A stretch of DNA of 64,000 bases, taken from positions 32,001 to 96,000 of the IMG/VR virus record IMGVR_UViG_3300020112_001004. One strand, given 5' to 3'. Source of the DNA: a virus. Lineage: Duplodnaviria > Caudoviricetes. Of the stretch, positions 1-64,000 are shown piece after piece. Made by a program: the position numbers and the translations under genes. Below the pieces are notes generated by a model that had not been told where the DNA came from, made no database searches, and worked only from the letters and a program-made list of their open reading frames with translations. Each line of letters begins with the position of its first letter. Positions within the stretch are counted from its first letter, which is position 1.

Positions 1-194
1 AATAACCGTAAGAGAAGATAGATTAAAGAAAGAAGATTTTATATAAAGAGAGTGAGGAGTAGTCAATGTTAAGTTTAATCAAGGTGAGTGCGCTTTTTAT
101 AACACTAATATTTCTTACGGTGATGAGTGCAGAATTAAAATAGCACTTACAATCATTAAGAGAAGAGGTTAAAGAAAGAAGATTTTATTTAGGA

Positions 195-224
195 GGGGAG
201 CTTTTAGCTCTCCTATTTGTTTTT
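195..224 (+). terminator. Probable intrinsic terminator
   Basis: GGGGAGCT-TTT-AGCTCTCC stem followed by a T-rich tract. Confidence 0.5.
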
Positions 225-381
225 AAATCAGAGATTGATAAGTGATAAACACTAAATATTAAAACAATCTACAAAGGAAAAACGGTCTAAAAATCAACGT
301 AAATACGTTAGTTGGATTTTGATAAAGAGTAATAAAAGCAATAAAGTTGATAACAATATAATATAAAAAGGAGGGATAAAA

Positions 382-816
382 ATGGAAGAACTGGAAAGAA
401 TGATGGACGATATAATGGGAATTGCGTTTGAGTTAGAATTCTATTATGACTTAATATTTTATATAGGTGCCATGTATAACGTAGTAAGAGATAAAGACAA
501 TATAGGAGCACCGAGAAAAGAAATAACTCAAGCCACAGAATGCTTGGTTCAATTTGCTAAGGACTTGTATAATGATGGGACTACCACCCAAGAACTTGGA
601 GAAGGGTTATTAGAAGCGTTTATAGAGAGAGGTATAGAATATACGATTGATTCCTGTAAGAATCAAAATTGTCATGTAATCAAAGAGTTATTTAGTATAG
701 TTAAAGACCAGAACTTAAAAGGTGAATATTATATTTTAATTGATTATTTTAGAGAATATTTTATTGATTATATTAAGTATAACGAACCAGATTTATACCT
801 AGAATTTATGTTATAG
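382..816 (+). CDS. Hypothetical protein, member of dispersed paralog family (C-terminal DLYLEFML)
   Basis: GGAGG RBS; shares FYIG, GIEYTI and C-terminal motifs with ORFs at 2149, 5975, 12575, 15081. Confidence 0.8.
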   Translation: MEELERMMDDIMGIAFELEFYYDLIFYIGAMYNVVRDKDNIGAPRKEITQATECLVQFAKDLYNDGTTTQELGEGLLEAFIERGIEYTIDSCKNQNCHVIKELFSIVKDQNLKGEYYILIDYFREYFIDYIKYNEPDLYLEFML

Positions 817-826
817 GAGGGATAAA

Positions 827-940
827 ATGGAAAAATTAGTGGTTTTTTTAGTTTCGTTCTTTGCTTCTGCTTTAATAGGGGGAGTGGTCGCAAAAATATT
901 AATGGGAATTTGGCTTTTCTTTGATAATAAAAGAGTGTAA
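827..940 (+). CDS. Small membrane peptide (37 aa)
   Basis: GGAGG RBS, ATG, hydrophobic MEKLVVFLVSFFASALIGGVVAKILMGIWLFFDNKRV. Confidence 0.6.
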   Translation: MEKLVVFLVSFFASALIGGVVAKILMGIWLFFDNKRV

Positions 941-1038
941 TTTCATTAAAAATTAACGAAATTACGATAAAAATTAATTGAGTAAAAATTAACCACTGGT
1001 GTGGTAATATGATATAAATTAATAATAAGGAGTCAGAT

Positions 1039-1923
1039 ATGGAATTTGATATGCAAGGGCTAAGACATCAATGGGTCGAGGAACTTAAAGGTAGAGTAGA
1101 AAAAATAAAAATGGAGTTAGGTATAACACCAACACTCGTAATATTATCTGCTAAAGACTATGATGAAGCGTCTAAATTATACGTAAATAATAAAATAAAA
1201 ATTTGTGAAGAAGTTGGAGCTAAGGGCGTTCAGTTAAAAATAGCGTGGAGGGATAAATCCAAAGAAGAGTTAGAACGAGAACTTGCTGGTCTTATAGATT
1301 GTTTAAACTCCGATGAGAACTGTCACGGTATAATATTACAACTACCTTTCCCTATTATATCCAAAGGATTCGCTGATAATTTGATAAAAGCAGAGAAGGA
1401 TGTTGACGTTTTTAGTGACCTAAATAAAGGAAAGATAATGAGTGGTAATTATTCTTTACTCCCAGCAACAGTTCTAGGGATTAAGAAGATTATAGATAGT
1501 CAGTTTAAAACATTAAGGGGACAGAATATTTGCGTAATTAACAGGTCGCAACTAATAGGGGTACCATTGGCTAACTTGTTGGTTAATGAAGGGGCGACAG
1601 TCAGCGTTTTGAACTCTTCAACCTATTGGTACAACAGAGATTTGTTAATGAAGACCTCAGACATAATTATTACAGCCACTGGAAATAGAGGAATATATAA
1701 TAGCAATGATATAGGTGATAATTGTAAATTAATAATAGATTGCAGTATGAAAAAGGTCGATAATATAAAGGGAGTCGGAGACTTCGTTAAGGAAGATATA
1801 TTAGTTAATAGAGAAGAGGTAGTAATTAGCTCTGGGTACGGTCAAACCGGAGTGGCTACGACTCTCGCTGTTGTAGATAATTTATTATCTTGCTGTGAAA
1901 ATAATTTAAAAAAGGAGTGTTAA
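1039..1923 (+). CDS. folD: Bifunctional methylenetetrahydrofolate dehydrogenase/cyclohydrolase
   Basis: YVNNKIKICEEVG, HGIILQLPFP, EKDVD, LPATVLGI, NRSQLIGVPLANLL..GATV motifs typical of FolD. Confidence 0.9.
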   Translation: MEFDMQGLRHQWVEELKGRVEKIKMELGITPTLVILSAKDYDEASKLYVNNKIKICEEVGAKGVQLKIAWRDKSKEELERELAGLIDCLNSDENCHGIILQLPFPIISKGFADNLIKAEKDVDVFSDLNKGKIMSGNYSLLPATVLGIKKIIDSQFKTLRGQNICVINRSQLIGVPLANLLVNEGATVSVLNSSTYWYNRDLLMKTSDIIITATGNRGIYNSNDIGDNCKLIIDCSMKKVDNIKGVGDFVKEDILVNREEVVISSGYGQTGVATTLAVVDNLLSCCENNLKKEC

Positions 1924-2031
1924 TATGAAGAAGATAGTTAATAAAATAAAAGAGATAGTTAAAACAATAGGTGAGATATACAAAAATAAAAGAAATAATA
2001 TTTAGGAGGTTAATACCTCCAGTACATAGTG

Positions 2032-2069
2032 GCAACAAGTTAGATAATTATGATAATAATATAATATAA
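2032..2069 (+). promoter_or_regulatory. Copy of bipartite motif GTAAC-N19-ATAATATAATATAA (putative phage early/middle promoter)
   Basis: Same spacing at 2032 (GCAAC variant), 5910, 8738, 10821, 13071, 14017, 18478, 20012, 22093, 22848, 25223, degenerate at 329; always upstream of an RBS. Confidence 0.7.
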
Positions 2070-2148
2070 GGAGGAGCAATCCCCCTAGTACATATTGAAC
2101 CATATGTCTACCCAAAGGTAGTTAAATAATAATTAGGAGTGTTATTAA

Positions 2149-2604
2149 ATGGAATTAGAAGAGATAAACAAGATAAAATTGGTAAAAAAAATAATAAAAT
2201 CTTCAAGGATAATAGAAGAAGAATTTGGTGGGGGTTATCTTTATAAAAATGATTTAATCAAACTAGGTGCTTTTGTGTCATATTTAATGGCAGACACCTA
2301 TAGTGGACTACTAAACTTATATATCAAAAATGATATAAAACAAATAAAAAGAATATATTTTGACGCAAGGACAATGTCGGATTTACTTGATTATACTGAC
2401 AGAACGACGAGGATATTTCTTAGGTCAAATTTAATAACCGGTATGGAATTTATATTCTTCTCAAAATGGGATGACATTATAACAAAGATGATAGAGTTTA
2501 CGAAGAAGAAAATTGAAGATAAAAATATAGGAGAAAAGGACATTTACTTTATAGAACTATTAAAACGTGAATGTGCACTGCATGGTTATGAAATAGATTT
2601 TTAA
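2149..2604 (+). CDS. Hypothetical protein, divergent member of the paralog family (lacks the terminal motif)
   Basis: DLIKLGAFVSY and TGMEFIF match the two internal family motifs. Confidence 0.7.
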   Translation: MELEEINKIKLVKKIIKSSRIIEEEFGGGYLYKNDLIKLGAFVSYLMADTYSGLLNLYIKNDIKQIKRIYFDARTMSDLLDYTDRTTRIFLRSNLITGMEFIFFSKWDDIITKMIEFTKKKIEDKNIGEKDIYFIELLKRECALHGYEIDF

Positions 2605-2626
2605 CTAATTTAAAAGGGGCGATATT

Positions 2627-3559
2627 ACGGGTAAAAGAATAAAATGGACTATAGAAAAGATTAAAGAAAAATGTGAAGAGCAAGGAGCAGAATGTTTAGA
2701 GGAGGAATATGTAAATAATGCCACTAAAATGAAATTTAAATGTGGGTGTGGGAATGAATATGTGGCAAGATGGAATGATGTTGTTGGTAAAAATCAATGG
2801 CAGTGTTCAGAATGTAGTGGCAATGCAAAATGGACTATAGAAAAGATTAAAGAAAAATGTAGAGAACATGACGTTGAGTGTTTGGAAGATAAATATGTAG
2901 ATAATAAAACCAAAATGAGATTTAAATGTAAATGTGGGAATGAGTATGAAGCAAAATGGAATAGTGTTATTGGTAGAAACCAATGGCAATGTCCAAAATG
3001 TAGTGGTAGAGCAAAATGGACTATAGGAGAGATTAAAAGAATATGTAAAGAACATGGAGTAGAATGTTTAGAAAAAGAATATGCAAATGCTAGAACTAAA
3101 ATGAGATTTAAATGTAAATGTGGAAACGAATATGTGACAAGTTGGGATAAAGTTACTAGACAAAATCAATGGCAGTGTTCAGAGTGTAATGGCAAAACCA
3201 GTAAAGGTGAAACAATAACCCGTGAATTTTTATCAAAGTTACTAAAAGATGAAAACCTATTTGAAGAACAAAAGACATTTGAAGATTTAGTCGATGAAAA
3301 ATTATTATCTTATGATTTCTTTATTCCAGAATTCAATATCTTAATTGAGATACAGGGTGTCCAACATTATAAACCAATAGAAATGTTTGGGGGAGAAAAA
3401 CAATTTAAAAAACAACAACACCATGATAAATTAAAAAGAGAATACGCAGAGCAAAATGAACTTATACTAATTGAGATACCTTGGAATTGTAATGGGATAG
3501 ATACCGAGGAAAAATTAATTGAAGAATTAAAAAATAAATTAAGTGGGCTTATTAAATAA
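2627..3559 (+). CDS. Free-standing putative homing endonuclease: CxC...CxxC zinc-ribbon repeats + Vsr/PD-(D/E)XK-like nuclease domain
   Basis: Three repeats KWTIE..C..C...Y....KM.FKC.CG..W....WQC..C; C-terminal YDFFIP..LIEIQGVQHY..D.LK; frame open upstream of ATG 2729 to ACG 2627, 7 nt after AAAAGGGG. Confidence 0.8.
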   Translation, partial: TGKRIKWTIEKIKEKCEEQGAECLEEEYVNNATKMKFKCGCGNEYVARWNDVVGKNQWQCSECSGNAKWTIEKIKEKCREHDVECLEDKYVDNKTKMRFKCKCGNEYEAKWNSVIGRNQWQCPKCSGRAKWTIGEIKRICKEHGVECLEKEYANARTKMRFKCKCGNEYVTSWDKVTRQNQWQCSECNGKTSKGETITREFLSKLLKDENLFEEQKTFEDLVDEKLLSYDFFIPEFNILIEIQGVQHYKPIEMFGGEKQFKKQQHHDKLKREYAEQNELILIEIPWNCNGIDTEEKLIEELKNKLSGLIK

Positions 3560-3641
3560 GGAGGTTTATGCCTCCAGTACATATTGAACTATATGTCTAC
3601 CATTAGGTAGTTAATAAATAATAATTAGGAGTGTGTTATTA

Positions 3642-5888
3642 ATGGGATATGAAGACAGAAAGTATACAGGGAAGAGTGCCACTTTGAAGGTGAATTTTTG
3701 TAGAAAACTTTATAATAATGGCAACTATTATGTAGCAAGTTTTTTTATTTTGGAGCTCCAACATGGGGAACTCTCTCTGCCATATGGCGAAGAAAATCTA
3801 GTAGCTAATGGGAAAATTACCTGCGATTTAGACAAGGATTATGAGTACATTCTAACAGTAAAAGAATATGAAGACCCAAAATATTCAACAAGTCACGAGA
3901 TTTGTAGTATAGTTCCAATAATTAAAGTAGATTCACTAGATGAACAGATTATCTTTTTAAGAAAAATACTAACCCAGACACAATTTAGTAATTACTATGA
4001 TGTATTTGGAGGTAGCGAGGATTTACTTAAACCCCTAAAAAAAGGCGATACGAAATCATTATTAAAGATAAAAGGAATAGGTCTGAATACAGTAGATAAA
4101 CTATTAAATAAATATGAGAATAATATAGCAAATGCTAATATTATTATTAAAATTGCTAAATATGGGCTAAGTGACTCAGAAATTTGTCTGATGATTAAAA
4201 GTGGATTCAATGAGACCGAAATAGTAAAAACAATGGAGCGTAATCCATATGAATTCATCTCAAAAGTTAAAGGGTTGGGGTTCAAAAAGATAGATGCTAT
4301 AGCCTTAAAAAATGGAATAAAAGAAGAAGATTTAAGGAGAATCAAAGGATTCATAACCTATGCGATAAATAAAAGAGTAGAGAATGGTAGTACTAAAATT
4401 GGTTTAGACGAACTCGAGCAAGAGTTGGATAATGAATTTGGTGTGGATTTTAATATTGATTTAGCTATTGAAGCTTTAAAAGATATGGAACAAAATGAGG
4501 ACTTATGGGTTAGTGCTGATAGAAGCGACATCACTACAACAGCTATTAGAGAAAGTGAAAGATATGTTGCTAAAAGATTAATTGATATTATGAGAGACGA
4601 AACTAAATTAGATTATGATTTGGGAAAGATAAAAGTAGCAGAGAAGAGTCAAGGCTTTGAATATTCAGAAGAACAAAGAGGGGCTATTAAACAGCTACTA
4701 GAGAACAAAATAAGCGTATTAACAGCCCTAGGGGGTTCTGGTAAAACAGCCGTAGTAAGAGGAGCGTTAGCTTGTCTTAAAGAAGGCTATGATATAAGGC
4801 TTATGGCTTTATCGGGAAAAGCTTCGTCAGTATTAGCAAATGCTTCTGGATTAGAAGCTAGTACAATTCACAAGTTTTTAATTGATAAAGTAAGAGAAAA
4901 TATTGTACCAGACGTTGTAGTTATAGATGAATGCTCGATGCCAGATATAGGTCTTACTTACAAGTTGTTACAACTCCTACCTAACACTGTGAAAATAATA
5001 TTTATTGGTGACCCAAACCAACTACCAGCAATAGGTGCCGGAAATCTATTGTTTGATATGTTAGAGAGTGGTGTTATTCCAACGATTAGATTAACAAGAA
5101 TTTATAGACAAGGATTAAGGTCTGGCATAGTGACAGAATCTAGAAAGATAACAGAAGATAAAAATATATTGGAAGACGGGTATGGCGTAACTGTAAAAGG
5201 TGAAGATAAGGATTTTATAATGGATATTTATAAAGAAAAAGAAGATAGTTTGGATAAGGTTATGGACTACTATAAGAAATTATTAAAAAAATATAAACCT
5301 AAAGATATAGTAGTGTTATCTTGTGTAAAAACAAGAGGCGAGGCTTGTACCTATAATATAAATAATAAAATCCAAGAGATATTGTTTAAACCAAATGAGA
5401 GACATATAGTTGTGGGCAAGAAGGATAGAGAGTTTAAAATTCATGTAAAAGATATAGTTATCAATGGGAAAAATAATCCTAAATGTGTTTGTGACGAAGG
5501 AACAGTTGGTATTTATAATGGAGAGGTTGGGACGGTAATTTCCATAGACGAAACAGAAAAGACTATTTGTGTTAATTTTGGTAAGGGAAGAGAATGTGTT
5601 TATATAAATCAAGAACAAATGGCTCATATAGAACTAGGGTATTCTTACACAATACATCGTAGCCAAGGAATAACAATCCCTGCTACCATAATGGTTTTAG
5701 ATAATACTATGATAATGATGGCGAATAAAAATTTAATATATACTGGTATAACTAGAGCAAAAGATATTTGTTATTTAGTAGGACAAAAAACAACATTGCA
5801 AAAAGGGTTAAGAACAAGTGGAATTGCAAAAAGAAAAACTTTCTTGAAAGAGTTTTTAGAGGAATACGGAACTAAATTAGAGGGTTAA
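3642..5888 (+). CDS. recD2: RecD2-like SF1B helicase
   Basis: Walker A ALGGSGKT, STIHK, VIDECSM, GDPNQLPAIGAG, IYRQ, TIHRSQG, YTGITRAK; N-terminal HhH (IKGIG). Confidence 0.9.
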   Translation: MGYEDRKYTGKSATLKVNFCRKLYNNGNYYVASFFILELQHGELSLPYGEENLVANGKITCDLDKDYEYILTVKEYEDPKYSTSHEICSIVPIIKVDSLDEQIIFLRKILTQTQFSNYYDVFGGSEDLLKPLKKGDTKSLLKIKGIGLNTVDKLLNKYENNIANANIIIKIAKYGLSDSEICLMIKSGFNETEIVKTMERNPYEFISKVKGLGFKKIDAIALKNGIKEEDLRRIKGFITYAINKRVENGSTKIGLDELEQELDNEFGVDFNIDLAIEALKDMEQNEDLWVSADRSDITTTAIRESERYVAKRLIDIMRDETKLDYDLGKIKVAEKSQGFEYSEEQRGAIKQLLENKISVLTALGGSGKTAVVRGALACLKEGYDIRLMALSGKASSVLANASGLEASTIHKFLIDKVRENIVPDVVVIDECSMPDIGLTYKLLQLLPNTVKIIFIGDPNQLPAIGAGNLLFDMLESGVIPTIRLTRIYRQGLRSGIVTESRKITEDKNILEDGYGVTVKGEDKDFIMDIYKEKEDSLDKVMDYYKKLLKKYKPKDIVVLSCVKTRGEACTYNINNKIQEILFKPNERHIVVGKKDREFKIHVKDIVINGKNNPKCVCDEGTVGIYNGEVGTVISIDETEKTICVNFGKGRECVYINQEQMAHIELGYSYTIHRSQGITIPATIMVLDNTMIMMANKNLIYTGITRAKDICYLVGQKTTLQKGLRTSGIAKRKTFLKEFLEEYGTKLEG

Positions 5889-5974
5889 TATCCCTCTTCT
5901 ACATAAACGGTAACGTTTTTGAGTATAATGACCATAATATAATATAAATAAAATAATTAATTGGGAGTGTAGGT

Positions 5975-6487
5975 ATGAATAATAATTTTGATAAAAAAGT
6001 AGTTGAAGTATTAGAAAAAGATATGGAAGGGTTTAAAAAACTAAACAGTCGTAGTGGGGTTCTTAATTATCCATTGTTTAATATATATAATTTATTTGAA
6101 TTGGGGACTTTATTATCATATGGGTTTAGCGCTATTTATCTTGAAGAATGTGAAACTGGTGGTTTTGAAACTTTAAAAGGTATTGACACTACGACTATAA
6201 CAGGAGAAGGCGATGGTAGAGGTTCTGTGTATACTCTTTTTGGTCAGCATAACATAGGGATGGGTCAAGGTTTGAGTTTAAAAAATTTTGAAGAGGCGTA
6301 TAGAATGATGACTATAGGGGTTGATTTTTTATTAAATTATGACTGTTTAACCGAGCCCTTGGTTGAACAAGTGCTTGAGACATCTTTGAACAAGTGGTAT
6401 GCAGATATGGTCAAGAATGAGTTAATTAAGAGATTCAAAAAAGATGTGAATAAATACGGAGATTATTTGCTAGAATTTATGCTATAG
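5975..6487 (+). CDS. Hypothetical protein, paralog family (C-terminal YGDYLLEFML)
   Basis: RBS; LFELGTLLSY, IGVDFLL and terminal motif. Confidence 0.8.
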   Translation: MNNNFDKKVVEVLEKDMEGFKKLNSRSGVLNYPLFNIYNLFELGTLLSYGFSAIYLEECETGGFETLKGIDTTTITGEGDGRGSVYTLFGQHNIGMGQGLSLKNFEEAYRMMTIGVDFLLNYDCLTEPLVEQVLETSLNKWYADMVKNELIKRFKKDVNKYGDYLLEFML

Positions 6488-6488
6488 C

Positions 6489-6553
6489 TGGGGTTAGACC
6501 CCAAGTACATATTTAATATGTACCCACTCTTAGAGGGGTTAATTTAAAAGGAG
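6489..6553 (+). repeat. Stem-loop/TACATA/stem-loop leader element (triple-hairpin subfamily)
   Basis: TGGGGT-TAG-ACCCCA ag TACATATTTAATATGTA CCCACTCTTAGAGGGG TTAATTTAAAAGGAG; the part from TACATA onward is near-identical in the copies at 9447, 11875, 14769. Confidence 0.85.
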
Positions 6554-6564
6554 AGATTATAGAT

Positions 6565-8694
6565 ATGGGACTTAAAGTTGTAAAGAGAGACGGAATACTA
6601 GTAGATTTTGACGCAAACAAGATTGTTGAGGCAATATCAAAAGCTTGTAGAGAGGTTGGAGAAGAGGAGGAATTACTTAAACAGATTTCAAGACATATAA
6701 GTAGGGAAATTGAAAAAATAGCTGAACAAAAAAGAAAAGCAATAAAAATAGAAGAGATACAAGATTTAGTAGTAAAAATGTTAAAAGACACTGGATTTAA
6801 TAAAGTTAGTAAAGTCTATCAAGAGTACAGAGAAAGAAGGACGGCGATTAGAGAGGCAAATAGCAATTTACTAAAGAGTGTTAGGGGTGTAATAGATGGT
6901 AGTAACGATGACGTATTAAAAGAAAATGCTAATAAAAATGGTTACGTGTCTAGTATACAAAGAGATTTGGTAGCCGGTGAAATATCAAGAGCTATAGCTA
7001 AAACAATGATACCCGAGGATATAATACAAGCCCATTATGAAGGGCTTATAAAAATCCATGATTTAGATTACTATATGTCACCAATTCATAATTGTGGATT
7101 AATAAATTTACAAAGTATGTATACTAACGGAACTGTTATAAATGGCGTAAAAATAGAAACGCCAAAAAGTTTAAGGACAGCAATGAATCTTGCTACCCAA
7201 ATAGTGTGTCAAGTCGCTAGTCAACAATATGGTGGTAACACTATAAGCTTGGGACATATGGCGCCTTTTGTAAGAGTAAGTAAGAATAAACTAATAAAAA
7301 AATATAACAAATACCACTTAGACCAAGACACAAGAGATAGATTAGTCAACGAAGAATTAAAAGGGGAAATTAAAGATAGCGTACAACTGTTTAATTACCA
7401 ACTTTTAACTCTTAATAGCACCAATGGTCAAAGCCCATTTACAACTCTTGTAATAGATATAAACGAGGACGTTGAGTACACAGAAGAGATAGTAATGTTA
7501 GCAGAGGAATTCTTAAAACAAAGAATACAAGGAATGCCTAATGACAAGGGCGTATTTATAACTCAAACATTCCCTAAGATAATATATATGTTGGATGAGA
7601 ATAATATATATGAAAATTCTAAATATTATTGGCTAACCAGACTATGTGCAGAGTGTACTGTTAAAAGAATGGTTCCAGACTATATGTCTGTTAAAATGTT
7701 GATGAAGCACGTTGGGGCTAAAATTCCTACGATGGGATGCAGAAGTGAACTAACACCTTTATGGGACGAGGAAGGAAACCTTTTAAGTTGGGGAAGAGGG
7801 AACGTAGGAGTAACCACTATTAATTTACCATACGTGGCTTTATTGAGTAAAGAAGAAAACAGAGATTTCTTTGAAGTGTTAGATGAGAAATTGGAGCTAT
7901 GCAAAAAAATGGGTTGCTTAAGATTTGACAAACTAAAAGGGGTAAAAGCAAGTATAAGCCCTATATTGTGGCAACATGGTGCATATTTAAGACTTCAACC
8001 AGACGAAGAGATTTTACCACATTTAAAGAAATTATTTACAGTATCTTTGGGCTATAGTGGACTATATGACTGCGTAAAAGTTTTAACAGGTGAGAGTCAT
8101 ACCGACGGTATTGGTAAAGCCCTAGGATTAACAATAATGGAACACCTAGATGATAAATGTAAACAATGGAAAGAAGAAACAGGGTATTTATTCGGAGTCT
8201 ATGGCACTCCTATGGAGTCTAGTACGGACTGGTTCTGTAAAGCTATCAAAAGGAGATTTGGAGAGGTCAAGGACGTAACAGATAAAGGATATATAGTTAA
8301 TAGCTACCATATAGACCCTAGAGAGGAGATAGACGCTTTCACTAAGTTAAGTGTCGAGGCTGAGTTCCAAAAACACAGTTTAGGTGGTTCAATATCTTAC
8401 GTAGAAACACCAGATATGACTAAAAATATTGAAGCTGTTTTAGATATAATGAGGCACATTTACGAAAACAACATCTATGGAGAGTTAAATATAGAATGTG
8501 ATTATTGTGCAGAATGTGGAAGTTTTATGGTGGCAAACCTAGACGAAAACCAACATTGGAGCTGTGGGAATTGTGGATGTGATGACTATGACAAACTAAA
8601 TATAATAAGAAGATGTTGTGGTTATATTGCAGATATGAAACACGCCAACGAGGGTAGACTAAACGACGTAAAGGCTAGAGTAAAGCATATTTAA
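6565..8694 (+). CDS. nrdD: Anaerobic (class III) ribonucleoside-triphosphate reductase with ATP cone
   Basis: VVKRDG ATP cone, IHDLDY, MGCR, C-terminal CxxC pairs and RRCCGY glycyl-radical motif. Confidence 0.95.
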   Translation: MGLKVVKRDGILVDFDANKIVEAISKACREVGEEEELLKQISRHISREIEKIAEQKRKAIKIEEIQDLVVKMLKDTGFNKVSKVYQEYRERRTAIREANSNLLKSVRGVIDGSNDDVLKENANKNGYVSSIQRDLVAGEISRAIAKTMIPEDIIQAHYEGLIKIHDLDYYMSPIHNCGLINLQSMYTNGTVINGVKIETPKSLRTAMNLATQIVCQVASQQYGGNTISLGHMAPFVRVSKNKLIKKYNKYHLDQDTRDRLVNEELKGEIKDSVQLFNYQLLTLNSTNGQSPFTTLVIDINEDVEYTEEIVMLAEEFLKQRIQGMPNDKGVFITQTFPKIIYMLDENNIYENSKYYWLTRLCAECTVKRMVPDYMSVKMLMKHVGAKIPTMGCRSELTPLWDEEGNLLSWGRGNVGVTTINLPYVALLSKEENRDFFEVLDEKLELCKKMGCLRFDKLKGVKASISPILWQHGAYLRLQPDEEILPHLKKLFTVSLGYSGLYDCVKVLTGESHTDGIGKALGLTIMEHLDDKCKQWKEETGYLFGVYGTPMESSTDWFCKAIKRRFGEVKDVTDKGYIVNSYHIDPREEIDAFTKLSVEAEFQKHSLGGSISYVETPDMTKNIEAVLDIMRHIYENNIYGELNIECDYCAECGSFMVANLDENQHWSCGNCGCDDYDKLNIIRRCCGYIADMKHANEGRLNDVKARVKHI

Positions 8695-8928
8695 ATATAA
8701 GGAGGATTAAATCCTCCACTACATAGTTACCTTTTAGGTAACAAATTAAAACAGCTTGTCTATAATATAAAGAAAATAATTTAAAAGGAGATTTATTATG
8801 GAAGTAAAACAAATAATCTGTTCTAAGGACTCTCATATAGCTAAACAAAAACAAAACAACCCAGACCACAAGTTTTCAAAAGAAATAAAAATAAAAAATA
8901 ATTAAACAATCTAAAAGGAGTGTTGTTA

Positions 8929-9447
8929 ATGAGAGTATCAAATATCCAATGGGTGGAGGCTACTAACTATTTAAATGTGGGTTGCACTATATTCTTTCAA
9001 GGTTGCTCATTATCCCCAAAATGTGAGAATTGTCACAATTATGAAATATGGAATCATAATGGTGGTCATGTGTTTACAGAAGAAGAACAGGATAAAGTTA
9101 TAGGGCATTGCAAAAAGCCTTTTATAAAAAGGCTTGTACTTTGTGGGGGTAATCCAAGTGACCAACTACATTCAGAATTAATAGCGTTTATAAAAAGATT
9201 TAAAAAAGAGGTTAACAAACCAGTAATAATCTTTGACGGATATACCTATGAGGAACTTCAAACAATGCCAGAGAGATTCGCAATAATAAGCGAGTGCGAT
9301 ATATTAATAGACGGTAGATTTGTTCAAGCATTATACGACCCTCGTGCTAGGTTCTTTGGTAGTCGAAACCAGAGAATAATAAACGTGCAAAAATCTCTAC
9401 GAGAAGAGAGAGTTGTTCTAGAAGATAATTTCCCTTGGTATATTTAG
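8929..9447 (+). CDS. nrdG: Anaerobic RNR activating radical-SAM protein
   Basis: FFQGC..C..CHN, GGNP, DILIDGRF, GSRNQR; next to nrdD. Confidence 0.9.
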   Translation: MRVSNIQWVEATNYLNVGCTIFFQGCSLSPKCENCHNYEIWNHNGGHVFTEEEQDKVIGHCKKPFIKRLVLCGGNPSDQLHSELIAFIKRFKKEVNKPVIIFDGYTYEELQTMPERFAIISECDILIDGRFVQALYDPRARFFGSRNQRIINVQKSLREERVVLEDNFPWYI

Positions 9448-9519
9448 GAGGATTAATTCCTCCAATACATATTTAATATGTACCCACTCTTTCGAGGGGT
9501 TAATTTAAGGAGTGTTTTT

Positions 9520-10815
9520 ATGGTAAATTATTTTAAAATTGTAGAAATTGTAGAGGGCTTAAGAAATACTACAAAGTCAACGGAGAAATTAGCTATACTA
9601 AAAGCCAATAAAGATAATGGGATATTACAAAAAGTATTAGAATATACTTACAACCCTTATAAAAAATATAAAATAACAGAAGATACTTTTAGTAAATATA
9701 ACAGCTTCAACTGTGATTTTGAAGATATATTTGATTTATTAAATCTACTTGCTAAAAGTAATATAACCGACTATTTAAAAAATGAGGCAGTTGGGTTTGT
9801 AAATCTAGCAGACCCACGATTAAGAGATTTATTTAAGTCTATGTTGGTCAAGGACTTAAGGATTGGTTGTAATGCTAAAACAATAAACAAGGTGTGGGAA
9901 GGACTTATACCAGAGTTTGGTTGTATGTTAGCAGAGAGTATATTTAAGAATGACAATATCAAAAAAATAGAAGGAAAAGAATTTAGTATCACCACCAAAC
10001 TGGACGGCTTTAGAATCCTATGCTTTAAAGAAAATGGTGAAACAGTTTTTTACACAAGACAGGGGCAAGAGTATATAGGGCTAGTTGAAATAAAAGAAGA
10101 TTTAAAAGATATACCAGATAATATAGTTATAGATGGAGAACTATTGTTAAAGGATATACCAGAGGATATGGAGAGTGGAGATGTATATAAAGCCACTTCT
10201 AAAATAGCTCGTAAAAAAGGTGAGAAGAGAGGGCTTTGTTTAAATGCCTTCGATATTATAGATAAAGAGGGCTTTTTCAAAGGTAAAGATTGTACTCCAC
10301 ACAAAGTGAGAAGAGAGAAATTACACGAGTTCATAGAAAATAACAATTTCAAATTCTTAAAGGAAGTTAAAGAGTTGTACAGAGGCAAGGATATTGATAA
10401 AATTTATGAACTATTAGATGAAGCCAGAGAGAACGGAGAAGAAGGGATAATGGTATCTTTATCTAGTGGTGTATATGAAACCAAGAGAAGTAAACAACTA
10501 TTGAAAGTTAAGATTATGCAGACTATGGACGTAAGAGTGCTTGAAGTTTATGAGGGAGAAGGAAACTTTAAGGGTATGCTTGGTGGCGTGATATTTGAAT
10601 TTGAACATGAAGGCGCTATCCATGATTGTAATTGTGGGAGTGGATTTTCCCAAGAAGATAGAATTAGATTCTGGAACAATAGGGACGAAATATTAGATAG
10701 AATAATAGAGCTACAATATTTTGAAGTAACTCAAAACAAAGACGGTGGATATGGATTAAGATTCCCCGTATTTAAAGGTATAAGAGATGATAAGACAGAA
10801 CCAAGTTATCACTAA
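9520..10815 (+). CDS. ATP-dependent DNA ligase
   Basis: KLDGFR adenylation motif, DGEL, FDI, EGIMV, LLKVK, CGSGF, LRFPVF. Confidence 0.95.
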   Translation: MVNYFKIVEIVEGLRNTTKSTEKLAILKANKDNGILQKVLEYTYNPYKKYKITEDTFSKYNSFNCDFEDIFDLLNLLAKSNITDYLKNEAVGFVNLADPRLRDLFKSMLVKDLRIGCNAKTINKVWEGLIPEFGCMLAESIFKNDNIKKIEGKEFSITTKLDGFRILCFKENGETVFYTRQGQEYIGLVEIKEDLKDIPDNIVIDGELLLKDIPEDMESGDVYKATSKIARKKGEKRGLCLNAFDIIDKEGFFKGKDCTPHKVRREKLHEFIENNNFKFLKEVKELYRGKDIDKIYELLDEARENGEEGIMVSLSSGVYETKRSKQLLKVKIMQTMDVRVLEVYEGEGNFKGMLGGVIFEFEHEGAIHDCNCGSGFSQEDRIRFWNNRDEILDRIIELQYFEVTQNKDGGYGLRFPVFKGIRDDKTEPSYH

Positions 10816-10883
10816 AAAAAGTAACAAATTAAAATAACTTGTCTATAATATAATATAAAATAAATTACAAAGTGGGTGAATAA

Positions 10884-11540
10884 ATGGACATAGTGGTTAA
10901 AGAAATAGAGAAAAAGTTAACTTATGATTTTATATTAAATAAGCACTATGCAAAGAGGAAACCTAGTATAAGTTGGGCGTATGGATTATATATAGATAAT
11001 AATTTAGAAGGTGTATTAACCATAGGTAAACCAGCATCTAATTCACTATGTAAAGGTATATGTGGAGAAAAATATAGTAAACAGGTGTTTGAATTAAACA
11101 GGTTATGTGTTAACGAAGGATTGGAAAAAAATATATTAAGTCGATTTGTATCAAAAGTATTGAAGGATTTAAAGAAGCACAATCTAATAATAGTATCATA
11201 TGCAGATGAGGGTATGCACCATCATGGTTATATATATCAAGCTACAAATTTTATTTACACAGGAGCGACTCTTGGGAGGACAGACAAATATGTACCACGA
11301 GGTAAACACAGTAGGCACTATGATAAAGGAGACGAGTTTAGTCATCTAAGGGTTGTAAGAAGCGTGAAGCACAGATATGTATATATATGTGGAGACAAGA
11401 AATTCAAAAAAGAAATAATGCAGTGCATGAATTATAAGGAAAAACCTTATCCAAAAGGAAATAATGAAAGATATGTTTTAGGGGAAGAGCAAAAAAGATT
11501 AATATATAATAAAAAGACCCACGAGTATTATTATGATTAA
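10884..11540 (+). CDS. Mom-like DNA adenine modification enzyme (GNAT fold)
   Basis: HY, GKPAS, ELNRL, SYAD..HHGYIYQATNFIYTG motifs characteristic of the Mom family. Confidence 0.8.
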   Translation: MDIVVKEIEKKLTYDFILNKHYAKRKPSISWAYGLYIDNNLEGVLTIGKPASNSLCKGICGEKYSKQVFELNRLCVNEGLEKNILSRFVSKVLKDLKKHNLIIVSYADEGMHHHGYIYQATNFIYTGATLGRTDKYVPRGKHSRHYDKGDEFSHLRVVRSVKHRYVYICGDKKFKKEIMQCMNYKEKPYPKGNNERYVLGEEQKRLIYNKKTHEYYYD

Positions 11541-11559
11541 AAAATAAATTAAAAGGAGA

Positions 11560-11811
11560 ATGAGTATGATAGAAAAATATTTATTACAAAATTTACCAAT
11601 AAAAATGATATTAGATGACGAGATAATAGAGGCTAATTATTCTGGCTGTGATTATGAAGGAGTGTTGTTTGCAAGTGTTACCACTTATACTAGAGCAGGA
11701 ATAATAAAATGTCATGAAATCAGTGAGCTTGACTTAGTTGTACAAGAGTTGAATCAAAAACTAATAAAGAGCAACGACTTTAAATTCTTTGTAGATGGGG
11801 AGGAGATTTAG
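11560..11811 (+). CDS. Hypothetical protein
   Basis: RBS AAGGAG, 83 aa ORF. Confidence 0.6.
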   Translation: MSMIEKYLLQNLPIKMILDDEIIEANYSGCDYEGVLFASVTTYTRAGIIKCHEISELDLVVQELNQKLIKSNDFKFFVDGEEI

Positions 11812-11948
11812 TATGCTTAAGTTTTCAATTTGTGTTTTAATCTGGGTGTGGATATATAAAGAGTTGACAGAAAAGGAGGATTAAATCCTCCAATACATAT
11901 TTAATATGTACCCACTCTTTAGAGGGGTTAATTTAAAGGAGATAATAT

Positions 11949-12563
11949 ATGAAAATTGAAACTTTAGAAGTAAGTGGAATTAAAACAGCAATAAAGGGAA
12001 TGCGTAATCCGTTGAATAGTTGGCATTTATCAGATTCAGATTTAGATAATGGGATAATAGGCGAAAAGGATTTAGGGTTAGCACAAAGACTTGTCTTAGC
12101 AGGAACCGAACATGGTAAATTTATGAGACAAATTTATGTATCTTTTGATATTACAGCGCCTTTATATTTCTGGTCAGAGTTTGATACGTATCATTATAAT
12201 ACAAAAAACTCTTGCAGTACAATGCATAAATTAATGAGTAAACCAATAACACTTGATGATTTTGAGGACTGCAAAGGTAAATATTCTTTACTTAGTGATA
12301 CAATACAAGCAATAAATGTATTAATTAGAAGATATAAAGAGTCCACAGACCCAGAGATTAAAAGACAATTAAAAATAACAGCCAAATCAATTTTACCTAG
12401 TAGTTTTCTTCAAAAAAGAACAGTAAGTTCTAACTATCAAGAAATAAGAAATATTTATTTTCAAAGAAAAAATCATCAGCTTAAAGAGCTTTGGCAAGAC
12501 TGTTTCTGTGAATGGGTAAAAACATTACCATATGCAGAGGAGTTAATAATAATTAGTAAATAG
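11949..12563 (+). CDS. ThyX-like flavin-dependent thymidylate synthase family protein (phage type)
   Basis: EHGKFMRQI, APLYFWSEFDTY, NSCSTMH, LP.SF..R..NY..R..R..H pattern; canonical RHR motif absent. Confidence 0.65.
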   Translation: MKIETLEVSGIKTAIKGMRNPLNSWHLSDSDLDNGIIGEKDLGLAQRLVLAGTEHGKFMRQIYVSFDITAPLYFWSEFDTYHYNTKNSCSTMHKLMSKPITLDDFEDCKGKYSLLSDTIQAINVLIRRYKESTDPEIKRQLKITAKSILPSSFLQKRTVSSNYQEIRNIYFQRKNHQLKELWQDCFCEWVKTLPYAEELIIISK

Positions 12564-12574
12564 GGGGTGGTTAA

Positions 12575-13069
12575 ATGAGCGCAACGCCACTACAGAAAGA
12601 AGCTTTAGAATCTATTTTATGGAATGAAGAGCATATATTGCCTCTTCATTGTTTCTATATTGGTTTCTTTCTAAACAATACCAATGACGAAACAATTAAA
12701 AACACCCTTATTCAGAATAACTTAAAAGATAAAGAATACCCACAGTATTATCACTATTATTTTGACTTTAGAAAATACGGTGAATTTATATGGGATTTAA
12801 AAGATTATTTTTATTCAGCCAAATCTGAAAAGGTAGAAATGGTGGAACAGTGTGGAATAATTGGAATGGACTATATAATAAAAGAGCTTGGGTATACAAA
12901 CCACTTATCTTCTTTTGTAGACCATATGGCAAAGTTGGGATATGTATATAGTGGGAAACACATTTTCAATGTTAAGTCCACCCTAGTTTTACTACAAAAG
13001 TATTTACAAACTCACTATGAAGAGGACGTAAAAACGTATGGTGACATTCTATTAAATTTAATGTTGTAA
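12575..13069 (+). CDS. Hypothetical protein, paralog family (C-terminal YGDILLNLML)
   Basis: CFYIGFFL, IGMDYII and terminal motif. Confidence 0.8.
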   Translation: MSATPLQKEALESILWNEEHILPLHCFYIGFFLNNTNDETIKNTLIQNNLKDKEYPQYYHYYFDFRKYGEFIWDLKDYFYSAKSEKVEMVEQCGIIGMDYIIKELGYTNHLSSFVDHMAKLGYVYSGKHIFNVKSTLVLLQKYLQTHYEEDVKTYGDILLNLML

Positions 13070-13124
13070 GGTAACAAATTAAAGCAATATGATAATAATA
13101 TAATATAAGAGAGAGGAGACGCTT

Positions 13125-13316
13125 ATGGATAAAGAGTTGATGTTAACAAAATTAAAAAAACTAGAAAAGAAAAAGCTAGAAAAAAAAATGAGAGAGTTTA
13201 GGGAGGAGCTAATTGTAGCAATAGATTCTTTAGACTACCCTAAACAAAGTGAACTCTATGACAAAATAAACAACCACAGATATTTAATATATAAATTGAC
13301 ACAGGAGCTAAAATAG
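13125..13316 (+). CDS. Small hypothetical protein
   Basis: Promoter motif at 13071 and GAGGAG RBS. Confidence 0.65.
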   Translation: MDKELMLTKLKKLEKKKLEKKMREFREELIVAIDSLDYPKQSELYDKINNHRYLIYKLTQELK

Positions 13317-13517
13317 AATAAACCCAAGAGGGTGTATTCACCTTCTTGGTAACAGGAGGTGAATATCATCATAAAAGCAATACTATTAATAGTAACAGTT
13401 GTAATACTAGATGGTTTAACTATGAAACTGGTGCTACTTTTATACGAGTGGCTTAGAAAAATGGGGAAATAAATTAATTCCCCATACATAGAAATAATTT
13501 AAAAGGAGTTTTTTGAT

Positions 13518-14012
13518 ATGAAGAAAAAAGATTTAATATTTCTAAAAAAGTTAAACAATGAAATAAACAAAATAAACAATAAATATGGACAAATGGATAT
13601 TAGAATAGAGTTCTCCCAAGAGGAAAATTCAAGACTAAATATAGCAAAAATAATAGAGCAAAATATAAATGTAACACAAGACAGGGTGAGAATATCTCAA
13701 TCACACATTAAAAGCAGAGAATATACAGAATACTGCGTAGACCTAGTTTCCGTAGCACTGGATATATATGGTGGCTTAGGGTTCTTTTGGCATAAGATGA
13801 GAAAAATTGAAGGGCTGTCAAATAGGAATATAACAGCACTAAAAAGAAGAGACGAAGATAAAAATAGTAATATATACAGAGGAATGTATTTAATAACTTT
13901 GCTTCCATTAGTTGTTTGCATTTTCGCAAATGGTATCATTCAAAAAACAGGATTAATATTATCAATGATATTTTTAATAATAACCTTGGCTAGTAACAAA
14001 GGAGTTTCCTAA
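13518..14012 (+). CDS. Hypothetical membrane protein
   Basis: RBS; two C-terminal hydrophobic helices. Confidence 0.7.
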   Translation: MKKKDLIFLKKLNNEINKINNKYGQMDIRIEFSQEENSRLNIAKIIEQNINVTQDRVRISQSHIKSREYTEYCVDLVSVALDIYGGLGFFWHKMRKIEGLSNRNITALKRRDEDKNSNIYRGMYLITLLPLVVCIFANGIIQKTGLILSMIFLIITLASNKGVS

Positions 14013-14074
14013 AAAAGTAACAAATGGTATAATATTAATAATAATATAATATAAGTAAAATGGGGGTAGATAAT

Positions 14075-14767
14075 ATGGGTAAAATAGGATTTATAAGAGA
14101 AGAAGAAAACAAGAATAATGACAAGTCTAAGAAAGACGGATTAAGACTAAAGAAATTAGAAGTTGAATTTATTGGAAGAGAGAAAGAAATTGCACCAAAA
14201 AATATAGAGATATTAGAAGAAGAGATAAATAACGCAGAAGTGAAAAAGCCTAAGAAGAAGAATAGAATTAATAGGAAAATAGTGAGTGTCTTAGTGGAAA
14301 ACGGGATAGAGGAAAAGTATGCAAAAGAGATATCAAGGAGTAAAGAAGAAAGTGACAGGTTCTTAAAACTAATAGAGAACAAAAAGGAAAATGAGCTGGA
14401 AAACGGTTCAAAAATAATTAAAAGCAAATTCACAACAAGAGAAGAAGAGGAGGATAGGTTGTTCTTTTTGGACAATAGGATGGACAGGCTTAACTCAAAA
14501 TTATTTGATACAATAGGTAGATTAGAACAACCAGTAACCAATGAAATTTTAATAGACAATATTTTAAACAATAAGCCAATAATTGTTGATAAAGTTTTTG
14601 AAAAAGAAATGAAAAAGGTAAAATCAATGTTACATGAGTATAAAGAAATAGTCCAAGAGGTTATAGACATTCAAAATAAAATAGATAAAAATAAACGTTT
14701 GATAAATGTTGACGAACAAAAAAATTTATTAAAGATGTACGAGTTAGCTGTTAAAAAGTTTGAGTAA
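14075..14767 (+). CDS. Charged coiled-coil hypothetical protein
   Basis: K/E-rich ORF after promoter motif at 14017. Confidence 0.7.
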   Translation: MGKIGFIREEENKNNDKSKKDGLRLKKLEVEFIGREKEIAPKNIEILEEEINNAEVKKPKKKNRINRKIVSVLVENGIEEKYAKEISRSKEESDRFLKLIENKKENELENGSKIIKSKFTTREEEEDRLFFLDNRMDRLNSKLFDTIGRLEQPVTNEILIDNILNNKPIIVDKVFEKEMKKVKSMLHEYKEIVQEVIDIQNKIDKNKRLINVDEQKNLLKMYELAVKKFE

Positions 14768-14841
14768 TGGGAGGTTTCCTCCCGATACATATTTATTATG
14801 TACCCACTCTTAGAGGGGTTAATTTAAAAGGGGAATGTGAT

Positions 14842-15078
14842 ATGAGTAAAAAAGAAATTATAAAAGAGTTAAAAGAGTTTATAGAAGAGATAAATGACGC
14901 TTCAAAAATATTAAGGAGAAAATATGGCTTAAGAGAAGCAAGAGCTTATATATCAGAAGTTTTTATGGACTTGTGTTTTGATATCGTTCACTTAGGTTTA
15001 GAAGGTGAAATATCTATTACAAGAGATTTTAGTGAAACTAGAATAATATTAAAGTGTTCTGAGGAAGTAGATGAGTAA
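14842..15078 (+). CDS. Hypothetical protein
   Basis: AAGGGG RBS after leader element; ATG 14842. Confidence 0.65.
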   Translation: MSKKEIIKELKEFIEEINDASKILRRKYGLREARAYISEVFMDLCFDIVHLGLEGEISITRDFSETRIILKCSEEVDE

Positions 15079-15080
15079 TC

Positions 15081-15518
15081 ATGGACGTGAAGTATACTAT
15101 TATAAGTAATACACTACAATCCTATACTAATATAATTGGGGAGCTTTGGGTAATAGGATATCTTTTAAAATATAAAAAAATTAATGAACTAAAGAATGAC
15201 TACGAACTACAAAGTGTAAACGGATTCAAACCAACAGTTTCTACGATATTAAATTTAAATGATTGGAGATATCTGGACACAGTTAATCATGGAATGTTTG
15301 GCAGAGATGGAGAGGATTATAAAGCAATATATAATGATTTAACGGATTATGGTATTAGATACATTTTTAGCAATTTTAAAAGAGATGAACTTGAGGGGTT
15401 TTTTAGAGACTTTTATAGTGGGCTTAGATTTCATAAAACAATATGTCAAAGAATAATAAACTATATAGAGAACAATAAGGAAAAATACCCAGATATTTTT
15501 CTTGAGTTGAAATTATAA
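15081..15518 (+). CDS. Hypothetical protein, paralog family (C-terminal YPDIFLELKL)
   Basis: LWVIGYLLKY, YGIRYIF and terminal motif. Confidence 0.75.
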   Translation: MDVKYTIISNTLQSYTNIIGELWVIGYLLKYKKINELKNDYELQSVNGFKPTVSTILNLNDWRYLDTVNHGMFGRDGEDYKAIYNDLTDYGIRYIFSNFKRDELEGFFRDFYSGLRFHKTICQRIINYIENNKEKYPDIFLELKL

Positions 15519-15534
15519 GAAAGTGGGGAAACAA

Positions 15535-16311
15535 ATGGCGAATAAGTATTATGCTGTTAGGAGCATTGATGGGAGAAAAGTGAGACAGATTTTTGAAGAT
15601 TGGGAAGATTGTAGAGTTTATGTAAAAGGTCATAAGGCAGAGTATAAAGGCTTTAAACTATTAGGCGATGCCGAGGAATATTTAGAGGAAGAAAGCGAGT
15701 TAAAAATATTCGACCCTAATGTTCATTTTAAAAAAACAATAATGTGCTATGTTGATGGGAGTTATGATGCAAAGACCGATAGGTACAGCTATGGAATAGT
15801 GATGATGTTAGGCAATACATGTATAGATATGATTACTAGGGTATTTGAAACAAACACTGGTGAAAGGAATATTCTAGGGGAACTAGAAGGAGCATTGTCA
15901 GCAGTAAGAATCGCTAAAAATAAATATAACGCTAACAAAACGGTGGTCGTTCATGATTATTTAGGCATTCAAAATTATATAACAGGAGAATGGAAACCTA
16001 AATCAGATTCTGCCAGAGAATATAAAAAGAAAATGGAAAACCTAATGAAAAAAATTCATGTTAAATTTAGATGGGTTAAGGGACATGAGTGCGAATGTTT
16101 AGGTAACGAGTTAGCAGATGTGTTAGCAAAAAGTTGTTTAGGTATTAAATACACCTTATTACCAGTAAATAAGATATTGGGAGAAAACAATTTAATAATT
16201 AGGAACAATGTTTTACCTACAGTAGTTAAGTTAGGGTTAACCAAAGTGGAGCTAGACAAAGAGGAGATTATACAAGAATATTTAAAGGGACAGGAAGAAA
16301 ACGAGGAATAA
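15535..16311 (+). CDS. rnhA: Ribonuclease H1 with N-terminal hybrid-binding (viroplasmin-like) domain
   Basis: KYYAV..W.DC...V.G..YKGF N-domain; YVDGSY, GELEG, HDY.G, WVKGH..GNELAD. Confidence 0.9.
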   Translation: MANKYYAVRSIDGRKVRQIFEDWEDCRVYVKGHKAEYKGFKLLGDAEEYLEEESELKIFDPNVHFKKTIMCYVDGSYDAKTDRYSYGIVMMLGNTCIDMITRVFETNTGERNILGELEGALSAVRIAKNKYNANKTVVVHDYLGIQNYITGEWKPKSDSAREYKKKMENLMKKIHVKFRWVKGHECECLGNELADVLAKSCLGIKYTLLPVNKILGENNLIIRNNVLPTVVKLGLTKVELDKEEIIQEYLKGQEENEE

Positions 16312-16392
16312 AAAGATTGATAGAACAGGAGGGTTTTCCTCCTATTACATAACTCACTAAGGTGGGTAATAATATATTAAGGAGTGTTGTAA

Positions 16393-18378
16393 ATGAGCAA
16401 TCAAGTAGCAAGAGAATTAGATGACAGAAGTCAAGCAAGAGAAAGAATAGAAGTATTTTTTGGTTCAAGAGAACAATTTGAGCATGGATTGAAAGAATGT
16501 TTGGCTAACGCCAGTGATGAAATAAATAATAATTTTGACAACGGGGTTGTTGTTGTGAAACTATCAGACGACCTCAAAACAATATCAGTATCTGATACTG
16601 GAAGAGGTATTAATATAGAAGATGTAAATGAAGTAGGGAAGCCATATTACGATATATATTTTAGAACACTTTTTGGAGGAACTAAATTTGATAAAAGTCC
16701 AGATTCAAAAAATATAGGGGCTAACGGTTGTGGGACTTGCTGTCTGAATTATACAAGTGATTATTTTAGTGTAGAATCTATAAGAAATGGCAAAAAATAT
16801 ACTGTGACATTTGAAAATGGTGGAATATTAAAAGAACCAATGAAGATTGAAGATTGTGAAGGGCATGGTTCTACATTTACATTTAAATTAGACCCAACTA
16901 TTTATACTAATACAATTTATAATCCAGAAAGTGTAAAAGCAATAATTTCAAAAGTGTCTGGAGTTAATAATAAAATATTGTATAAATTTATACACCGAAA
17001 CGAGGAAATGGAGTTTCATTATTCTTCTTTTGAGGAATATTATATAAGTGAGTATGGAGAGGAAAATAAAATAGGGTTAACAACTAAAAATTATAAAACA
17101 GAATATGATAAGGAAGTTAAACAATTTGATGAAGAAACATTGACTTGGAACACAAAAACAGTGCACGTAATAGAAGATACCGAGATAACATGTATCTTAG
17201 GAATAAGAAAAGAGGGAGTAAACCAAGACGGGTATTTAAATGGTAATTATCTTCCTTTAGGTGGTACGATAAATGACGGTGTGTTAGAAGGGGTTGCTGA
17301 ATTTACCAACAAGTATTGTAAAGACAATGCGTTATATAAAAAAACCGACAAGGGTATAAGAAGTAAAAATTTAGAATCTATATTAAGCTTTGCCGTGTCA
17401 TTGAGTAATAGCATACCAGAGTTCCAATCTCAAACTAAGTTGCGTACTGAAAAGAAATTGTATAAAACTCTAGTAAAAGATTATATAAAAGAAAAGTTGC
17501 AAATTTTTTCATTAGAAAACCAAGCAAGTTTTAACAAATTTGTGGAAACAATTCTTATATTTAACCGTGCAAATGAAAAAGCGAGTGCAGTGTTATCTGA
17601 CGTTAAAAAGAGATTAGAAAAAGAATTAACAGCGAAAGAAAGAATAGCTATAAAGAATTATATGTCAGCTATAAACGACGAAGGAGACGCAGACCTTTAT
17701 GTCGTTGAAGGAGGTTCAGCCGGTGGTGGTGTTATATCTGCCAGACTGAAAGAATCCCAAGCAATATTTTCAATCAAAGGTAAATCGTTAAATGTTTCCA
17801 AGAAAGATATAACTAAAATATTAAAAAATGAAGAAATTATGAATCTGTTTACTCTATTAGGATGTGGAATAGAATATAATGGTAAGAAAGCTAAAAATAT
17901 GCCAGTTTTTAATATAGATAAATTAAGATTTAGATATATATACTTGTTTGCAGATTCCGACGAAGATGGCAAAGCAGTTAGAACATTACTTGTAAACGTG
18001 TTTAATACTTTAGCCCCAGAACTAATAAAACAGGGGAGGGTAAGAGTGGTATATGCTCCATTATATATTTATAGCACTAAAGAGAAAGATTATTATATAT
18101 ACGACGAGAAAGACAAAGGTGAGTTAGAGGATAAATTAAAAAACGATGGAGTTAGATACACCAGAAAAAGATTTAAAGGAATAGGTTCATTAAATTCTAG
18201 GGAATTGCACGAGAGCACAATGAACAATCCCAATAGACCAGAAGTTGTTTTGACTTTAGAAGATGCTGAAAAGACCAACGAGTTATTGGATAATTGGTTT
18301 ACTGACGGAGGTTTACAATACAGAAAAGATTCTATCATAAAATATGCCAAAGAATTTAAAATTTCTGATTTAGAATAA
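16393..18378 (+). CDS. Type IIA topoisomerase subunit B (GyrB/ParE-like)
   Basis: ECLANASDE, DTGRGI, GANGCG (GHKL), FQSQTK, VEGGSAGG, ADSDEDG (TOPRIM), RFKGIG. Confidence 0.93.
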   Translation: MSNQVARELDDRSQARERIEVFFGSREQFEHGLKECLANASDEINNNFDNGVVVVKLSDDLKTISVSDTGRGINIEDVNEVGKPYYDIYFRTLFGGTKFDKSPDSKNIGANGCGTCCLNYTSDYFSVESIRNGKKYTVTFENGGILKEPMKIEDCEGHGSTFTFKLDPTIYTNTIYNPESVKAIISKVSGVNNKILYKFIHRNEEMEFHYSSFEEYYISEYGEENKIGLTTKNYKTEYDKEVKQFDEETLTWNTKTVHVIEDTEITCILGIRKEGVNQDGYLNGNYLPLGGTINDGVLEGVAEFTNKYCKDNALYKKTDKGIRSKNLESILSFAVSLSNSIPEFQSQTKLRTEKKLYKTLVKDYIKEKLQIFSLENQASFNKFVETILIFNRANEKASAVLSDVKKRLEKELTAKERIAIKNYMSAINDEGDADLYVVEGGSAGGGVISARLKESQAIFSIKGKSLNVSKKDITKILKNEEIMNLFTLLGCGIEYNGKKAKNMPVFNIDKLRFRYIYLFADSDEDGKAVRTLLVNVFNTLAPELIKQGRVRVVYAPLYIYSTKEKDYYIYDEKDKGELEDKLKNDGVRYTRKRFKGIGSLNSRELHESTMNNPNRPEVVLTLEDAEKTNELLDNWFTDGGLQYRKDSIIKYAKEFKISDLE

Positions 18379-18406
18379 TATAAAGATTAAGCAATAATGC
18401 GACTTG

Positions 18407-18440
18407 TAGAGAGTGTAGACCACTCTCTATTCTTTTTTAT
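18407..18440 (+). terminator. Intrinsic terminator after topoisomerase B subunit
   Basis: TAGAGAGTG-TAGAC-CACTCTCTA followed by TTCTTTTTT. Confidence 0.75.
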
Positions 18441-18538
18441 TTTGGGTGATTAATAAGTGATAAATGCGTCATTAAAAGTAACAATTTAAAACGAGTTGAT
18501 AATAATATAATATAAAATAAAATTAGGAGTGTGGAGAA

Positions 18539-18802
18539 GTGAAAAAACTAAAATATGCATTAATTGCTGGTATTGGCATTTGTGTTGGCTTAGGTATTGG
18601 AATCGGAGTTGGTATGATGACTGGAGGAAAAGTCTATAAAGAACACAAAGAAGAAAACAGAGATGGGGTTATATATTCAATAGACGAGTATAGCTATTTC
18701 TCTAAAGATGGTAATTGGTCTAAACATGTCTATGAAGAAGTGAAAGATGAAAATAGTGTTAAGATATTATATGACAAAATAACCACCGAAGAGAAAGAGT
18801 GA
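18539..18802 (+). CDS. Small membrane-anchored/secreted protein
   Basis: N-terminal KK plus Gly-rich hydrophobic helix. Confidence 0.7.
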   Translation: MKKLKYALIAGIGICVGLGIGIGVGMMTGGKVYKEHKEENRDGVIYSIDEYSYFSKDGNWSKHVYEEVKDENSVKILYDKITTEEKE

Positions 18803-18830
18803 ATGTAGATTTAAATATGGGGGTGTTAAT

Positions 18831-20015
18831 ATGGGAATAGTAAGAACTATACTACTATATTTACAATATTACTTATTAGGTAGTTTTATTGTCAGTTTAA
18901 TAATTTCTTTAATAGGAATTAAAAAACCAAAGAAGATATACTATAGGTCTTTTGAAGAGAAAAATTCTTATCTTATATTAATACCAGCCCATAATGAAGA
19001 ACAGGTTATAGAAAAAAATTTAGATAAAATATATAATTGTAGTTACGATAGAAGAAAATTAAGAGTCGTAGTATGTTGCGATAATTGCACGGATAACACT
19101 ATAAAGGTAGTAAAAAGGTTTGCAAATTCTCACGAAGATTTAGATATAATAACCACAGAGGTGAACGGTGGGACTAAAGGTAAGAATTTAGAGTTAAGTG
19201 TTGAATGGCTTATAGAACATGGGTTATATGATAAAGACAATGTGGTTGTAATAGATGCAGATAATAATATATCTAGCACAATGTTTAATTGTTTTAATTA
19301 CTGGAACATTAAAGGAGAAAAAATAGTACAAGTCGCAATAAGAAGTTTAAACGAAGAGAGTTTTATAGCAAAAGGATTCACGGCTTCTTTCTCCTCAATG
19401 AATGTAGGACACCAATTGGCTAGAATGAGATTAGGTTTATCTGGGTCTTTGTGTGGAACATGTTTTTCAGTGGAGAGAGAATTGTTTTTAAAAGAATTTT
19501 TAAAATGCCAATCTTTAACAGAAGATTTAGAGGCATCAATAGAATGTATATGCAAAGGATATAAAATAAAATTTGACATAAATGAATACGTATTAAATGA
19601 GAATCTTGATAAATTAAAACCAGCAAATAAGCAAAGAATAAGATGGAACAAAGGTCATATAAATGTAATGTTAACAAAATCCATAAAACTAATGAAATAT
19701 TTTTTTAAAAATCCAGTACAAGCCATAGATAGTTTACATTTCATAACTTCGCCCCTAAGATACGTTTTGTTTGTAGTAGGGGTTGTCCTAGGAGTGGTTG
19801 TTAAACCGGTTATTAGTAAGAACATTTTAATAATATCCCTATTATCCTTAATAATATATTTGTTGCATACATTGTATTGTGTAAACTTTAAGATAAGATA
19901 TTTATTACCTAGTATTTGGTATAGCATAACTATGATATATTGTATGATGGTGGCAGTGTTTGACTATAGAAATAAAACTTGGGCGAAAACAAAGCATGTT
20001 GGTCAACAAGGGTAA
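18831..20015 (+). CDS. Membrane-bound GT2 processive-type glycosyltransferase
   Basis: IPAHNEE, DNCTD, DAD, TEDLE, KQRIRW; N- and C-terminal TM helices. Confidence 0.9.
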   Translation: MGIVRTILLYLQYYLLGSFIVSLIISLIGIKKPKKIYYRSFEEKNSYLILIPAHNEEQVIEKNLDKIYNCSYDRRKLRVVVCCDNCTDNTIKVVKRFANSHEDLDIITTEVNGGTKGKNLELSVEWLIEHGLYDKDNVVVIDADNNISSTMFNCFNYWNIKGEKIVQVAIRSLNEESFIAKGFTASFSSMNVGHQLARMRLGLSGSLCGTCFSVERELFLKEFLKCQSLTEDLEASIECICKGYKIKFDINEYVLNENLDKLKPANKQRIRWNKGHINVMLTKSIKLMKYFFKNPVQAIDSLHFITSPLRYVLFVVGVVLGVVVKPVISKNILIISLLSLIIYLLHTLYCVNFKIRYLLPSIWYSITMIYCMMVAVFDYRNKTWAKTKHVGQQG

Positions 20016-20066
20016 CAATTTAAAACGAGTTGGTAATAATGTAATATAAATAATTTGGAGGTTGAA

Positions 20067-21617
20067 ATGAATAGAAAACAAGAAACATTTAATTCAGTAA
20101 ACGAAAATATAAAAGCATTAGCAAGTTTATTTCCATCAGCAGTTAAAGATGGACAAGTAGATTTTGAAGCGCTAAAAGAGGAGTTAGGTCAATTTGAAGA
20201 AGTTGAAAAAGAAAAGTATGAATTAATGTGGTCTGGAAAACAGAACGCTAAAAAACAAGCACAACAAGAAGTTTTAGGAAAGACATTAAAGTATGTACCA
20301 GAAGACAGCAAAAACCCAGAAACAACAGAAAATCTTTATATAGAAGGAGATAACCTAGAGGTATTAAAACTTTTAAGACAAGACTATTATAGTTCTATAA
20401 GGATAATTTATATTGACCCACCTTATAATACTGGAAACGATTTTGTGTATAATGATAATTTTTCAATGGCTAAAGGAGAAAGTGATATTGCAGAGGGGAA
20501 TACTTCAGACTTAGGTGAAAGGTGTATAGCAAACAAAGACACCAACAACAAATGTCATGCAAATTGGCTTAATATGATATACCCAAGACTTAAAATTGCT
20601 AGGGACTTATTAACAGATGACGGTGTTATATTTATATCTATTGACGATAGTGAACAAGATAGCTTGAAAAAAATTTGTAATGAAATATTTGGTGAAGAAA
20701 ATTTTGTAGGAACATTTTTAAGAAAAACTTCATATGGGGAAAAAACAGCCAAACCTAAAATTAATAGACATCATGAGTATCTTTATATTTATTCAAAAAA
20801 TATCAGTACTTTATCACAATGTGATATTATACACGGAAAGAAAAAGACATTTTCTGATTATAGCAATCCAGACAATGACCCTAATGGGGATTGGAAAAAA
20901 GATTCTTATTTGATAAAAATTGATACAGGGAGACAAGGATTGGCAAGATATAAAATAACAAATCCTTATCTAAATATAACCCATTATCCACCAGTTTATT
21001 ATAATGAATCAAACAGAAAACAATGGCATTATGTGGAAGAAACTTTCAATAGAATGGTAAGTGAGGGTAGGGTTGTATTCTATAAAACAAAAGAAGAAAT
21101 GGGTAATAGTGAATATAGTTTTTTCATAAAAAAATATAAGAAAGATGTTAATGAAATATATAATAATTTGAGTACTATTGAATTTATAGATAATGATTTT
21201 ATTAATGCTAAAGGTACAGATAGTTTAAAAACTCTTTTTGCCGATGTTAATGTTTTTAGCAATTCTTATCCTAAACCTTTAACTTTTATAAAAAAAATAA
21301 TTACTTCAATAAAAGAAAATGAAAACTCAATAATACTAGATTTTTTCAGTGGCTCTTCAACTACAGCACACGCAGTTATGCAACTTAATGCAGAGGATGG
21401 TGGTAATCGTAAATTTATAATGGTTCAACTTCCAGAAGAAACTTCTAAGGAATCGGAGGCTTATAAAGCTGGATATAAAAATATCTGTGAAATTGGCAAA
21501 GAGCGTATTAGACGTGCTGGTGAAAAGATAAAAGAAGAAAACAAGGATAAAGAGGGAATAGAGGGTTTAGATATAGGTTTTAAGGTATTTAGAGTGGAGG
21601 ATAGTGAAAATGAATAA
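20067..21617 (+). CDS. Type III R-M Mod-like adenine DNA methyltransferase (orphan)
   Basis: IEGDNLEVLK, YIDPPYNTG, YPKP, ILDFFSGSSTTAHAV, RKFIMVQ; no Res gene adjacent. Confidence 0.9.
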   Translation: MNRKQETFNSVNENIKALASLFPSAVKDGQVDFEALKEELGQFEEVEKEKYELMWSGKQNAKKQAQQEVLGKTLKYVPEDSKNPETTENLYIEGDNLEVLKLLRQDYYSSIRIIYIDPPYNTGNDFVYNDNFSMAKGESDIAEGNTSDLGERCIANKDTNNKCHANWLNMIYPRLKIARDLLTDDGVIFISIDDSEQDSLKKICNEIFGEENFVGTFLRKTSYGEKTAKPKINRHHEYLYIYSKNISTLSQCDIIHGKKKTFSDYSNPDNDPNGDWKKDSYLIKIDTGRQGLARYKITNPYLNITHYPPVYYNESNRKQWHYVEETFNRMVSEGRVVFYKTKEEMGNSEYSFFIKKYKKDVNEIYNNLSTIEFIDNDFINAKGTDSLKTLFADVNVFSNSYPKPLTFIKKIITSIKENENSIILDFFSGSSTTAHAVMQLNAEDGGNRKFIMVQLPEETSKESEAYKAGYKNICEIGKERIRRAGEKIKEENKDKEGIEGLDIGFKVFRVEDSENE

Positions 21618-22104
21618 TATAAAGTTTAAACAAACAATGAGATTTTATGGAGAGCCAAAGCTTAAAAAACCTGTTGAGTTAAAAGGAGTAAAGAAAAACT
21701 TTTCGGTAGATTATATACCTAAAAAATGTAAGTGCGACGTATATATAGTAGGTAATAATATATGGGTAATGCATAGGGATTATTTTAGCCCTAGCCTAGA
21801 ACTAAAAGAAGAAGATATAGGTGCTCCATTAAGTGTGTTATGTGAAAAGTATTTGGAAAAAAACAGGGGTAAAAAATTTGTATATGATGACGCTTGGGGT
21901 GATATAGTCCTTAAAAACGAGGCTTGGATATGTATAGAAAACGTAGTTGAGTTTGCTAAAAATAACTTGCCATACAAAACAGTTTCAGAGGTTATTTCTC
22001 AACAGGAAAGAATAAATGGATTTGAAGAATATGAATTGGTGGGGACATGTATGGAAAGAATGTGGGAAAGTATATTTGCTAGAATTTACAAGGTAACAAT
22101 TTAA
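21610..22104 (+). CDS. Hypothetical protein coupled to the methylase gene
   Basis: GGAGG RBS, overlaps the mod stop. Confidence 0.7.
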   Translation: MNNIKFKQTMRFYGEPKLKKPVELKGVKKNFSVDYIPKKCKCDVYIVGNNIWVMHRDYFSPSLELKEEDIGAPLSVLCEKYLEKNRGKKFVYDDAWGDIVLKNEAWICIENVVEFAKNNLPYKTVSEVISQQERINGFEEYELVGTCMERMWESIFARIYKVTI

Positions 22105-22195
22105 AACGAGCTGATAATAATATAATATAAGGAGGAGTAATCCCCCTAGTACATACTTGCCTAAAGGTGGGTAAATAATTTAAGGGAGATTAATA

Positions 22196-22828
22196 ATGGG
22201 AGTCAAAGAAATAAATCAATTAATAGCCAAACTCGAGGACGAGTTTAACGCTACAGAGAGAGCCACGCCAAGGAAGTATGATTCTGATTGGAAGCTTCAC
22301 CTTGTAGTAGAGAAATATTACTATGTCAACTGTAGATTAAGAGATATTATAACCACTGAGGAAGGGTTAAGAGAGGCTTATTATCAAGTATATCTGAAGT
22401 TGTTTTCTATTTATCTAAAGCGTTTAGTCAAAAAGAACTATAGTGGATTACTATACGAGATAAAATATCTTTGTTGGGTTATTGAGTTTAAGAATGATTT
22501 TTTTGTTGAGAATTGTTGCTCCAGAAAGGGCGTTCTTTGGGTTGTCAAATATAATAATCCTACTAATTACTTAACCAAAGAGCATGGTTACTGTGGTTAT
22601 GATATAACTAGAACACCTTCGGATTACTCGGAGGATATTCTAAAGGAAGCAGTCCAAGTGGTTTATAGTATGATTGGTGGACAGTTTGATAAACAAGTAT
22701 ATAAGGATAAAGCAGTGTTAGAACAACCTACAGAGGAGGGATGGCATAAACTTGTCATGTATTGTTTAGATTATTTCCAAGAGGGGAAATTAAAAGACGA
22801 ATTATACCTTGAGTGCATGTTAAGTTAA
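22196..22828 (+). CDS. Hypothetical protein with family-like C-terminus (DELYLECMLS)
   Basis: RBS, leader element upstream, terminal motif similar to the paralog family. Confidence 0.7.
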   Translation: MGVKEINQLIAKLEDEFNATERATPRKYDSDWKLHLVVEKYYYVNCRLRDIITTEEGLREAYYQVYLKLFSIYLKRLVKKNYSGLLYEIKYLCWVIEFKNDFFVENCCSRKGVLWVVKYNNPTNYLTKEHGYCGYDITRTPSDYSEDILKEAVQVVYSMIGGQFDKQVYKDKAVLEQPTEEGWHKLVMYCLDYFQEGKLKDELYLECMLS

Positions 22829-22946
22829 TAGCCTACGGTGTCGATAGGTAACAATTTAAAATAAGTTGATAATAATATAATATAAGGAGGAGCAATCCTC
22901 CAGTACATATCTGCTTTTAGCAGATAATAATTCAAGGAGTGATTAT

Positions 22947-25166
22947 ATGGATAATAATAATAATTTAATTTATATTGAAGCTGGGGAGTTCGTAGATGAA
23001 CAACAAAGGGAATTCTCGACCTACACCACAATCCAAAGAGGATTGCCACAATTAGAAGATGGGTTGTTACCAGTTCAGAGAAAAATAGTTTATGGTATGT
23101 ACAAATCCAAGTTTAATTCTAAAAATAAATTTCATAAGTCCAATGAGCTAGTTGCGTCAGCGATGAGATACTATACGCATGGAGATACTGGATTGTATTT
23201 AGCAATATCTAAATTAACAAGTGGATATGAAGGGTTGTTATACCCTCTAGTAATCTCACACGGTATTTTTGGTAAAGCGTATAGCACAGCACCACCTAGT
23301 GCGATGAGATATACTTCTGGTAAACTATCTTCTTTTACAGAGGACGTTATGTTATCAGAATTATCTAAGAACTGTGTAGAATTTATATTAGATGAAGAAG
23401 ATTCTTTATCCCAACCTGTTACACTTCCTTCAGTAATACCGTATATATTGTTAAGAAGTGGTTTAGCTTTAGCTACGGGTTTTAACTCCATATTCCCAAG
23501 CTATAATTTAAAAGATTTAGTGGAGGCAACTAAAAAACTAATAGATAACCCAACCGAGGACGTGTTAAATCTTTTAGTGCCAGATTTTACAACCAAGGGT
23601 AAATTAATAAGAAATAAATCAGAATTAAGAAAAATATATGATACTGGTAAAGGGTCTATTGTCCTTCAATCAAGGTATGAATTTGACCCTAAGCAAAATG
23701 CTATAATAATAACAGAAATACCTTATAGTCCAATGATTAACAAAGAATCTTTGATACAAGAACTGGTAGATAAGATGGATAAGTATAAAGATATAATTGA
23801 TATAAAAGACGCTTCTGAATATGATGCCGTGAGCGATGAAGCCAAACTAGGGATAATGATTAAAGTTAAAAAAGGAGCCAACGTAGATTTGTTAATGAGA
23901 AGATTATTTAAAGCAACAAAACTTCAATCTTCTTTTGGAGTGAATCAAACCCTACTTGTTGATTTTCAACCTACGACATTAGGGACAAAAGATATAATAT
24001 TGAAATGGGTAGAACAAAGAGTTAAAACTTTAAAAAAGGGTATTGAACATGATTTGAACCAAAAGAATAAAAGAATGCATGTACTTGAGGGGTTAAGAAA
24101 GATTCTTCTAGATATAGATAAAGCTATTAAGGTTATAAGAAACACAGACAACGAAGTAGAGGAAGCTTTAGTTAAAGAGTTTGGAATAGATAAAGAACAA
24201 GCAGAGTTTATATCAAAAATACAACTAAAGAATATTAATAAGAAATATATTTTAAAACAACTTGAGGATATAGATAAACTTAAAGAAGAAATAAGTGGGA
24301 TAGAAGAGTTATTGTCTAGCGATGAAAAGGTTAAAAAGCTTATTAAGGAACAAATGGACGAAGTTGTTAAAAAGTATAACAGACCACGTTTAACAGAGAT
24401 TATAGATTATGACGTTACTGATGACCTAGAAGAAAAACATGAGATAGAAGAATATAATTGTAAAGTTATGGTAACAAAACAAGGTTATATTAAGAAAACC
24501 ATTAAAGGTGGTAATCATAATATTAAAGATGGGGATAGTGTTGTAGAAGAGTTATCTTGTAAAAATAGTGACATTGTTTATATATTCACCAAAGAAGGGG
24601 CTAGGTATAGAGTTAAAGTTTGGGAATTAAATCTAAAGAAGCCTAGTGATATTGGAGAGTATATAATTAAAGATGGAGAAGTGACTTATGTATTCATAGT
24701 AGATGAGTCAAAAGGTAAATTTATATCTGTTTATGGTAATGGTAAAGTGGCTTGTAGTCCTATTGAGTCTTATGCTAAAAAGAATAATAAAATAGTTAAT
24801 TGCAAAAATGGTGAACAAGATTTAGTAGATATGTATTATATACAAAAGGATATGAATTTAGGATTAATCAATAAAAATGGTAGATTATTAATAATTGGAA
24901 CTGAATTATTATCAATGCAAAAAGCCACCAATAGCCAAGGTGTAGTTGGTATAAATATCGACGACGAAATTGGAGAAGAAGTAGTTGGAGGCTTTTTGTT
25001 TGACGAAGCTGTTAATTTAACAATTAACACAACAAAAGGCAAGGAGTATCATTTGGGGCTAGGAGCCAAAGCAATGAGTAAATATAAGAAGGGAAGAGGC
25101 TCAAAAGGTTCTTTTGTAAAAGACAGATGTGAAGTTGTAGATTTTAAAATAGAAAAAGATGAATAA
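22947..25166 (+). CDS. Type IIA topoisomerase subunit A (GyrA/ParC-like)
   Basis: RGLP..EDGLLPVQR, HGD, SAMRYT catalytic Tyr, ITEIPY, degenerate C-terminal pinwheel repeats. Confidence 0.93.
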   Translation: MDNNNNLIYIEAGEFVDEQQREFSTYTTIQRGLPQLEDGLLPVQRKIVYGMYKSKFNSKNKFHKSNELVASAMRYYTHGDTGLYLAISKLTSGYEGLLYPLVISHGIFGKAYSTAPPSAMRYTSGKLSSFTEDVMLSELSKNCVEFILDEEDSLSQPVTLPSVIPYILLRSGLALATGFNSIFPSYNLKDLVEATKKLIDNPTEDVLNLLVPDFTTKGKLIRNKSELRKIYDTGKGSIVLQSRYEFDPKQNAIIITEIPYSPMINKESLIQELVDKMDKYKDIIDIKDASEYDAVSDEAKLGIMIKVKKGANVDLLMRRLFKATKLQSSFGVNQTLLVDFQPTTLGTKDIILKWVEQRVKTLKKGIEHDLNQKNKRMHVLEGLRKILLDIDKAIKVIRNTDNEVEEALVKEFGIDKEQAEFISKIQLKNINKKYILKQLEDIDKLKEEISGIEELLSSDEKVKKLIKEQMDEVVKKYNRPRLTEIIDYDVTDDLEEKHEIEEYNCKVMVTKQGYIKKTIKGGNHNIKDGDSVVEELSCKNSDIVYIFTKEGARYRVKVWELNLKKPSDIGEYIIKDGEVTYVFIVDESKGKFISVYGNGKVACSPIESYAKKNNKIVNCKNGEQDLVDMYYIQKDMNLGLINKNGRLLIIGTELLSMQKATNSQGVVGINIDDEIGEEVVGGFLFDEAVNLTINTTKGKEYHLGLGAKAMSKYKKGRGSKGSFVKDRCEVVDFKIEKDE

Positions 25167-25168
25167 TT

Positions 25169-25196
25169 TAAGGGGATTTAATCCCCTTATTTTTTT
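25169..25196 (+). terminator. Intrinsic terminator
   Basis: TAAGGGGAT-TTA-ATCCCCTTA then T7. Confidence 0.8.
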
Positions 25197-25279
25197 AATG
25201 AGAATAATTCTCATTAAAAAAAGTAACAAATAGTATAAATATGTATATAATATAATATAAAGATTAGGGGGTGTTTAGT

Positions 25280-25411
25280 ATGTTATTAATACTTTTACTT
25301 GGATTTATGATATGTTGTGTGACATTTGTAGTAGTGGCTACATTGTCTTTCATAGTGTTGTGGGGTGTGGTTTTGTGGATTAAGTTTTTCTTGAGTAAAT
25401 TGATAAAATAG
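25280..25411 (+). CDS. Small membrane peptide (43 aa)
   Basis: Promoter motif at 25223, GGGGGTG RBS, almost entirely hydrophobic sequence. Confidence 0.6.
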   Translation: MLLILLLGFMICCVTFVVVATLSFIVLWGVVLWIKFFLSKLIK

Positions 25412-25439
25412 GGTTAGGTACTTAATAAGTACCCAACCC
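25411..25439. terminator. Hairpin at the convergence of the two transcription arms
   Basis: GGGTTAGGTACTT-AAT-AAGTACCCAACCC between convergent genes. Confidence 0.6.
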
Positions 25440-25461
25440 AACACTTGATTACCTTTCTAGA

Positions 25462-26910
25462 TTACCCTAGCTCTACAAGTGTATTTTCTTCTATTAGCCA
25501 CTTACCATTAAAGCTTATAAGCTTAATGTTTTTATATCCAGCTTCTGCTATGGCTATATCTCTTAATAAAGTTCCTCCCTCTGTTTTTAATGATAGTGTT
25601 ATATTAGGCGCAGTTGTGTGTAAAACAAGATTTATAACTCTAGAATCATCTATAGAAGGTACTACTATGGAGGTGTTAGCCCCTAGGCTGTCTACAAATT
25701 GACTGCCCTCTCCAGATACACGCACCACATTATTCCTTATACTTAATTGTTTATTGTTAGGTTTATTTTTTAGAAGTTCCTCGTTTATACTAGCAACTAT
25801 CATATTACAGCCAGTAGGGTTTGGATTGTATCTTGAGTAAATAGGGTAGTTTCTTCCATTGTATACACGAGTTCTACCAGTTGGAGTTTTAGCGTCGGGG
25901 CTATCGAAGTCATAGTCTCCTTCGCAAGGGAAAAACATAACAAGACAAGGTTTGTTTACGCATCTGCAAACATATGGACATGATTCGTCGGGATATATTG
26001 TAAATTTTTTATTTTGGGTATAATCAAACCACCAAACGTCTCCATCAATATTACCACGACTGCAATAGATATAGTTGGAAGCAAAATCATTGGATTTATC
26101 TGCTCCAAATTCGTTTATTAACGCCAATCTAGTGTTATTGTAGGTAGAATCAGACACTTTTATAACTTGGTATTGGTGTAACATACAATCTTTGAAAAGA
26201 AAAAGATATTTTAAATTACCCTCTTCGTTTAAATATATTGATTTTACACATGTCTTAATTTGTTCAGCGTCCCACCTGTTTATGATTACTCCATCTTTAT
26301 ATAGCATCGGTCTAAGAATATTAAAATCTAAACTTAAAGTTTTTTTAACCCCTGTTATAGAATAATAGTTCACATTTAAAACAGTTCCAGTAAAACTGGT
26401 ATCGTCTATTTTTTCTATGAGATGCTTGTTTATATAATCACATTTTTTAGTAACAGTTATTTCCCTTATAGTAGAAAAACTTCCGTCTGCCTCTGTAACC
26501 AAAACGGTTGTAGAGTTTTTTTGGAAGAAAAGTATTTCTTCTTCTTCATCTATACCAATTAAGTCTCCTCCAGTAAAATTAATTTGCTGAGCTAAGTTGG
26601 TTTTTTGATTAATAACGATAGCCTTTCCAGTACTTAAAAAAAGAAAGATTTTATTTTTAAAAACAACAACACGTTTACTAAGTGGGTCTCCAGAACCAAT
26701 GTTTTCAACATACCCGTCTTTTGCAAAAACAGTTAAAGGAAGGTTTGTTATTACACTAGTTTTGTAATTCACGTCTTTTTTCAAGGTTGGGGAACACGCC
26801 CCAGCCTTATTTGTCAAATCTGGGGTATTTTTTGAATCAAAAATTAAAGTATTCGTTTTTAATTTTAATTCTCCTAGTTCTTTTTTTACCTCTCTTATTT
26901 CTTGTTCCAT
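25462..26910 (-). CDS. Hypothetical late protein (possible receptor-binding/beta-rich)
   Basis: 482 aa, last gene of late operon, beta-strand-rich. Confidence 0.6.
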   Translation of the reverse strand: MEQEIREVKKELGELKLKTNTLIFDSKNTPDLTNKAGACSPTLKKDVNYKTSVITNLPLTVFAKDGYVENIGSGDPLSKRVVVFKNKIFLFLSTGKAIVINQKTNLAQQINFTGGDLIGIDEEEEILFFQKNSTTVLVTEADGSFSTIREITVTKKCDYINKHLIEKIDDTSFTGTVLNVNYYSITGVKKTLSLDFNILRPMLYKDGVIINRWDAEQIKTCVKSIYLNEEGNLKYLFLFKDCMLHQYQVIKVSDSTYNNTRLALINEFGADKSNDFASNYIYCSRGNIDGDVWWFDYTQNKKFTIYPDESCPYVCRCVNKPCLVMFFPCEGDYDFDSPDAKTPTGRTRVYNGRNYPIYSRYNPNPTGCNMIVASINEELLKNKPNNKQLSIRNNVVRVSGEGSQFVDSLGANTSIVVPSIDDSRVINLVLHTTAPNITLSLKTEGGTLLRDIAIAEAGYKNIKLISFNGKWLIEENTLVELG

Positions 26911-27107
26911 ACTCTTCCTCCTCTTATGTTGCCAAGGAAATATTGAACTACATAATATTCAACATTCTCCTCAGTAACTTTTTCCATTTCTTCCCCTCTT
27001 AATACTATCACATGAGATGTTGCTTCAATTAAGGTGTCTCCAGTAAAAACAATTATTTCATTCATTTCTCTTAATATTTTTATTTTAATTATTTTATCTA
27101 ATGACAT
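26895..27107 (-). CDS. Small hypothetical protein
   Basis: GGAGG RBS, overlaps both neighbours. Confidence 0.55.
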   Translation of the reverse strand: MSLDKIIKIKILREMNEIIVFTGDTLIEATSHVIVLRGEEMEKVTEENVEYYVVQYFLGNIRGGRVWNKK

Positions 27108-29055
27108 TAGGTAACTTTACCTCCAATTCTTCAACATTGTTAATTTCTTCCCTATAGTGTAGGAAACGAATAGCACCATATCCTTCTTGAGTAGGTGTTA
27201 GATTGGAATCTGGACAATCAGTCCTGTGTTTTAGAAAATCTATCAACTCGAAAACATTAGGTGTTTTTCCATATTTTTTCTTATATAAATTACTACCTAT
27301 CATTAAGCATCCTGTTACTGTTGGGGCTGAGCAACTTGTTCCAGAAAATTCGTCATAAGACCAGTGTTCACTATCTGGCATACCATTTCTTGTAAAAATT
27401 GATGAGTAACCTAAAAAACACAAGCCCCTTGCTCCAGTAGAAACTGAATAGTAAACCATATCATCTTCGTTTTTAGAATATCCATAATAATACTCGCTTC
27501 CATTGCCTCTTGGGTCATAGTATTCATTACTCCATATATCATGCCTGTCTGTTACTCCTCCTGCACCTATAATTCCATTGGCAAAATAAGGCATTCTAAT
27601 AGCTGGAGCCCCGTATTCTGTTTCACAGTCCATAGATTCGTTTCCAGATGAGTTTACAAAGACTCCTCCGGCTGTAATGTATTTTCCAAAAGCAGACATA
27701 GAGGGTATATATTCCTCATGGTCAGAAAGATAGACCGTTCCCCCACCATAGCTCCTATTAACAAACATACAATTCTCTTTTAGCGCTAGTTCACACACTT
27801 TAGAAAACTCGTTGTTGGATGAACTGTCTACCCCTCCTATTTTAATCCATACAAATTCAGCTTTTGGAACTGCTCCATAAGTGCACTCTTTACCAGTCCC
27901 CAACAGAATATGGCTAACTTGAAATCCATGATTATTTTTCCACTCTTTCATTGGTGTCATATCATTTTGCTTACTTATATCGTTGTTTATATTATAGGTT
28001 GCGACAAGTTTGTCATAATCAATATCTGGGAACTCGTCTCTTCTTGATATATCAGCAAACCCAGAGTCTGCTATGGCAACTCTTAAGCCTTCTCCATATT
28101 CGGCGCTTTCCCACACGTCTTGAACCTCATGATACCAAATATTACCGTCTAGGTGTTTATAAGCCTTTTCATCATAAATAAGTGGAGAACCAAAATACCA
28201 ATCTTTCTTAATAAATTCTAGTTCTATCTCTTTTCTAACATCTTGATTATCTAATACAACACTTCCCCAAGCTCCACCGTTTCTGTCTTTAAGATGTTTA
28301 CACATTCTTAGCAATGAATTTTTATTAGAAGAAAGAGGACAATTTAATAAATGCACTCTTTGTAAGTTATCACAGTCAACAAAAATTAAATCATTTAGTT
28401 GAGTTTCTGTTTTATTTACAAACTTAGTTAGTTGAGAACCTTTTACAATCATCCCTGTGATAGAAGCGTTAGTATTCTCAAATTCTCCTGTTATATCAGC
28501 CACTTTAGAAATGGAGGCGTTTTCTATTTCATACACCCCGTTTTCTAAAGAGGATAGGTTTATGCTCTCTATAAATTCTAAGGATGGCTCTGCTTCGTCC
28601 TCCTCAGTAGAACCTTCTGGAGAATAATCTATTAATTCTGCGTTAAATTCTCCATTAATTTTAACTATTTTTAGAGCATGTTGTTTATCACAACCAAGCT
28701 CTATTTCATCAGTAATATCTCCCTCTTTTAGGGTTACTACATTCCCTTTTTGACCTTTAATATATAGTTTTGCTTCCCAGTAGTCTTTTTCTATAGTTGG
28801 TAAATTAATTGTGATATTCTCAGTAATAACAAGTGATTGTAAGGAAGAAGTGGTTAAATTTACCTCTCCATTTTCTGGTGATAGAACTACTAGCCCTTCT
28901 TGAGAATCTGAAGATAATTCTACCCATTCAGCGCCATTCCAAAAAGATACTATATTTTTTTCTGTATCAAAATATTCATATCCTGTATCGTTTGCTGTTA
29001 AATTATCTGGTCTATTTGCTGTATTACCTATATATCTATACTTGGTTTTTTTCAT
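27094..29055 (-). CDS. Modular protein: shared N-terminal module + C-terminal S8 subtilisin-like protease
   Basis: VAIADSG, NHGFQV, NSSGN, SGTSCSAPTVTG; first ~54 aa nearly identical to ORF 29173-31416. Confidence 0.85.
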   Translation of the reverse strand: MKKTKYRYIGNTANRPDNLTANDTGYEYFDTEKNIVSFWNGAEWVELSSDSQEGLVVLSPENGEVNLTTSSLQSLVITENITINLPTIEKDYWEAKLYIKGQKGNVVTLKEGDITDEIELGCDKQHALKIVKINGEFNAELIDYSPEGSTEEDEAEPSLEFIESINLSSLENGVYEIENASISKVADITGEFENTNASITGMIVKGSQLTKFVNKTETQLNDLIFVDCDNLQRVHLLNCPLSSNKNSLLRMCKHLKDRNGGAWGSVVLDNQDVRKEIELEFIKKDWYFGSPLIYDEKAYKHLDGNIWYHEVQDVWESAEYGEGLRVAIADSGFADISRRDEFPDIDYDKLVATYNINNDISKQNDMTPMKEWKNNHGFQVSHILLGTGKECTYGAVPKAEFVWIKIGGVDSSSNNEFSKVCELALKENCMFVNRSYGGGTVYLSDHEEYIPSMSAFGKYITAGGVFVNSSGNESMDCETEYGAPAIRMPYFANGIIGAGGVTDRHDIWSNEYYDPRGNGSEYYYGYSKNEDDMVYYSVSTGARGLCFLGYSSIFTRNGMPDSEHWSYDEFSGTSCSAPTVTGCLMIGSNLYKKKYGKTPNVFELIDFLKHRTDCPDSNLTPTQEGYGAIRFLHYREEINNVEELEVKLPNVIR

Positions 29056-29172
29056 TATAAATTCCTCCTATTTTAATTTAATGCAATTCATGTATTTTGT
29101 TCATTCTGATTTTTTTATGGATATAGAGGGGTAGATATAAATGAATAATTTAATATCAACCCCTTGTGATTA

Positions 29173-31416
29173 CTACTCTTCTGTTATATAGTTGCAATCT
29201 TCTATTGTTATATTTGATAAATTATAATCAAATGGTGGAATATTTATCAAGTCACAATCTATAAATTCAAATTGCATATTTCTGTTTTCTTCTTTACTCA
29301 TATCTGTGCGTGTAAAACCAAATTTTCCATTAGGTTTTGTCTTAAGTGTGCAATTTATGAAACAGATTTTAGCTTTCTCATTGTTGGTTACTCTAAATAG
29401 ATTGCCTTCAATAGTATTTATTAAGCAACAATTCTTATAGGTGACATCATTATATGCCATAAAGTTATACATACCATATACATGAGCGTTTTGATGTTGT
29501 TTAAATTCGCAATTATCAAACAATATCTTAGCAACATTTCCTTCCTTAAGACCACTAATTGCAAACGATGGGTTCACTCCATCTCCTATGGTGCAATTTA
29601 AGAATTTTGCGTCACTATTTTTTTGATAAGCAAGTTGGTAACGAGAGAAGTATGAATCCTCAACAATTACTTTTTCTTCGAAGCAAAGAGTAGCATCAAT
29701 GCTAGAATTTTTTATTGTGGAATTAAATACGTTTAATTGTTCGGCTGAAGAAGTTATTGTCCCTCCCAGAATAAAATTAAAATTATCCACTGTGCAGTTT
29801 CTTAATCTAAGAGCAAAATTATGAATAGGCTTAATTTCTTGTTTTATAGTAAAATCTCTCACTAGCGCTCCATCTATTGTTAAAGCTTTTGCGTTCTTAA
29901 CTCTAATATGGCTTCCAACCAAATTTCCGTTAAGCCTAACCTCATCGCTATCCTCTACGTTTAAATTTTTTACACTAACACACTGAGGCTTATACGCTTC
30001 AGCTTCTGTGGTGCCTGTTAATAAAACAGTCGACCTAAATACTTGATTGTTTTCTATGACAGCTCCACTGGTTGCATTTACAGTCATTGCTATTCCCATA
30101 TCTTCAAAGTGATTATTGGAAACTATATGCCCACATCCATCATAACAAATAACTCCGTATGGACAGTCTTTGAAAAAATTCCCCTCGATTATTATACTAC
30201 GAGTGGTATGACCTCCATCTTCTATATCTACACAAGCTTGGGGAGCAGTTCCACGAATATTGTACACCGATGAGTTTCTTAATCCACAAGAAATACCCCC
30301 TCCAACAGAGACACCTTGTCTTCTGCAATTATAAATCTCGCATTGTTCAATAAATGAATTTTCTGCGCTACGCCCTATTCTAAACATAAAAGTTAAATCT
30401 TGTTCCACTTCTTCGTGGTCAATATAAACTCTGAAAGATTTTGCACCCTCTGGAATATCACTAGGGTCTGAAAAATAAGACTTTATTGTTTTTATAAAAT
30501 TTTCTTCTTCGTCGTAAAACGCTATATAAATGAGTTTTTTAGTAACCCTATATAGAGCACCATAACCATAGGGGTTGCCAGAGTATACATAAAGTTTTTC
30601 TTTTAGTGATAAGCCAATTTTTCTATCTTCTTCATTTAATAAAGAGTCTAGCGATATCTTGTTTGTTAGTCTATATCCGACTCCTTCTGCGTTTGCTCCA
30701 TTGCTGTCTATCACTCCATTTTCGCAAGTTTGATTTAAAACATAGTTTGAGGAATAATATGATAAAACACTTCCCATATAGCTCCCATCGCCAGTAAACC
30801 CGTGTATTTTCAAATTCTTACACAAACATCTTCTACTTCCTCTAAAAAGTACCCCGTGTCCATGTTCGTGAGTCTCACTAATAGAAGCGTCATAGTCGTG
30901 ATTATCTCTATCACCAATTAATTCTCCATTTTTTACCATTGTATCTTCGCATAATAATAAGTCTAAAATTCTATACCCAGCATAATTATTGGGTTTTATT
31001 TTTATTATAGCGCCATTTAAATCGTATTCGGTACTTGAGTGTAACATAAGAATAGAAGGGTGGTTGTTCTTACCTTGAGATGAAACAACACCGTCTAATT
31101 CATCTATAACTTCTATTTCTGTATTCTTAGGGAAAGTCACTCTTCTATATCCTAATTCATAAGCTTCGTCAAACTGTTGTTGAATAGATTTAGTCAATTC
31201 CACCGAAGATAAAGAATCATCTATTTTTATTATATATTCTAATTCTTCCCCAGAGCCTTCTTGAGACTCTGGTGATAACTCTATCCATTCAGTACCATTC
31301 CAGAAAGATACGATGTTTTTTTCTATATCAAAATATTCATATCCTGTGTCTGCCATCGTTAAATTGTCTGGTCTATTGTTTGTTTTACCACTGTATTTAT
31401 ATTTACTTCTAAACAT
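29173..31416 (-). CDS. Right-handed beta-helix (pectin-lyase-like) protein, putative depolymerase
   Basis: YDLNGAII, HEHGHG, GFTGDG, NCRRQGVSV, GTAPQACVDIED, repeated (F/I)xNC motifs. Confidence 0.75.
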   Translation of the reverse strand: MFRSKYKYSGKTNNRPDNLTMADTGYEYFDIEKNIVSFWNGTEWIELSPESQEGSGEELEYIIKIDDSLSSVELTKSIQQQFDEAYELGYRRVTFPKNTEIEVIDELDGVVSSQGKNNHPSILMLHSSTEYDLNGAIIKIKPNNYAGYRILDLLLCEDTMVKNGELIGDRDNHDYDASISETHEHGHGVLFRGSRRCLCKNLKIHGFTGDGSYMGSVLSYYSSNYVLNQTCENGVIDSNGANAEGVGYRLTNKISLDSLLNEEDRKIGLSLKEKLYVYSGNPYGYGALYRVTKKLIYIAFYDEEENFIKTIKSYFSDPSDIPEGAKSFRVYIDHEEVEQDLTFMFRIGRSAENSFIEQCEIYNCRRQGVSVGGGISCGLRNSSVYNIRGTAPQACVDIEDGGHTTRSIIIEGNFFKDCPYGVICYDGCGHIVSNNHFEDMGIAMTVNATSGAVIENNQVFRSTVLLTGTTEAEAYKPQCVSVKNLNVEDSDEVRLNGNLVGSHIRVKNAKALTIDGALVRDFTIKQEIKPIHNFALRLRNCTVDNFNFILGGTITSSAEQLNVFNSTIKNSSIDATLCFEEKVIVEDSYFSRYQLAYQKNSDAKFLNCTIGDGVNPSFAISGLKEGNVAKILFDNCEFKQHQNAHVYGMYNFMAYNDVTYKNCCLINTIEGNLFRVTNNEKAKICFINCTLKTKPNGKFGFTRTDMSKEENRNMQFEFIDCDLINIPPFDYNLSNITIEDCNYITEE

Positions 31417-31431
31417 TATAATCCTCCTCTA

Positions 31432-34410
31432 CTATTCTTCAGCGATAACTATTGAATCTATCAAAATATTATCTAAATTGTAATCTGGCGCTTTAAGATT
31501 TATTAGTTTACAGTCTATAAGTTCAAATTTTTTGCAAGTAGCCCCTTCGTTTGAAAAAATTTTGCAGGCGTTATTTTTACCAATAAGTTCACAACCATGA
31601 AAAGCAACGCTAGGAGTTTCATTATCTGCTACACGGAATAAATAACCATCCACCCTATCTATTATTCGACAATTTTCATAGGTTGCGTCAACGTTGGAAG
31701 CTAGTAGTCCAATCCCATAGACAGAAGGGGTTTGTTGTTCTAGTACAGAGTTTTTAATTATAAGGTTTAAACTGCCCCCAGTTGGCATTCCAAAACCTAT
31801 TGAATCGAATTTCATATTGTCTAGTTCCAAATCAAAGGCTTGAGATTCATAAATAACACATATCTTTTTTATATACCCATCGGAAATTTTAGAATTAGCC
31901 AATCTAATCTCTGAATTTACGGTTACTTGTTTCAATACACTATTTTTTATATTTAAAATTTTATTGTTTGGGTTTAGTAATTCAAAATGATTCAATTCCA
32001 CATTGTCCCAATATCCATATCCTATTTTGTTTATCTTAAAATTAGATAATGTACTATTGTTTATTGTCACAACGTTTCCGTTTTCTAAAAGTATTTTATC
32101 CCCATGAGAATTCCCTCCTATTGATAAGTTACAAGGCACTTCTTCTCCGGATATAGTTAGGTTTGTTATATTACTGTTTGTAAATGAGGCGTTTTTAACA
32201 TTATGCAATACAATCCCTTGTATATCTTTATTATTAACTTGTATTTCATCACAATCCTTACAATATACTCCAGAGACAGTTCCAATCCCTTTTAAGCGTA
32301 CGTTTCCTACCATATAACAAGTTAAATTGTTTACATATACATTTTGAGGATTGTAAAGAGGAGAGTTAATTTCAGTGTCTAAAACAACCTGCGAACTTCT
32401 TTCTACTGTACAATTTTGCACAGTGGCATTAACCCCAGCGTATATGGATATTGCATGCCATTCTATTCCACTAATCCTACAATTCTCCATAATATGTCCT
32501 CTACCGTCATAGAAAATAACTCCAAATTTTGAATCTTCAAAATTGTTATTTAACAACACAACTCCTCTTGTTAAATGCCCAGCGTCCTCGATATCTACAC
32601 AGGCTTGTGGAGGTGTACCTTGTATATTTCTAATTGTTGAGTCTACTACTCCACTGACATACGCTCCTCCGATTGACACTCCTTGTCTTCTGCAAGACTC
32701 TATAAGGCAGTTTTTTATATATGAATTTTTACTAACCCTAACAACTCTGCTCATTAAAATAAGTTGCGAAGAGTCAACACTTAGTAAATCAGCGTTAGGG
32801 AAATGAAGTTTAAAATAACGTCCTCCTTCTGGTATTTGTAAAGGTGTGCACACCTCTCCTTTTGTGTAGGATATAAAACTTTTATCTTCATCATACCAAA
32901 AAATATTAGCCTCTTGATTTGAAAATACCCCACCAGCGCCAACACCAGTTGAGTTAGCTGGTACTAAAGTTATCCCATCTTTCAATGAGAAACCTGCTTG
33001 TTTATCTTCCTCATTTAGTAAATCTAACAAATCATAATATCTATTACTTCTAGTCTCTTCTTCGCTATCTTCCGGTTCTCCTGTCTCAGTGTTTATTTTC
33101 CCAACTTCTACATACTCCCTCCAAAGCATTCCCTTGCCTTCGTAATGACCTACACCAATGCCTATATATGCACCGTCACCAGTTCCTAGTTTCAAGTGGC
33201 AATTCATTATTAAGCAGTTTTCACACCCAGACATTTGAACACATGTTCCCCACTCATGGGAGGCAAAGTTTCCATTTGTGTAATTAGTATAAATATGTTC
33301 TTCTTTATCTCCTACTATTGTTCCGTTTTTTAATATAGTATTGGTTAGATTATTCATACTAATGATGGTATATCCGGCATAGTTATTATCTTTTATTTTT
33401 ATAACACTATCGTTTAAATCATATGTGGTGTTATTACTTAGCCTTAACATGGGTTTATCCAAAAACCCTTGAGAAGGGGCGCACACCCCGTCTAATTCGT
33501 CTATAACTTCTATTTCTGTATTCTTAGGGAAAGTTACTCTTCTATATCCTAACTCATAAGCTTCATCAAATTGTTGTTGAATAGATTTGGTTAAATTTAC
33601 TGAGGATAAAGAACTATCTATTTTTATTATATATTCTAATTTCTCTTCGTTGATTAATACTTTAGTTGCTTCAATGACAGTATCTTCAACCAAAGATTTG
33701 CCATCAACTTTATCTACTTTGTCTGCTAACTCGGTTTTCTTAGCGTAAGAGGTTAAATCCACCTCTCCTCCTAAAGTGGCATTAGCTATTTTAGAATCCA
33801 CCTCTGAACCAGTAATAAAATCGGAGTCGTTTGTTAATTGTGAAGTTTTTGTAGGTATATTTAATTGAGATAATGAAGTATCAACAATAGATTGGACAAC
33901 CTCTTCATTTACAGCACCAGCGTTAGCTATTTTAGTATCAACTTCAGTGCCAGTTACAAAACCAGAGTCATTTGTTAATTGAGAAGTTTTTGTTGGTATA
34001 TTTAATTGAGACAAAGATTCGTTAACAATTAATTGAACAGCTTCTTCATCTACAGTACCACTTATTTCTTTTTCCTCTAAAACTCCCTCTACTATTGTTT
34101 TTATTTCTTCTTCGGTGTAGTGTTTTTTAGCATTGACAGCATTGTCTACATAGGTCTTGTTTGCTAAATTTAAATCGTTTTGTAATTCAGATATTTTAGT
34201 AGGAATATCTAAAGCTTCTAATAAAGCTTGTACTTCCTCTTCGGTTAAAAAATTTTTTATGGCATTTGATATTTGAGTAGATACTTCTGATTTCTTAGCA
34301 TAAGTGCTTAAGTCCAACCCATCAGTTTGGATTTTAGCAACTTCTGCAACTATAAGTTCAATTACTTGAGCTTTTGAGATACCATTATTGCCTTTATATC
34401 CTTTATTCAT
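31432..34410 (-). CDS. Tail-fibre-like protein: IPTKTSQLTNDS repeats + beta-helix domain
   Basis: N-terminal repeats typical of phage tail proteins; CRRQGVSI, GTPPQACVDIED; paralog of 29173-31416. Confidence 0.75.
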   Translation of the reverse strand: MNKGYKGNNGISKAQVIELIVAEVAKIQTDGLDLSTYAKKSEVSTQISNAIKNFLTEEEVQALLEALDIPTKISELQNDLNLANKTYVDNAVNAKKHYTEEEIKTIVEGVLEEKEISGTVDEEAVQLIVNESLSQLNIPTKTSQLTNDSGFVTGTEVDTKIANAGAVNEEVVQSIVDTSLSQLNIPTKTSQLTNDSDFITGSEVDSKIANATLGGEVDLTSYAKKTELADKVDKVDGKSLVEDTVIEATKVLINEEKLEYIIKIDSSLSSVNLTKSIQQQFDEAYELGYRRVTFPKNTEIEVIDELDGVCAPSQGFLDKPMLRLSNNTTYDLNDSVIKIKDNNYAGYTIISMNNLTNTILKNGTIVGDKEEHIYTNYTNGNFASHEWGTCVQMSGCENCLIMNCHLKLGTGDGAYIGIGVGHYEGKGMLWREYVEVGKINTETGEPEDSEEETRSNRYYDLLDLLNEEDKQAGFSLKDGITLVPANSTGVGAGGVFSNQEANIFWYDEDKSFISYTKGEVCTPLQIPEGGRYFKLHFPNADLLSVDSSQLILMSRVVRVSKNSYIKNCLIESCRRQGVSIGGAYVSGVVDSTIRNIQGTPPQACVDIEDAGHLTRGVVLLNNNFEDSKFGVIFYDGRGHIMENCRISGIEWHAISIYAGVNATVQNCTVERSSQVVLDTEINSPLYNPQNVYVNNLTCYMVGNVRLKGIGTVSGVYCKDCDEIQVNNKDIQGIVLHNVKNASFTNSNITNLTISGEEVPCNLSIGGNSHGDKILLENGNVVTINNSTLSNFKINKIGYGYWDNVELNHFELLNPNNKILNIKNSVLKQVTVNSEIRLANSKISDGYIKKICVIYESQAFDLELDNMKFDSIGFGMPTGGSLNLIIKNSVLEQQTPSVYGIGLLASNVDATYENCRIIDRVDGYLFRVADNETPSVAFHGCELIGKNNACKIFSNEGATCKKFELIDCKLINLKAPDYNLDNILIDSIVIAEE

Positions 34411-34439
34411 CTAAATTGTTTCCTCCTTTTTATACTATC

Positions 34440-34715
34440 TTATAATCCTATTCTTCCCTCAACTACTACGCCTTGAGTTAAGAATTTTAATTCTGTGATT
34501 GCTGGACTGTCGAAGTCTAAACATAAATCAAAGTCTGAACTCATCCAACCAGTTAAACCATTTTCAATGTATTCACAATCTTCAGAAACGTGTAAAGTTA
34601 GTTTAATTATTTTTATATTGCTCCAAGTTGGTAATTGTTCTTTTAACATTGCTATTACGTCATATCCCTCGGCTGGAACTGTAAATTTAACATTTAATTC
34701 TTTAGTTGTTTTCAT
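34440..34715 (-). CDS. Hypothetical protein
   Basis: AAGGAG RBS, 91 aa. Confidence 0.6.
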   Translation of the reverse strand: MKTTKELNVKFTVPAEGYDVIAMLKEQLPTWSNIKIIKLTLHVSEDCEYIENGLTGWMSSDFDLCLDFDSPAITELKFLTQGVVVEGRIGL

Positions 34716-35410
34716 TTTATTATCTCCTTTTCGTTTAATATATATAAATTATTTTTTTGTACCAAACCATTATTATCAAATAAATAGTTCAGCACATTTT
34801 CCTTATTAATAGAAAACCCTTGTTCTTTTAAATCTTCAGCCACATAGGATAAATATCCTGTTACAATAGCACAAGCCATAGAGGTGCCTGTTCTAACCAA
34901 GCTCTCTTGTGCTAAAGTTATACATGATTGTTTCTCTCCAAAAGTGTAGATATCAGCGCTATTGGAAAAAGTGGATTTATTATAATTATCACTTACACTA
35001 CCAACACTTAGAGTAGATTCGTAAAACGCTGGGTAGTATTTAGATTTATCATAATTATTACCAGAGGCGCAAATTAATAAAACTTTCCTTGATAACATAG
35101 TGCACATAGCCTCTAGCCTAGAATAGTTTTTAATAGTTCCCATAGAAAAATTAACTATGTCTAAATTGTCAAGTTCAGCCTTTCTAAATCCTCTTAGCAA
35201 GTCATCTATTGACCCACCTTTTTCTTGAAGAACCTTATAGACATAAAGTTCTACATTGGGATTAATATTATATATTTTAGTAGTTACCCATGTGCCATGC
35301 CCACTTTTATCTTTACTTGTTTCTTCTGTTAAATTTTTTCTTATTACATTATCTTCTGGTATAACCCTAAAATCCAACCCAGAGTCTAATACTCCTATTT
35401 TAACCTTCAT
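34712..35410 (-). CDS. S8 subtilisin-like serine protease (catalytic domain only)
   Basis: IGVLDSG, SGHGTWV, ASGN, YPA, TGTSMA triad; GGAGG RBS before ATG 35410. Confidence 0.9.
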   Translation of the reverse strand: MKVKIGVLDSGLDFRVIPEDNVIRKNLTEETSKDKSGHGTWVTTKIYNINPNVELYVYKVLQEKGGSIDDLLRGFRKAELDNLDIVNFSMGTIKNYSRLEAMCTMLSRKVLLICASGNNYDKSKYYPAFYESTLSVGSVSDNYNKSTFSNSADIYTFGEKQSCITLAQESLVRTGTSMACAIVTGYLSYVAEDLKEQGFSINKENVLNYLFDNNGLVQKNNLYILNEKEIIK

Positions 35411-35472
35411 CATCCACCTCCCATATATTGAAGGATTACCTGCCAAGCAATCTTGGTGGGTTCCTTCAAGTT

Positions 35473-35700
35473 TTATAAAAATATTGCTAATAATAATAAT
35501 AAATAGTTACTTGTTTCACCACAACTAAAACATTTAAAAAAATTAGAATGAGTAAACAAGTAAAATAGAATAGCTGATTTTATAAAGTACCTTATGAAGC
35601 TGTATATCATGCCTATTAGAAAAGCTAGGTTGCACTTCTTTTGCGCATCTTTTGCTTGAGTTATCAACTCTTTAAAACACTTATCAAGATTATTGGGCAC
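35473..35700 (-). CDS. Small membrane protein in lysis cluster
   Basis: Hydrophobic segments; overlaps upstream stop. Confidence 0.5.
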   Translation of the reverse strand: MPNNLDKCFKELITQAKDAQKKCNLAFLIGMIYSFIRYFIKSAILFYLFTHSNFFKCFSCGETSNYLLLLLAIFL

Positions 35701-35966
35701 TATACTATTGTTGGTAAAATTAATCCAATAAGAGTAGTTATGGTGGCTGTTATAATAGCTGTCATAATTATTGCTCCAGTCTTGGATATTAATTTATTCC
35801 CTTTGATTTTTTCTTCTTCGTGCCATGAATTAATTGCGTCAATAGACTCTTTCATACTATTAATGCTAACATTAGAAAGTTTAACCTCCGCTTCTATGGT
35901 ATACATTCTATGGTTCAACACGTCTATTCTATCCCTAAGATTATCTATTTTTTCCTCGTTACTCAT
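35700..35966 (-). CDS. Coiled-coil + single TM protein (XhlA-like/holin-associated)
   Basis: N-terminal coiled coil, C-terminal TM helix, next to holin. Confidence 0.55.
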   Translation of the reverse strand: MSNEEKIDNLRDRIDVLNHRMYTIEAEVKLSNVSINSMKESIDAINSWHEEEKIKGNKLISKTGAIIMTAIITATITTLIGLILPTIV

Positions 35967-36225
35967 TTGTTTCTCCCTTCAATCTTTTAGTTTCTTTATC
36001 TCCATCTTTTAATCCTTTTGAAGTAGGGTCTACTAAGGCTGATATGCAAGTTAACGCAAGACATATAACTTTAGAGGGAGAAGAGAATATAAACCCTAAT
36101 CCAATAAATAATTCTTTCCAACTGTTTAATGCTCCTATATCTAATCCAGTAGCTAGTAGCACAGCAGATATCAACCCTATATACATATAAATGTTTGTTA
36201 ATCTAGTTTTCCATTTGCTATTCAT
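35959..36225 (-). CDS. Holin
   Basis: WK.R..N, two TM helices, VDPTSKGLKD (phi LC3-like holin pattern). Confidence 0.75.
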   Translation of the reverse strand: MNSKWKTRLTNIYMYIGLISAVLLATGLDIGALNSWKELFIGLGFIFSSPSKVICLALTCISALVDPTSKGLKDGDKETKRLKGETNE

Positions 36226-36227
36226 TA

Positions 36228-39200
36228 TTACACCTCCTCCCTAGTTGATAATTTACTACATAATTCTTCAAGTTTTGCTATTCTCGCTTCTAAGTCGTCT
36301 ATTTTACTTTGTTGCTCGGTGATGGTTTTTTCTTGAATATCTATTTTTTCTTTTAAATTATTTATCTCTTTTTCTTGGTCTTGAGTAATATTTGTGAGTT
36401 CTTGGATAGCTAATGTTATATGAGGGAACATTCTGTTTGTTACTATTTGCATAATGTATTCATCTATAGGGTTGCCCTCTTCGTCTTTCTGTTGTATACT
36501 CCTAGTAAACTGTTTTGGCATATCTTGTGCTATATATCCAACGTCATTATAATTTTCATCCATATTGAAAGTGTAATGATTTATAGTATTAATCAACTCT
36601 AAGCCAGTTAAACCCTCTCTTAGTTCTTTTAATTCCTCAGATTCTTCATATTCTTCTATACTACCTCTAATAGTTTTAAAATTCTTCTTAATTTCTTGAG
36701 TATTTTCCAACTCTTTTCCAAACAGTCTGTTTACACCTTTTAAAACAAGTGCCACATCTTGTTTAAATTTTTTATCTGAGACATAAACCCCGTCTATTCC
36801 TAAAGCGTGACCTCCAACTGCGCCTAGTTCTAAATAATATCCATTATTTCCTTGTATTTGTATAGTGTCTACTTGGTAAACGCCGTATGGTGTCGAACCA
36901 ACAACACGTTTATTGTATTGAAAATACATAGGACTATCACAGGATATACTTCCTGTTGAGGACAAACTGCCTTTAACAGTTAAAGCACCTGTTGAAGTTT
37001 CGTTTAGTTCAGTATATCCTGTATTTGATAAATAGGAACAGGTTAATCCACTAGCTGCGTTTACTGTGCCTAGGCAATTAAGATTCCCATTACAAGCCAT
37101 ATTCCCAGTGGAACCTAGATAACTTGCTGTTAATTCGGCATTTTTCATGTAAACGTCGCCATTGAATGTGGCAGTGCCCCCAACTGTCATGGTACTATCC
37201 ATAACCATTTTATCTGTTCTAAGGTTGTGAAACCACCCTTGGTTAAATCTAGTATACTCTTTTCCTATTCCCCCGTTGTTGTCGACTACTGGGTAATAAA
37301 AACCATTATCCCATCTACAGTTTACATTATATCCCACGCTACTAGAGTCTGTATGGAATATACAGTTATTTGATATATGAGTTCCTTCGTAGTTTACCCA
37401 AAAGTATTTGGCACCACCCACAGACTCTGAAATTATATCAAATTCTCCATATCTTTGGTCTCCTCCCAGTGCAACAATCATTTGAGCTGAACCAGCTCCT
37501 CCGGTGGCATAAAGAGAAACATAATCTGTTGAAGTCGGATAAGGTCTAAAGGTTAAAGAACCATTTAAGAAAGTGTTTCCGTCTATTTCAAGTTTTGATG
37601 TACTTATTTTCACTGATTCTGCACTAGTGTTTATGCTTGAAATCAACTCATCTTTGCCAACCTTTTGGCTTACTGAAAGATTTATATTGTCTGCTGATTG
37701 ACTTATGGCACTGTTTACTTGAGTTATTGTTGGTCTATTAGAAACAGCGTCGTCAGCGTAGCCTTGTGCTTCACGTTTAGTAGCATAGGTGGCACTGAAT
37801 GAAGAAGTTAAATTTGAAGCTGAAGCGCTTATGGCACTGTTCATTTCCAATACTGTTGGTTTATCCTCCACTGCTTCTTCGATTGACTCTTGAACTTCTG
37901 TTTTTGTAGCATAATCCTCTTCTAATGAGGTAGTAACATCGGATATAGCTTCATCTGTATAGTCTTTATATTCTTCTTTGGTAGCGTATGTTTTGCCAAA
38001 AGAAACTGTTAATCCCTCAAGAGAGCTATTAATAGCACTTGTTACATAAGCTTCAGTAGCAACCCCTTCTAAAACTTCTTGTTTAGCTTCGTCGGTTAAA
38101 GTTATATAAAAGCTTTCTCCATCAAACCCAACTTTTCCTCCAAAGTTAAAGGTTCCATCCTCCATATTAATCCATGTAGTACCGTTTAGAGAGGATAGCA
38201 TTCCACTTCTTATAATGGCTGCGTCAAGATTACCTGTGGTAATATAGTCAGCTACGATTTGACCATCCATAGTTATGGCAGTACCGTACGTGCCATTATA
38301 CCCCGTTGAAGAGTAACCAAACCCATTTGCATTCCATCTCCAGACATTCTTTGCCGTATCTTTATCGTCCGTGTCCATGATTAATATTTCGTTAGAATTA
38401 ACAACAACATATCCATTAAATCCTGTTCTAATTAATTCACTGGCATGGTCTTTTGCTGTCTGAAGGACTTGTTCCCAAGTATCGTCCTCTTTTATATCTG
38501 TTATAGCATCCTGTATGTCATTTACCCTCTCTATCATGTCTTCTAAGTAGTCACCATACATAATCTCTGAGGTTAGAGTTACATTAAGTGTTAATTTATC
38601 GTCATAATCTCTACTGATAGAGGTAACTCTTGTGTCTATAAGTTCATCTGTTTGGCTATCCCATATTTTATAGCTATAATTTAAGTCTATTTCGGTCTCA
38701 TCATCAACCGAAGCCGTCATGGTGGTCTCTATTATGGGTCTTGATTTTTTTGCTAATTCTCTCTTTGTTTTATCTAAAAGTTCTTGAGCGTCCCCAATCG
38801 CCTCATCAGTAAAGTATTCTTCTCTATAAAAAATGGCAGGGTTATCTAAAATATAGTCTAGACTATATCCCAATTTTAAAAAATATGAATAGTCCTCTAC
38901 ATAATCTTTTCCATCATTCAAGTCTGAAAAAGTAAGAGCATTCCCCTCTTCATCCTTAATTCCTCTACCATACATTCTTGTTATTATATCTCCACCGTCC
39001 ACTGGCGTATTTGCTATCAAACAGTTATTAACTACAAGTCTTTTACCATAGTTCATGTATATATCTATTGTGTCTTTTCTAAATATACACACAGCTCCCA
39101 TTCTTTTGAGCATAGCCAATAGACAGTTCATAACAGTATCTTTTTCCCTTATATAGTAGGTCATTGTTATTCCGTCCATGTCATGACTGCCCACACTCCA

Positions 39201-39554
39201 CCCAGTGTTTTCTAGGATATAATTGAATATTTCTATTGGAGATTGTTTTATAAACACTTTTGAATCCATATATATTCTTGATAGATTCATACAGTTTTGC
39301 TCACATGAAACGTCTACGGTTCTTTTTTCAGTTCCCTCTTCAACCACTTCATTTACTCTATCAACTATAAATATTAAATCTTCAAACTCTACAACTTCTC
39401 CTATTTTAAAGTTGGCGTTTTCTTCATTGCTTGTTTTTAAAATAGAAAAGTTTAAAGTTGCTGGTTCGTTCAGCTTTCTATTTATCTGAATAGAATAGGG
39501 GTCTGTATTCCATTTTTGCTCCTCAAAAGTTATACTATTGTTCATATAATACAC
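36228..39554 (-). CDS. Tail hub/Tal-like protein with C-terminal intramolecular chaperone (S74-like)
   Basis: ITRMYGRG prophage-tail motif, WRWNANGFGYS..AITMDGQIVAD, SDKKFKQD..GYIAQ..coiled coil; position after Dit. Confidence 0.8.
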   Translation of the reverse strand: MYYMNNSITFEEQKWNTDPYSIQINRKLNEPATLNFSILKTSNEENANFKIGEVVEFEDLIFIVDRVNEVVEEGTEKRTVDVSCEQNCMNLSRIYMDSKVFIKQSPIEIFNYILENTGWSVGSHDMDGITMTYYIREKDTVMNCLLAMLKRMGAVCIFRKDTIDIYMNYGKRLVVNNCLIANTPVDGGDIITRMYGRGIKDEEGNALTFSDLNDGKDYVEDYSYFLKLGYSLDYILDNPAIFYREEYFTDEAIGDAQELLDKTKRELAKKSRPIIETTMTASVDDETEIDLNYSYKIWDSQTDELIDTRVTSISRDYDDKLTLNVTLTSEIMYGDYLEDMIERVNDIQDAITDIKEDDTWEQVLQTAKDHASELIRTGFNGYVVVNSNEILIMDTDDKDTAKNVWRWNANGFGYSSTGYNGTYGTAITMDGQIVADYITTGNLDAAIIRSGMLSSLNGTTWINMEDGTFNFGGKVGFDGESFYITLTDEAKQEVLEGVATEAYVTSAINSSLEGLTVSFGKTYATKEEYKDYTDEAISDVTTSLEEDYATKTEVQESIEEAVEDKPTVLEMNSAISASASNLTSSFSATYATKREAQGYADDAVSNRPTITQVNSAISQSADNINLSVSQKVGKDELISSINTSAESVKISTSKLEIDGNTFLNGSLTFRPYPTSTDYVSLYATGGAGSAQMIVALGGDQRYGEFDIISESVGGAKYFWVNYEGTHISNNCIFHTDSSSVGYNVNCRWDNGFYYPVVDNNGGIGKEYTRFNQGWFHNLRTDKMVMDSTMTVGGTATFNGDVYMKNAELTASYLGSTGNMACNGNLNCLGTVNAASGLTCSYLSNTGYTELNETSTGALTVKGSLSSTGSISCDSPMYFQYNKRVVGSTPYGVYQVDTIQIQGNNGYYLELGAVGGHALGIDGVYVSDKKFKQDVALVLKGVNRLFGKELENTQEIKKNFKTIRGSIEEYEESEELKELREGLTGLELINTINHYTFNMDENYNDVGYIAQDMPKQFTRSIQQKDEEGNPIDEYIMQIVTNRMFPHITLAIQELTNITQDQEKEINNLKEKIDIQEKTITEQQSKIDDLEARIAKLEELCSKLSTREEV

Positions 39555-39566
39555 CTCCTTTGTGTT

Positions 39567-40055
39567 TTAAACTTCTATTATTTTGAAATCCTTTATAGTG
39601 AATTGTGGGTTATAATTGTTTGAGGGGGATTGATAACCCAATCCTATATCTAAAGAGACACTATCAATATTGGAGAAAGTTTTTTCTATTACTTGTTCTT
39701 GAGTGCTAATTATATAAGTTTCGCTCTGAGAGCCAACCACTAGACGTAATGTGTGTTTCCCAGAATTTAAACTACATTTAAATGACACCTTGTAATTTTT
39801 ATTTTTTTCAAGTATTCTGGTTGTAAGATAAGCGTCACTCCAACTATCCCCGTCTCCATATAATTGAATAACAGCCCCCTTGTCTTTATAGGTTATATCG
39901 CCTTCAACACGCCAAAAATAGCTTGTGAAATCTTCTAAACCTTGCGTAACCACAATTTCATTGCATAATAGTGGAATAACTCCACTATACACTTGTGAAC
40001 AGGGTTTATTTCCAATATAAACCCCAATAATATTTTTTCCTTTTATGGTTATCAT
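39567..40055 (-). CDS. Tail accessory protein, possible carbohydrate-binding fold
   Basis: IIGVYIGNK..QVYSG N-terminus, jelly-roll-like remainder. Confidence 0.55.
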   Translation of the reverse strand: MITIKGKNIIGVYIGNKPCSQVYSGVIPLLCNEIVVTQGLEDFTSYFWRVEGDITYKDKGAVIQLYGDGDSWSDAYLTTRILEKNKNYKVSFKCSLNSGKHTLRLVVGSQSETYIISTQEQVIEKTFSNIDSVSLDIGLGYQSPSNNYNPQFTIKDFKIIEV

Positions 40056-40072
40056 TGTTCTCCTCCATATTA

Positions 40073-41995
40073 TTATTCTTCTGTAACGAAATATATTGTA
40101 TTATTATCTTTATTTGCTATTGCGTCATATTGTGCTTGAGTTCCAGTCCAAAACTTGAAATTATTCAATCTTGTTTCAACTTGAGTTGAAGTCATATAAT
40201 CCCCACTATAGACAGATATTATAATTGGAGTAGTTGAATTAGAAGTGTTATCTGTATAAGTTTCTTTTATATATTGCCATAAATATCTATTAGTGCTCGA
40301 AGTTGATTGAGGAGTTGTTTTCCAACTACCACTAGTAGTACTTGGGGTAGAAGTTGAGTTGTTTACTAGGTAAAAATGTTCTACTTTAGATATACCTTTA
40401 CCAGTATCGCCCTTGTCCCCCTTGGTACCTTTTAGAGAGGCTAGTTGGCTTTGGGTAAAATCTGAGTAAACAAAAGCGTCACCCTTATCGCCCTTCTCAC
40501 CTTTAAGAGAGTTTAGTTGTTCTTGGGTAAAGTCTGTATACTTAAACGCCTCCCCTCTGTCCCCCTTGGCTCCTTTAAGATTATTTAATTGCTCTTGGGT
40601 AAAGTCTGAATAGGTAAAAGCGTCACCTTTGTCCCCCTTGGCTCCTTTAAGATTATTTAATTGCTCTTGGGTGAAATCTGAGTAAACAAAAGCGTCCCCT
40701 TTATCTCCTTTGTCCCCCTTGGCTCCTTTTAAAGAGGCTAATTGTTGTTGAGTAAAATCTGAATAGGTAAAAGCCTCCCCTCTATCGCCTTTTTCCCCTC
40801 TTAAAGATTCTAACCACTCCTCTTGGCTACCTTTGAAACCTCCCATGACAGCTAATTCATAAGCCGACTTACCATCTATAACCTCGATTGGAGAACCATC
40901 TTCTTTTACAAGGACAGCGTCTTTTCCTTTAGGTATTCCAAGATTTAATTTATATGTGTTGTTTCCAGCGTCCACTAAAGTAGCTGTAGCATTCTCATTC
41001 TGTCCCAATCCAGTAACTGTTCCTATTGTCAGTTTTGGTACGTCGCCCGTATTACCCTTGTCCCCTTTTTCGCCCTTAAGATTATTTAATTGCTCTTGGG
41101 TAAAATCTGAGTAAACAAAAGCGTCGCCCCTATCTCCCTTATCTCCTTTTTCCCCTTTAAGGAAAGATAATTGCTCTTGGGTAAAATCGCTGTATTTAAA
41201 AGCGTCTCCCCTGTCCCCTTTTTCGCCCCTAAGGTTATTTAATTGTTCTTGAGTGAAATCAGAATAAACAAAAGCGTCGCCTTTGTCCCCCTTGTCCCCT
41301 TTATCCCCTTGAGGGATTGAGAAATCCACGGTATAAGAGCTTGCACCAGTTTGGGTTAGTTTAGTTATGGCTTTTGAGCCGGATTGTAGGGTTTTAGTTT
41401 CTCCCAAAACAAAGGTTGGGGTATCTCCTCTTTCCCCTTTTAGAGAAGCTAACCACTCTTCTTCTGTTCCCTCAAACCCATTGTTATAAGCGACTTTATA
41501 AGCAGAATCTCCGTCGTCACCTTTTCTTCCTTCTACCACTGCTACTTTTTCCTCTAAATATTCTCTAGTAACATAATTAGTATTGGAGTAAACATAGTCA
41601 TATTCTTTAAATGTAATTGTAGCTAAAATAGAATAAAACACACCATTTTGGTACATATCCACTTCTGCATAGTCTGTCATGGAAACTTTGATATCTCCAA
41701 CATTACATATATCGTCAATAAATCTAAATACTTTTGGCTCTGCTGTATCTAACCATAGTCTAATATCTTCTGGGTCTCTTATTTTTTCAAAAAATACTTT
41801 TATGGAAAACTCGTATGGGTCTCTAATTTTCTTAATAAATTGTTCCCCTCCAATGTTGGGAACTTTATGAGTAATAATAGTATAGGTAGGGGTAAGTTTA
41901 TAAATTTCTTCGTTTTCAGAAGTTACCACGCCACCCATTTCAGAAAGCTTTTTTCTATTAAACATAAAATCTGTTATTAACATTTTTTCCTCCAA
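40073..41995 (-). CDS. Distal tail (Dit)-like protein fused to collagen-like repeats
   Basis: Follows TMP; DFMFN..LSEMG N-domain; many GxKGDKGDAF(V/T)YSDFTQEQL repeats; C-terminal WTGTQAQYDAI..KD..TIYF. Confidence 0.75.
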   Translation of the reverse strand: MEEKMLITDFMFNRKKLSEMGGVVTSENEEIYKLTPTYTIITHKVPNIGGEQFIKKIRDPYEFSIKVFFEKIRDPEDIRLWLDTAEPKVFRFIDDICNVGDIKVSMTDYAEVDMYQNGVFYSILATITFKEYDYVYSNTNYVTREYLEEKVAVVEGRKGDDGDSAYKVAYNNGFEGTEEEWLASLKGERGDTPTFVLGETKTLQSGSKAITKLTQTGASSYTVDFSIPQGDKGDKGDKGDAFVYSDFTQEQLNNLRGEKGDRGDAFKYSDFTQEQLSFLKGEKGDKGDRGDAFVYSDFTQEQLNNLKGEKGDKGNTGDVPKLTIGTVTGLGQNENATATLVDAGNNTYKLNLGIPKGKDAVLVKEDGSPIEVIDGKSAYELAVMGGFKGSQEEWLESLRGEKGDRGEAFTYSDFTQQQLASLKGAKGDKGDKGDAFVYSDFTQEQLNNLKGAKGDKGDAFTYSDFTQEQLNNLKGAKGDRGEAFKYTDFTQEQLNSLKGEKGDKGDAFVYSDFTQSQLASLKGTKGDKGDTGKGISKVEHFYLVNNSTSTPSTTSGSWKTTPQSTSSTNRYLWQYIKETYTDNTSNSTTPIIISVYSGDYMTSTQVETRLNNFKFWTGTQAQYDAIANKDNNTIYFVTEE

Positions 41996-42032
41996 TCGGG
42001 CAAGATATGTAAAGTAGGGGTTTTATCCCCTA

Positions 42033-45000
42033 CTATTTTTTCTTCCCTAACCTTCTTAATTCTCTTGATTGTTTTTGCATTAATTTATCTATTGCTTTAT
42101 CTACATCAATTTCTTTCCTTATGTCTGCGTCCACGTTGTTGTTAATTGTTATTTTTGGTTCACTAGCTACTGGTTTTTGTGGATTTGGTACACTATTGAA
42201 CCTACTAGCTATTCCATTTATTACATTGTTTAATAAGGCATCAAAACTAGACATGTACTGACTATTCATGTTCTTATTGTCTAAAGCGGTTACATCAACG
42301 CCTCCATTAAAATCACTTAAAGACATAAATCCTTCTCCTAAAGGTTGTACCTCTGGCACTGAAGAAGGTGTATCTGTATCTACTCCAGTAGAATATTGAT
42401 TAGTCATTTGTTGCATTGTTTCTAAATGGTTTTTATAATCTTCTTCTCTTTGTTTGTAAATATCTTTAAGTTTTTTCGTATCTTCCTCTGCAACGGTAAG
42501 GTCTATATTGTTGGTTAGAATAGATTGTTGCTCTATTTCATTAACGGATTCAAGGCTACCACCCTTGATTGTGTTTACAACATTACTTACGACATTCTTT
42601 ACGGTGTTTATAGTATTGTTAACAAAGTTGGTTGTTACGGTAATCGTTTTACTAACAAGTCTACCTATTGCACTTCTTAGGTTTTCAACCATACCAGAAG
42701 CGCCTTGTGCTGCTCCCCCAACATTGTTAAAGTTAGACACAGAAGCTCCACCATTATAGTTAGGTACATTTTGTAAAACACCACCATAATTTTTAACTCT
42801 GCCTCCATTTGAATCGGCTGCTCCTCCAACATTATTAAACTGTCCTACAGAAGCTCCACCATTATAGTTAGGTGTATTTTGTAAAGTACCACCATAATTT
42901 TGAACCTTGCCTCCATTGGTATCGGCTGCATTACCAACATTATTTAACTGACTTTGAGATTGTGAACCATCATAGTTAGGAGTGCTTTGAAGGGTACTTC
43001 CATAATTTTGAACCTTGCCTCCATTGGTGTCGGCTGCGTTACCAACGTTGTCCATTTGACCTTGAGATTGTGAGCCATCATAATCTGGCACCCCTTCTAT
43101 TTTGTTTCCAAATTCGTCAACTTTAGGTGTGGCGTTACCAGCCGAGGTTCCCACATTATCCATTTGACTAGAAGTTTGAGAACCATCATAATCTGGTACC
43201 CCTTCTATTTTCTTACCAGTCTCATCTACTCTTTGTCCAGCTTCTTCTGAACTAGTTGCAACATTGTTAAAACCTTGTTCTGTAGGTGCGCCGTTATAAT
43301 CCGGTACGCCTTCTATTTTTTTACCAGCGTCTTCTACTTTTTGTCCACTTTGTTCAGCACTATCTCCAACCCCGTTGAATCCATTCATTATAGATTGAAC
43401 TACGTCTGCTGGTAATCCAAGACTATCCAGTTTAGCTTGAAGTTCGTCTTTAGAAACGCCACATTTAATAAATTCGTCGATAACTTGATTAATTTCATCA
43501 GTCATACCACTAGCAAAGTCTGGATTCGCTTTTAATTCGTTTAATTTATTTTGGAACTCTTCAGTGCTAATTTTACCCTCACCATAGGCTTGGATAAGTT
43601 GAGTCATTTGTGTTTTTGCAGACTCGGACAAGTTACTATTCATTACTAAACTGTTTAATTTATTTTGAAGTTCTTGAGTAGAAGTGTCACAGCTTTTCAT
43701 AGAATCATTAATTTGAGCCATTTCTAGGGCTATCTCTGGAGCAAGATTAGGGTTCATTTTAATAGCCATCAAAGCATCGTTTAAAACTTTAGCACTTGCC
43801 TCACCATTAACAAAAGCTTGTACCATATTTGATATTGACTCAGCAGATAGCGTACCTAATTGACTTATCGCCTCGTTGGATAATCCCATAGAATGTCCCA
43901 TAGACTCTCCAAATTGTTGGGCAGTTATCTCACCTTTTGCAAATTGTTGTATTGCTTTTGTCATAGTTTGTTGGACACCCTTGTCCAATGTGGTGAAACT
44001 TGCACTAGTTGTCATTTCCATCATTTTCATACCCATAGCGAACTCTTGTGCTGTTACATTACCTTGGGCGAACTGTTGAACTAGGGAATCTAAAGCTTTT
44101 TGGGAGTCTTTGGATAAGACATTGTAAAATGATTCCATATCATTCTCGACAAGTTTAACACCTTCGGCAAAATCTTTAGCTCCAACGTCTCCTCTTTGGA
44201 AACCTTCTAAAATAGCAGTCATGGCAGTTTGAGTGCTTTCTTTTAACTTACCCATGTTTTGGGCTGAGAAACTAGACATTGCAGAAACTGCTTCGCCATA
44301 GTCCTTTATGTTAACACTACCATCGGAATATCCTTTGTTTAATTTTTCTAGGCAACCACCGGCTGTTTGCTCTAACGAACCAAAGTCTAGTTTACTTACC
44401 TCGCAAAAGTCTTGGATAGCTCTTTTTCCTTCGTCGATATTTATTGCTCCACGCTCGAAGTCGTCAATCATCTTATTTATTGCTTTACTAGAAGCCTCTG
44501 GAATTTCGCCTAGTGCTTCAACTTCTTCTCTTAAAGCTTTTGCAGTTTTACCTCTATATATTTCTAGACCTTCATATCCTTTAATAACGTGGTCTGCACT
44601 ATCTCCAACTTCATAGTTAGCTTCGGCTAGTTGCTTTAATAGGTCGTATTCCTTCTGCTCTGAGACTGATAGTTTTTCATTATTATCCAACTTGGCTTGA
44701 TATGCTTGTAGAGATTGCTCTAAGTATGTCTTTTCATCTTCTGCGCTTTTCTTTACTGTTTCTTTTGTTTTTTCAAGTTCTTCTCTTAACTCTTTAGCAG
44801 ATTTAGTTTTTGCGTGGCTACCTTCACCATAAGCAACTTTTTCGTCATCTTCTAGTTGATAAAGTTGGTGTAAGGCACTATCTATATCTTTAATTTCTCC
44901 ATTATATTCAGACAGTTCTTTTGAAGCTTCATTAACATTCTTTTTGTTATCAGCAAAGAATTTATCTGCTTCTTTGGCTGCTAACCTTTTGTTATTTTGT

Positions 45001-48000
45001 TCAGCTTCTTGTTGGGCTTTTATATAATTTTTTAGAGCGTCTGTTAAATGATTGATAGCATTTTCTTCACTGCCATAAGCACTTACAAGCTCTGGCATAG
45101 ACTTAACTATATTAGATTTAGCATCGGCTAATATTTTTGAATTTTCTTCATATTCTTTTGAACTTTTTGAATTCGCAAGTTTTTGCTCTAACTCGTGGAT
45201 TTGAGCCAAACTTTCTTTAGCTGTCTTAACGTTATTAGCATTTTCTTTAGCAAGGTTACTATAGTTGTTCATGTTTTCTATAGTGTGTTTGTTGGTTTCC
45301 ATAAGTCTTTCGTCAGCTTTGGATATATAGTTATAAAGCTCATATAAACCAAAACCTACGGCTGCTATTGCTACTAGTAAACCACCAGCCATTAATGAAG
45401 AGGCTATAGTGGAAGCCTTAGTTAAAGTTTGTATCTCACCAGCTAAAGTGCCTAATATACCAACTCCAGAACTACATGCGTTTAAGAATGAGGATATTCC
45501 TTTTTCTGCTATACCAATTGCTGTTGAGGCTACTCCTATTCCTGCCCCAAAAGTTGTAAAGTCTATTAGTAGGTTTTTAGTACCGTCGGACATATTATTT
45601 AAATTGTTTACAAAATCTGTAGCACCTTGAGCGAATCCTCTAAGTTTTCCCTCTATTAATTCACCAAATGATTCACCTAGGGCACTAACAGCAGATTTTA
45701 AAATATCCATGTCTCCTTTTAAATTCAATGTGTTATCCTAAAAGCTTTTTATCTTTTAGTTCTAGGAGTTTCCTCCATTATACCACGTCGGTTCGTGGCT
45801 AGTTCAGCATATATCATCTTCCCTGTAGGGAAGCCGAACACTCGTGCAGATATTATATTCCTATTTAAATTAGGGTTCAATCTGTATGCGTTACGATGTT
45901 AAAAGATTTTAATCTTTTAATTATCTCGGTATTAACATATATTTTTTATATAAGTGTTACACTTTATAAAAAATACTTAGCCTTCACCGATATTGCTCGG
46001 TTATTCGATACACATTACTGTGTAAAGGGACAAATTTTATCCAACATAATATTTTGCATGTTCTGTGCTGCACCATTACAGTTTTCAATAGAACCTGTTA
46101 AACTACCAAATTCTTCGTCTGTTGCGTTCATAATCGCCAACAGACCTGCCATCAATTTTGTTACCGTAGAGGCTTTTTATCCTCTACCTCTAGGAGTTTC
46201 CTCCATTATACCACGTCAATTCGTGGCTAGTTCAGCATATATCATCACCTAGAATAAGGTGGTCGAGACTCGTGGGTGGATTATTGCTCCTAATTATCGC
46301 TCACCACCTATGCGTTACAAAAAAGGATTAGTATTCCTCTCTCTCGATGTTAGCATATATAATTATTTAAATAACTCTTTTAAAATTATACTTAGCCTTC
46401 TTCGATTTTCCCGACTTATTCAATATATATTTCTATATAAGGGGGCTGACATGTTAACCCGTTTTACCAGATATTGTTTCTGCATTCTGCATTTTCTGAC
46501 TAGCTGTTAGTTGACCAAAACCACTTCTAAGGTCTCCCAATATGTCACCAAGGTCTCTCATTGAGCCATCAGCGTTTTGCGTTTCTATTACTATGTCTGC
46601 CATGCCTTCTCTGGTTAAGTGTATAGGTTCTGACATTTCTGTGAATAAACGTCTTAAGGCTTGTCCTGCTGTTGTTGATTTTCGATTTTGTTATCGTTAA
46701 GCTTTTTATCTTAACCTCTAGGAGTTTCCCCCATTATGCCATGTTGTTTCATGGCTAGTCCAGCATATATCATCTTCCTTATAGGAAGGAAATCACTCGT
46801 GGAAGTATTTTTGCTCTCTTAACGCTCAACCTCTATGCGTTACGGTGGTAGGTGATGTTCCTACTTACCTCGGTGTTGCCATGTTCTATATTATATAAAA
46901 TTTAGGTTTTCACCGATTTTGATTTCTTTTTCTCATTGTATATTACTATACAAGGGGACTATTATGTTAATCCCAGCATTTGCCATTAGTCCTAATGCCA
47001 CGGACACATCCTCTATTGAAAAGCCCAGAGAACCTGCGACAGGGGCACACATTTGGAATGCGTACCCTAGTTGTTCTACTGAAGTATTACTATGTGTCGC
47101 TGTTGTTGCTAAAATATCGCAGAATTTTCCCGCATCTGAAGCCGAGTAGCCCATTGCGGTTATTGCGTCCAATAGTTATTAACTCTAGGCTCTTTATCCT
47201 AGACTCTGGAGGTTTCCCTCATTTTCATCGACTGGTTATCCAGTCCAGTTTAGACTATATCTTCACCCTTAACTTAATAATAGGGTGTCGGAGACTCGTG
47301 GAGGTATTTTTGCTCTCTTAACGCTCAACCTCTAGTCGTTACAGGGATTTATTGATTTTAAACCCCCTAGATGTTTACATATGGTTTTAGTATAGTTTCT
47401 ATATTATTAATATCCCAATGTGGTATTCTTATTAGTTTTATATTATTATCCAAACAGAATTGAGTTTTTATATTGTCTCTTCTTTTTGTATTTGCTAAAT
47501 TTTCCTCGGCTTCTTCTTGTGTTATTTCTCCTATAACCCAAGGTTCATAGTGCTGTCTACCATCAAATTCGACAAGTAGTTTTAAATTATTATCTTTATC
47601 AAACACTGCAAAATCAAAAGGCAATTCTTTTTTATCTCTGCACTCTTTTATTTTATATTGCTGTTTAAAATTAATATTATTTTCTTGTAAAAAGTTTAAA
47701 ATTTTTAATTCTCCAAAACTTATTTTCTTCGTACACACGTCGCACCTAACTTTGTTCTGAGATTTTACTGAGTCCCATGTGGTACAAAATTCATTACCAC
47801 ATTTACATTTAAACCTCATAAAAGTTTTAGCATTTACATATTCTGACGATAAACATGTTATATTTAAGTCTTTGCACTTCTCTCTAATCTCCTCTATGGT
47901 GAAAACACATCTATCTCTGGTTTTTCTTCCCTTACATTTTAAACAATTCCTTTGTCTACCATGTTTAACATCACTCCAAGTACGCTCGAAAATTTCCCCA

Positions 48001-49825
48001 CAATTACATTTAAACAACAATTTTTCTTTTTCGTTTTTATAAGTCTCAGATAAACATTCAATACCCCACTCTTGGCATTCTAACTTAACTCCTTCTATGG
48101 TGTAATGTTTTTTACCAGAGCATTCCGAACACTTAATCCTCCCATTTTTAACTTTATTCCATACTCTTTCAAACTGATTACCACATTTACACTTAAATTT
48201 TAGTTTGGTAAATCTGTCTATATATTTATCAGATAGACATTCTATTCCTAATTCTTTGCATTTTTCCTTTATTATTTCTATTGTTAATCTCACCTAATCA
48301 CTCCCTCCATAGCATAAAATTATAACTTAAAAACTATAAACCACTTAGTATTTCTTCTAATATTCCCCGATATTTTTTGAAAAGCATTACTGCTTAACCG
48401 ACCAACTGTTTAGTCACTATATCTGATGCGATACCTAGGTCTAAATTCCCAGCAGCTGCCAAAGCTACCACTGAATCAAGGGCTGCCAACTGTTTGGAAC
48501 TATCCCAACCAGCCATACCCATATAGTACAATGCCTCCAATGTTGTTACCCTATAGGCTTTTTGTCCTATAGCTCTTATAGTTTCCTATAAGTTCGGCAT
48601 ATATCATCTTCCCAGTGGGAAGTCGAGCACTCGTGGATTACTACTTGTTGGTAGTAAATAGTAAAACTATAACATTATATTCTTTTTATATTTAATATAA
48701 AAAGTTTCAGTTTCTATGCTCTACACTACTAAATACTTTTTAATTTATTTAGTTAGCTCGGTATCACCATATAATATTATATACACTAAAGTATAGATTA
48801 TTACTTAGGTTTCACCGATTTTGCTCGATTGTTCGATATACATTACTGTATAAAGGGGCAATTCTACCCGCTTGAGTTGCACTATATTTAGTTGATGCTC
48901 CAACTCTTTTAGCAGCCGATTCTAATAGTTGCATTTCTGAAGTTGTTGCTCCAGAAACAGCTTCTACCATGCTCATTTGAGCAGTAAATTCCATCATTTC
49001 GTTTACGGCATATCCAATACCAGCCATTCCAGCACCAAAAGCTGTTGTCATAGCAGTACCAAAAGCTATAGCATTATCTCCACTTGCCTTAAGTGACCTT
49101 GCCATATCTTCAACACTACCAGCTGCTGTTTTCGCCTCACTAGTTATGCCTCTAATTGCTGTTTGGGCTTCTCTTAAATTACCTGTTTGTATGTTATTAA
49201 TTTTATCTGTAAAACTAGTAATTTCGTTCGCAGAAAGCCCTTTTAGACTTGTTACATACTCGGTTGCTTGAGTTTTCATCTGGCTTAATTGTGTGCTATT
49301 TTTAGCTAATGCACTTTCATAAGCTCTTTCTTTTTGTTCTCTAGTATTAAGTAAATTGTTGAATTGAGTTACGCTTGAGTTTAATTTTCCTCTTTCAGCC
49401 AACTCAAATCCTACTGCATTTTGTTGTTTTGTTACAGTGTCTAAAGCACCTTGTAAGTTGGTTTTATATTCTCCTGTTGCACTTATTAAATTCTTTCTAA
49501 TTGCAAACTCTTCATTTTGTAGTTTATTTAATTGTGCATATAAAGATACAATTTCATTTAATCCAGCTTTACTACCAGAAATACCGTCAGTGTCTAATTT
49601 CGAGCTGGTCGGAGTATCTGTGTTTATCCCAACATTAACATTTGCTCCAGCATCTTGTAATTCCTTAATTTTAGCCAAGGCATCGTCAAGATTCCCCATG
49701 TCCACGTCTACTGCCACAGCTATGGTTTGACCATCAAAGTTTTTGATTAAAGCCTGTAACTGGTCAGCCACACCAGCGTCATTCAACTCTACGGACACTG
49801 TTACTTTTAAATCGCCACTTGCCAT
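42033..49825 (-). CDS. Tail tape measure protein (TP901 family), six exons: 49825-48866, 48537-48412, 47169-46970, 46682-46457, 46152-46039, 45725-42033; 1772 aa after splicing
   Basis: Junctions restore TP901-type motifs: SATQAG|EALYYMGMAGW, SDIVT|DAITAMG, NAG(I)|KSTTAGQAL, GKTG|MAGLLA, IMLD|NLKGD; exon sum 5319 nt. Confidence 0.92.
45726..46038 (-). ncRNA. Group I intron 5 of tape measure gene (313 nt, ORF-less)
   Basis: Exon ends GGAU pairing with GUCC IGS; P3 CCGAGC/GUUCGG; P7 GCAUA/UAUGC; terminal G. Confidence 0.9.
46153..46456 (-). ncRNA. Group I intron 4 of tape measure gene (304 nt)
   Basis: GGGU/GCCC P1, P7 GCAUA/UAUGC, ends AAAAUUG. Confidence 0.9.
46683..46969 (-). ncRNA. Group I intron 3 of tape measure gene (287 nt, phase 2)
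   Basis: GGGAU/GUCCC P1 places the site inside an Ile codon (AT|A), which restores the frame; P7 GCAUA/UAUGC; terminal G. Confidence 0.9.
47170..48411 (-). mobile_element. Group I intron 2 of tape measure gene (1242 nt) carrying a homing endonuclease gene
   Basis: GACU/GGUC P1, canonical P7 GACUA/UAGUC, terminal G, internal ORF 47367-48293. Confidence 0.9.
47367..48293 (-). CDS. Intron-encoded endonuclease: zinc-ribbon repeats + Vsr/PD-(D/E)XK-like domain
   Basis: Three FKC.CG..W...C..C repeats; LPFDFAV..VEFDGRQHY..D..K..IKLIRI; homologous to 2627-3559. Confidence 0.85.
   Translation of the reverse strand: MRLTIEIIKEKCKELGIECLSDKYIDRFTKLKFKCKCGNQFERVWNKVKNGRIKCSECSGKKHYTIEGVKLECQEWGIECLSETYKNEKEKLLFKCNCGEIFERTWSDVKHGRQRNCLKCKGRKTRDRCVFTIEEIREKCKDLNITCLSSEYVNAKTFMRFKCKCGNEFCTTWDSVKSQNKVRCDVCTKKISFGELKILNFLQENNINFKQQYKIKECRDKKELPFDFAVFDKDNNLKLLVEFDGRQHYEPWVIGEITQEEAEENLANTKRRDNIKTQFCLDNNIKLIRIPHWDINNIETILKPYVNI
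48538..48865 (-). ncRNA. Group I intron 1 of tape measure gene (328 nt)
   Basis: GGGU/GCCC P1, P3 UCGAGC/GCUCGA, P7 GCAUA/UAUGC, ends ACAUUG. Confidence 0.9.
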
Positions 49826-49872
49826 TTTATCCCTCCTTTTAATCTTAGGGCTAAGCCTTAACTAGCCTAACC

Positions 49873-50292
49873 CTAGCCAACTTCAAATCCAGCAGATTCC
49901 AATGCTTCCCTAACAATATCCACGTGCTTGGTTCCCATTTCATCTACTGTAGCAGATATAAAGTCTCTCGGAGGTACATTAATCCAATGATAACCAGTAG
50001 CATATAAGATTATATCGTCCAGTCTTCTTCCATTAAATCTACCCACTGTATTATTTACTAAATTCATTTCATACCCGTTTCCTCCTCCAGAAACAGATAC
50101 GTTAAAGTTACCCATATCTGAGAAACCACCACCGTCCATACGTCTACCATAATAGTCATTAACTGGAGTATATGCTCCATATACAGAAGAATGAACAGCT
50201 TTATTGTGTGCTTCTTTTAATGCTTTTTCCATATTACCTTGTGTAGAGTCTATTGTTTTTCTTATTTTATCTAAGATTTGTTCTATATCCAT
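49873..50292 (-). CDS. Tail-module protein
   Basis: Directly before TMP; VY..YTP..Y.R and PRDFI motifs. Confidence 0.55.
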   Translation of the reverse strand: MDIEQILDKIRKTIDSTQGNMEKALKEAHNKAVHSSVYGAYTPVNDYYGRRMDGGGFSDMGNFNVSVSGGGNGYEMNLVNNTVGRFNGRRLDDIILYATGYHWINVPPRDFISATVDEMGTKHVDIVREALESAGFEVG

Positions 50293-50942
50293 TATTCACC
50301 CTTCTCTTCGGCTCTTTTAATTTGATTTTGCATTCTAGCTAAAATTTCTTCTGGAGTTTCTCCTCTTTTTCTTCTTTTTGGTTTTGGTGTTGGTTTAATA
50401 GATTCTTGTTTAGCAATTTGTTCTTCTTTGTTCTTTTTTCTGTTTTGTTCTTTAACTATTTCTTTATTTACTTTTTCAAAATCTTCTAGAAGCTTTTTGT
50501 CCTTAGATTTAGTTTCCTCTATACTGTCAACGATTTCTTGTAAAAACTCCTTGTAAGTTTCTGAGCACATAACTCCTAAAACCTTTATAGCTGTTTCTAA
50601 TAGAACACTAGGGTTTAAAGATACTTGAGCCAATATCAATCCCCTGTTTTCATCTTGAGGGAATTCTATATCACTAACCCTTTCTAGTAGGTCTAATATT
50701 TCTAAATTTTTTGTTTGAATTATTAGCTCTGCATTTTCTTCGTCTACCTTTTTTGGGGCAAAAATTTGTCTTGCTATTTGTTTATCGGCTGGTTGAAATT
50801 CATATATCATTATTTTTTCTTCTATATCTGCATACTTATCAAAGTCCTTATCAACAACTAAAATATTGCTTTTATCTTTTTGTACTATTAAGTATTTAAT
50901 TCTTCTTTCTTCTTTTTTTGCTATTAAGTCTATTAATTGCAT
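50292..50942 (-). CDS. Putative tail assembly chaperone
   Basis: Position between major tail gene and TMP. Confidence 0.45.
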   Translation of the reverse strand: MQLIDLIAKKEERRIKYLIVQKDKSNILVVDKDFDKYADIEEKIMIYEFQPADKQIARQIFAPKKVDEENAELIIQTKNLEILDLLERVSDIEFPQDENRGLILAQVSLNPSVLLETAIKVLGVMCSETYKEFLQEIVDSIEETKSKDKKLLEDFEKVNKEIVKEQNRKKNKEEQIAKQESIKPTPKPKRRKRGETPEEILARMQNQIKRAEEKGE

Positions 50943-50973
50943 AAAAAATATCCCTTCCTTGTTTGAAATTTGG

Positions 50974-51002
50974 TAAAAAAAATAGGGGATAAATCCCCTA
51001 AA
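50974..51002 (-). terminator. Terminator-like hairpin after major tail gene
   Basis: TAGGGGA-TTTA-TCCCCTA then T-tract on the minus strand. Confidence 0.65.
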
Positions 51003-51034
51003 TATGTATAAAAGGAGAGATTGCTCTCCTTTTC

Positions 51035-51790
51035 TTATGCGTCTACTCTTTCACTTAAGTAAATTTTTCCTAAGCTACCATCATTACCAGCTAGAACGGT
51101 AAACTCATATTTAGAGTTGTTACCAGTTCTTTCAGCACTCATGGAAGAACTAAAGTCAGCACTCATCTTTACAGATGGGAATTCATAAGTTAAATCAACT
51201 ACTTTTTTATCTTCTGTAGAAATTATATAAGTTGTTAAATACATAGCTACACCACTTGGGAAGTTGTTAGCGTTAATTTCTATTATTTCAGTCTTATCAC
51301 TTGTTATAGCTTCATAGACTACTCTAACTTTATCGTTTTCTGCTACATCTTCTAAAGTTAATTCTTTAGCGTCTCCTTCGAATGCTATTTCTCCATCTTT
51401 AGTGTAAACCTTTAATAATCCACCAACAACTCTTTCGCAATCTATGGTTACTTTATTTTGAGCATCTACGATTTTAGATTCAATTCTAACTGTCTTTCCT
51501 GCTCCTTTTATAACCTTAGCTCCGTTTTGTCTAGCTAATAGCTCATAATTAAACACTGGTGTTTCTGCGCTTACTTTTATTTCTTTAGAAGAAGATAATG
51601 TAGCTATTACACCATTACCTTTACCACCTTGTATGTTTATGCTAGAAGTTGATTGAGTTATTTCTGAACTTACTAGTTTGTCAGCTACTATTATTTCGTT
51701 AGTATCTCTGTCTATTATGATTAAGTCATAGATGTCTGTTTGTAAATAGTTATTATAGTTACTATTTAATAAGCTTTGTACTGTTCCCAT
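51035..51790 (-). CDS. Major tail tube protein (probable)
   Basis: IQGGKGN, beta-rich, F.VL terminus; position in tail module. Confidence 0.65.
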   Translation of the reverse strand: MGTVQSLLNSNYNNYLQTDIYDLIIIDRDTNEIIVADKLVSSEITQSTSSINIQGGKGNGVIATLSSSKEIKVSAETPVFNYELLARQNGAKVIKGAGKTVRIESKIVDAQNKVTIDCERVVGGLLKVYTKDGEIAFEGDAKELTLEDVAENDKVRVVYEAITSDKTEIIEINANNFPSGVAMYLTTYIISTEDKKVVDLTYEFPSVKMSADFSSSMSAERTGNNSKYEFTVLAGNDGSLGKIYLSERVDA

Positions 51791-51818
51791 TTTATTATTC
51801 CTCTCTTAAATTATTTTT

Positions 51819-52568
51819 TTATATAAGAGTTCCACCAAATTTCTTTAATAGACCCTTATCTTCTTCGGGGATTAGTTCTATTCCACCCGATAAATTTGGT
51901 ATGGTTACTCCTTTTGTTCCCACTACACAAGCAAAAGCCACCATATCCTCGTGGGAACTTATCTGATGTATTCTCATAAAATCAGACATAATTTGATAAT
52001 ATGTTTCTTGCGCCAACATACTATAACTATTTCCTGTTTTTATTCTTATAGTAGAAATAACATCTTCTATAGTGATGTTGTCTCCACCATTTTTCCTCTT
52101 GTGGACTTCTCTAACTTCTTTCATTAAGTTTTCTATAGTCTCTGAACCGTAGGAAATTTTTTTAGGTATTAAATTTTGTTCCATTACAACAATTCTAAAT
52201 TCGTCGTAATTATTTTTATCTATTATTATATTATTTTTAATTAAGAATTTTTCTCCATCATACACTATTTCATTGTCCTTAAGTTTTAAACTCATAGCCA
52301 TAACCATCATGATACAGTTTATTTTATATCTAATTATTTTATCATCATCATAGCCTAACTCGTATAAAATATCTATTACATTATCTTCTACTTCTCCGAA
52401 TATAACTGCCTCTAAGTTGGTTTCATATTCACAATCATAAACACTTTCCTTGGAGTATTTAAGAATCCAACTGTACTGTGAAAACTTTTCATAATCTGTT
52501 ATTAGTATTGGATAAACTAATCCTATACCTTGTATTTTCCTAGGTTGTCCTAAAAGGTCACATAACAT
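51819..52568 (-). CDS. Conserved tail-module hypothetical protein
   Basis: NYDEFR.VVMEQN, TYYQ motifs; synteny. Confidence 0.5.
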   Translation of the reverse strand: MLCDLLGQPRKIQGIGLVYPILITDYEKFSQYSWILKYSKESVYDCEYETNLEAVIFGEVEDNVIDILYELGYDDDKIIRYKINCIMMVMAMSLKLKDNEIVYDGEKFLIKNNIIIDKNNYDEFRIVVMEQNLIPKKISYGSETIENLMKEVREVHKRKNGGDNITIEDVISTIRIKTGNSYSMLAQETYYQIMSDFMRIHQISSHEDMVAFACVVGTKGVTIPNLSGGIELIPEEDKGLLKKFGGTLI

Positions 52569-53128
52569 TACAATCTTACTCCATTAAAATTCATACTAGG
52601 GGTAACTATCTCGAAAAACAGAGTTAATCCAACAAAATCTGGCTGTTTGCTAATTCTATAGTGCTGATGTTTTTTAAGTTCTGCCTTAGAAGCCCCAACA
52701 ATCTCTTTCTTATCTAATAAGGCTGTTACATAGGCTGCTAATTGTAACAAGCGCTCTTGACCCAAGCCTTCTACATTAGCATTTTCTTTAGTAGGGCAAA
52801 CTATATCTATCGCATAACTGTTTTTAGAGAACTCTTGTTCAAAAGTACCTTCTGCGATATGAATTAAAATTAAAGGCGTAGCAGTTTCAACAATTTTGCC
52901 ATAATCCATACGGGGTATAATACTTTTTTCTATAAGAGAATCTTCTATATCGTCCTGTTTTATAAAAGTTCCATCACCCAGTCTAGCCCTTTTGGCGTTT
53001 GGGCAGTCTGTCATATATGTTAAATATCTCTTTATTTCTTGACATTCATCTATCCTTTTAACAATCTCATTTTTAAAGGCTATTACTCTGGCAAATATAT
53101 TTTCTTCAGCACTTAGTTCAATTCCCAT
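52568..53128 (-). CDS. Putative tail terminator/completion protein
   Basis: Size and synteny. Confidence 0.45.
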   Translation of the reverse strand: MGIELSAEENIFARVIAFKNEIVKRIDECQEIKRYLTYMTDCPNAKRARLGDGTFIKQDDIEDSLIEKSIIPRMDYGKIVETATPLILIHIAEGTFEQEFSKNSYAIDIVCPTKENANVEGLGQERLLQLAAYVTALLDKKEIVGASKAELKKHQHYRISKQPDFVGLTLFFEIVTPSMNFNGVRL

Positions 53129-53130
53129 TT

Positions 53131-54093
53131 TTATACCTCCTTGATTAATATATCCTTGAATCCAACTACTTCTCCTTCTCTTTCAACTATTAGTTGTACG
53201 TATTGTCTTTTCTTTTTACCTTTTATTTTACAAGTTTTACTGTCTAACACTTCAATAGATGCCAACTCTTCATCGTCCAACCTAAATGTTAACCCTTCTA
53301 AATTAACCTTGTATATGCCCTCTTTTATAATACTATCTTCTCCGATTATGCTTACTTCTTCCACCTCTTTGTGCAACTCTTTCTTCTCTCCATTAAAAGC
53401 TAACATGTTTTCTATATCATCTTCTTCAACCAAAACCCCTTGCTTGGCGAAAATAGTAACCTTACTAACTGGTGCACAGTCAATTAGTTCTATTTCATAA
53501 GCTTTAGCAGTGTTTAAATGAGGCAATAATATTCTTTGCCCTTCTCTAAAATACTTTTTGGCTATTTCCATTCTTACCTCAAATATCAGCTTTGAATCTG
53601 TATAGTCAATTATTAAACTAGCTCTCTCATGGATCTCATTTGAATAGTTTTGCATTTTGGAAGAAGAGTGTCTTGAACGAATAGGAATACCTACTATCTT
53701 ACCATCGCTTAATACATTCACCTTGTTATTACATGGTGTTACTTTAAATTTTTTGTGCGATGGAACAGCCAATCCTTCCTCTAAAGTGACCATCCAGATA
53801 GTACCCTCTTTACAAAAAGAAGCTTCTTCAAAGACAACATAATCCCCTATATTTAGTTTTGAGTCTGGTAGTGTGGTAATATATTTTTCATCACCGTAGT
53901 TGTTTTCTGCATTCAAATCTATTACAGCACATTTACCTTGTATTGTTTCATCTTCTAAATTTTTATAAATAGAAACATTAGGTGTAGAATCTAAATAGAG
54001 TTTAAAATCCTCTATCATCTGCTGGGTTACAGAGTCTTTATCGTTTAAACCAGAGCCACTATTTCTAGCTCTCCATCTATCCATATATCCCAA
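53131..54093 (-). CDS. Putative head closure/neck protein
   Basis: Synteny; IGDYV..WMV..CN motif. Confidence 0.45.
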   Translation of the reverse strand: MGYMDRWRARNSGSGLNDKDSVTQQMIEDFKLYLDSTPNVSIYKNLEDETIQGKCAVIDLNAENNYGDEKYITTLPDSKLNIGDYVVFEEASFCKEGTIWMVTLEEGLAVPSHKKFKVTPCNNKVNVLSDGKIVGIPIRSRHSSSKMQNYSNEIHERASLIIDYTDSKLIFEVRMEIAKKYFREGQRILLPHLNTAKAYEIELIDCAPVSKVTIFAKQGVLVEEDDIENMLAFNGEKKELHKEVEEVSIIGEDSIIKEGIYKVNLEGLTFRLDDEELASIEVLDSKTCKIKGKKKRQYVQLIVEREGEVVGFKDILIKEV

Positions 54094-54101
54094 CTCAACA
54101 C

Positions 54102-54518
54102 CTACTTTCTATTAAATTTCTTTTTAAATTTTTCTGTAGAATATCTACTTAAAAAGTAGTGAAAATCTTTACTTGCGTCTTCTTTAAGTTCTCTCATAGC
54201 TGATATGAACTTAGCTTGAGAAAATATACTGTAATCTTTGTCAGAAACCCTGTTTCTCATGTTATCGGCATTCAATATCTTTGGAGTTATCCATTCCAAT
54301 ACCATACCCAAGGAAATTAAATCTTTCTCTAGGTATGTTAGTTCTCTATTAAAACTATCCCCCACTATATCAACGTCATCTATGGGAATACATCTCCCTA
54401 GAGATACTTGCACATACATGTCTAGCTGTTCTAACATTTCCTCTTCTGCCATTAAGGCTAAATCTCTATCTTTTATTCTACTTAAAAACAATTCATAAAC
54501 TTCTATTAAAGTAGTCAT
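54102..54518 (-). CDS. Putative head-tail adaptor
   Basis: T...VY..FL..I.D, KDY..FSQA motifs; synteny. Confidence 0.5.
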   Translation of the reverse strand: MTTLIEVYELFLSRIKDRDLALMAEEEMLEQLDMYVQVSLGRCIPIDDVDIVGDSFNRELTYLEKDLISLGMVLEWITPKILNADNMRNRVSDKDYSIFSQAKFISAMRELKEDASKDFHYFLSRYSTEKFKKKFNRK

Positions 54519-54529
54519 TATAGCACTTC

Positions 54530-55246
54530 CTATCTAGCGTCTAAGAGTGACTTCCCAAGAATCTCTTCTAGTTCTTGTATCATATAGATATTGCCGTAGC
54601 CTTCTTCTTTGTATTTTCTATATACCATACTAGCCACTAGTTCTTTATATAGATTAGTAGACTTATTTAATATTCTTTTAATTTCTTCAACGTCATAGTC
54701 TAATAACTCTTCTATTGGTATCATTCTTTCTTCCACGTCTCTAAGGTTTAAATAATCTTTTAACATTTCGATGATTTTTCCGTCCATAGAATCTTCGACC
54801 ATAACTAATTCCGGAGTTGTAAGGTAAGCCTTGCTTCTGCTGTGAAGAGATAACACTTCCCCAACTGTTAAAGTTTCTTCTGCTCCAGATTCGTCCCAAT
54901 AATACTCGCTCTCTGTTTTTTTATCTTTATAGACAACTTTTCCATTAACGATAGACATTAAAGTCACTGACTCTTTTGCTAATTTGTTTAAATCTTGGCG
55001 TGTTACTCTTGCCTTCTTTTTTACTTCTTTGCTAACCTTTTTTATTGCTTCATTCTTTTCTTCTTCTTCTTTTTCTGACTGCCCTTGTAAGACCCCTTGA
55101 ATCATAGCCCCCAACATTGGTGTCATGGCTTCTAATACACCCTTTATTATTTCTTGAGTGTCTACGTTGGCATTTTTATTACTCTTAGAATCTGCTTCTC
55201 CTGTCTTTTTTGTTGTTCTTTTTTTTGTTGTTTTATTTTCTTCCAT
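54530..55246 (-). CDS. Head-module hypothetical protein
   Basis: Follows capsid gene. Confidence 0.55.
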   Translation of the reverse strand: MEENKTTKKRTTKKTGEADSKSNKNANVDTQEIIKGVLEAMTPMLGAMIQGVLQGQSEKEEEEKNEAIKKVSKEVKKKARVTRQDLNKLAKESVTLMSIVNGKVVYKDKKTESEYYWDESGAEETLTVGEVLSLHSRSKAYLTTPELVMVEDSMDGKIIEMLKDYLNLRDVEERMIPIEELLDYDVEEIKRILNKSTNLYKELVASMVYRKYKEEGYGNIYMIQELEEILGKSLLDAR

Positions 55247-55311
55247 AAAATCCTCCTATAATATCTTGTGGGTATGAAGCCACTCCAATATTACAGGAGT
55301 GGGATTCAATA

Positions 55312-56331
55312 CTATTGTAATACTATTTTACCCATCATTTTATTGTAAACAACTTCAGCACCCATCTTGTAGATAACTGTGTGTTCTATTGTTCTATCTC
55401 TGTTTTCTGGAGCGTCAGAAGTGTCTAAAACTTCTACTTGTCCTTCTGTAACTAATTTAACTAATTTATCATTACCTGTTAAAATATATAATTCATCGTT
55501 TGGTAATATGAATACGTCTTCACCCTTTTTGTGAACTTGTGGTAATTCAACGCATTCTACACCTTGCCATATAGGTAATACACCTTTGTTGTTTAAAGTG
55601 TTCTTCATATCGTCAGAGTAAGCGATGTGTTGTATATCTTGTAATTTTCTTAAAGCAACTCTAGTACCAACTATTCTAGCTTTTTGTTTAGTACTAGCTT
55701 CAACATGTGCAACAACTTCTAATATCTTTTCTACGTCGTATGCTCCTGTGAATAAATAAGGAGTTGGTAATCCTGCTAAAGCTAAAGTTAAAGTAGAAAC
55801 TACTAAATTAACTTTTTCTTTTAATAAAGCTTCTGAAATTAAAGCAACGAATTGGTTGAAAGTAACTCTTCCTGCTGCAACTCTTTCAACAAATTCATAA
55901 ACCTTAATACCAAAGTTTCTCATGCTAACTCCAAATTTTTGTCCTATGTCTATTCTTTGTCTTCTGATATCGAAGTGAGAACCAGAAAATTCTGCAACTT
56001 CTAAAGCATTTTCTCCTTCAATGTAGAATTCATTAGTGTCACCTAAAGCTAAGTTTCTTTCTTCAACGAAAGATAACCAGAAAGCGTCAACCTCTTTTTC
56101 TCCATCTTGAATGTTTTGTTCTATAACGTCTTCTATAATGTTGAATACGATATCGCTGTGACTTCTCATAGCTCTTCTAAAAGCTTTAGCGTCGTATTTT
56201 GACATTCCTAACATATTTAATAATTCTTCTCTTAATATTTCATCTCTTTCAGCTAAAGAAATACCAGCAAATCTTGATGGTACTACTCCTTTGTAGTTTT
56301 CGTAAATTATTTGTCCAAAAGTTTTACTCAT
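55312..56331 (-). CDS. Major capsid protein
   Basis: 339 aa, FVEERNLALGDTNEFY, HFDIRRQR; highly expressed codon bias; synteny. Confidence 0.75.
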   Translation of the reverse strand: MSKTFGQIIYENYKGVVPSRFAGISLAERDEILREELLNMLGMSKYDAKAFRRAMRSHSDIVFNIIEDVIEQNIQDGEKEVDAFWLSFVEERNLALGDTNEFYIEGENALEVAEFSGSHFDIRRQRIDIGQKFGVSMRNFGIKVYEFVERVAAGRVTFNQFVALISEALLKEKVNLVVSTLTLALAGLPTPYLFTGAYDVEKILEVVAHVEASTKQKARIVGTRVALRKLQDIQHIAYSDDMKNTLNNKGVLPIWQGVECVELPQVHKKGEDVFILPNDELYILTGNDKLVKLVTEGQVEVLDTSDAPENRDRTIEHTVIYKMGAEVVYNKMMGKIVLQ

Positions 56332-56380
56332 AATTATTAATCCCCTCTATCGTTTTTAAATTATTTTTTTCTCTATATTA

Positions 56381-56965
56381 TTAAGCTATGATTACTTCTA
56401 AAGAAACCATTTTGTAAGGTGCTGGTTTTCTAACAGCTTTTCCAGTTACTTTGTCGTAAACAACTGTTACAGCTTTGCTAGAATCTTTGATTTGGATAAC
56501 TTTAAAGTTAACTTGTCCTGCTACTACAGCATTAGTTTTTTCAAGTTGAGCACCTTCTGCTAAAGTAGCGTTTATTTTAACTACGTCCCCAACTTTTAAT
56601 CCTGCTATTCCACCAACGAAATAATCTTCAGAAAATCCTAATACGTCGTGGTTTGATAATATAACACAAGCAAGTGGAGCACCTTCTCTGTTTCTGAAAT
56701 CTCCTAAAGCTCTATCAACTCTTGAATCGTCTTTGTAGTTAATTTCTGGCATTTGCACTACTGCAATTTCTGTTCCCTCTGGAGCTAATGCAACATGTAT
56801 TTCTCTTTCAGCTACTTTGTTTGGAGTAGTTTCAGCTAATTCCATGTCTCCTAATTTTACTAAAGTTCCGTTAGGTAAAGCCATAGCCTCCTCTGGACGG
56901 CAAGTCATCATTCTTACTCTTAAATTTGCGATATTTTCGCTATCAAATCTTAAATATTTACTCAT
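56381..56965 (-). CDS. Head decoration/capsid-associated protein
   Basis: Between protease/scaffold and capsid genes; NG.LV.LG motif. Confidence 0.55.
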   Translation of the reverse strand: MSKYLRFDSENIANLRVRMMTCRPEEAMALPNGTLVKLGDMELAETTPNKVAEREIHVALAPEGTEIAVVQMPEINYKDDSRVDRALGDFRNREGAPLACVILSNHDVLGFSEDYFVGGIAGLKVGDVVKINATLAEGAQLEKTNAVVAGQVNFKVIQIKDSSKAVTVVYDKVTGKAVRKPAPYKMVSLEVIIA

Positions 56966-57009
56966 GAATATAATCTCCCTTTTTTAAATTATTTTTTTTT
57001 AATTTGTTT

Positions 57010-58233
57010 TTATTGTCCTAAATATTTGTTCATAAACTCCCAACCAGTTTCATTTTTAGTTGGTTGTTTACCATTAGAATTATCATCTAATGGAGCACAA
57101 GAAAAATGTTTAGAGTTGTTTTTCTTTTCTTTTTTGTTTAATACAATGTTATTATCGAAACAGAATATTTTTATGTTTCTAATTAACTCTTCTAAATCAG
57201 TGTTGTATTTATCTTTGACTAAGTCTTTATACTCTTCATAAGATTCTAATTCTGCGTATTTTTCTAAAGCTTTGTCAACTTCTTCCATATGAGCCTTGTC
57301 TTCGACCTCTTTTTTAAATTGTTTTAAGGATTCATTTTCAGACTCCATTGCAGAAAATTTTTCTTTTAAATCCTCAAAAGAAACTTTTAAATCTTCATTT
57401 TCTTTTATAACTGCATCAAATTTAACTAGTAAATCGTTATATTTATTTTCTAGTTCTGCAAATTTATCCTCTTCTGGTTCTTCATGAGGTTCTTCAACTG
57501 GTTCGTTTTTAGGTTCTTCAGTTGGTTCTTCAACTGGTTCGTTTTTAGGGTCTTCAGTTCCATTTTCTATTCCTTTGTTTTCTTCCACATTGTCACCTCC
57601 TTCTTCGCTAACATTGCAGTAAGCTCTGAAAGCCTCCATTAATTCACTATAATTTTTGTCTTCTGAATATTGATTTGAAGTTCTTATTTTAGCAAGATTA
57701 AAAGCTGGTGTTACGTCTTCTCCAAGAATACATAAAGCTCCAAAATTAAATTCATTCACTTCATAGTAGCCTTCTTCAAAATTATAACTACCATTTTTTA
57801 CTGAAACTTCCATTGACTGATTGCACTTATTATCTTTAACTCTATTAACAGCTTCTGCATATCTTTTCCAAAGATAACAATCAGCCACAAGGTAATCCTC
57901 CTCTTCGCCATTATCTGCCATTCTGCCCTCCCAACGAGCAGTGTCTGAAATAACAACCCCAAAAGGAACTGTGTTAACAACTTCCTCGAATTCATCACGA
58001 GTAATTCTATATTCTATTCCGTGGTCACCAAAGTCTCCATCTTTAAATACTCCAATTACTGGTGCGTAGTTAAGAGTGCTTTTAGCTCCCTCAACACCTT
58101 TTTTTACAAACTTAGTACCATTAGCTACTTGGTCACAAGACATAATGTCTACAGTGCATTTTAGAAACTCTTCATTAACTTTTTCTTCTGTAAAGCTTAT
58201 TTTTACTGGTATTTTCTTGTTTGAATCTTCCAT
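57010..58233 (-). CDS. Prohead protease/scaffold protein
   Basis: NGTKF, PVIG, T.PFG, LWKRY, QSMEV, F.ALCILG..V.PAF; acidic PE repeats and coiled-coil scaffold. Confidence 0.75.
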   Translation of the reverse strand: MEDSNKKIPVKISFTEEKVNEEFLKCTVDIMSCDQVANGTKFVKKGVEGAKSTLNYAPVIGVFKDGDFGDHGIEYRITRDEFEEVVNTVPFGVVISDTARWEGRMADNGEEEDYLVADCYLWKRYAEAVNRVKDNKCNQSMEVSVKNGSYNFEEGYYEVNEFNFGALCILGEDVTPAFNLAKIRTSNQYSEDKNYSELMEAFRAYCNVSEEGGDNVEENKGIENGTEDPKNEPVEEPTEEPKNEPVEEPHEEPEEDKFAELENKYNDLLVKFDAVIKENEDLKVSFEDLKEKFSAMESENESLKQFKKEVEDKAHMEEVDKALEKYAELESYEEYKDLVKDKYNTDLEELIRNIKIFCFDNNIVLNKKEKKNNSKHFSCAPLDDNSNGKQPTKNETGWEFMNKYLGQ

Positions 58234-58246
58234 TTTTTCACCCCCT

Positions 58247-58423
58247 TTAAAAATATAGTTTATTAGTTATGTGGTAATTAATATCTAAGTTTTCATAGTT
58301 GTATTTTTTATTAAACTCGAAAACAAAAATATTTTTACCATCGTGTTTTGCTACACATAAAAGCAAGAAACCTTTATCAAGCAAAACTTGTTTCTCTTCT
58401 TCTTTAAAAACATATAAGAACAT
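58247..58423 (-). CDS. Small hypothetical protein (58 aa) missed by ORF track
   Basis: MFLYVFKEEEKQVLLDKGFLLL...TNKLYF fills the portal-protease gap. Confidence 0.6.
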   Translation of the reverse strand: MFLYVFKEEEKQVLLDKGFLLLCVAKHDGKNIFVFEFNKKYNYENLDINYHITNKLYF

Positions 58424-58435
58424 AAATTTCCATCC

Positions 58436-59974
58436 TTACTTACTATCTCTCTTCTTTTGCCCTTCTGTAGATAGCTTACTAGCATCTTTCTCTGGTCTAC
58501 CCTCTCCACCTTCTTCATTATCTCCAGATTGGACATTGGCAGAGTTTAAAGGTTTCCATGTTTCTGTTATTTGTAATAATTCATTCTCTAAGAAACTATA
58601 TCCTTCTAATTCTACTTGACTTGTTCCAGATAGTTCTGCTAATTTAATCTTACTACCAGCTACCCCGTACTGAGCCTCTTTAAGTAGTGTTTCTCTTTCT
58701 TTTGCTACAGAATAGTTAGTAACCTTCATTAAATCTACTAATACTCTTTTGTCAAATTTTATTTTAAATTTCTTTTTTAACCATCTTTCTAGTTGGTCAT
58801 AAACCTTTAATAATCTATCAGAATCTATCTTGTTAGATATTTCTACTGTTCCAGCCACACTAGCACTTTTACCAAAATTCACACCGGCAATACCAGAGCT
58901 AGAATAAATATTATTTTCTGCTTCTAATATGTCATTTTTCGCCCCAACTGTACTCCCAGCAAATTGCAAATCTTTAACTTCTGTAGCTGTTAGAAAAGCA
59001 CCTATTCCAGCAGGTAGGTTGTCTATTAAAGCAGAATAAAAATCGTAAGCAGTGTCTGGAGAAACGGCGAAATCATCAACTTTATTACTGTTGTTTAACA
59101 TAGGGATTTTTAAAGCTATTAGTTTATAAGCCTCCATTTCCTTGTTAGCCAAACCTAAATCTTTATATTTTTGTAAATCTACTATATCGTTATATAAGGA
59201 AGCGAAAGGTGGAAATACAAAAGGTAATGTTTCATTCCATTTTATACAAATAGAAGTTTCGTGGTTGATTTGTTGCCATCTATTAGTTAACATATTTTCT
59301 CTATATTTATTAAATTTTTGCTTAAACTCGTCTGGGTACGATTCTAATACTTTTGCATTAATCATACTATCTTCAATAGTTCCTGCGCTTCTTATAGAGC
59401 CTTTTGCCTCGTCTGATACTCTCACATTCAAGAAATAACTAAAGTCAAAAGCAAAAGCGAAACAGCCATCTACTATACCAACAATCTTACAATAATCTGG
59501 GTCTAATCTTCTTATAAAATAACTATTCTTATCTTCCACCTCTATTCCATAGAACACATCTTCTTTAAGACAATGAGAGATAATTTGAGTAAATTCGTGT
59601 TGAATATTCATTTTTTGTATTAAATTAACCCCTTCGTTATAGTCGCTTTTAACTCTTTTTAAATTGCTATTTGAGTATGCTGACATGTTTGGGACTACTA
59701 AGGCATGAAAGTTACACAATCCTGTAAAATAATTTAATATAGATTCATATTGTGGTGATATTGTTAATAGTTTTGTTGACAACGCTCTTAATAAGCTCTC
59801 AAATTTAGTTGGATTATCAAGGTATCGAATAACATCTTCTTGAGTGAAACTTTTTCCACACATATGTCTAGTATTTTTTACAATAGCATTATCAGATAGT
59901 GTTTGTTTAAGTTTACGAGTGAATTTTTCATACATAAGTCTTTTTTGTTCTTGTTCAGAATTTTGTTGCTCCAC
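58436..59974 (-). CDS. Portal protein
   Basis: 512 aa directly after terL; LDPDYCKI, FAFDFSYF, C-terminal GRP. Confidence 0.75.
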   Translation of the reverse strand: MEQQNSEQEQKRLMYEKFTRKLKQTLSDNAIVKNTRHMCGKSFTQEDVIRYLDNPTKFESLLRALSTKLLTISPQYESILNYFTGLCNFHALVVPNMSAYSNSNLKRVKSDYNEGVNLIQKMNIQHEFTQIISHCLKEDVFYGIEVEDKNSYFIRRLDPDYCKIVGIVDGCFAFAFDFSYFLNVRVSDEAKGSIRSAGTIEDSMINAKVLESYPDEFKQKFNKYRENMLTNRWQQINHETSICIKWNETLPFVFPPFASLYNDIVDLQKYKDLGLANKEMEAYKLIALKIPMLNNSNKVDDFAVSPDTAYDFYSALIDNLPAGIGAFLTATEVKDLQFAGSTVGAKNDILEAENNIYSSSGIAGVNFGKSASVAGTVEISNKIDSDRLLKVYDQLERWLKKKFKIKFDKRVLVDLMKVTNYSVAKERETLLKEAQYGVAGSKIKLAELSGTSQVELEGYSFLENELLQITETWKPLNSANVQSGDNEEGGEGRPEKDASKLSTEGQKKRDSK

Positions 59975-59991
59975 GGTTTCACCCCTTTTTC

Positions 59992-62979
59992 TTATATTCT
60001 AGAATTTCTAGTTGGAGCTCTAAATTGTAATAATTTAGATATATCTTTCTTTTTGTCTGGTTTGTTTCTAATTTGTCCTTGGCGTACATTTGCCAAGTAA
60101 AAACAAAGTAAAGCTAGTACAAAACAACGGTCATCGTGGTACTTACGTTTCTCTGGTGGATATTGGTAAGTATGACCTGTATTTGTTGGATTATCTACCC
60201 TTTGCATCATATAAGCTTCCTCTTTAGCTAAATCAATATTTTTTAATGCTAGTGCTTCTTCAAAAGCAAGGGTATGTTTATGGTAAACGACTTCTCCATC
60301 TTTCTCTTCTGGTATCATGATATAGTCTTTGGTTTCATCAAATTCACTAGTGAACTCAACTAATCCTAAATTTATCATTTCGATTGCTTTATCAAACATT
60401 TCTGTCCTATATTTTCTAGGGTCTACCACCCATAGTTTTTCTGATGCGTTCGGGAATCTATGAAGATATTCCTCACTATATTGAGGGTCTATTATTCCCT
60501 TATGTTTAATTCCGTTGGCGTCTTCCCAATCTTCCATAAAGTAATCTGGTATAATAGTTCCTCCACCACCTGCTCCAGCATCTACCATAAGAATTTCCAA
60601 ATTTTCATAGTCTGCATAACCTTCACCGTTGTAGTCTAGTATCATTTTTTTAATATATGCTGTTTGCTCTGGTGAACGCATTGGTGTTTTATTCTTCAAT
60701 CCTATATCTACTAAAGACACAAAGTTTTGTATTCTTAGTTTTGTGCCTAACACTTCGTCTTCTATTAATTCTGCTACTCCAACAATAGAGTTATCGTTTG
60801 TTCTAGCTGGGTCATATGCCATGATTATTCTTCTTTTCTCGTTGCCCTCATTGATTAACATTGGTGGTCTAATTGCGCTATTACGCATTATTACTGAACG
60901 CTTAAAAGGGTAATCATTACCACCTTCTGTAGTAAACTTGTTATAGTATTCTCGTCTCGCCTTTTCTGGGTTGGCTTTCATTGCATGGTCAACCTTATCT
61001 TGAGTAAGTAATGGCACTGCTAAATTTTTACCATGATTGGTCGCCCCTATAACCATATCACATGATATATCTGCGACAAAATAACTAGGGTTTCCCATTA
61101 GCATCTCTTTAGCACAGTTCTTATACATACTGAAAAAATGTGTATCGGTCGAAGAGGCTGAAGAACAATACAATATTTGGTTAGGTAACATTTTTGGAAT
61201 AGTTCCGTTGTCTATACCTTTACCCATTTTAAAACTGGCATTTTGAGTGCAAAACGCTTCAGTAACAAGGCAATATTCCTCGCTTAAAAACCCAGCCTCG
61301 TCGTAAACGTTTAGTTGAGAACGCTTCAATTTGTTATCTCACTAGCTTTTTATCTAGTGATTCTTATGATTGTATTTCTCATAAGTTCGGCATATCTTTT
61401 CACCTTTGGCATTATCCATTAAGGGACGGGGACTCGTGGGCGTGTTATATTCTATTAAATAGTTTCAACGCCTATGCTCTGCACGTGTTACTAATATTAC
61501 TTAATAACTTCCGTTCTGATTAGCATTTCAGCTTTCCAGATTTTTCCCCGTTTTAATTTAACTATACATTTCTGTATAGAGAGGCAATACGTTCTTCTAA
61601 ATTATATTCTTTATAGTAAAATAATTTTTTTTCATGTTTCCTGTCTAAATAAACTGAAGAATCTTTATAAATATATTCTAAAAACTCATGTGTGTTTTTT
61701 AATCCACCTATTCTTAGTCTATAATGATTTTTTTCTTGACATATATAAGATTTTATTCCTGCTTCGTACAAGATTTTTCTCAGTTGACCAACAAAATCTA
61801 TACTACCACAAGCAAAGTCAGCTTTTATGACATCTTGTGTGCAATTTTTAGACCTAGTTTTATCATGCGTTAAACATCCATCTCCATCAAAAAATCCTCT
61901 TATAAAATGTCTCATTAACTCTTTCGGAATGTTTGGTAAATCTATCACTTTAGATTTGTTTGGCATCACCCCTTGGTTTACTAGGTGTTCTACAAACTGC
62001 TTTTTATGAATTTTTAAACAACACGTTTCATAGTCTTTATTTGTTACTTCTAAATGTCTTACTCTTCTTGTAGTATTAAAATTCCCATGTATAGATTTAT
62101 TAAATTTTTTAAGATGATTTTCATCAACTGCTGATAGTTCGATGCCTAGAGTTCCACCTTTGCCAACCGAATATTCAACATATCCATCAGCATAAATAAA
62201 TCCTAGCCAATAAGCTTTCTCTTCATTGTTTATATTTTCAAAATAATCTAAATCACAGGTATATTTAGTGCTTTTAAGTCCAAGCTTGTTCGCCTTAGTA
62301 TCTATTGCACTTTTTGTCCTTCCAATTAATTCCCCTAATTGTTTATTTGTCATTTCACCATAATATTTTTTTAATATATTTATTTCTTCTTCAGTCCATT
62401 GTGTACGCATTAAAAATTTCCTCCTTTTGATTTAATCTAATTAATACGATATTTTTTAAAATAATCTTTACCTCTTAAATTCGTCTCGTCTCCGGAGCAA
62501 GTGGTAACACTACTACCATTAAACAATTTGAACGTAAACCCACTTGGGGCATGAATAAAACCATTCCCGTTTACTGATGGTTGTACCTGTTGAATCATAA
62601 AATCAGTCAAACCCACCATTGACTCTATTTGCCTTAAAGCCATCTTTTCCATCTTCAAAAATGTATCTTGTGATTGTTGTGCTGTAACAGAAAGAATATA
62701 AGAAGTAAAATTAGGGAACAGTAACATTTTAGTAAATGTAAAAGGTGCGATATAGAACGACTTACCCCCGTTTCTCGACATCGTTATACAACTAAATTGT
62801 TTATTCCAACTTTCAGCAAAACAATATCTTTGATAATCAAGGAATTCTATCCCTATTACTTCTTCGGCAAAAAGAACTGGGTTCTTTCTTCCCCACTGTA
62901 TTAAATTGCCATATTTATCGTAAGCTTCTTTTTTCTTTTGCGATAATTCTAAATCTGTTTTTCTAACATAAAAGTCCAT
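59992..62979 (-). CDS. terL: Terminase large subunit, two exons (62979-62470, 61326-59992), 614 aa
   Basis: SRNGGKS Walker A in exon 1; junction NLRG|KRSQLNVYDEAG restores Walker B context; YDPAR and HDDR nuclease motifs. Confidence 0.92.
61327..62469 (-). mobile_element. Group I intron in terL (1143 nt) with LAGLIDADG ORF in the P1 loop
   Basis: Exon AGAGGU pairs with GCCUCU near the ORF end; P7 GCAUA/UAUGC; terminal G. Confidence 0.9.
61562..62410 (-). CDS. LAGLIDADG homing endonuclease with N-terminal HTH
   Basis: AYWLGFIYADG and FIRGFFDGDG motifs; WTEEE..L..GRT N-domain. Confidence 0.9.
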   Translation of the reverse strand: MRTQWTEEEINILKKYYGEMTNKQLGELIGRTKSAIDTKANKLGLKSTKYTCDLDYFENINNEEKAYWLGFIYADGYVEYSVGKGGTLGIELSAVDENHLKKFNKSIHGNFNTTRRVRHLEVTNKDYETCCLKIHKKQFVEHLVNQGVMPNKSKVIDLPNIPKELMRHFIRGFFDGDGCLTHDKTRSKNCTQDVIKADFACGSIDFVGQLRKILYEAGIKSYICQEKNHYRLRIGGLKNTHEFLEYIYKDSSVYLDRKHEKKLFYYKEYNLEERIASLYRNV

Positions 62980-63154
62980 AGATACTAACCATCCCCTTCC
63001 TGTGCATAAATTTATATAAAATTTTTATATACGCAAAAAAATCGTGATATAATCACGATTACTATATGTATTGGGGATTGCTCCCCTCAAAAAAATCAAG
63101 AATGGTACAGGTACCCTCTTGATAAAAACATAGTGTTTTTGTTCACCTTTACTA

Positions 63155-64000
63155 TTAGCATCCACCAAATTCTACAAACCCAGCTTTAATCTCTTGGTCG
63201 TTTTCATATATTATAAAATACATACCGTTCTCTTTCTTTAAAACTGTAGCCGTTTTATGTGGTGGTAAAGTGTCTATATGTCCTGCTTTATTATTATCTC
63301 CATAAACTTTTTCTACTGAGCCACCATTTATCCATTTATCTTTATTTATTAAAGATATATTGCTATCACAAGGGATAAAGCCTGTGATACCATTAACTTC
63401 AACAAGCATCATTTTTAACTCATTGCTAAAGTCTTTTATTTTAATTTTGTCTCCTTTTTTTATGTTACCTAATACACTGCTTCTATCTATAGTAACTAAA
63501 CTCATATCAACGTCAGCTATTGCGTTGTAATTTTCCTCAACAACAGGTTTCTCGGCGTTTACTGTGACACTATCAAAATCAACCCCTGTCACTGCTTTGA
63601 ATATAGCCCTTGCAACAACCTCTTTATTGTATTTTCCCATGTCTGATTTTGAATCAACAAAAGCTATCTCCATTAACACGCAAGAATTGTTTGTTTTTCT
63701 TGGTACATATAAACTGTTTCCAGATACTTTAACCCCTCTGTTTTTATATCCAGTAGCCTTAACCATTTCTGATTGTAATTGTCTGGCAAACTGTTCAGCA
63801 TTTCCACCATTTGCATATATCCATTGCTCAGTGCCTTCTCCCCCACCAGCATTAAAGTGTATGCAAAGATGTAGTTTAGCATTATAAGAGTTTGCAAGTG
63901 CTACTTCTTTTTGTAGTTGAGAGTTTACAGAATAGCTACCATTTGGAGGTGTACAATCTTTTGCGTTATAACCTTTTTCTCTTAGCATTTGTACTATTCT
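63155..64000 (-). CDS. N-acetylmuramoyl-L-alanine amidase endolysin (5' end outside window)
   Basis: CIHFNAGGGEGTE, NRGVK, LYV, LMEIAFVDS (Amidase_3); SH3-like C-terminus. Confidence 0.9.
   Translation of the reverse strand, partial: RIVQMLREKGYNAKDCTPPNGSYSVNSQLQKEVALANSYNAKLHLCIHFNAGGGEGTEQWIYANGGNAEQFARQLQSEMVKATGYKNRGVKVSGNSLYVPRKTNNSCVLMEIAFVDSKSDMGKYNKEVVARAIFKAVTGVDFDSVTVNAEKPVVEENYNAIADVDMSLVTIDRSSVLGNIKKGDKIKIKDFSNELKMMLVEVNGITGFIPCDSNISLINKDKWINGGSVEKVYGDNNKAGHIDTLPPHKTATVLKKENGMYFIIYENDQEIKAGFVEFGGC

Follow-up and report, generated by a model that had tools for sequence, protein, structure and literature searches.

A 23-copy family of small acidic proteins with a conserved C-terminal ending on the contig of a distant SPbeta relative

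The window analysed here is a stretch of 64,000 nt from a viral contig of 112,402 bp. It carries six open reading frames for which a common ending or common internal motifs had been proposed, together with copies of a repeated promoter:

382..816, plus strand: ORF 382, family member of 144 aa with the tail EPDLYLEFML
2149..2604, plus strand: ORF 2149, orphan of 151 aa without the tail
5975..6487, plus strand: ORF 5975, family member of 170 aa with the tail YGDYLLEFML
12575..13069, plus strand: ORF 12575, most divergent family member, 164 aa, with the tail YGDILLNLML
15081..15518, plus strand: ORF 15081, family member of 145 aa with the start MDVKY and the tail YPDIFLELKL
22196..22828, plus strand: ORF 22196, 210 aa, separate subfamily, with the tail KDELYLECMLS
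328..365, plus strand: promoter copy before ORF 382, variant 16-mer ATAACAATATAATATA
5909..5946, plus strand: promoter copy before ORF 5975, degenerate, ACCATAATATAATATA, 29 nt upstream of the start codon
14016-14053: promoter copy heading the ORF 15081 operon, found by pattern scan
22092..22129, plus strand: promoter copy before ORF 22196, exact 16-mer with a GGTAACAA box upstream

The five endings listed in the original prediction (ORFs 382, 5975, 12575, 15081 and 22196) are all present, and the profile search of the remaining genome that it had proposed enlarged the family considerably. Scanning all 112,402 bp by regex and profile yields 23 paralogs (10.2 kb, about 9% of the contig), with four in the window (ORFs 382, 5975, 12575 and 15081), 13 in a tandem array just beyond it and six upstream; as had been noted, family genes are scattered among replication genes. 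To our knowledge, phages rarely devote a tenth of their genome to one paralog family. The typical family protein is cytoplasmic, about 145 aa long, acidic (pI 4.3-6.1 in 21 of the 23 members) and predicted to be all-helical, and it ends in [FY]P[DE]xYL[ED]xxL. The N-proximal, central and tail motifs from which the family was first recognized are real, in that they fall in the same alignment columns across the 23 paralogs, namely at the Gly of GY(I/L)I, which is invariant, in the IGxDF block and at the tail. A relaxed version of the tail pattern, run over 130 predicted proteins, matches the C-termini of 22 members and of ORF 22196 (23 in all) and no internal site.

Pairwise BLASTP among the six ORFs gives weak matches confined to the tail, and it takes profiles of the copies outside the window to reveal the homology. 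We therefore evaluated each window gene with leave-one-out profiles (the gene and its near-identical ortholog removed), searched against 402 ORFs. The resulting E values are 2e-14 for ORF 15081, 4.9e-7 for ORF 5975, 2.5e-4 for ORF 382 and 0.62 for ORF 12575; ORF 15081 also reaches E = 1e-6 with a profile built solely from copies outside the window. When the last 20 residues are removed, the profiles still match (2.6e-4, 3.1e-4, 0.021 and 0.029, respectively), indicating that the bodies are homologous as well as the tails. The bodies thus represent one diverged fold, not unrelated folds. The match of ORF 382 spans its full length, with 27.1 bits on the tail matrix, and ORF 5975 has a syntenic ortholog, 96% identical, in the related contig L008. 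ORF 12575 is the weakest member by profile, yet its HMM alignment is collinear over the full length with all three motifs in register, and its tail scores 21.9 bits, above the best score among 200,000 random C-termini (17.3 bits). These four genes are old, divergent members of a family confined to this phage lineage.

The remaining ORFs differ in how they relate to this family. The tail of ORF 22196 matches significantly (13.0 bits, P = 2e-5 per protein, with the next unrelated protein at 0.9) and is kept in eight homologs, but the body finds no match to the 23-member profile. An hhalign comparison with the family gives E = 0.016 and a probability of 2.8%, aligning IGxQF with IGxDF and tail with tail. 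ORF 22196 and a 61% identical paralog (L001:484-1134) form a separate 210-aa subfamily, which may have the C-terminal module in common with the 23 copies; in some subfamily proteins one more residue (S, G or A) follows the tail. ORF 2149, which had been counted as a tail-less member, is not supported as one (HMM E = 0.13-0.35, hhalign probability 0.5%), and its homologs are near-identical ones only. We also left out the window ORF at 21604-22104, which matches the enlarged profile at E = 0.0029 over a short central stretch only.

By its gene complement the phage, a large temperate one, is a distant relative of Bacillus phage SPbeta and of phiCD211: it encodes a YorL-like polymerase (39% identical), an MrpR-like repressor, and YonJ-like and HU-like genes. 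The host is probably a low-GC anaerobic Firmicute, and the contig is about 76% complete. A pattern scan of the genome finds about 35 copies of the early-type promoter GGTAACAAATT-N10-(T)G-ATAATAATATAATATA, the convincing ones all in the non-structural arms; in a sigma-70 scan copies other than the one before ORF 382 read as GTAACA-17-AATAAT. Directly downstream of 14 of these copies lie family genes (14 of the 23), and the other family genes follow another gene of the same unit; ORF 15081, for example, is gene 3 of the operon that starts at 14016-14053, and ORF 12575 starts 11 nt after the preceding 204-aa gene. The early promoters of SPbeta contain a repeated element to which MrpR binds (PMC10516654). 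From the promoter class and this analogy alone we infer early expression of the family genes.

In the tail region (the last 15-column window scored, which ends at the tail's Tyr) pS is 0.57, pN 0.15 and dN/dS 0.15; dN/dS is 0.13 at the N-terminus and 0.45-0.7 in the body, and the intermediate helices change three to five times faster than the C-terminal module and the N-terminal M-x-x-x-Y. The tail codons vary synonymously, and because synonymous divergence in the tail region matches that of other regions we reject the idea that gene conversion or constraint on the DNA keeps the tail conserved. Substitution patterns thus place the C-terminal module and the M-x-x-x-Y start under strong protein-level selection. 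We looked for dN/dS >1 along the tandem copies and no window reaches it, so an arms race is not demonstrated. Comparison of close relatives indicates that copies are gained, lost and reshuffled: L008, with about 95% nucleotide identity in the flanks, lacks exactly ORF 382 (which is flanked by a 17-nt direct repeat comprising the RBS and start codon), and the gene order of the array differs in L007. At the equivalent HU/YonJ locus of phiCD211 there is no such array. The original prediction is in these respects borne out: one family has diversified, its C-terminal ending constant and its bodies evolving fast.

We modelled a family protein with AlphaFold2 (AF2), using the alignment of the 23 paralog sequences as input. 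The model (pLDDT 89.3, pTM 0.87) has eight helices, with the tail forming helix 138-145 at pLDDT of about 88, and residues 75-146 align as a single small helical bundle. The predicted C-terminal module consists of helix 5 (IGxDF), helix 7 (YIIxN), the loop KEEFP and helix 8 (DxYLELML). This last helix has a Pro cap and is amphipathic, Leu and Tyr lining one face and acidic residues the other. The ORF 22196 model (pLDDT 88.5) likewise has a last helix, 198-209. In these models the tail looks like the terminal helix of a conserved module and not like a loose docking peptide; its burial is deduced from pLDDT, the amphipathic pattern and the bundle alignment. The most conserved columns include polar residues (N133, K134, E135/136, D/E139 and E143), and their position around the tail suggests a functional surface and thus a possible common partner. 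The conserved ends might be no more than the core of the fold.

The idea first put forward for the tail was that of an exposed peptide: the C-terminal 10 or so residues would be portable and would dock all copies and the 210-aa subfamily on one machine, with the bodies bringing different cargo. Candidates for this machine here are the sliding clamp of the host, a Clp unfoldase and the ClpP-like protease that the phage itself encodes. We regard this reading as unlikely. The tail is the most conserved block and nearly always terminal, and it recurs on a 210-aa protein whose body fails the family profile (the tail match there having P = 2e-5). AF2, however, predicts the tail from the paralog alignment as a confident helix (pLDDT of about 88-94) within a compact helical bundle. 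Clamp-binding motifs occupy the clamp cleft in extended form, from a flexible segment. Spelled YLELML, the ending has the alternating xLxLxL layout of QLxLxL, the bacterial hexameric clamp-binding motif (PMC4564189), but none of 37 sequences has Q at position 1, where Y (30), L (4) and F (3) are found. The contig encodes a DnaE-type polymerase, and no gene for a clamp was found on it, a weak piece of evidence because the contig is incomplete and the gene may simply be missing from it. A T4-type parallel is further weakened by the absence of the motif from every other protein of the contig, the polymerase, helicase and other replication proteins included. As to proteolysis, about 1.7 kb beyond the downstream end of the 13-gene array there is a ClpP-like gene behind an early-type promoter of its own (a beta-CASP RNase gene lies between the two, in the same order in L009), but its product fits phage head-maturation protease families equally well. 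A free C-terminus at the final Leu is evidently not required, since 9 of the 37 members carry one or two extra residues (E, L, G, GD or PL, thus including the charged E and D); such endings do not agree with the fixed free carboxylate of ssrA-like or HbYX-type tags. Together with the modelled helix, they weaken the free-peptide reading.

Searches for relatives returned little. Among the curated families of Pfam, PHROGs, NCBIfam and PADLOC none was matched by more than one of the 23 members (best E about 0.005-0.01), and the window ORFs scanned singly gave no match; PDB sequence profiles gave nothing below E = 0.4. Foldseek against PDB and BFVD found no relative, both models giving generic helical matches only (E >= 0.5; best VIA Z of 5.0 and 5.9), and ESM Atlas scores (<= 0.82) were uninformative. 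A profile search of 1.84 billion representative proteins produced 18 matches of at most 173 aa, of which two belong to the phage itself and 16 are encoded elsewhere; five of the matches were traced to short metagenome contigs. No relative emerged when IMG/VR and GTDB genomes were scanned with back-translated motifs, a 24-kb megablast and tblastn (ORF 5975 and one core member) found nothing meaningful in annotated phage records, SPbeta and phiCD211 have no family homolog, and no known anti-defence or takeover protein has homology or a fold match to the family.

We considered two further readings. Firmicute T7SS loci contain tandem arrays of diversified immunity paralogs, polymorphic-toxin immunity arrays being for example of the EsaG/DUF600 type, and the copies might in the same way neutralise diverse toxins, either bacteriocins or polymorphic toxins directed against the lysogen or abortive-infection toxins of the host. 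The genes are tandem, diversified and small, their products acidic and helical, their turnover fast, and in relatives members adjoin integrase and Rha genes at possible prophage ends. We nevertheless find an immunity role unlikely: no similarity to any Pfam immunity family was found, no toxin domain lies beside the copies among the neighbours scanned on this incomplete contig (a 989-aa neighbour has no Pfam match), and the promoter class is that of the replication genes, which by analogy with SPbeta would be repressed in lysogens. The second reading draws on T4, whose variable internal proteins carry a constant targeting peptide; here the conserved termini would be capsid-targeting or processing signals of packaged and ejected proteins. 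Both termini are indeed conserved (dN/dS 0.13 and 0.15), and the ClpP-family protease near the array matches head-maturation protease PHROGs. But the genes lie outside the structural module with a non-structural promoter class, the termini are modelled within the fold and the MRVKY start is missing in the scattered members, which makes packaging highly improbable.

The interpretation that we favour, at roughly even chances, is that these proteins form an accessory family that is expressed early and directed at the host, with a conserved module as scaffold or partner-binding part and with variable surfaces that confer specificity. They would be made early after induction or infection and would target components of the host, for takeover or counter-defence, the role plausibly assigned to them from the start. 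The conserved module would be a common scaffold, or else the surface through which the copies oligomerise or contact a shared partner, and the variable helices would give every copy its own target. That the proteins are directed at the host and that they share a partner are inferences. A bolder version, which we consider decidedly unlikely, makes the family a phage counterpart of the poxvirus ankyrin/F-box proteins: a set of at least 20 adaptors whose constant C-terminal module (grafted also onto the different, 210-aa body) would plug into one machine (the early ClpP-like protease of the phage, or a clamp or unfoldase of the host), each set of variable helices capturing a different host protein, for example a defence protein, for destruction or sequestration.

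The locus combines an orphan fold, in which a conserved module is set against variable surfaces, with a dedicated promoter class and with turnover of genes that is visible among close relatives. It offers a natural variant set with which to look for whatever binds to the conserved module or is recognised by the variable parts. Should individual copies be aimed at different defences or takeover points of the host, one locus would provide many new tools, and if the module docks on a protease or clamp it would represent a new adaptor principle in phages.

Several known systems resemble parts of this arrangement. The host-takeover module of Bacillus phage SPO1 and similar blocks contain many small early accessory genes. 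In archaeal viruses early anti-defence genes have been defined by regulatory sequence (PMC11065993). As in those blocks, small genes of unknown fold stand singly or paired behind a strong promoter that is repeated many times; they gather towards one end of the non-structural region and vary among relatives, with early timing here presumed by analogy; whereas those blocks consist of unrelated genes, here there are 23 paralogs of one orphan family with conserved termini. As in SPbeta (MrpR acting via the SPBRE repeat; PMC10516654), many genes of unknown function, presumably early ones here, have a repeated element in their promoters, although there are about 10 such sites in SPbeta and about 35 here. 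With respect to the tail, the family resembles clamp-docking peptides in its short, hydrophobic, Leu-rich xLxLxL at the extreme C-terminus. T4 gp43, gp33 and gp55 carry C-terminal clamp-docking peptides of this kind. Bacterial clamp-binding motifs take the form QLxLF or QLxLxL (PMC4564189). The present tail differs in lacking the position-1 Gln, in being predicted as helical and packed, in not being common to the phage polymerase and in being limited to one paralog family and one subfamily. Another parallel lies in large eukaryotic DNA viruses. The poxvirus ankyrin/F-box (PRANC) proteins and the ASFV MGF are expanded multigene families that usually govern host range and immune evasion; they too comprise tens of copies, in arrays near a genome end and as scattered copies, with copy number varying between strains, and PRANC proteins similarly join a variable body to a constant C-terminal module. 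The present family differs in belonging to a bacterial virus, in having no sequence or fold relation to those proteins and no known partner such as Skp1, and, unlike PRANC, in having as its constant module what is predicted to be a helix within the fold.

All five open reading frames (ORFs) for which a shared C-terminal ending (the tail) had originally been described are real, with C-termini as given, and all lie on the plus strand among other window genes (FolD, a RecD2-like helicase, NrdD and NrdG, an ATP-dependent ligase, a Mom-like gene, RNase H, and GyrB-like and GyrA-like topoisomerase subunits). Pairwise BLASTP between the named ORFs gave weak matches, in the tail only. Scanning C-termini and then searching with profiles across the whole virus record (112,402 bp, of which the window is bases 32,001-96,000; 31.6% G+C, no end repeats, completeness rated about 76%) identified 23 paralogs with the ending [FY]P[DE]xYL[ED]xxL, which sum to 10.2 kb, or about 9% of the contig.

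Distribution of the 23 paralogs (genome coordinates refer to the whole record; L001 and L003 are stretches of it)
Genome 104,460-111,210 (L003), minus strand: 13 tandem copies (the array), interrupted by one HU-like gene
Genome 1,737-11,838 (L001), plus strand: 6 copies
Window, plus strand: 4 copies, ORFs 382, 5975, 12575 and 15081, named by window start

A profile built from the outside-window copies only, run against 402 ORFs, recovered ORF 15081 (E = 1e-6), ORF 382 (E = 4.6e-3) and ORF 5975 (E = 9e-3). Leave-one-out profiles, which include metagenomic relatives, were run at full length and with the last 20 residues removed; the E-values obtained without the tail indicate that the bodies of these proteins are homologous too, beyond the tails alone.

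Leave-one-out E-values for the window members (full length; last 20 residues removed)
ORF 15081: 2e-14; 2.6e-4
ORF 5975: 4.9e-7; 3.1e-4
ORF 382: 2.5e-4; 0.021
ORF 12575: 0.62; 0.029

ORF 12575 is the weakest member by profile; its tail scores 21.9 bits on the tail matrix (the maximum over 200,000 random C-termini is 17.3), and it carries all three motifs in register with the family. The N-proximal motif of the original prediction corresponds to the alignment column of an invariant glycine, G36 in GY(I/L)I, and the central motif to IGxDF (G96, D98, F99).

The inclusion of ORF 22196 (210 aa) held for its tail, which scores 13.0 bits (P = 2e-5 per protein; best unrelated protein, 0.9), but not for its body, which has no match to the family profile. 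Its paralog lies at genome 484-1134 (61% identical), and short metagenome contigs supply six more homologs. The C-termini all read KDELY(L/I/W)EC(V/M/A)L, in some cases plus one residue, and we read this group as a second subfamily that carries the common tail on a different N-terminal body. Profile-profile comparison places the last 60 residues of ORF 22196 on the last 60 of the family, with the two tails matched and IGxQF facing IGxDF (E = 0.016, with a probability of only 2.8%), and its AlphaFold2 (AF2) model (pLDDT 88.5) is all-helical, with a final helix at 198-209 and with residues 136-210 handled as a separate bundle in many structural alignments; perhaps the two groups also have a C-terminal module in common. 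Membership of ORF 2149, a 151-aa ORF likewise placed in the family originally, could not be demonstrated; its only homologs are near-identical. Just upstream of ORF 22196, a 166-aa ORF (window 21604-22104, plus strand) without the tail aligns to the enlarged family profile in a central stretch alone (E = 0.0029), and may represent either a decayed relative or chance similarity.

No family member has a convincing model match in Pfam, PHROGs, NCBIfam or PADLOC, the originally named ORFs had none when scanned against Pfam and PHROGs, and the family profile found nothing among PDB sequences. Searched in full with HMMER, 1.84 billion representative proteins yielded 18 matches (38-173 aa), two of them the phage's own proteins and the other 16 not encoded on the contig; five were traced to short Logan contigs, and several of these five are near-identical orthologs. 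Motif-seeded scans of IMG/VR and GTDB species genomes gave no relative, nor did an annotated phage collection.

With the 23 paralogs as input alignment, AF2 produced a confident model of eight helices (pLDDT 89.3, pTM 0.87) in which the tail forms helix 138-145 (block pLDDT 94 and 88). Foldseek found nothing for this model in PDB or BFVD; in exhaustive structural alignment the best hit (Z 5.0) placed 61 residues of model range 75-146 on a 67-residue designed bundle at 2.1 A, so that in the model the last four helices, tail included, pack into a single compact unit. Across 37 sequences, the alignment columns show a nearly invariant P138, which is the helix N-cap, acidic residues spaced i, i+4 at positions 139 (37/37) and 143 (33/37), leucines with the same spacing at L142 (36/37) and L146 (37/37), hydrophobic residues at Y141 and position 144, and tolerance of lysine at position 145. 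Such a pattern is that of an amphipathic helix, one face of which is predicted to be buried and the other, acidic one exposed.

The tail had been proposed to dock all copies onto one common partner. The helical model, the amphipathic pattern and the one or two residues that follow L146 in nine of the 37 sequences oppose a disordered docking peptide dependent on a free terminal carboxylate, and we consider docking by the tail improbable. Docking is favoured by the presence of the tail on a 210-aa protein with a different body and by the xLxLxL skeleton of clamp-binding motifs, but the tail does not have the glutamine of those motifs, is predicted helical, tolerates extra terminal residues, and is missing from all replication proteins on the contig. 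A further candidate partner, a ClpP-like protein, is encoded about 1.7 kb downstream of the array, with a beta-CASP RNase gene in between, in a gene order also present in the metagenome contig L009:

L003:6073-8355 (genome 102,073-104,355), minus strand, adjoining the 13 tandem copies on their downstream side: beta-CASP/RMMBL RNase (486 aa), ClpP-family protease (227 aa, own early-type promoter), then YonJ-like phosphoesterase

The ClpP-like protein is, however, an equally good match to head-maturation proteases, and may be either a head-maturation enzyme or an early protease. The tail evidence does not argue against a functional surface. The conserved polar residues (N133, K134, E135/136, D/E139, E143) exceed the needs of a folding core.

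Tail codons vary synonymously between copies (TTA, TTG, CTA and CTT for leucine, GAA/GAG, TTT/TTC, and TAA/TAG stops). In Nei-Gojobori analysis of the seven closest tandem copies in 15-column windows, dN/dS is 0.15 in the most C-terminal window with a score (columns 136-150, up to the tyrosine of the tail; pS 0.57, pN 0.15), 0.13 in the N-terminal MRVKY window (pS 0.39, pN 0.07) and 0.45-0.68 in body windows, indicating that the conserved ends are kept by selection at the protein level. Gene conversion or a DNA signal as their cause is ruled out by the synonymous divergence and dN/dS. None of the windows among these copies reached dN/dS > 1, the mark of positive selection.

Gene content at the family loci differs between relatives. 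Each window member sits on a very long branch of the tree (2.8-4.3 substitutions per site) beside a close ortholog from another sample, and the array copies form younger clusters. Metagenome contig L008, about 95% identical to the present genome around the polymerase and FolD genes, lacks exactly ORF 382, which is flanked here by a 17-nt direct repeat comprising the ribosome-binding site (RBS) and start codon. Directly after ORF 382, with an identical RBS, lies a strongly hydrophobic 37-aa ORF (window 827-940, plus strand; beginning MEKLVVFLVSFF), a candidate for a small membrane peptide or for a gene resembling type I toxins; in L008 the promoter of the locus drives its counterpart instead, directly behind the promoter. 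In contig L007 the HU-like gene is joined to a different member set, one member of which has no close counterpart here.

L003:10379-10690 (genome 106,379-106,690), minus strand, inside the array: HU-like DNA-binding protein

Two other differences from L008 concern neighbouring genes. A 276-aa protein (window 2729-3559, plus strand) with three Zn-ribbon-like repeats (KCGCGNEY...), a distinct C-terminal half and no Pfam match is probably the product of a mobile, homing-type gene, since the gene is absent from the otherwise collinear L008. The DnaE-type polymerase gene (L002:15650-20000, genome 27,650-32,043; L008:548-5677) has about 320 bp extra here at genome 29,091-29,413 and, in L008, about 1,065 bp with an HNH/NUMOD endonuclease at the point matching genome 30,545; these interruptions are probably introns or inteins.

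A repeated element, with about 35 copies genome-wide, consists of GGTAACAAATT, about 10 nt, (T)G and then ATAATAATATAATATA, and is read by a sigma-70 scan as GTAACA-17-AATAAT. Convincing copies occur only at genome 47-54,884 (plus) and 99,185-111,259 (minus), the two non-structural arms; a pattern scan of the genome found none in the structural module. Fourteen copies directly precede family genes, and the other nine family genes lie within a few bases of the preceding gene.

Window 2053-2068, 13092-13107, 14038-14053, 18499-18514, 20033-20048 and 22869-22884: examples of the promoter-like repeat

Some array spacers (for example, L003:8880-8945, minus strand) carry a GC-rich hairpin and then GTACATA just before the promoter (CCAGAAC-TTTG-GTTCTGG GTACATA). 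Because the promoters of family genes belong to the non-structural class and no toxin partner turned up among the neighbours scanned, the copies are less likely to constitute an immunity array or to encode packaged proteins. The best fit, to which we give about an even chance, is an early, host-directed accessory family that combines a conserved scaffold or partner-binding module with variable specificity surfaces.

The contig also encodes an MrpR-like repressor, a DnaB-like helicase, a RecJ-like nuclease, a split DnaE-type polymerase and several DNA methylases. Besides a Mom-family protein (window 10884-11540, plus strand; Pfam E = 1e-34), it has at least three DNA methyltransferases at other sites, a heavy investment in DNA modification. 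The nearest annotated phages are the SPbeta group (YorL-type polymerase, 39% identical) and the phiCD211 group of C. difficile (YonJ-like protein, 35% identical). The HU-like gene is found at the equivalent phiCD211 locus, where the HU and YonJ-like genes stand in matching order but without an array between them. The master repressor of SPbeta, MrpR, binds to SPBRE, a repeated element present in about ten early-gene promoters (PMC10516654). The present phage likewise has a promoter-like repeat and an MrpR-like gene:

L002:1619-2545 (L002, a further stretch of the record): MrpR-like repressor

By this analogy, lysogens would keep the family repressed and its expression would begin early, and the repeated element with the MrpR-like repressor may correspond to the SPBRE operator/promoter in SPbeta.

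What the first reader, a model, noticed from the sequence alone, without database searches (positions are those of the whole stretch)
2005..63086. Genome-wide intergenic element: GC stem-loop + 1-2 nt + invariant TACATA, usually followed by a second stem-loop
Seen: TACATA lies just 3' of a 5-8 bp hairpin whose sequence varies while pairing is kept (GGAGG/CCTCC, GGGG/CCCC, AGAGGG/CCCTCT, GGAGAG/CTCTCC; several GNRA loops). Plus-strand TACATA positions: 2023, 2089, 3578, 5900, 6506, 8720, 9466, 11894, 13485, 14786, 16346, 22150, 22904. Minus-strand copies: 42006-42011, 51003-51008, 63065-63070. All are in the sense orientation at gene junctions, ahead of recD2, nrdD, ligase, thyX-like, both topoisomerase subunits, terL and Dit. 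The first hairpin generally has no U-tract, so it is not an ordinary terminator. Inference: a structure-plus-sequence signal I cannot assign to a known family. Candidates are an RNA processing site that leaves both products hairpin-protected, a nut-like antitermination site (the 51003 and 63065 copies sit just before terminator-like hairpins), or a hairpin promoter for a phage RNA polymerase.
Basis: partly seen in the sequence, partly recalled or inferred. Interest (0 to 1): 0.82.

Follow-up and report, generated by a model that had tools for sequence, protein, structure and literature searches.

The report
Hairpin-guarded MazF cut sites between phage genes
Between the genes of this 112-kb gut phage, a stable RNA hairpin is repeatedly followed by UACAUA, the exact cut site of MazF-type RNA-cutting toxins (the phage carries two). 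These junctions therefore most likely mark where its long messages are cut into hairpin-protected pieces, not where transcription starts or stops.

Summary
All are intergenic, and each lies 0-2 nt after a strong hairpin. The whole 112,402-bp phage record has 37 copies.

The raw TACATA count is ordinary (61 vs 62.5 in shuffles). The signal lies in strand and place:
- Sense-strand copies inside genes: 1-2 observed vs about 35 expected (z about -7). The antisense count is normal.
- Co-oriented intergenic DNA: 35 observed vs 7.8 expected.
- TACATA is the commonest hexamer after hairpins.
- There are 25 distinct stem sequences, and all pair.

UACAUA is the published strict cut site of Bacillota MazF/EndoA. 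The phage encodes two PemK/MazF proteins whose closest solved relative is B. subtilis EndoA.

Best reading (0.65): programmed endonucleolytic processing sites. Hairpin 1 caps the upstream product; a second hairpin often caps the downstream product.

Promoter, terminator and nut-like readings fit poorly:
- A separate GTAACA-17-TATAAT promoter exists, and 8 copies lie directly upstream of the element.
- There is no T-tract after hairpin 1.
- The SPbeta YonO promoter region has no TACATA.

The same design occurs in unrelated Bacillota phages (Maenad, TR-TP1, CB473P3, phiEF24C). phiEF24C has no mazF, so a host MazF may also do the cutting. No RNA ends were mapped.

This scan has noted the same design before on other DNA. 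I found no paper describing it.

The parts
2005..2028 (+). Element copy: hairpin GGAGGT/ACCTCC (loop TAAT) + AG + TACATA. It lies after the FolD-like gene and is followed by a promoter and the next copy.
2069..2094 (+). Element copy directly after a GTAACA-17-TATAAT-type promoter. Hairpin GGAGGA/TCCCCC has one A.C mismatch, then AG + TACATA. ACATAT/ATATGT and CTACC/GGTAG hairpins follow.
3560..3583 (+). Element copy starting right after the stop codon of ORF 2729-3559, ahead of RecD2 (3633-5888).
5879..5905 (+). Element copy. Hairpin AGAGGG/CCCTCT overlaps the RecD2 stop codon, then TC + TACATA. A short hairpin and a promoter follow.
6489..6538 (+). Element copy ahead of NrdD: hairpin TGGGGT/ACCCCA + AG + TACATA. 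The hexamer pairs with TATGTA (6517-6522), and a CCCACTC/GAGGGG hairpin follows.
8701..8725 (+). Element copy after NrdD: hairpin GGAGGAT/ATCCTCC + AC + TACATA. A GTTACC/GGTAAC hairpin and a GTAACA-17-TATAAT promoter (8738-8766) follow.
9447..9499 (+). Element copy between NrdG and the DNA ligase, with the same downstream double-hairpin module as at 6506.
11875..11927 (+). Element copy with the downstream double-hairpin module, ahead of ORF 11949-12563.
13462..13490 (+). Element copy: hairpin TGGGGAA/TTCCCCA abuts TACATA (gap 0). There is no second hairpin, and the RBS follows 15 nt later.
14768..14818 (+). Element copy: hairpin TGGGAGG/CCTCCCG (terminal U.G pair) + A + TACATA, plus the downstream double-hairpin module.
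16327..16351 (+). Element copy ahead of the GyrB-like topoisomerase subunit (16393-18378).
22130..22155 (+). Element copy directly after a promoter. The hairpin has an A.C mismatch. It lies ahead of ORF 22196-22828.
22886..22909 (+). Element copy directly after a promoter: hairpin GGAGGA-GCAA-TCCTCC + AG + TACATA + TCTGC/GCAGA hairpin. It lies ahead of the GyrA-like subunit (22947-25166).
42006..42034 (-). Element copy in the late region: hairpin AGTAGGGG/CCCCTACT + T + TACATA. It lies between the 1231-aa ORF and a tail-fibre-like gene (40073-41995). There is no second hairpin.
51003..51032 (-). Element copy: hairpin (A)AAGGAGAG/CTCTCCTT(T) + TA + TACATA. A true terminator-like hairpin with a T8 run follows on the sense strand.
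63065..63086 (-). Element copy: hairpin GGGGA-GCAA-TCCCC + AA + TACATA. A terminator-like hairpin with a T7 run follows.

Best explanation
The element acts in the RNA. UACAUA is a cut site for a MazF-family endoribonuclease, which cuts U^ACAUA and leaves a 2',3'-cyclic phosphate and a 5'-OH. The enzyme could be one or both of the phage's own antitoxin-less MazF proteins, the host's MazF, or both.

The phage has removed the hexamer from its coding mRNA. It keeps it only at gene junctions, always 0-3 nt after a stable hairpin.

Cleavage would therefore split the polycistronic (or promoter-proximal) transcripts at defined points:
- The upstream piece ends in hairpin 1 plus a 1-4 nt tail. That tail is too short for 3' exonucleases to load on.
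- The downstream piece starts 5'-OH-ACAUA. In about half the copies this is the first arm of a second hairpin, which would shield it from 5' exonuclease (RNase J1-type) attack.

Shown here: the anatomy, the strand-specific purge, covariation of the stem, the MazF genes, and recurrence of the design in other phages.

Inferred: that cleavage happens, which MazF does it, and that the hairpins stabilise the products.
For: 1. The hexamer matches the strict 6-nt site U^ACAUA shown for B. subtilis, Listeria and S. aureus MazF.
2. Genome 10110-10478 and 11976-12326 encode PF02452 proteins (E 3e-16 and 1e-16). Their best solved relative is B. subtilis EndoA 4MDX, and in MazF-2 the aligned Arg25 and Thr48 positions are kept.
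3. The selection is strand-specific, which points to RNA. Sense TACATA in CDS is 1-2 vs 34.6 +/- 5; antisense is 64 vs 58.8. It is the most depleted non-palindromic hexamer.
4. The sites are positively retained. There are 35 sense copies in 11 kb of intergenic DNA vs 7.8 expected, and 33 are hairpin-adjacent. The hexamer is invariant across 25 different stems.
5. The geometry is tight. The gap between stem and hexamer is 0-3 nt. The predicted downstream product has 0 unpaired 5' nt in 17 of 37 copies and 5 or fewer in 27 of 37.
6. The design recurs in unrelated Bacillota phages: Maenad (7 by the strict hairpin rule, rank 1), TR-TP1, CB473P3/PMBT24 and phiEF24C. It is absent from T4, SPO1, LP65, K, A511 and SPbeta.
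7. Five of 13 phage mazF genes carry UACAUA in their own leader, where fewer than 1 is expected. This fits these enzymes reading that hexamer.
8. Promoters are accounted for by a different conserved motif.
Against: - No RNA ends or cleavage data exist for this uncultured phage.
- The specificity of its two MazFs (about 30% identical to EndoA) is unknown. In MazF-1 the residue aligned with EndoA Glu20 appears to be substituted.
- Neither of this phage's mazF genes has the hexamer in its own leader.
- MazF needs single-stranded RNA, but in about 20 copies the hexamer is the 5' arm of a second hairpin. The median predicted chance that it is fully unpaired is 0.02, with an opening cost of 0-3.6 kcal/mol.
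- The link to phage-borne MazF is only suggestive (Mann-Whitney p = 0.06). phiEF24C has the element without any MazF gene.
- In B. subtilis reporters, a UACAUA in a 5' UTR lowers expression. A benefit from cleavage therefore rests on the inferred protective role of the hairpins.
Confidence: 0.65

Rival explanations
1. Tolerated rather than used sites. A host MazF acting as a defence purges UACAUA from the genes. The intergenic copies are only harmless, hairpin-buffered leftovers with no function for the phage.
For: Virulent Bacillota phages without MazF (SPO1, LP65, K, A511, phiEF24C) show the same purge from coding mRNA. Host pressure alone therefore explains the depletion.
Against: Neutral leftovers would sit near the shuffle expectation (7.8) and show no link to hairpins. 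Instead 35 are observed, 33 directly after a hairpin with a 0-3 nt gap, and the hexamer never varies across 25 different stems. SPO1, LP65 and A511 have no intergenic excess.
Confidence: 0.13
2. Promoter for the phage's YonO-like single-subunit RNA polymerase (genome 5554-8523). The hairpin and TACATA would be the recognition element, as with the N4 hairpin promoters.
For: The phage does encode a YonO-like polymerase. The YonO promoter sequence is unknown. The element is sense-oriented upstream of genes. Two copies have A.C mismatches that would be G.T pairs in the template strand.
Against: - SPbeta YonO starts from one site ahead of the late operon, and the mapped region has no TACATA.
- Here 28 of 37 copies lie in the plus-strand replication and nucleotide-metabolism gene region and only 3 in the structural-gene block.
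- One copy precedes the polymerase gene itself.
- 8 copies sit directly downstream of a sigma-A-type promoter.
- Maenad and phiEF24C have the element but gave no YonO match.
- A promoter that needs the hairpin would not explain the purge of the bare hexamer from sense coding sequence.
Confidence: 0.06
3. Transcription punctuation: a hairpin plus TACATA acts as a pause, termination or antitermination (nut-like) signal for the host or phage polymerase.
For: The hairpin lies at gene ends, often touching the stop codon. A sequence-specific pause or stop signal would also be purged from the sense strand of genes. Two late copies precede true terminators.
Against: - There is no T-tract, and no copy is called terminator-like on the sense strand.
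- A terminator placed right after a promoter (8 copies) makes little sense.
- The order (hairpin, then linear motif) and the variable loops do not match boxA-boxB.
- The hexamer match to MazF would then be a coincidence, and so would the same purge in phages with other transcription systems.
Confidence: 0.06
4. DNA-level site: the TACATA...TATGTA inverted repeats are operators for a dimeric DNA-binding protein such as the MrpR-like repressor.
For: Four window copies form a perfect 17-bp palindrome, TACATAT-TTA-ATATGTA. The phage has an MrpR-like gene.
Against: Only a subset has the inverted partner. The spacing between half-sites varies widely across copies, which suits an RNA hairpin but not a protein dimer. 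A DNA site would not be purged from one strand only.
Confidence: 0.03

Closest known systems
MazF/EndoA (NdoA) cleavage of U^ACAUA in Bacillota mRNAs (Park 2011; Simanshu 2013; PMC11780869; bioRxiv 10.64898/2026.08.06.743204)
   Same: Identical hexamer on the RNA sense strand. A MazF-family protein is encoded in the same genome. The site is selected against in RNAs that must stay intact; published work reports the same for 16S rRNA.
   Different: Known chromosomal sites are scattered inside genes and destabilise the message. Here the sites are removed from genes and placed at junctions behind hairpins. The phage mazF genes have no recognised antitoxin next to them.
RNase III processing sites between phage T7 early genes
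   Same: Intergenic RNA signals cut a polycistronic phage transcript into units that end in a stabilising 3' hairpin. Here there are dozens of copies per genome, all in the sense orientation.
   Different: T7 sites are long imperfect duplexes cut within the stem by a double-strand-specific host enzyme. Here a short hairpin flanks a single-stranded 6-nt site for a sequence-specific toxin-type RNase.
Host MazF control of SPbeta and phi3T (arbitrium phages: AimX, YosL, SroA/B; PMC10769878)
   Same: This phage also has SPbeta hallmarks (MrpR-like repressor domain, YonO-like polymerase). Its biology appears tied to a UACAUA-specific MazF.
   Different: SPbeta carries no mazF, has no hairpin-TACATA elements, and is enriched in sense UACAUA inside genes (114 vs 57). 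It is a target or sensor of MazF, not a phage with placed sites.
T4 PeSL cassettes (promoter-early stem-loop repeats)
   Same: Short repeated intergenic cassettes combine promoter, stem-loop and ribosome-binding site, and are partly near-identical between junctions. This suggests spread by recombination.
   Different: PeSLs have no invariant nuclease site. This comparison is from memory and was not tested here.
ToxIN type III toxin-antitoxin (ToxI RNA repeats processed by ToxN)
   Same: A Kid/MazF-like RNase without a protein antitoxin cuts a repeated structured RNA at a fixed short motif.
   Different: ToxI is a tandem array next to the toxin gene, and its products inhibit the toxin. Here the copies are dispersed in mRNA leaders, and nothing shows inhibition.

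Membership tests
MazF/EndoA U^ACAUA cleavage site | Exact UACAUA hexamer on the transcribed (sense) strand | tested here: met
   16 of 16 window copies and 37 genome copies are sense-oriented and invariant.
MazF/EndoA U^ACAUA cleavage site | A MazF-family endoribonuclease is available with its catalytic Arg and Thr | tested here: met
   Two PF02452 proteins are encoded at genome 10110-10478 and 11976-12326. The best PDB hit is EndoA 4MDX. The RP and (T/S)xQ/K motifs align for MazF-2; for MazF-1 they were placed by eye. The host MazF is unknown.
MazF/EndoA U^ACAUA cleavage site | The site is single-stranded in the RNA | tested here: inconclusive
   The opening cost is 0-3.6 kcal/mol and the median P(unpaired) is 0.02. 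The site is open in 6-8 copies and lies in a weak AU-rich stem in about 20.
MazF/EndoA U^ACAUA cleavage site | The cognate enzyme's specificity is UACAUA | not testable with these tools
   About 30% identity to EndoA. The Glu20 equivalent is unclear in MazF-1. Indirect support: 5 of 13 phage mazF genes in other phages carry the hexamer in their own leader.
MazF/EndoA U^ACAUA cleavage site | RNA ends (5'-OH and 2',3'-cyclic phosphate) at U^A | not testable with these tools
   This needs end-mapping during infection or in vitro cleavage.
Intrinsic (rho-independent) terminator | GC-rich hairpin followed within 0-2 nt by a T-tract on the sense strand | tested here: not met
   No hairpin-1 copy in window 1-20000 is called on the sense strand. 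The true terminators (for example 18406) are distinct.
Sigma-70/sigma-A promoter | -35 and -10 hexamers with 16-18 nt spacing; T at position 6 of the -10 | tested here: not met
   TACATA ends in A, and a hairpin occupies the -35 position. The real promoter motif, GTAACA-17-TATAAT, lies elsewhere.
Phage RNA polymerase promoter (N4 hairpin type or YonO) | The motif lies at the transcription start sites used by the phage polymerase, ahead of the gene class it transcribes | tested here: not met
   The SPbeta P_YonO region lacks TACATA. Copies lie mostly in the replication and nucleotide-metabolism gene region, one precedes the polymerase gene itself, and the element occurs in phages that gave no YonO match. 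No N4-type polymerase was found among the ORFs examined.
Lambda-type nut site | boxA linear motif followed by a boxB hairpin with a conserved loop, few copies per genome | tested here: not met
   The order is reversed, the loops vary (GCAA, TTAAT, TAA, TTT and others), and there are 37 copies.
RNase III processing site (T7 type) | Extended duplex of roughly 20 bp or more, cut within the stem | tested here: not met
   The stems are 5-9 bp. The element works like these sites but is not one of them.
Any Rfam family | Match at the gathering threshold | tested here: not met
   0 matches in the 64-kb window.

The most novel reading that the evidence does not exclude
A toxin-derived RNase has been domesticated as a dedicated phage mRNA-maturation enzyme. 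Antitoxin-less phage MazF (or a hijacked host MazF) would cut hairpin-guarded UACAUA 'punctuation marks' placed at gene junctions and transcript heads. This would give every message a hairpin 3' end and a 5'-OH-ACAUA head. The strategy would be shared by several unrelated lineages of Bacillota phages and would run alongside a general purge of UACAUA from the genes of virulent Bacillota phages.
Probability: 0.45. Interest if true: 0.85.

Novelty: new variant of a known kind. Interest (0 to 1): 0.72.

Why it matters
MazF is usually studied as a growth-arresting toxin, a phage defence, or (in SPbeta-type phages) a host factor that steers lysogeny. If this reading is right, phages also use the same strict 6-nt RNase constructively, much as T7 uses RNase III. 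They strip the site from their genes and place hairpin-insulated copies where a cut is useful.

That would give three things:
- A simple sequence rule for predicting phage transcript architecture in Bacillota.
- A reason for the many 'orphan' mazF genes annotated in phage genomes.
- A compact, portable RNA-processing cassette (hairpin + UACAUA + hairpin) that can be tested directly in B. subtilis.

The survey also suggests that MazF is a broad selective force on virulent Bacillota phages. I did not find that reported.

Tried and rejected
- The 5-mer TACAT is not excluded from sense coding sequence (46 sense copies in the window). Only the 6-mer is, which matches the revised 6-nt MazF specificity.
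- G.U versus A.C pairs in hairpin 1 do not settle RNA versus template-DNA folding. I read about 2 internal wobble pairs and 2 A.C copies.
- An ungapped MAFFT alignment of 12 copies (A1) puts the 5' arms out of register because loop lengths differ. I did not build a covariance model and measured covariation with my own script instead.
- Searches for close relatives failed. Megablast against phages gave no match. A pattern scan of IMG/VR gave single chance hits plus one phiEF24C-like contig. YonO-based and NrdD-based scans of genome contigs gave no close kin and no host.
- No sigma-factor domain was found in the record.
- Rfam gave nothing.
- A literature search found no paper on hairpin-TACATA elements or on programmed MazF sites in phages.
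- The association with phage-borne mazF in 20 phages is only suggestive (p = 0.06). I do not claim it.


Full report
**What is there**

The window is bases 32001-96000 of a 112,402-bp IMG/VR virus record. The record has 31.6% G+C and is estimated 76% complete. Genes run on the plus strand up to about genome 57.4 kb and on the minus strand after that.

TACATA is not over-represented overall: 61 copies on both strands against 62.5 +/- 8.4 in shuffles. Its placement is extreme. All are intergenic, and each sits 0-2 nt after a hairpin of -6.9 to -13.3 kcal/mol. There are 0 sense copies in the 59 window genes, against 35 antisense copies.

The whole record has 37 sense copies. 35 have the hairpin. 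The exceptions are genome 12547, inside a 425-aa ORF, and genome 97455.

**Is it more than chance?**

- Synonymous-codon shuffles of about 120 genes predict 34.6 +/- 5 sense copies inside genes. 1-2 are observed (z about -6.5 to -7). The reverse complement is at expectation, 64 vs 58.8.
- TACATA is the most depleted hexamer apart from AAAAAA, GATC-containing words and CAATTG.
- Co-oriented intergenic DNA holds 35 sense copies vs 7.8 in dinucleotide shuffles. Intergenic vs CDS gives p = 8e-35.
- Of 43 strong perfect hairpins on the sense strand, 28 are followed by TACATA. It is the top hexamer after hairpins, with 31 cases.
- The stems have 25 different sequences, and all are complementary. Only 11% of mismatched arm pairings are complementary.
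- The hexamer never varies.

**Surroundings**

A second, separate repeat is a sigma-A-type promoter, GTAACA-17-TATAAT, with about 35 sense copies. The elements occur in four settings:

| Setting | Copies |
|---|---|
| Promoter, then element, then ribosome-binding site | 8 by script |
| Element between co-transcribed genes | about 20 |
| Element, then promoter | 4-5 |
| Element, then a true terminator | window 51003 and 63065 |

Hairpin 1 often touches or overlaps the upstream stop codon. No copy has a sense-strand T-tract.

In about 20 copies TACAT(A) is the 5' arm of a second hairpin, closed by a downstream (T)ATGT(A), with loops of varying length. A third hairpin and the ribosome-binding site often follow.

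Pfam confirms these genes downstream of elements: RecD2, NrdD, NrdG, an ATP-dependent ligase, and GyrB-like and GyrA-like subunits. The names thyX-like, terL and Dit were not supported.

**What the hexamer is**

U^ACAUA is the strict 6-nt site of B. subtilis EndoA/MazF, mapped transcriptome-wide and lost in an ndoA deletion (PMC11780869). Listeria and S. aureus MazF share it in reporter assays (bioRxiv 10.64898/2026.08.06.743204).

The phage encodes two PemK/MazF proteins about 20 kb upstream of the window, at genome 10110-10478 and 11976-12326. EndoA (4MDX) is their best solved relative. The catalytic Arg-Pro and Thr positions are kept.

The record also has an MrpR-like repressor domain and a YonO-like polymerase, so it is a distant SPbeta-type phage. 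SPbeta phages are known to interact with host MazF.

**Mechanism proposed**

The strand-specific purge shows selection at the RNA level against the bare hexamer. The excess at junctions, with a fixed 0-3 nt gap after a covarying hairpin, shows selection for it there.

A cut at U^A would leave the upstream RNA ending in hairpin 1 plus a 1-4 nt tail. From general knowledge of PNPase and RNase R, which need longer single-stranded tails, that end should resist 3' exonucleases. This step is inferred.

The downstream RNA would start 5'-OH-ACAUA. In its predicted fold the first nucleotide is already paired in 17 of 37 copies, and 5 or fewer nucleotides are free in 27 of 37. That is the layout known to block 5' exonucleolytic decay in Bacillota, again an inference.

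One caveat: the hexamer itself is often in that weak second stem. The opening cost is 0-3.6 kcal/mol and the median chance of being open is 0.02. Cleavage may therefore be slow or conditional.

**Rivals**

*Promoter for the YonO-like polymerase.*
- SPbeta YonO fires from one start ahead of the late operon. The region between the published primer-extension primers has no TACATA.
- Here the copies concentrate in the replication and nucleotide-metabolism gene region. One precedes the polymerase gene, and 8 follow a host-type promoter.
- No sigma factor domain was found.

*Terminator.* There is no T-tract.

*nut-like site.* The order is wrong, the loops vary, and there are too many copies.

*DNA operator.* The half-site spacing varies, and the purge affects one strand only.

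*Harmless leftovers of a host-MazF purge.* This does not explain a 4.5-fold intergenic excess tied to hairpins.

**Comparison with other phages**

I ran the same pipeline on 19 other phages. Counts are observed/expected; "Hairpin-adjacent" uses the relaxed fold criterion.

| Phage | Own mazF? | Sense TACATA in CDS | Hairpin-adjacent intergenic copies |
|---|---|---|---|
| SPO1 | no | 10/38.6 | 0 |
| LP65 | no | 1/30.3 | 1 |
| Staphylococcus phage K | no | 11/54 | 2 |
| A511 | no | 4/46.5 | 1 |
| phiEF24C | no | 16/44.6 | 7 |
| T4 | no | 23/33 | 0 |
| SPbeta (temperate) | no | 114/56.6 | 1 |
| Perkons | yes | 94/66.5 | 2 |
| Maenad | yes | 2/10.3 | 9 |
| TR-TP1 | yes | 14/24.1 | 4 |
| CB473P3 | yes | 7/28.2 | 5 |
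| Semele | yes | 6/36.9 | 9 |
| Lactobacillus phage 3-521 | yes | 8/38.9 | 9 |

- Virulent Bacillota phages purge sense UACAUA from their genes whether or not they carry mazF. T4 shows only a weak deficit, and temperate SPbeta and Perkons are enriched.
- The hairpin + 0-3 nt + TACATA junction design recurs in Lactiplantibacillus phage Maenad. There 7 copies meet the stricter perfect-stem rule (rank 1), and the phage has mazF but gave no YonO match.
- It also recurs in Thomasclavelia TR-TP1, in Enterocloster CB473P3 and PMBT24, and overlapping promoters in Semele and 3-521.
- It recurs in E. faecalis phage phiEF24C, where it is conserved in an IMG/VR relative. phiEF24C has no MazF by profile or protein search.
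- The enzyme can therefore be the host's. The association with phage-borne mazF is only suggestive (p = 0.06).
- Five of 13 phage mazF genes carry the hexamer in their own leader, p about 7e-4. This hints at self-regulation and at UACAUA specificity of phage MazFs. This phage's own two genes do not have it.

**Novelty**

The cut site and the enzyme family are known. I found no paper describing placed, hairpin-guarded sites used as phage transcript punctuation. Earlier notes of this scan describe the same design in this genome and in several others. They agree with what I tested, but they are not independent evidence.

**Verdict**

- The promoter and nut candidates are not supported.
- Confidence in the MazF-site reading is 0.65.
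- The role of the hairpins, and which MazF does the cutting, remain inferences.

Noticed in passing
whole record; single copy at window 53632: GATC occurs once in 112,402 bp, where about 327 are expected from base composition. CAATTG occurs twice. This is strong restriction-site avoidance.
   Followed up: partly
window 355, 2058, 5936, 10847, 13097, 14043, 18504, 22119, 22874, 25249 (starts of AATATAATATA): A conserved sigma-A-type promoter, GGTAACAAAT...GATAATAATATAATATAA (-35 GTAACA, 17 nt, -10 TATAAT), has about 35 sense copies in the record and none in the structural-gene block.
   Followed up: partly
outside the window: genome 5554-8523 (L001:5554-8523): A 989-aa YonO-like single-subunit RNA polymerase. 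Its relatives are in Clostridium phage c-st, Enterocloster and Thomasclavelia phages, and SPbeta. Its gene is preceded by a promoter plus an element copy (genome 5493).
   Followed up: partly
outside the window: genome 12547 (L001:12351-13628): This is the only clear in-gene sense TACATA. It lies in the 425-aa ORF between mazF-2 and the MrpR-like repressor gene, so it may be a regulatory target.
   Followed up: no
other phages: SPO1, LP65, K, A511, phiEF24C, T4, SPbeta, Perkons (loci L083-L202): Sense-strand UACAUA is purged from the genes of virulent Bacillota phages that lack mazF (z -5.4 to -7.4). T4 shows only a weak deficit (z -2.1), and temperate SPbeta (114 vs 57) and Perkons are enriched.
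   Followed up: yes
Enterococcus phage phiEF24C 18283, 96352, 96936, 98208, 99444, 104382, 139228; L052: A well-known lytic phage without any MazF gene carries GGGAGG/CCTCCC hairpin + TT + TACATA junction elements. They are conserved in an IMG/VR relative.
   Followed up: partly
Lactobacillus phage 3-521, 133299-137552 and 23933: Six paralogous genes, and the phage's own mazF, have TACATA between the Shine-Dalgarno sequence and the start codon (AGGAGGT-TACATA-TnATG). A cut there would separate the ribosome-binding site from the gene.
   Followed up: no
Psychrobacillus phage Perkons, Lactobacillus phage Semele, Maenad 13991 and 76532: TACATA lies 1-6 nt after a -10 box, at the predicted 5' end of primary transcripts. 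Perkons has 42 intergenic sense copies against 6 antisense, and no hairpins.
   Followed up: partly
outside the window: genome 100152 region (L003): A decayed copy: promoter + GGAAGCC/GACTTCC hairpin + GT + TAATACA in place of TACATA.
   Followed up: no
window 6506-6560, 9466-9520, 11894-11945, 14786-14840: Near-identical 50-nt modules downstream of TACATA (TTTAATATGTACCCACTCTTAGAGGGGTTAATTTAAAAGGAG) are shared by unrelated junctions. This suggests spread of the cassette by recombination.
   Followed up: no

Follow-up and report, generated by a model that had tools for sequence, protein, structure and literature searches.

The gene at 49825..42033 on the minus strand of the window, the whole 64,000-nucleotide stretch of viral DNA analyzed here, very likely encodes the tape-measure protein (TMP) of a large SPbeta-like siphovirus, with a core (codons 320-542) that is broken by five Twort-like, IA-type group I introns, which would be removed by guanosine-dependent splicing. 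The initial annotation had read the fragmented ORFs of this region as a single TMP gene with five group I introns, and this reading was borne out by protein continuity, RNA structure and covariation, Twort homology, and purifying selection.

Six exons and a continuous tape-measure frame

We recomputed the reading frame and found that excision of the five stretches (Table 1) leaves 5319 nt, which encode 1772 amino acids and contain one terminal stop. The joined frame opens with an ATG at 49825, with a GGAGG ribosome-binding site ahead of it, and contains the junction peptide that had been predicted from the proposed splice sites. The internal exons have the lengths originally given and total 666 nt. 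As had also been claimed, the introns are packed into one conserved domain, with all five inside or adjoining the PF10145 core.

Table 1. Exons, introns, and endonuclease ORF of the tape-measure gene (positions in the window).
Feature	Position	Strand	Length	Details
Tape-measure gene, whole pre-mRNA span	42033..49825	-		Six exons and five introns
Exon 1	48866..49825	-	960 nt	Codons 1-320; phrog_1533 106-296; gapless vs intact TMPs
Intron 1	48538..48865	-	328 nt	ORF-less; R1 106.8 bits; RF00028 23.4 bits, sub-threshold
Exon 2	48412..48537	-	126 nt	Codons 321-362; PF10145 20-62; phrog_1533 297-338
Intron 2	47170..48411	-	1242 nt	Endonuclease ORF in P5 loop; R1 143.3 bits
Endonuclease ORF of intron 2	47367..48293	-	308 aa	Intact; phrog_559 2e-60
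Exon 3	46970..47169	-	200 nt	Codon 363 to first 2 nt of codon 429; PF10145 64-128; phrog_1533 339-404
Intron 3	46683..46969	-	287 nt	ORF-less; phase 2; R1 175.7 bits; RF00028 27.4 bits
Exon 4	46457..46682	-	226 nt	Up to codon 504; PF10145 131-201; phrog_1533 408-485
Intron 4	46153..46456	-	304 nt	ORF-less; helices; R1 188.1 bits
Exon 5	46039..46152	-	114 nt	Codons 505-542; phrog_1533 487-524
Intron 5	45726..46038	-	313 nt	ORF-less; helices; R1 176.7 bits
Exon 6	42033..45725	-	3693 nt	Codons 543-1772 and stop; phrog_1533 525-1212

All exons matched TMP PHROGs. Taken singly, they aligned to consecutive positions of phrog_1533, and exons 2, 3, and 4 to consecutive positions of PF10145 with neither overlap nor gap (Table 1); exons 3 and 4 each exceeded the Pfam cut-off for PF10145 on their own (60.6 and 38.8 bits vs 33.2). 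A continuous alignment to intron-less TMP homologs had been set as a check beforehand. We found that the joined protein shares 35-41% identity with three uninterrupted TMPs and aligns gapless over residues 274-572, without a gap at any of the five joints, while exon 3 aligned end to end within about 150 long TMPs. Chance is thus excluded, since single exons match consecutive positions of the TMP profiles and the joined protein is gapless against intact TMPs. The matches to PF10145 and to TMP PHROGs, together with the position of the gene after those for the tail tube and chaperone, place the protein among the TMPs with a PF10145 PhageMin_Tail core; in relatives, the genes neighboring the TMP gene encode the YomU_Tube and YomN families. 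Exon 1 used as a query matched neither related loci in viral contigs nor longer homologous proteins.

The inserts share 60-78% identity with one another and have identical stretches of as many as 31 nt in common, so that repeated intron-like sequence could have caused a chimeric metagenome assembly. However, the same intron order, with exon lengths identical to the base, recurred in two Logan assemblies made independently from different runs, and the protein encoded by the joined exons is colinear with intact TMPs, which leaves the probability of such an artifact practically negligible.

Group I cores of the five introns and their wider family

Each insert contains the P1, P2, P3, P4, P6, P7, P8, and P9 hairpins in canonical order, in line with the P3/P4/P7 pairings described initially. 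The other hallmarks listed in the initial annotation were also found: the last base of every 5' exon is T, with a U·G pair at the 5' splice site in all five; the last base of every insert is G (terminal guanosine, omega-G; 5/5); and four inserts (287-328 nt) are without an endonuclease gene, the ORF being confined to insert 2. P1 comprises 4-5 bp in all five introns and closes with the U·G pair. The P3/P7 pseudoknot is present, with P7 paired at 5/5 positions in all introns, and the P7 of intron 2 (GACUA/UAGUC) covaries at two pairs with that of the other four (GCAUA/UAUGC). P7.1 is present and covaries, there are three P9 hairpins, and P7.2 is clear only in intron 1; extra helices between P7 and P3' together with multiple P9 hairpins typify subgroup IA2 (Twort/T4-type), to which the introns may belong. 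Intron 1 also carries an additional peripheral insertion of ~60 nt past P7.1. A search for P10 gave no clear candidate in the five introns. RNAalifold applied to four inserts independently predicted P2, P3, P4, P5, P6, P8, and P9, with compensatory change at 27 of 56 pairs. The junctions are exact, and the ends of the intron cores match the exon starts in relatives. An intein, a group II intron, an IStron, and separate gene fragments were rejected on the basis of stops in the exon frame, the lack of reverse transcriptase or transposase genes, and the group I core.

We propose that each intron would fold into a core of P3-P8, P4-P6, and P7, in which the internal guide would pair with the last 4-5 exon bases and place the U·G pair at the cleavage site. 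Two guanosine-dependent transesterifications would then excise the intron, ending at the terminal G. The four ORF-less introns probably represent related ribozymes, the P1 of which has adapted to different sites. The 1772-aa protein would be made only from five-fold spliced mRNA, and tail assembly would thus depend on all five events.

The introns could, however, be genuine group I introns of which at least one needs a phage or host protein or in vivo conditions, so that a helper would gate TMP output. In Bastillevirinae, 4 of 8 validated introns were spliced only in infected bacteria (PMC11878797); thus, self-splicing of all five introns is not assured. Their AT-rich sequence (30-36% GC), short P1, and weak RF00028 match point in the same direction. 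In contrast, the intron cores are complete and conserved far above synonymous sites, and the related Twort introns are described as self-splicing in vitro by Landthaler and Shub 1999. We consider the need for a helper possible, if on balance unlikely.

We built a covariance model, R1, solely from the five intron cores. It detected Twort orf142 introns (45.5 and 43.4 bits, E ~1e-8), the insert that interrupts the TMP gene of Staphylococcus phage 6ec, and 60+ IMG/VR cores. Among 70 distinct cores, 97.3% of the cells were paired, as compared to 70.1% after shuffling and 29-48% in slid controls, and double changes occurred at 30 of 33 pairs, all in a core alignment that was itself fitted to R1. 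The first P7 pair is G-C in 70/70 cores. The Rfam model RF00028, on the other hand, gave no match at the gathering score (50 bits), nor at E ≤ 10 over 5 kb. With the introns searched singly, only introns 3 and 1 gave a match, below 50 bits (Table 1), and introns 4 and 5 gave none; the sub-threshold alignment of intron 3 placed P1-P8 as in the hand-drawn structure. As the three Twort orf142 introns, used as a control, scored 64-101 bits with the same model, the introns described here are divergent members. The group I model search that had been suggested thus succeeded in part: RF00028 remained below threshold, while our own model matched proven Twort introns.

In a tree of low resolution (145 columns), intron 1 lies apart from introns 2-5, and four outside introns cluster among introns 2-5; an origin of the five introns as paralogues born inside the gene is thus unsupported. 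One outside core is 84% identical to intron 4 and closer to it than any sister intron (core L055). In the C. butyricum phage CB452P1, tblastn with the joined TMP found no TMP similarity at the locus, indicating that the related intron there lies in another gene.

Selection on the joined frame and intron mobility

Introns vary in presence between close relatives. Two relatives of ~96% identity carry the same five introns at identical sites and, in addition, a sixth that is precisely inserted in exon 3, at a site that is empty here (47047|47046, between codons 403 and 404). Divergence among relatives amounts to 0.8-3.4% in the introns, as compared to 2.6-11% in the exons that separate them.

A sub-threshold Rfam match would also be expected if the TMP gene were a decaying pseudogene of a defective phage and its inserts had ceased to be excised, being dead relics of introns or other repeats. 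However, dN/dS is 0.13 over the joined frame and 0.10 in the intron-bearing core (pS 0.21), which indicates that the spliced gene is in use. Moreover, no exon contains a stop or frameshift in three independent assemblies, and the structural module around the gene is intact. Substitutions located in intron helices keep pairing, being either compensatory or wobble, as exemplified by an A-U to G-C change in P6 of intron 3. Decay of the gene is thus highly improbable.

The ORF of intron 2 consists of three zinc-ribbon repeats of ~60 aa, followed by a predicted Vsr/EDxHD-like C-terminal nuclease domain of ~100 aa. We found 149 homologues; D227, E242, D244, H248, and K276 were invariant or nearly so in 41 homologues. 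The AF2 model (pLDDT 93) matched Vsr and I-Bth0305I structures (1vsr, 1cw0, and 3r3p) in Foldseek with a probability of 0.99-1.0 and a TM (target) of 0.49-0.59, but with weak E values of 0.03-0.05. The architecture of zinc-ribbon repeats preceding a Vsr-like domain, encoded within a phage intron, resembles that of EDxHD/Vsr-like enzymes (I-Bth0305I, PDB 3r3p; the CapR/DUF4379-repeat outgroup, PMC12350094). At the sequence level, the PDB gave only chance zinc-ribbon matches. The putative endonuclease probably drives its own homing.

It had further been proposed that this endonuclease mobilizes the five-intron cluster en bloc, through co-conversion of the flanking exons and the neighboring introns. 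The neighboring introns are just 126 and 200 nt away from the intron-2 site, and co-conversion tracts of such size are known in phage homing. Comparison with the relative L127 nevertheless spoke against the proposal. Intron 2 differs there at 10 of 1242 nt (0.8%), although its ORF is dead in L127 (stop at W173), whereas the divergence is 4.0% in exon 2 and 9.8% in exon 3a, and mismatches begin 26 nt and 12 nt away from the ends of the intron. Exon divergence so near to the intron implies that intron 2, when last exchanged, took almost none of its flanks with it. In addition, the relative with the broken endonuclease retains all introns, and a further intron there has its own decayed endonuclease gene. 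En bloc movement is thus very unlikely, in distinction to the probable homing of intron 2 itself.

The ORF-less introns might also spread or recombine within the TMP core without an endonuclease of their own, for example through reverse splicing into sites of the GGRU type or through recombination in co-infected cells, and exon-skipped, shorter isoforms might be formed; we regard this scenario as fairly unlikely. Endonuclease-free spread would fit three observations: introns occupy five to six sites, they form mosaics of one another, and they are much younger than the intervening exons. Exons 2, 5, and 3 and 4 together are in-frame units, and thus skipping between near-identical ribozymes could give shorter TMP isoforms. 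Exon skipping has been documented for Bastillevirinae introns (PMC11878797).

Comparison with known introns and significance

Group I introns in TMP genes have been published since 2008, when TMP-IVS1, IVS2, and IVS3a/b were described in prophages of the Bacillus cereus group (Tourasse and Kolsto 2008, PMC2504315). These share with the present case the host gene family, the mostly ORF-less, IA-type introns similar to those of Twort, the occurrence of related introns at several sites within a gene, each with a P1 adapted to its own site, and a presence that varies between related phages. However, the B. cereus cases comprise three sites altogether, and no gene there has more than two introns, as compared to five here and six in close relatives.

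Staphylococcus phage Twort orf142 is reported to contain three group I introns that self-splice (Landthaler and Shub 1999, PMC22036; NC_007021). As here, several introns interrupt one late structural gene and are separated by short internal exons, and the RNAs are homologous, with the P1-P2-P3-P4 region and the 3' tail aligning clearly. Twort differs in having three introns in a different host gene and a strong RF00028 match, as opposed to five introns with at most 27 bits. The insert in the TMP gene of phage 6ec (NC_024355) belongs to the same RNA family (R1 96.7 bits), and its end coincides precisely with the start of the downstream TMP CDS. In 6ec, however, the intron is single and occupies another site, at about codon 387 in the numbering of the TMP described here. 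The 6ec record lists separate CDSs with an 'HNH endonuclease', and the insert is not annotated as an intron. The Bastillevirinae introns (PMC11878797) are IA2/IA3-like phage introns, and some polymerase and terminase genes carry two or three of them. No TMP gene with an intron was reported there, and no gene had more than three.

The number of introns in this gene exceeds the published maximum that we found (three per phage gene). The initial suggestion that five introns surpass known cases holds for the publications that we found, but close relatives have six.

These findings bear on annotation, since gene callers and annotators break such genes up, as seen in the 6ec record and in the gene calls for the contigs of relatives, and the standard Rfam model misses this intron lineage, though it is present in >100 viral contigs. 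Comparison with the near-identical relatives captures intron gain or loss, as well as the decay of endonucleases, in a dated snapshot. An essential structural protein would depend on five ribozyme reactions per transcript (six in relatives), across internal exons of 77-226 nt. The gene thereby offers a natural system in which to study the order of splicing, the skipping of exons, and the cost that an intron load imposes on phages.

One tape-measure gene in six exons

Removal of the five stretches proposed by the initial annotation as introns of the tail tape-measure protein (TMP) gene reproduced the claimed 5319-nt frame, which has one terminal stop and encodes 1772 aa. The inserts total 2474 nt, and the internal exons have the predicted lengths of 126, 200, 226, and 114 nt. 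All 5' exons close with T and all inserts with G, the predicted junction peptide is present, and a long ORF was found exclusively in the second insert, in agreement with the claim that four introns are ORF-less.

When each TMP exon was scanned alone, phrog_1533 (106-296, 297-338, 339-404, 408-485, 487-524, and 525-1212) and Pfam PF10145 (20-62, 64-128, and 131-201) were matched exon by exon, with consecutive profile positions, none missing or doubled. The suggested alignment to intron-less homologues gave the same picture. Three uninterrupted TMPs, from Staphylococcus phage phi13, a Ruminococcus phage, and a Lachnospiraceae phage, are 35-41% identical to the joined protein, whose residues 274-572, covering all five joints, align gap-free with all three. 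Two joints lie inside motifs identical in the homologues. An exhaustive search found 7059 cluster representatives matching exon 3, and nearly all of the 150 best matches hold its 66 residues whole within one long protein. Together, these alignments indicate that exon boundaries do not coincide with domain boundaries and that the predicted introns occupy the most conserved part of the TMP.

The window derives from a 112-kb IMG/VR virus record with a CheckV completeness of 76%. The TMP gene lies among genes for portal, virion, tube, and tail proteins. The identity of the portal to its counterparts in Brevibacillus phage Sundance and SPbeta-like Staphylococcus phages does not exceed 33%, and the genes of two close relatives match the SPbeta families YonB, YomW, YomV, YomU, and YomN. 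A sub-threshold match to the Rfam DUF2815 RNA (22.3 bits, E 0.88) corresponds to a hairpin and ribosome-binding site immediately 5' of the TMP start codon, and an ORF of the subtilase family (PF00082, 2e-22) occurs among the genes for tail fibres.

Coordinates of the TMP gene, its introns, and further features (window positions unless a contig is named; L127 is a Logan contig from a close relative)
Feature	Position	Strand	Details
TMP gene	49825..42033	-	exons 1-6
Intron 1	48538-48865	-	328 nt; joint between residues 320 and 321
Intron 2	47170-48411	-	1242 nt; joint between residues 362 and 363
Intron 2 ORF	47367..48293	-	308 aa
Intron 3	46683-46969	-	287 nt; joint 428/429
Intron 4	46153-46456	-	304 nt; joint between residues 504 and 505
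Intron 5	45726-46038	-	313 nt; joint between residues 542 and 543
Sixth TMP intron of relatives	L127 11248-12319		1072 nt; exon 3 becomes 123 + 77 nt
Broken intron 2 endonuclease	L127 10001-10927		172 + 123 aa
IS605-type OrfB/TnpB gene	L127 6075-7232		385 aa
Corresponding place in window	about 50964-50972		OrfB/TnpB absent
DUF2815 RNA match	49823-49879	-
Subtilase-family ORF	34712-35446	-
Intron upstream of portal gene	61327-62469	-	R1 core 61327-61482, 76.6 bits
LAGLIDADG_3 ORF in that intron	61562..62410
TMP intron in contig L074	4933-5140	-	IMGVR_UViG_3300045988_116340

A divergent lineage of group I introns

The four ORF-less inserts showed a mean identity of 70% when aligned, and from this alignment RNAalifold predicted P2, P3, P4, P5, P6, P8, and three P9 hairpins, with a compensatory change in 27 of the 56 pairs. 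Checking introns individually revealed a P1 of 4-5 bp closed by U.G, a P2 with a GNRA loop, and P3, P4, P6, P7, P8, and P9 hairpins; P10 was not identified in the TMP introns. The helix order, P3 - P4 - P4' - P6 - P7 - P3' - P8 - P7', is the canonical one of the group I pseudoknot, and the P3/P4/P7 pairings and the exon U paired to a guide G, as initially claimed, were found in each intron. P7 reads GCAUA/UAUGC in four introns versus GACUA/UAGUC in intron 2, which amounts to two double compensatory changes. The ORF of intron 2 sits in the P5 loop, its 3' end overlapping P4'.

The sole test that failed was the Infernal search with the Rfam group I intron model RF00028, which gave nothing at the gathering score (50 bits) or, over 5 kb, at E <= 10. 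Searched singly, intron 3 scored 27.4 bits, in an alignment that agrees with the hand-drawn P1, P2, P3, P4, P5, P8, and J8/7, and intron 1 scored 23.4 bits, while introns 4 and 5 gave no match. Because the Twort introns used as a control scored 64-101 bits, the failure does not mean that RF00028 misses phage introns in general; it reflects the divergence of the TMP intron lineage, which is AT-rich and carries long P5 and P7.1 insertions.

R1, a covariance model of the 3' core trained on the five TMP introns only, matched one further copy in the window, the insert splitting the TMP of Staphylococcus phage 6ec, an intron in Clostridium phage CB452P1, and two of the three Twort orf142 introns (E about 1e-8), which are proven self-splicing ribozymes. 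More than 60 matching cores were found in viral contigs fetched via a short motif, a sample of public data. Across 70 distinct cores, in an alignment fitted to R1 that favours pairing, 97.3% of cells were paired, as compared to 70% in shuffles and 29-48% with partners slid, and in 30 of 33 pairs both partners varied. All 70 cores have G-C as the first pair of P7, consistent with the guanosine-binding pair. The tree of cores rests on a short alignment and lacks support values. Direct alignment with Twort orf142 introns 2 and 3 extended the clear homology to P1-P4 and the 3' tail; by this resemblance, we tentatively assign the TMP introns to subgroup IA2.

The additional window intron splits a gene just upstream of the portal gene. 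Its 5' splice site, placed by eye after 62470, joins NLRG to KRSQ in frame, and the 3' exon begins just before a Walker-B-like VYDEAGF; the gene is thus probably the large terminase. Neither flanking exon matched Pfam or PHROGs. The TMP intron in L074, of the same RNA family, ends about five codons downstream of the insertion site of intron 1, a further distinct site in the TMP core. In seven other contigs (L021, L023, L026, L032, L049, L092, and L098), two or three cores cluster over a few kb in late genes other than the TMP gene.

Close relatives, selection, and intron exchange

Two Logan contigs, L127 and L128, were reached via a 99% identical endonuclease fragment and share about 96% identity with the window. 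Both contain all TMP exons with no indels and introns at the same positions, and in both a sixth intron, which belongs to the same RNA family and holds a zinc-ribbon/Vsr-like endonuclease gene with a frameshift, interrupts exon 3 after base 123 (between window 47047 and 47046, codons 403 and 404). The window carries the precise intron-less allele. Occupied and empty sites thus form a natural pair, as is characteristic of a mobile intron. The relatives' OrfB/TnpB gene separates the tube gene from the tail gene next to it.

The seven-exon join of the relatives is open over all 1351 codons on the contig, with a protein 93.9% identical. Comparison of the joined frames gave a pS of 0.21, a pN of 0.033, and a dN/dS of 0.13 (0.10 in codons 250-600), indicating that a frame predicted to exist only after splicing is under purifying selection. 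Divergence was 2.6-11.1% in the exons, far above that of introns 1 to 4 (3.4, 0.8, 1.7, and 1.6%). Differences at positions 108 and 120 of intron 3 convert a P6 A-U to G-C, two further changes in helices result in a wobble or a better pair, and none of the ten changes in intron 2 falls in the ribozyme.

The intron 2 ORF matched phrog_559 (2e-60) and 149 homologues over 90-100% of its length, many with DUF2726, DUF4379, or zinc-ribbon families and some named Vsr endonucleases; D227, E242, D244, H248, and K276 are invariant or nearly so. Its AlphaFold model (pLDDT 93) contains three small zinc-ribbon module repeats and a C-terminal alpha/beta domain. The top Foldseek matches include Vsr (1vsr and 1cw0) and the I-Bth0305I catalytic domain (3r3p), with probabilities of 0.99-1.0 but weak E-values, owing to the several domains in the model. 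The putative endonuclease resembles enzymes recently described in phage introns that combine CapR/DUF4379 repeats with an EDxHD/Vsr-like nuclease (PMC12350094), and "HNH", its label in PHROG, is probably wrong. In both relatives the endonuclease is split by a single G-to-A substitution (W173 stop); the window copy is intact.

Although the relative's ORF is dead, only 9 of its 927 nt differ, and the nearest exon differences lie 26 nt before and 12 nt after intron 2. This suggests that intron 2 was shared between lineages after the exons had diverged, with almost no co-converted flank, which counts against the initial proposal that its endonuclease mobilises the whole cluster. The introns are also mosaic: a run of 31 identical nt over P7.1, a helix free to vary elsewhere in the family, is common to introns 2 and 3 (47170-47342 versus 46683-46843), and one of 29 identical nt in P9/P9.1 to introns 4 and 5. 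The overall core identity of these introns is only 64-78%, and within-gene exchange is suggested. Each ORF-less intron carries GGU or GAU about 11 nt before its terminal G, a triplet that imitates the end of that intron's 5' exon and covaries with the internal guide sequence (C-G twice, U-A twice; alignment A1, columns 11-13 with 350-352). The guide could possibly pair alternatively with the 3' tail.

Relation to known phage introns

Group I introns were described in 2008 in TMP genes of B. cereus-group prophages, at three sites; they are IA1/IA2, mostly ORF-less, and Twort-like, with P1 adapting related introns to different sites (PMC2504315). Those genes carry at most two introns, in contrast to five here. 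Twort orf142 contains three, and Bastillevirinae genes contain two or three, with exon skipping (PMC11878797). Our literature search, incomplete in coverage, found no report of more than three introns in one phage gene. The initial view that five exceeded known cases therefore held for the published work found, whereas the six predicted in the relatives indicate that five is not the maximum for a TMP gene. In light of these cases, the five-intron gene, as read from sequence, appears to be a solid example at the extreme end of a known phenomenon rather than a new kind of element.
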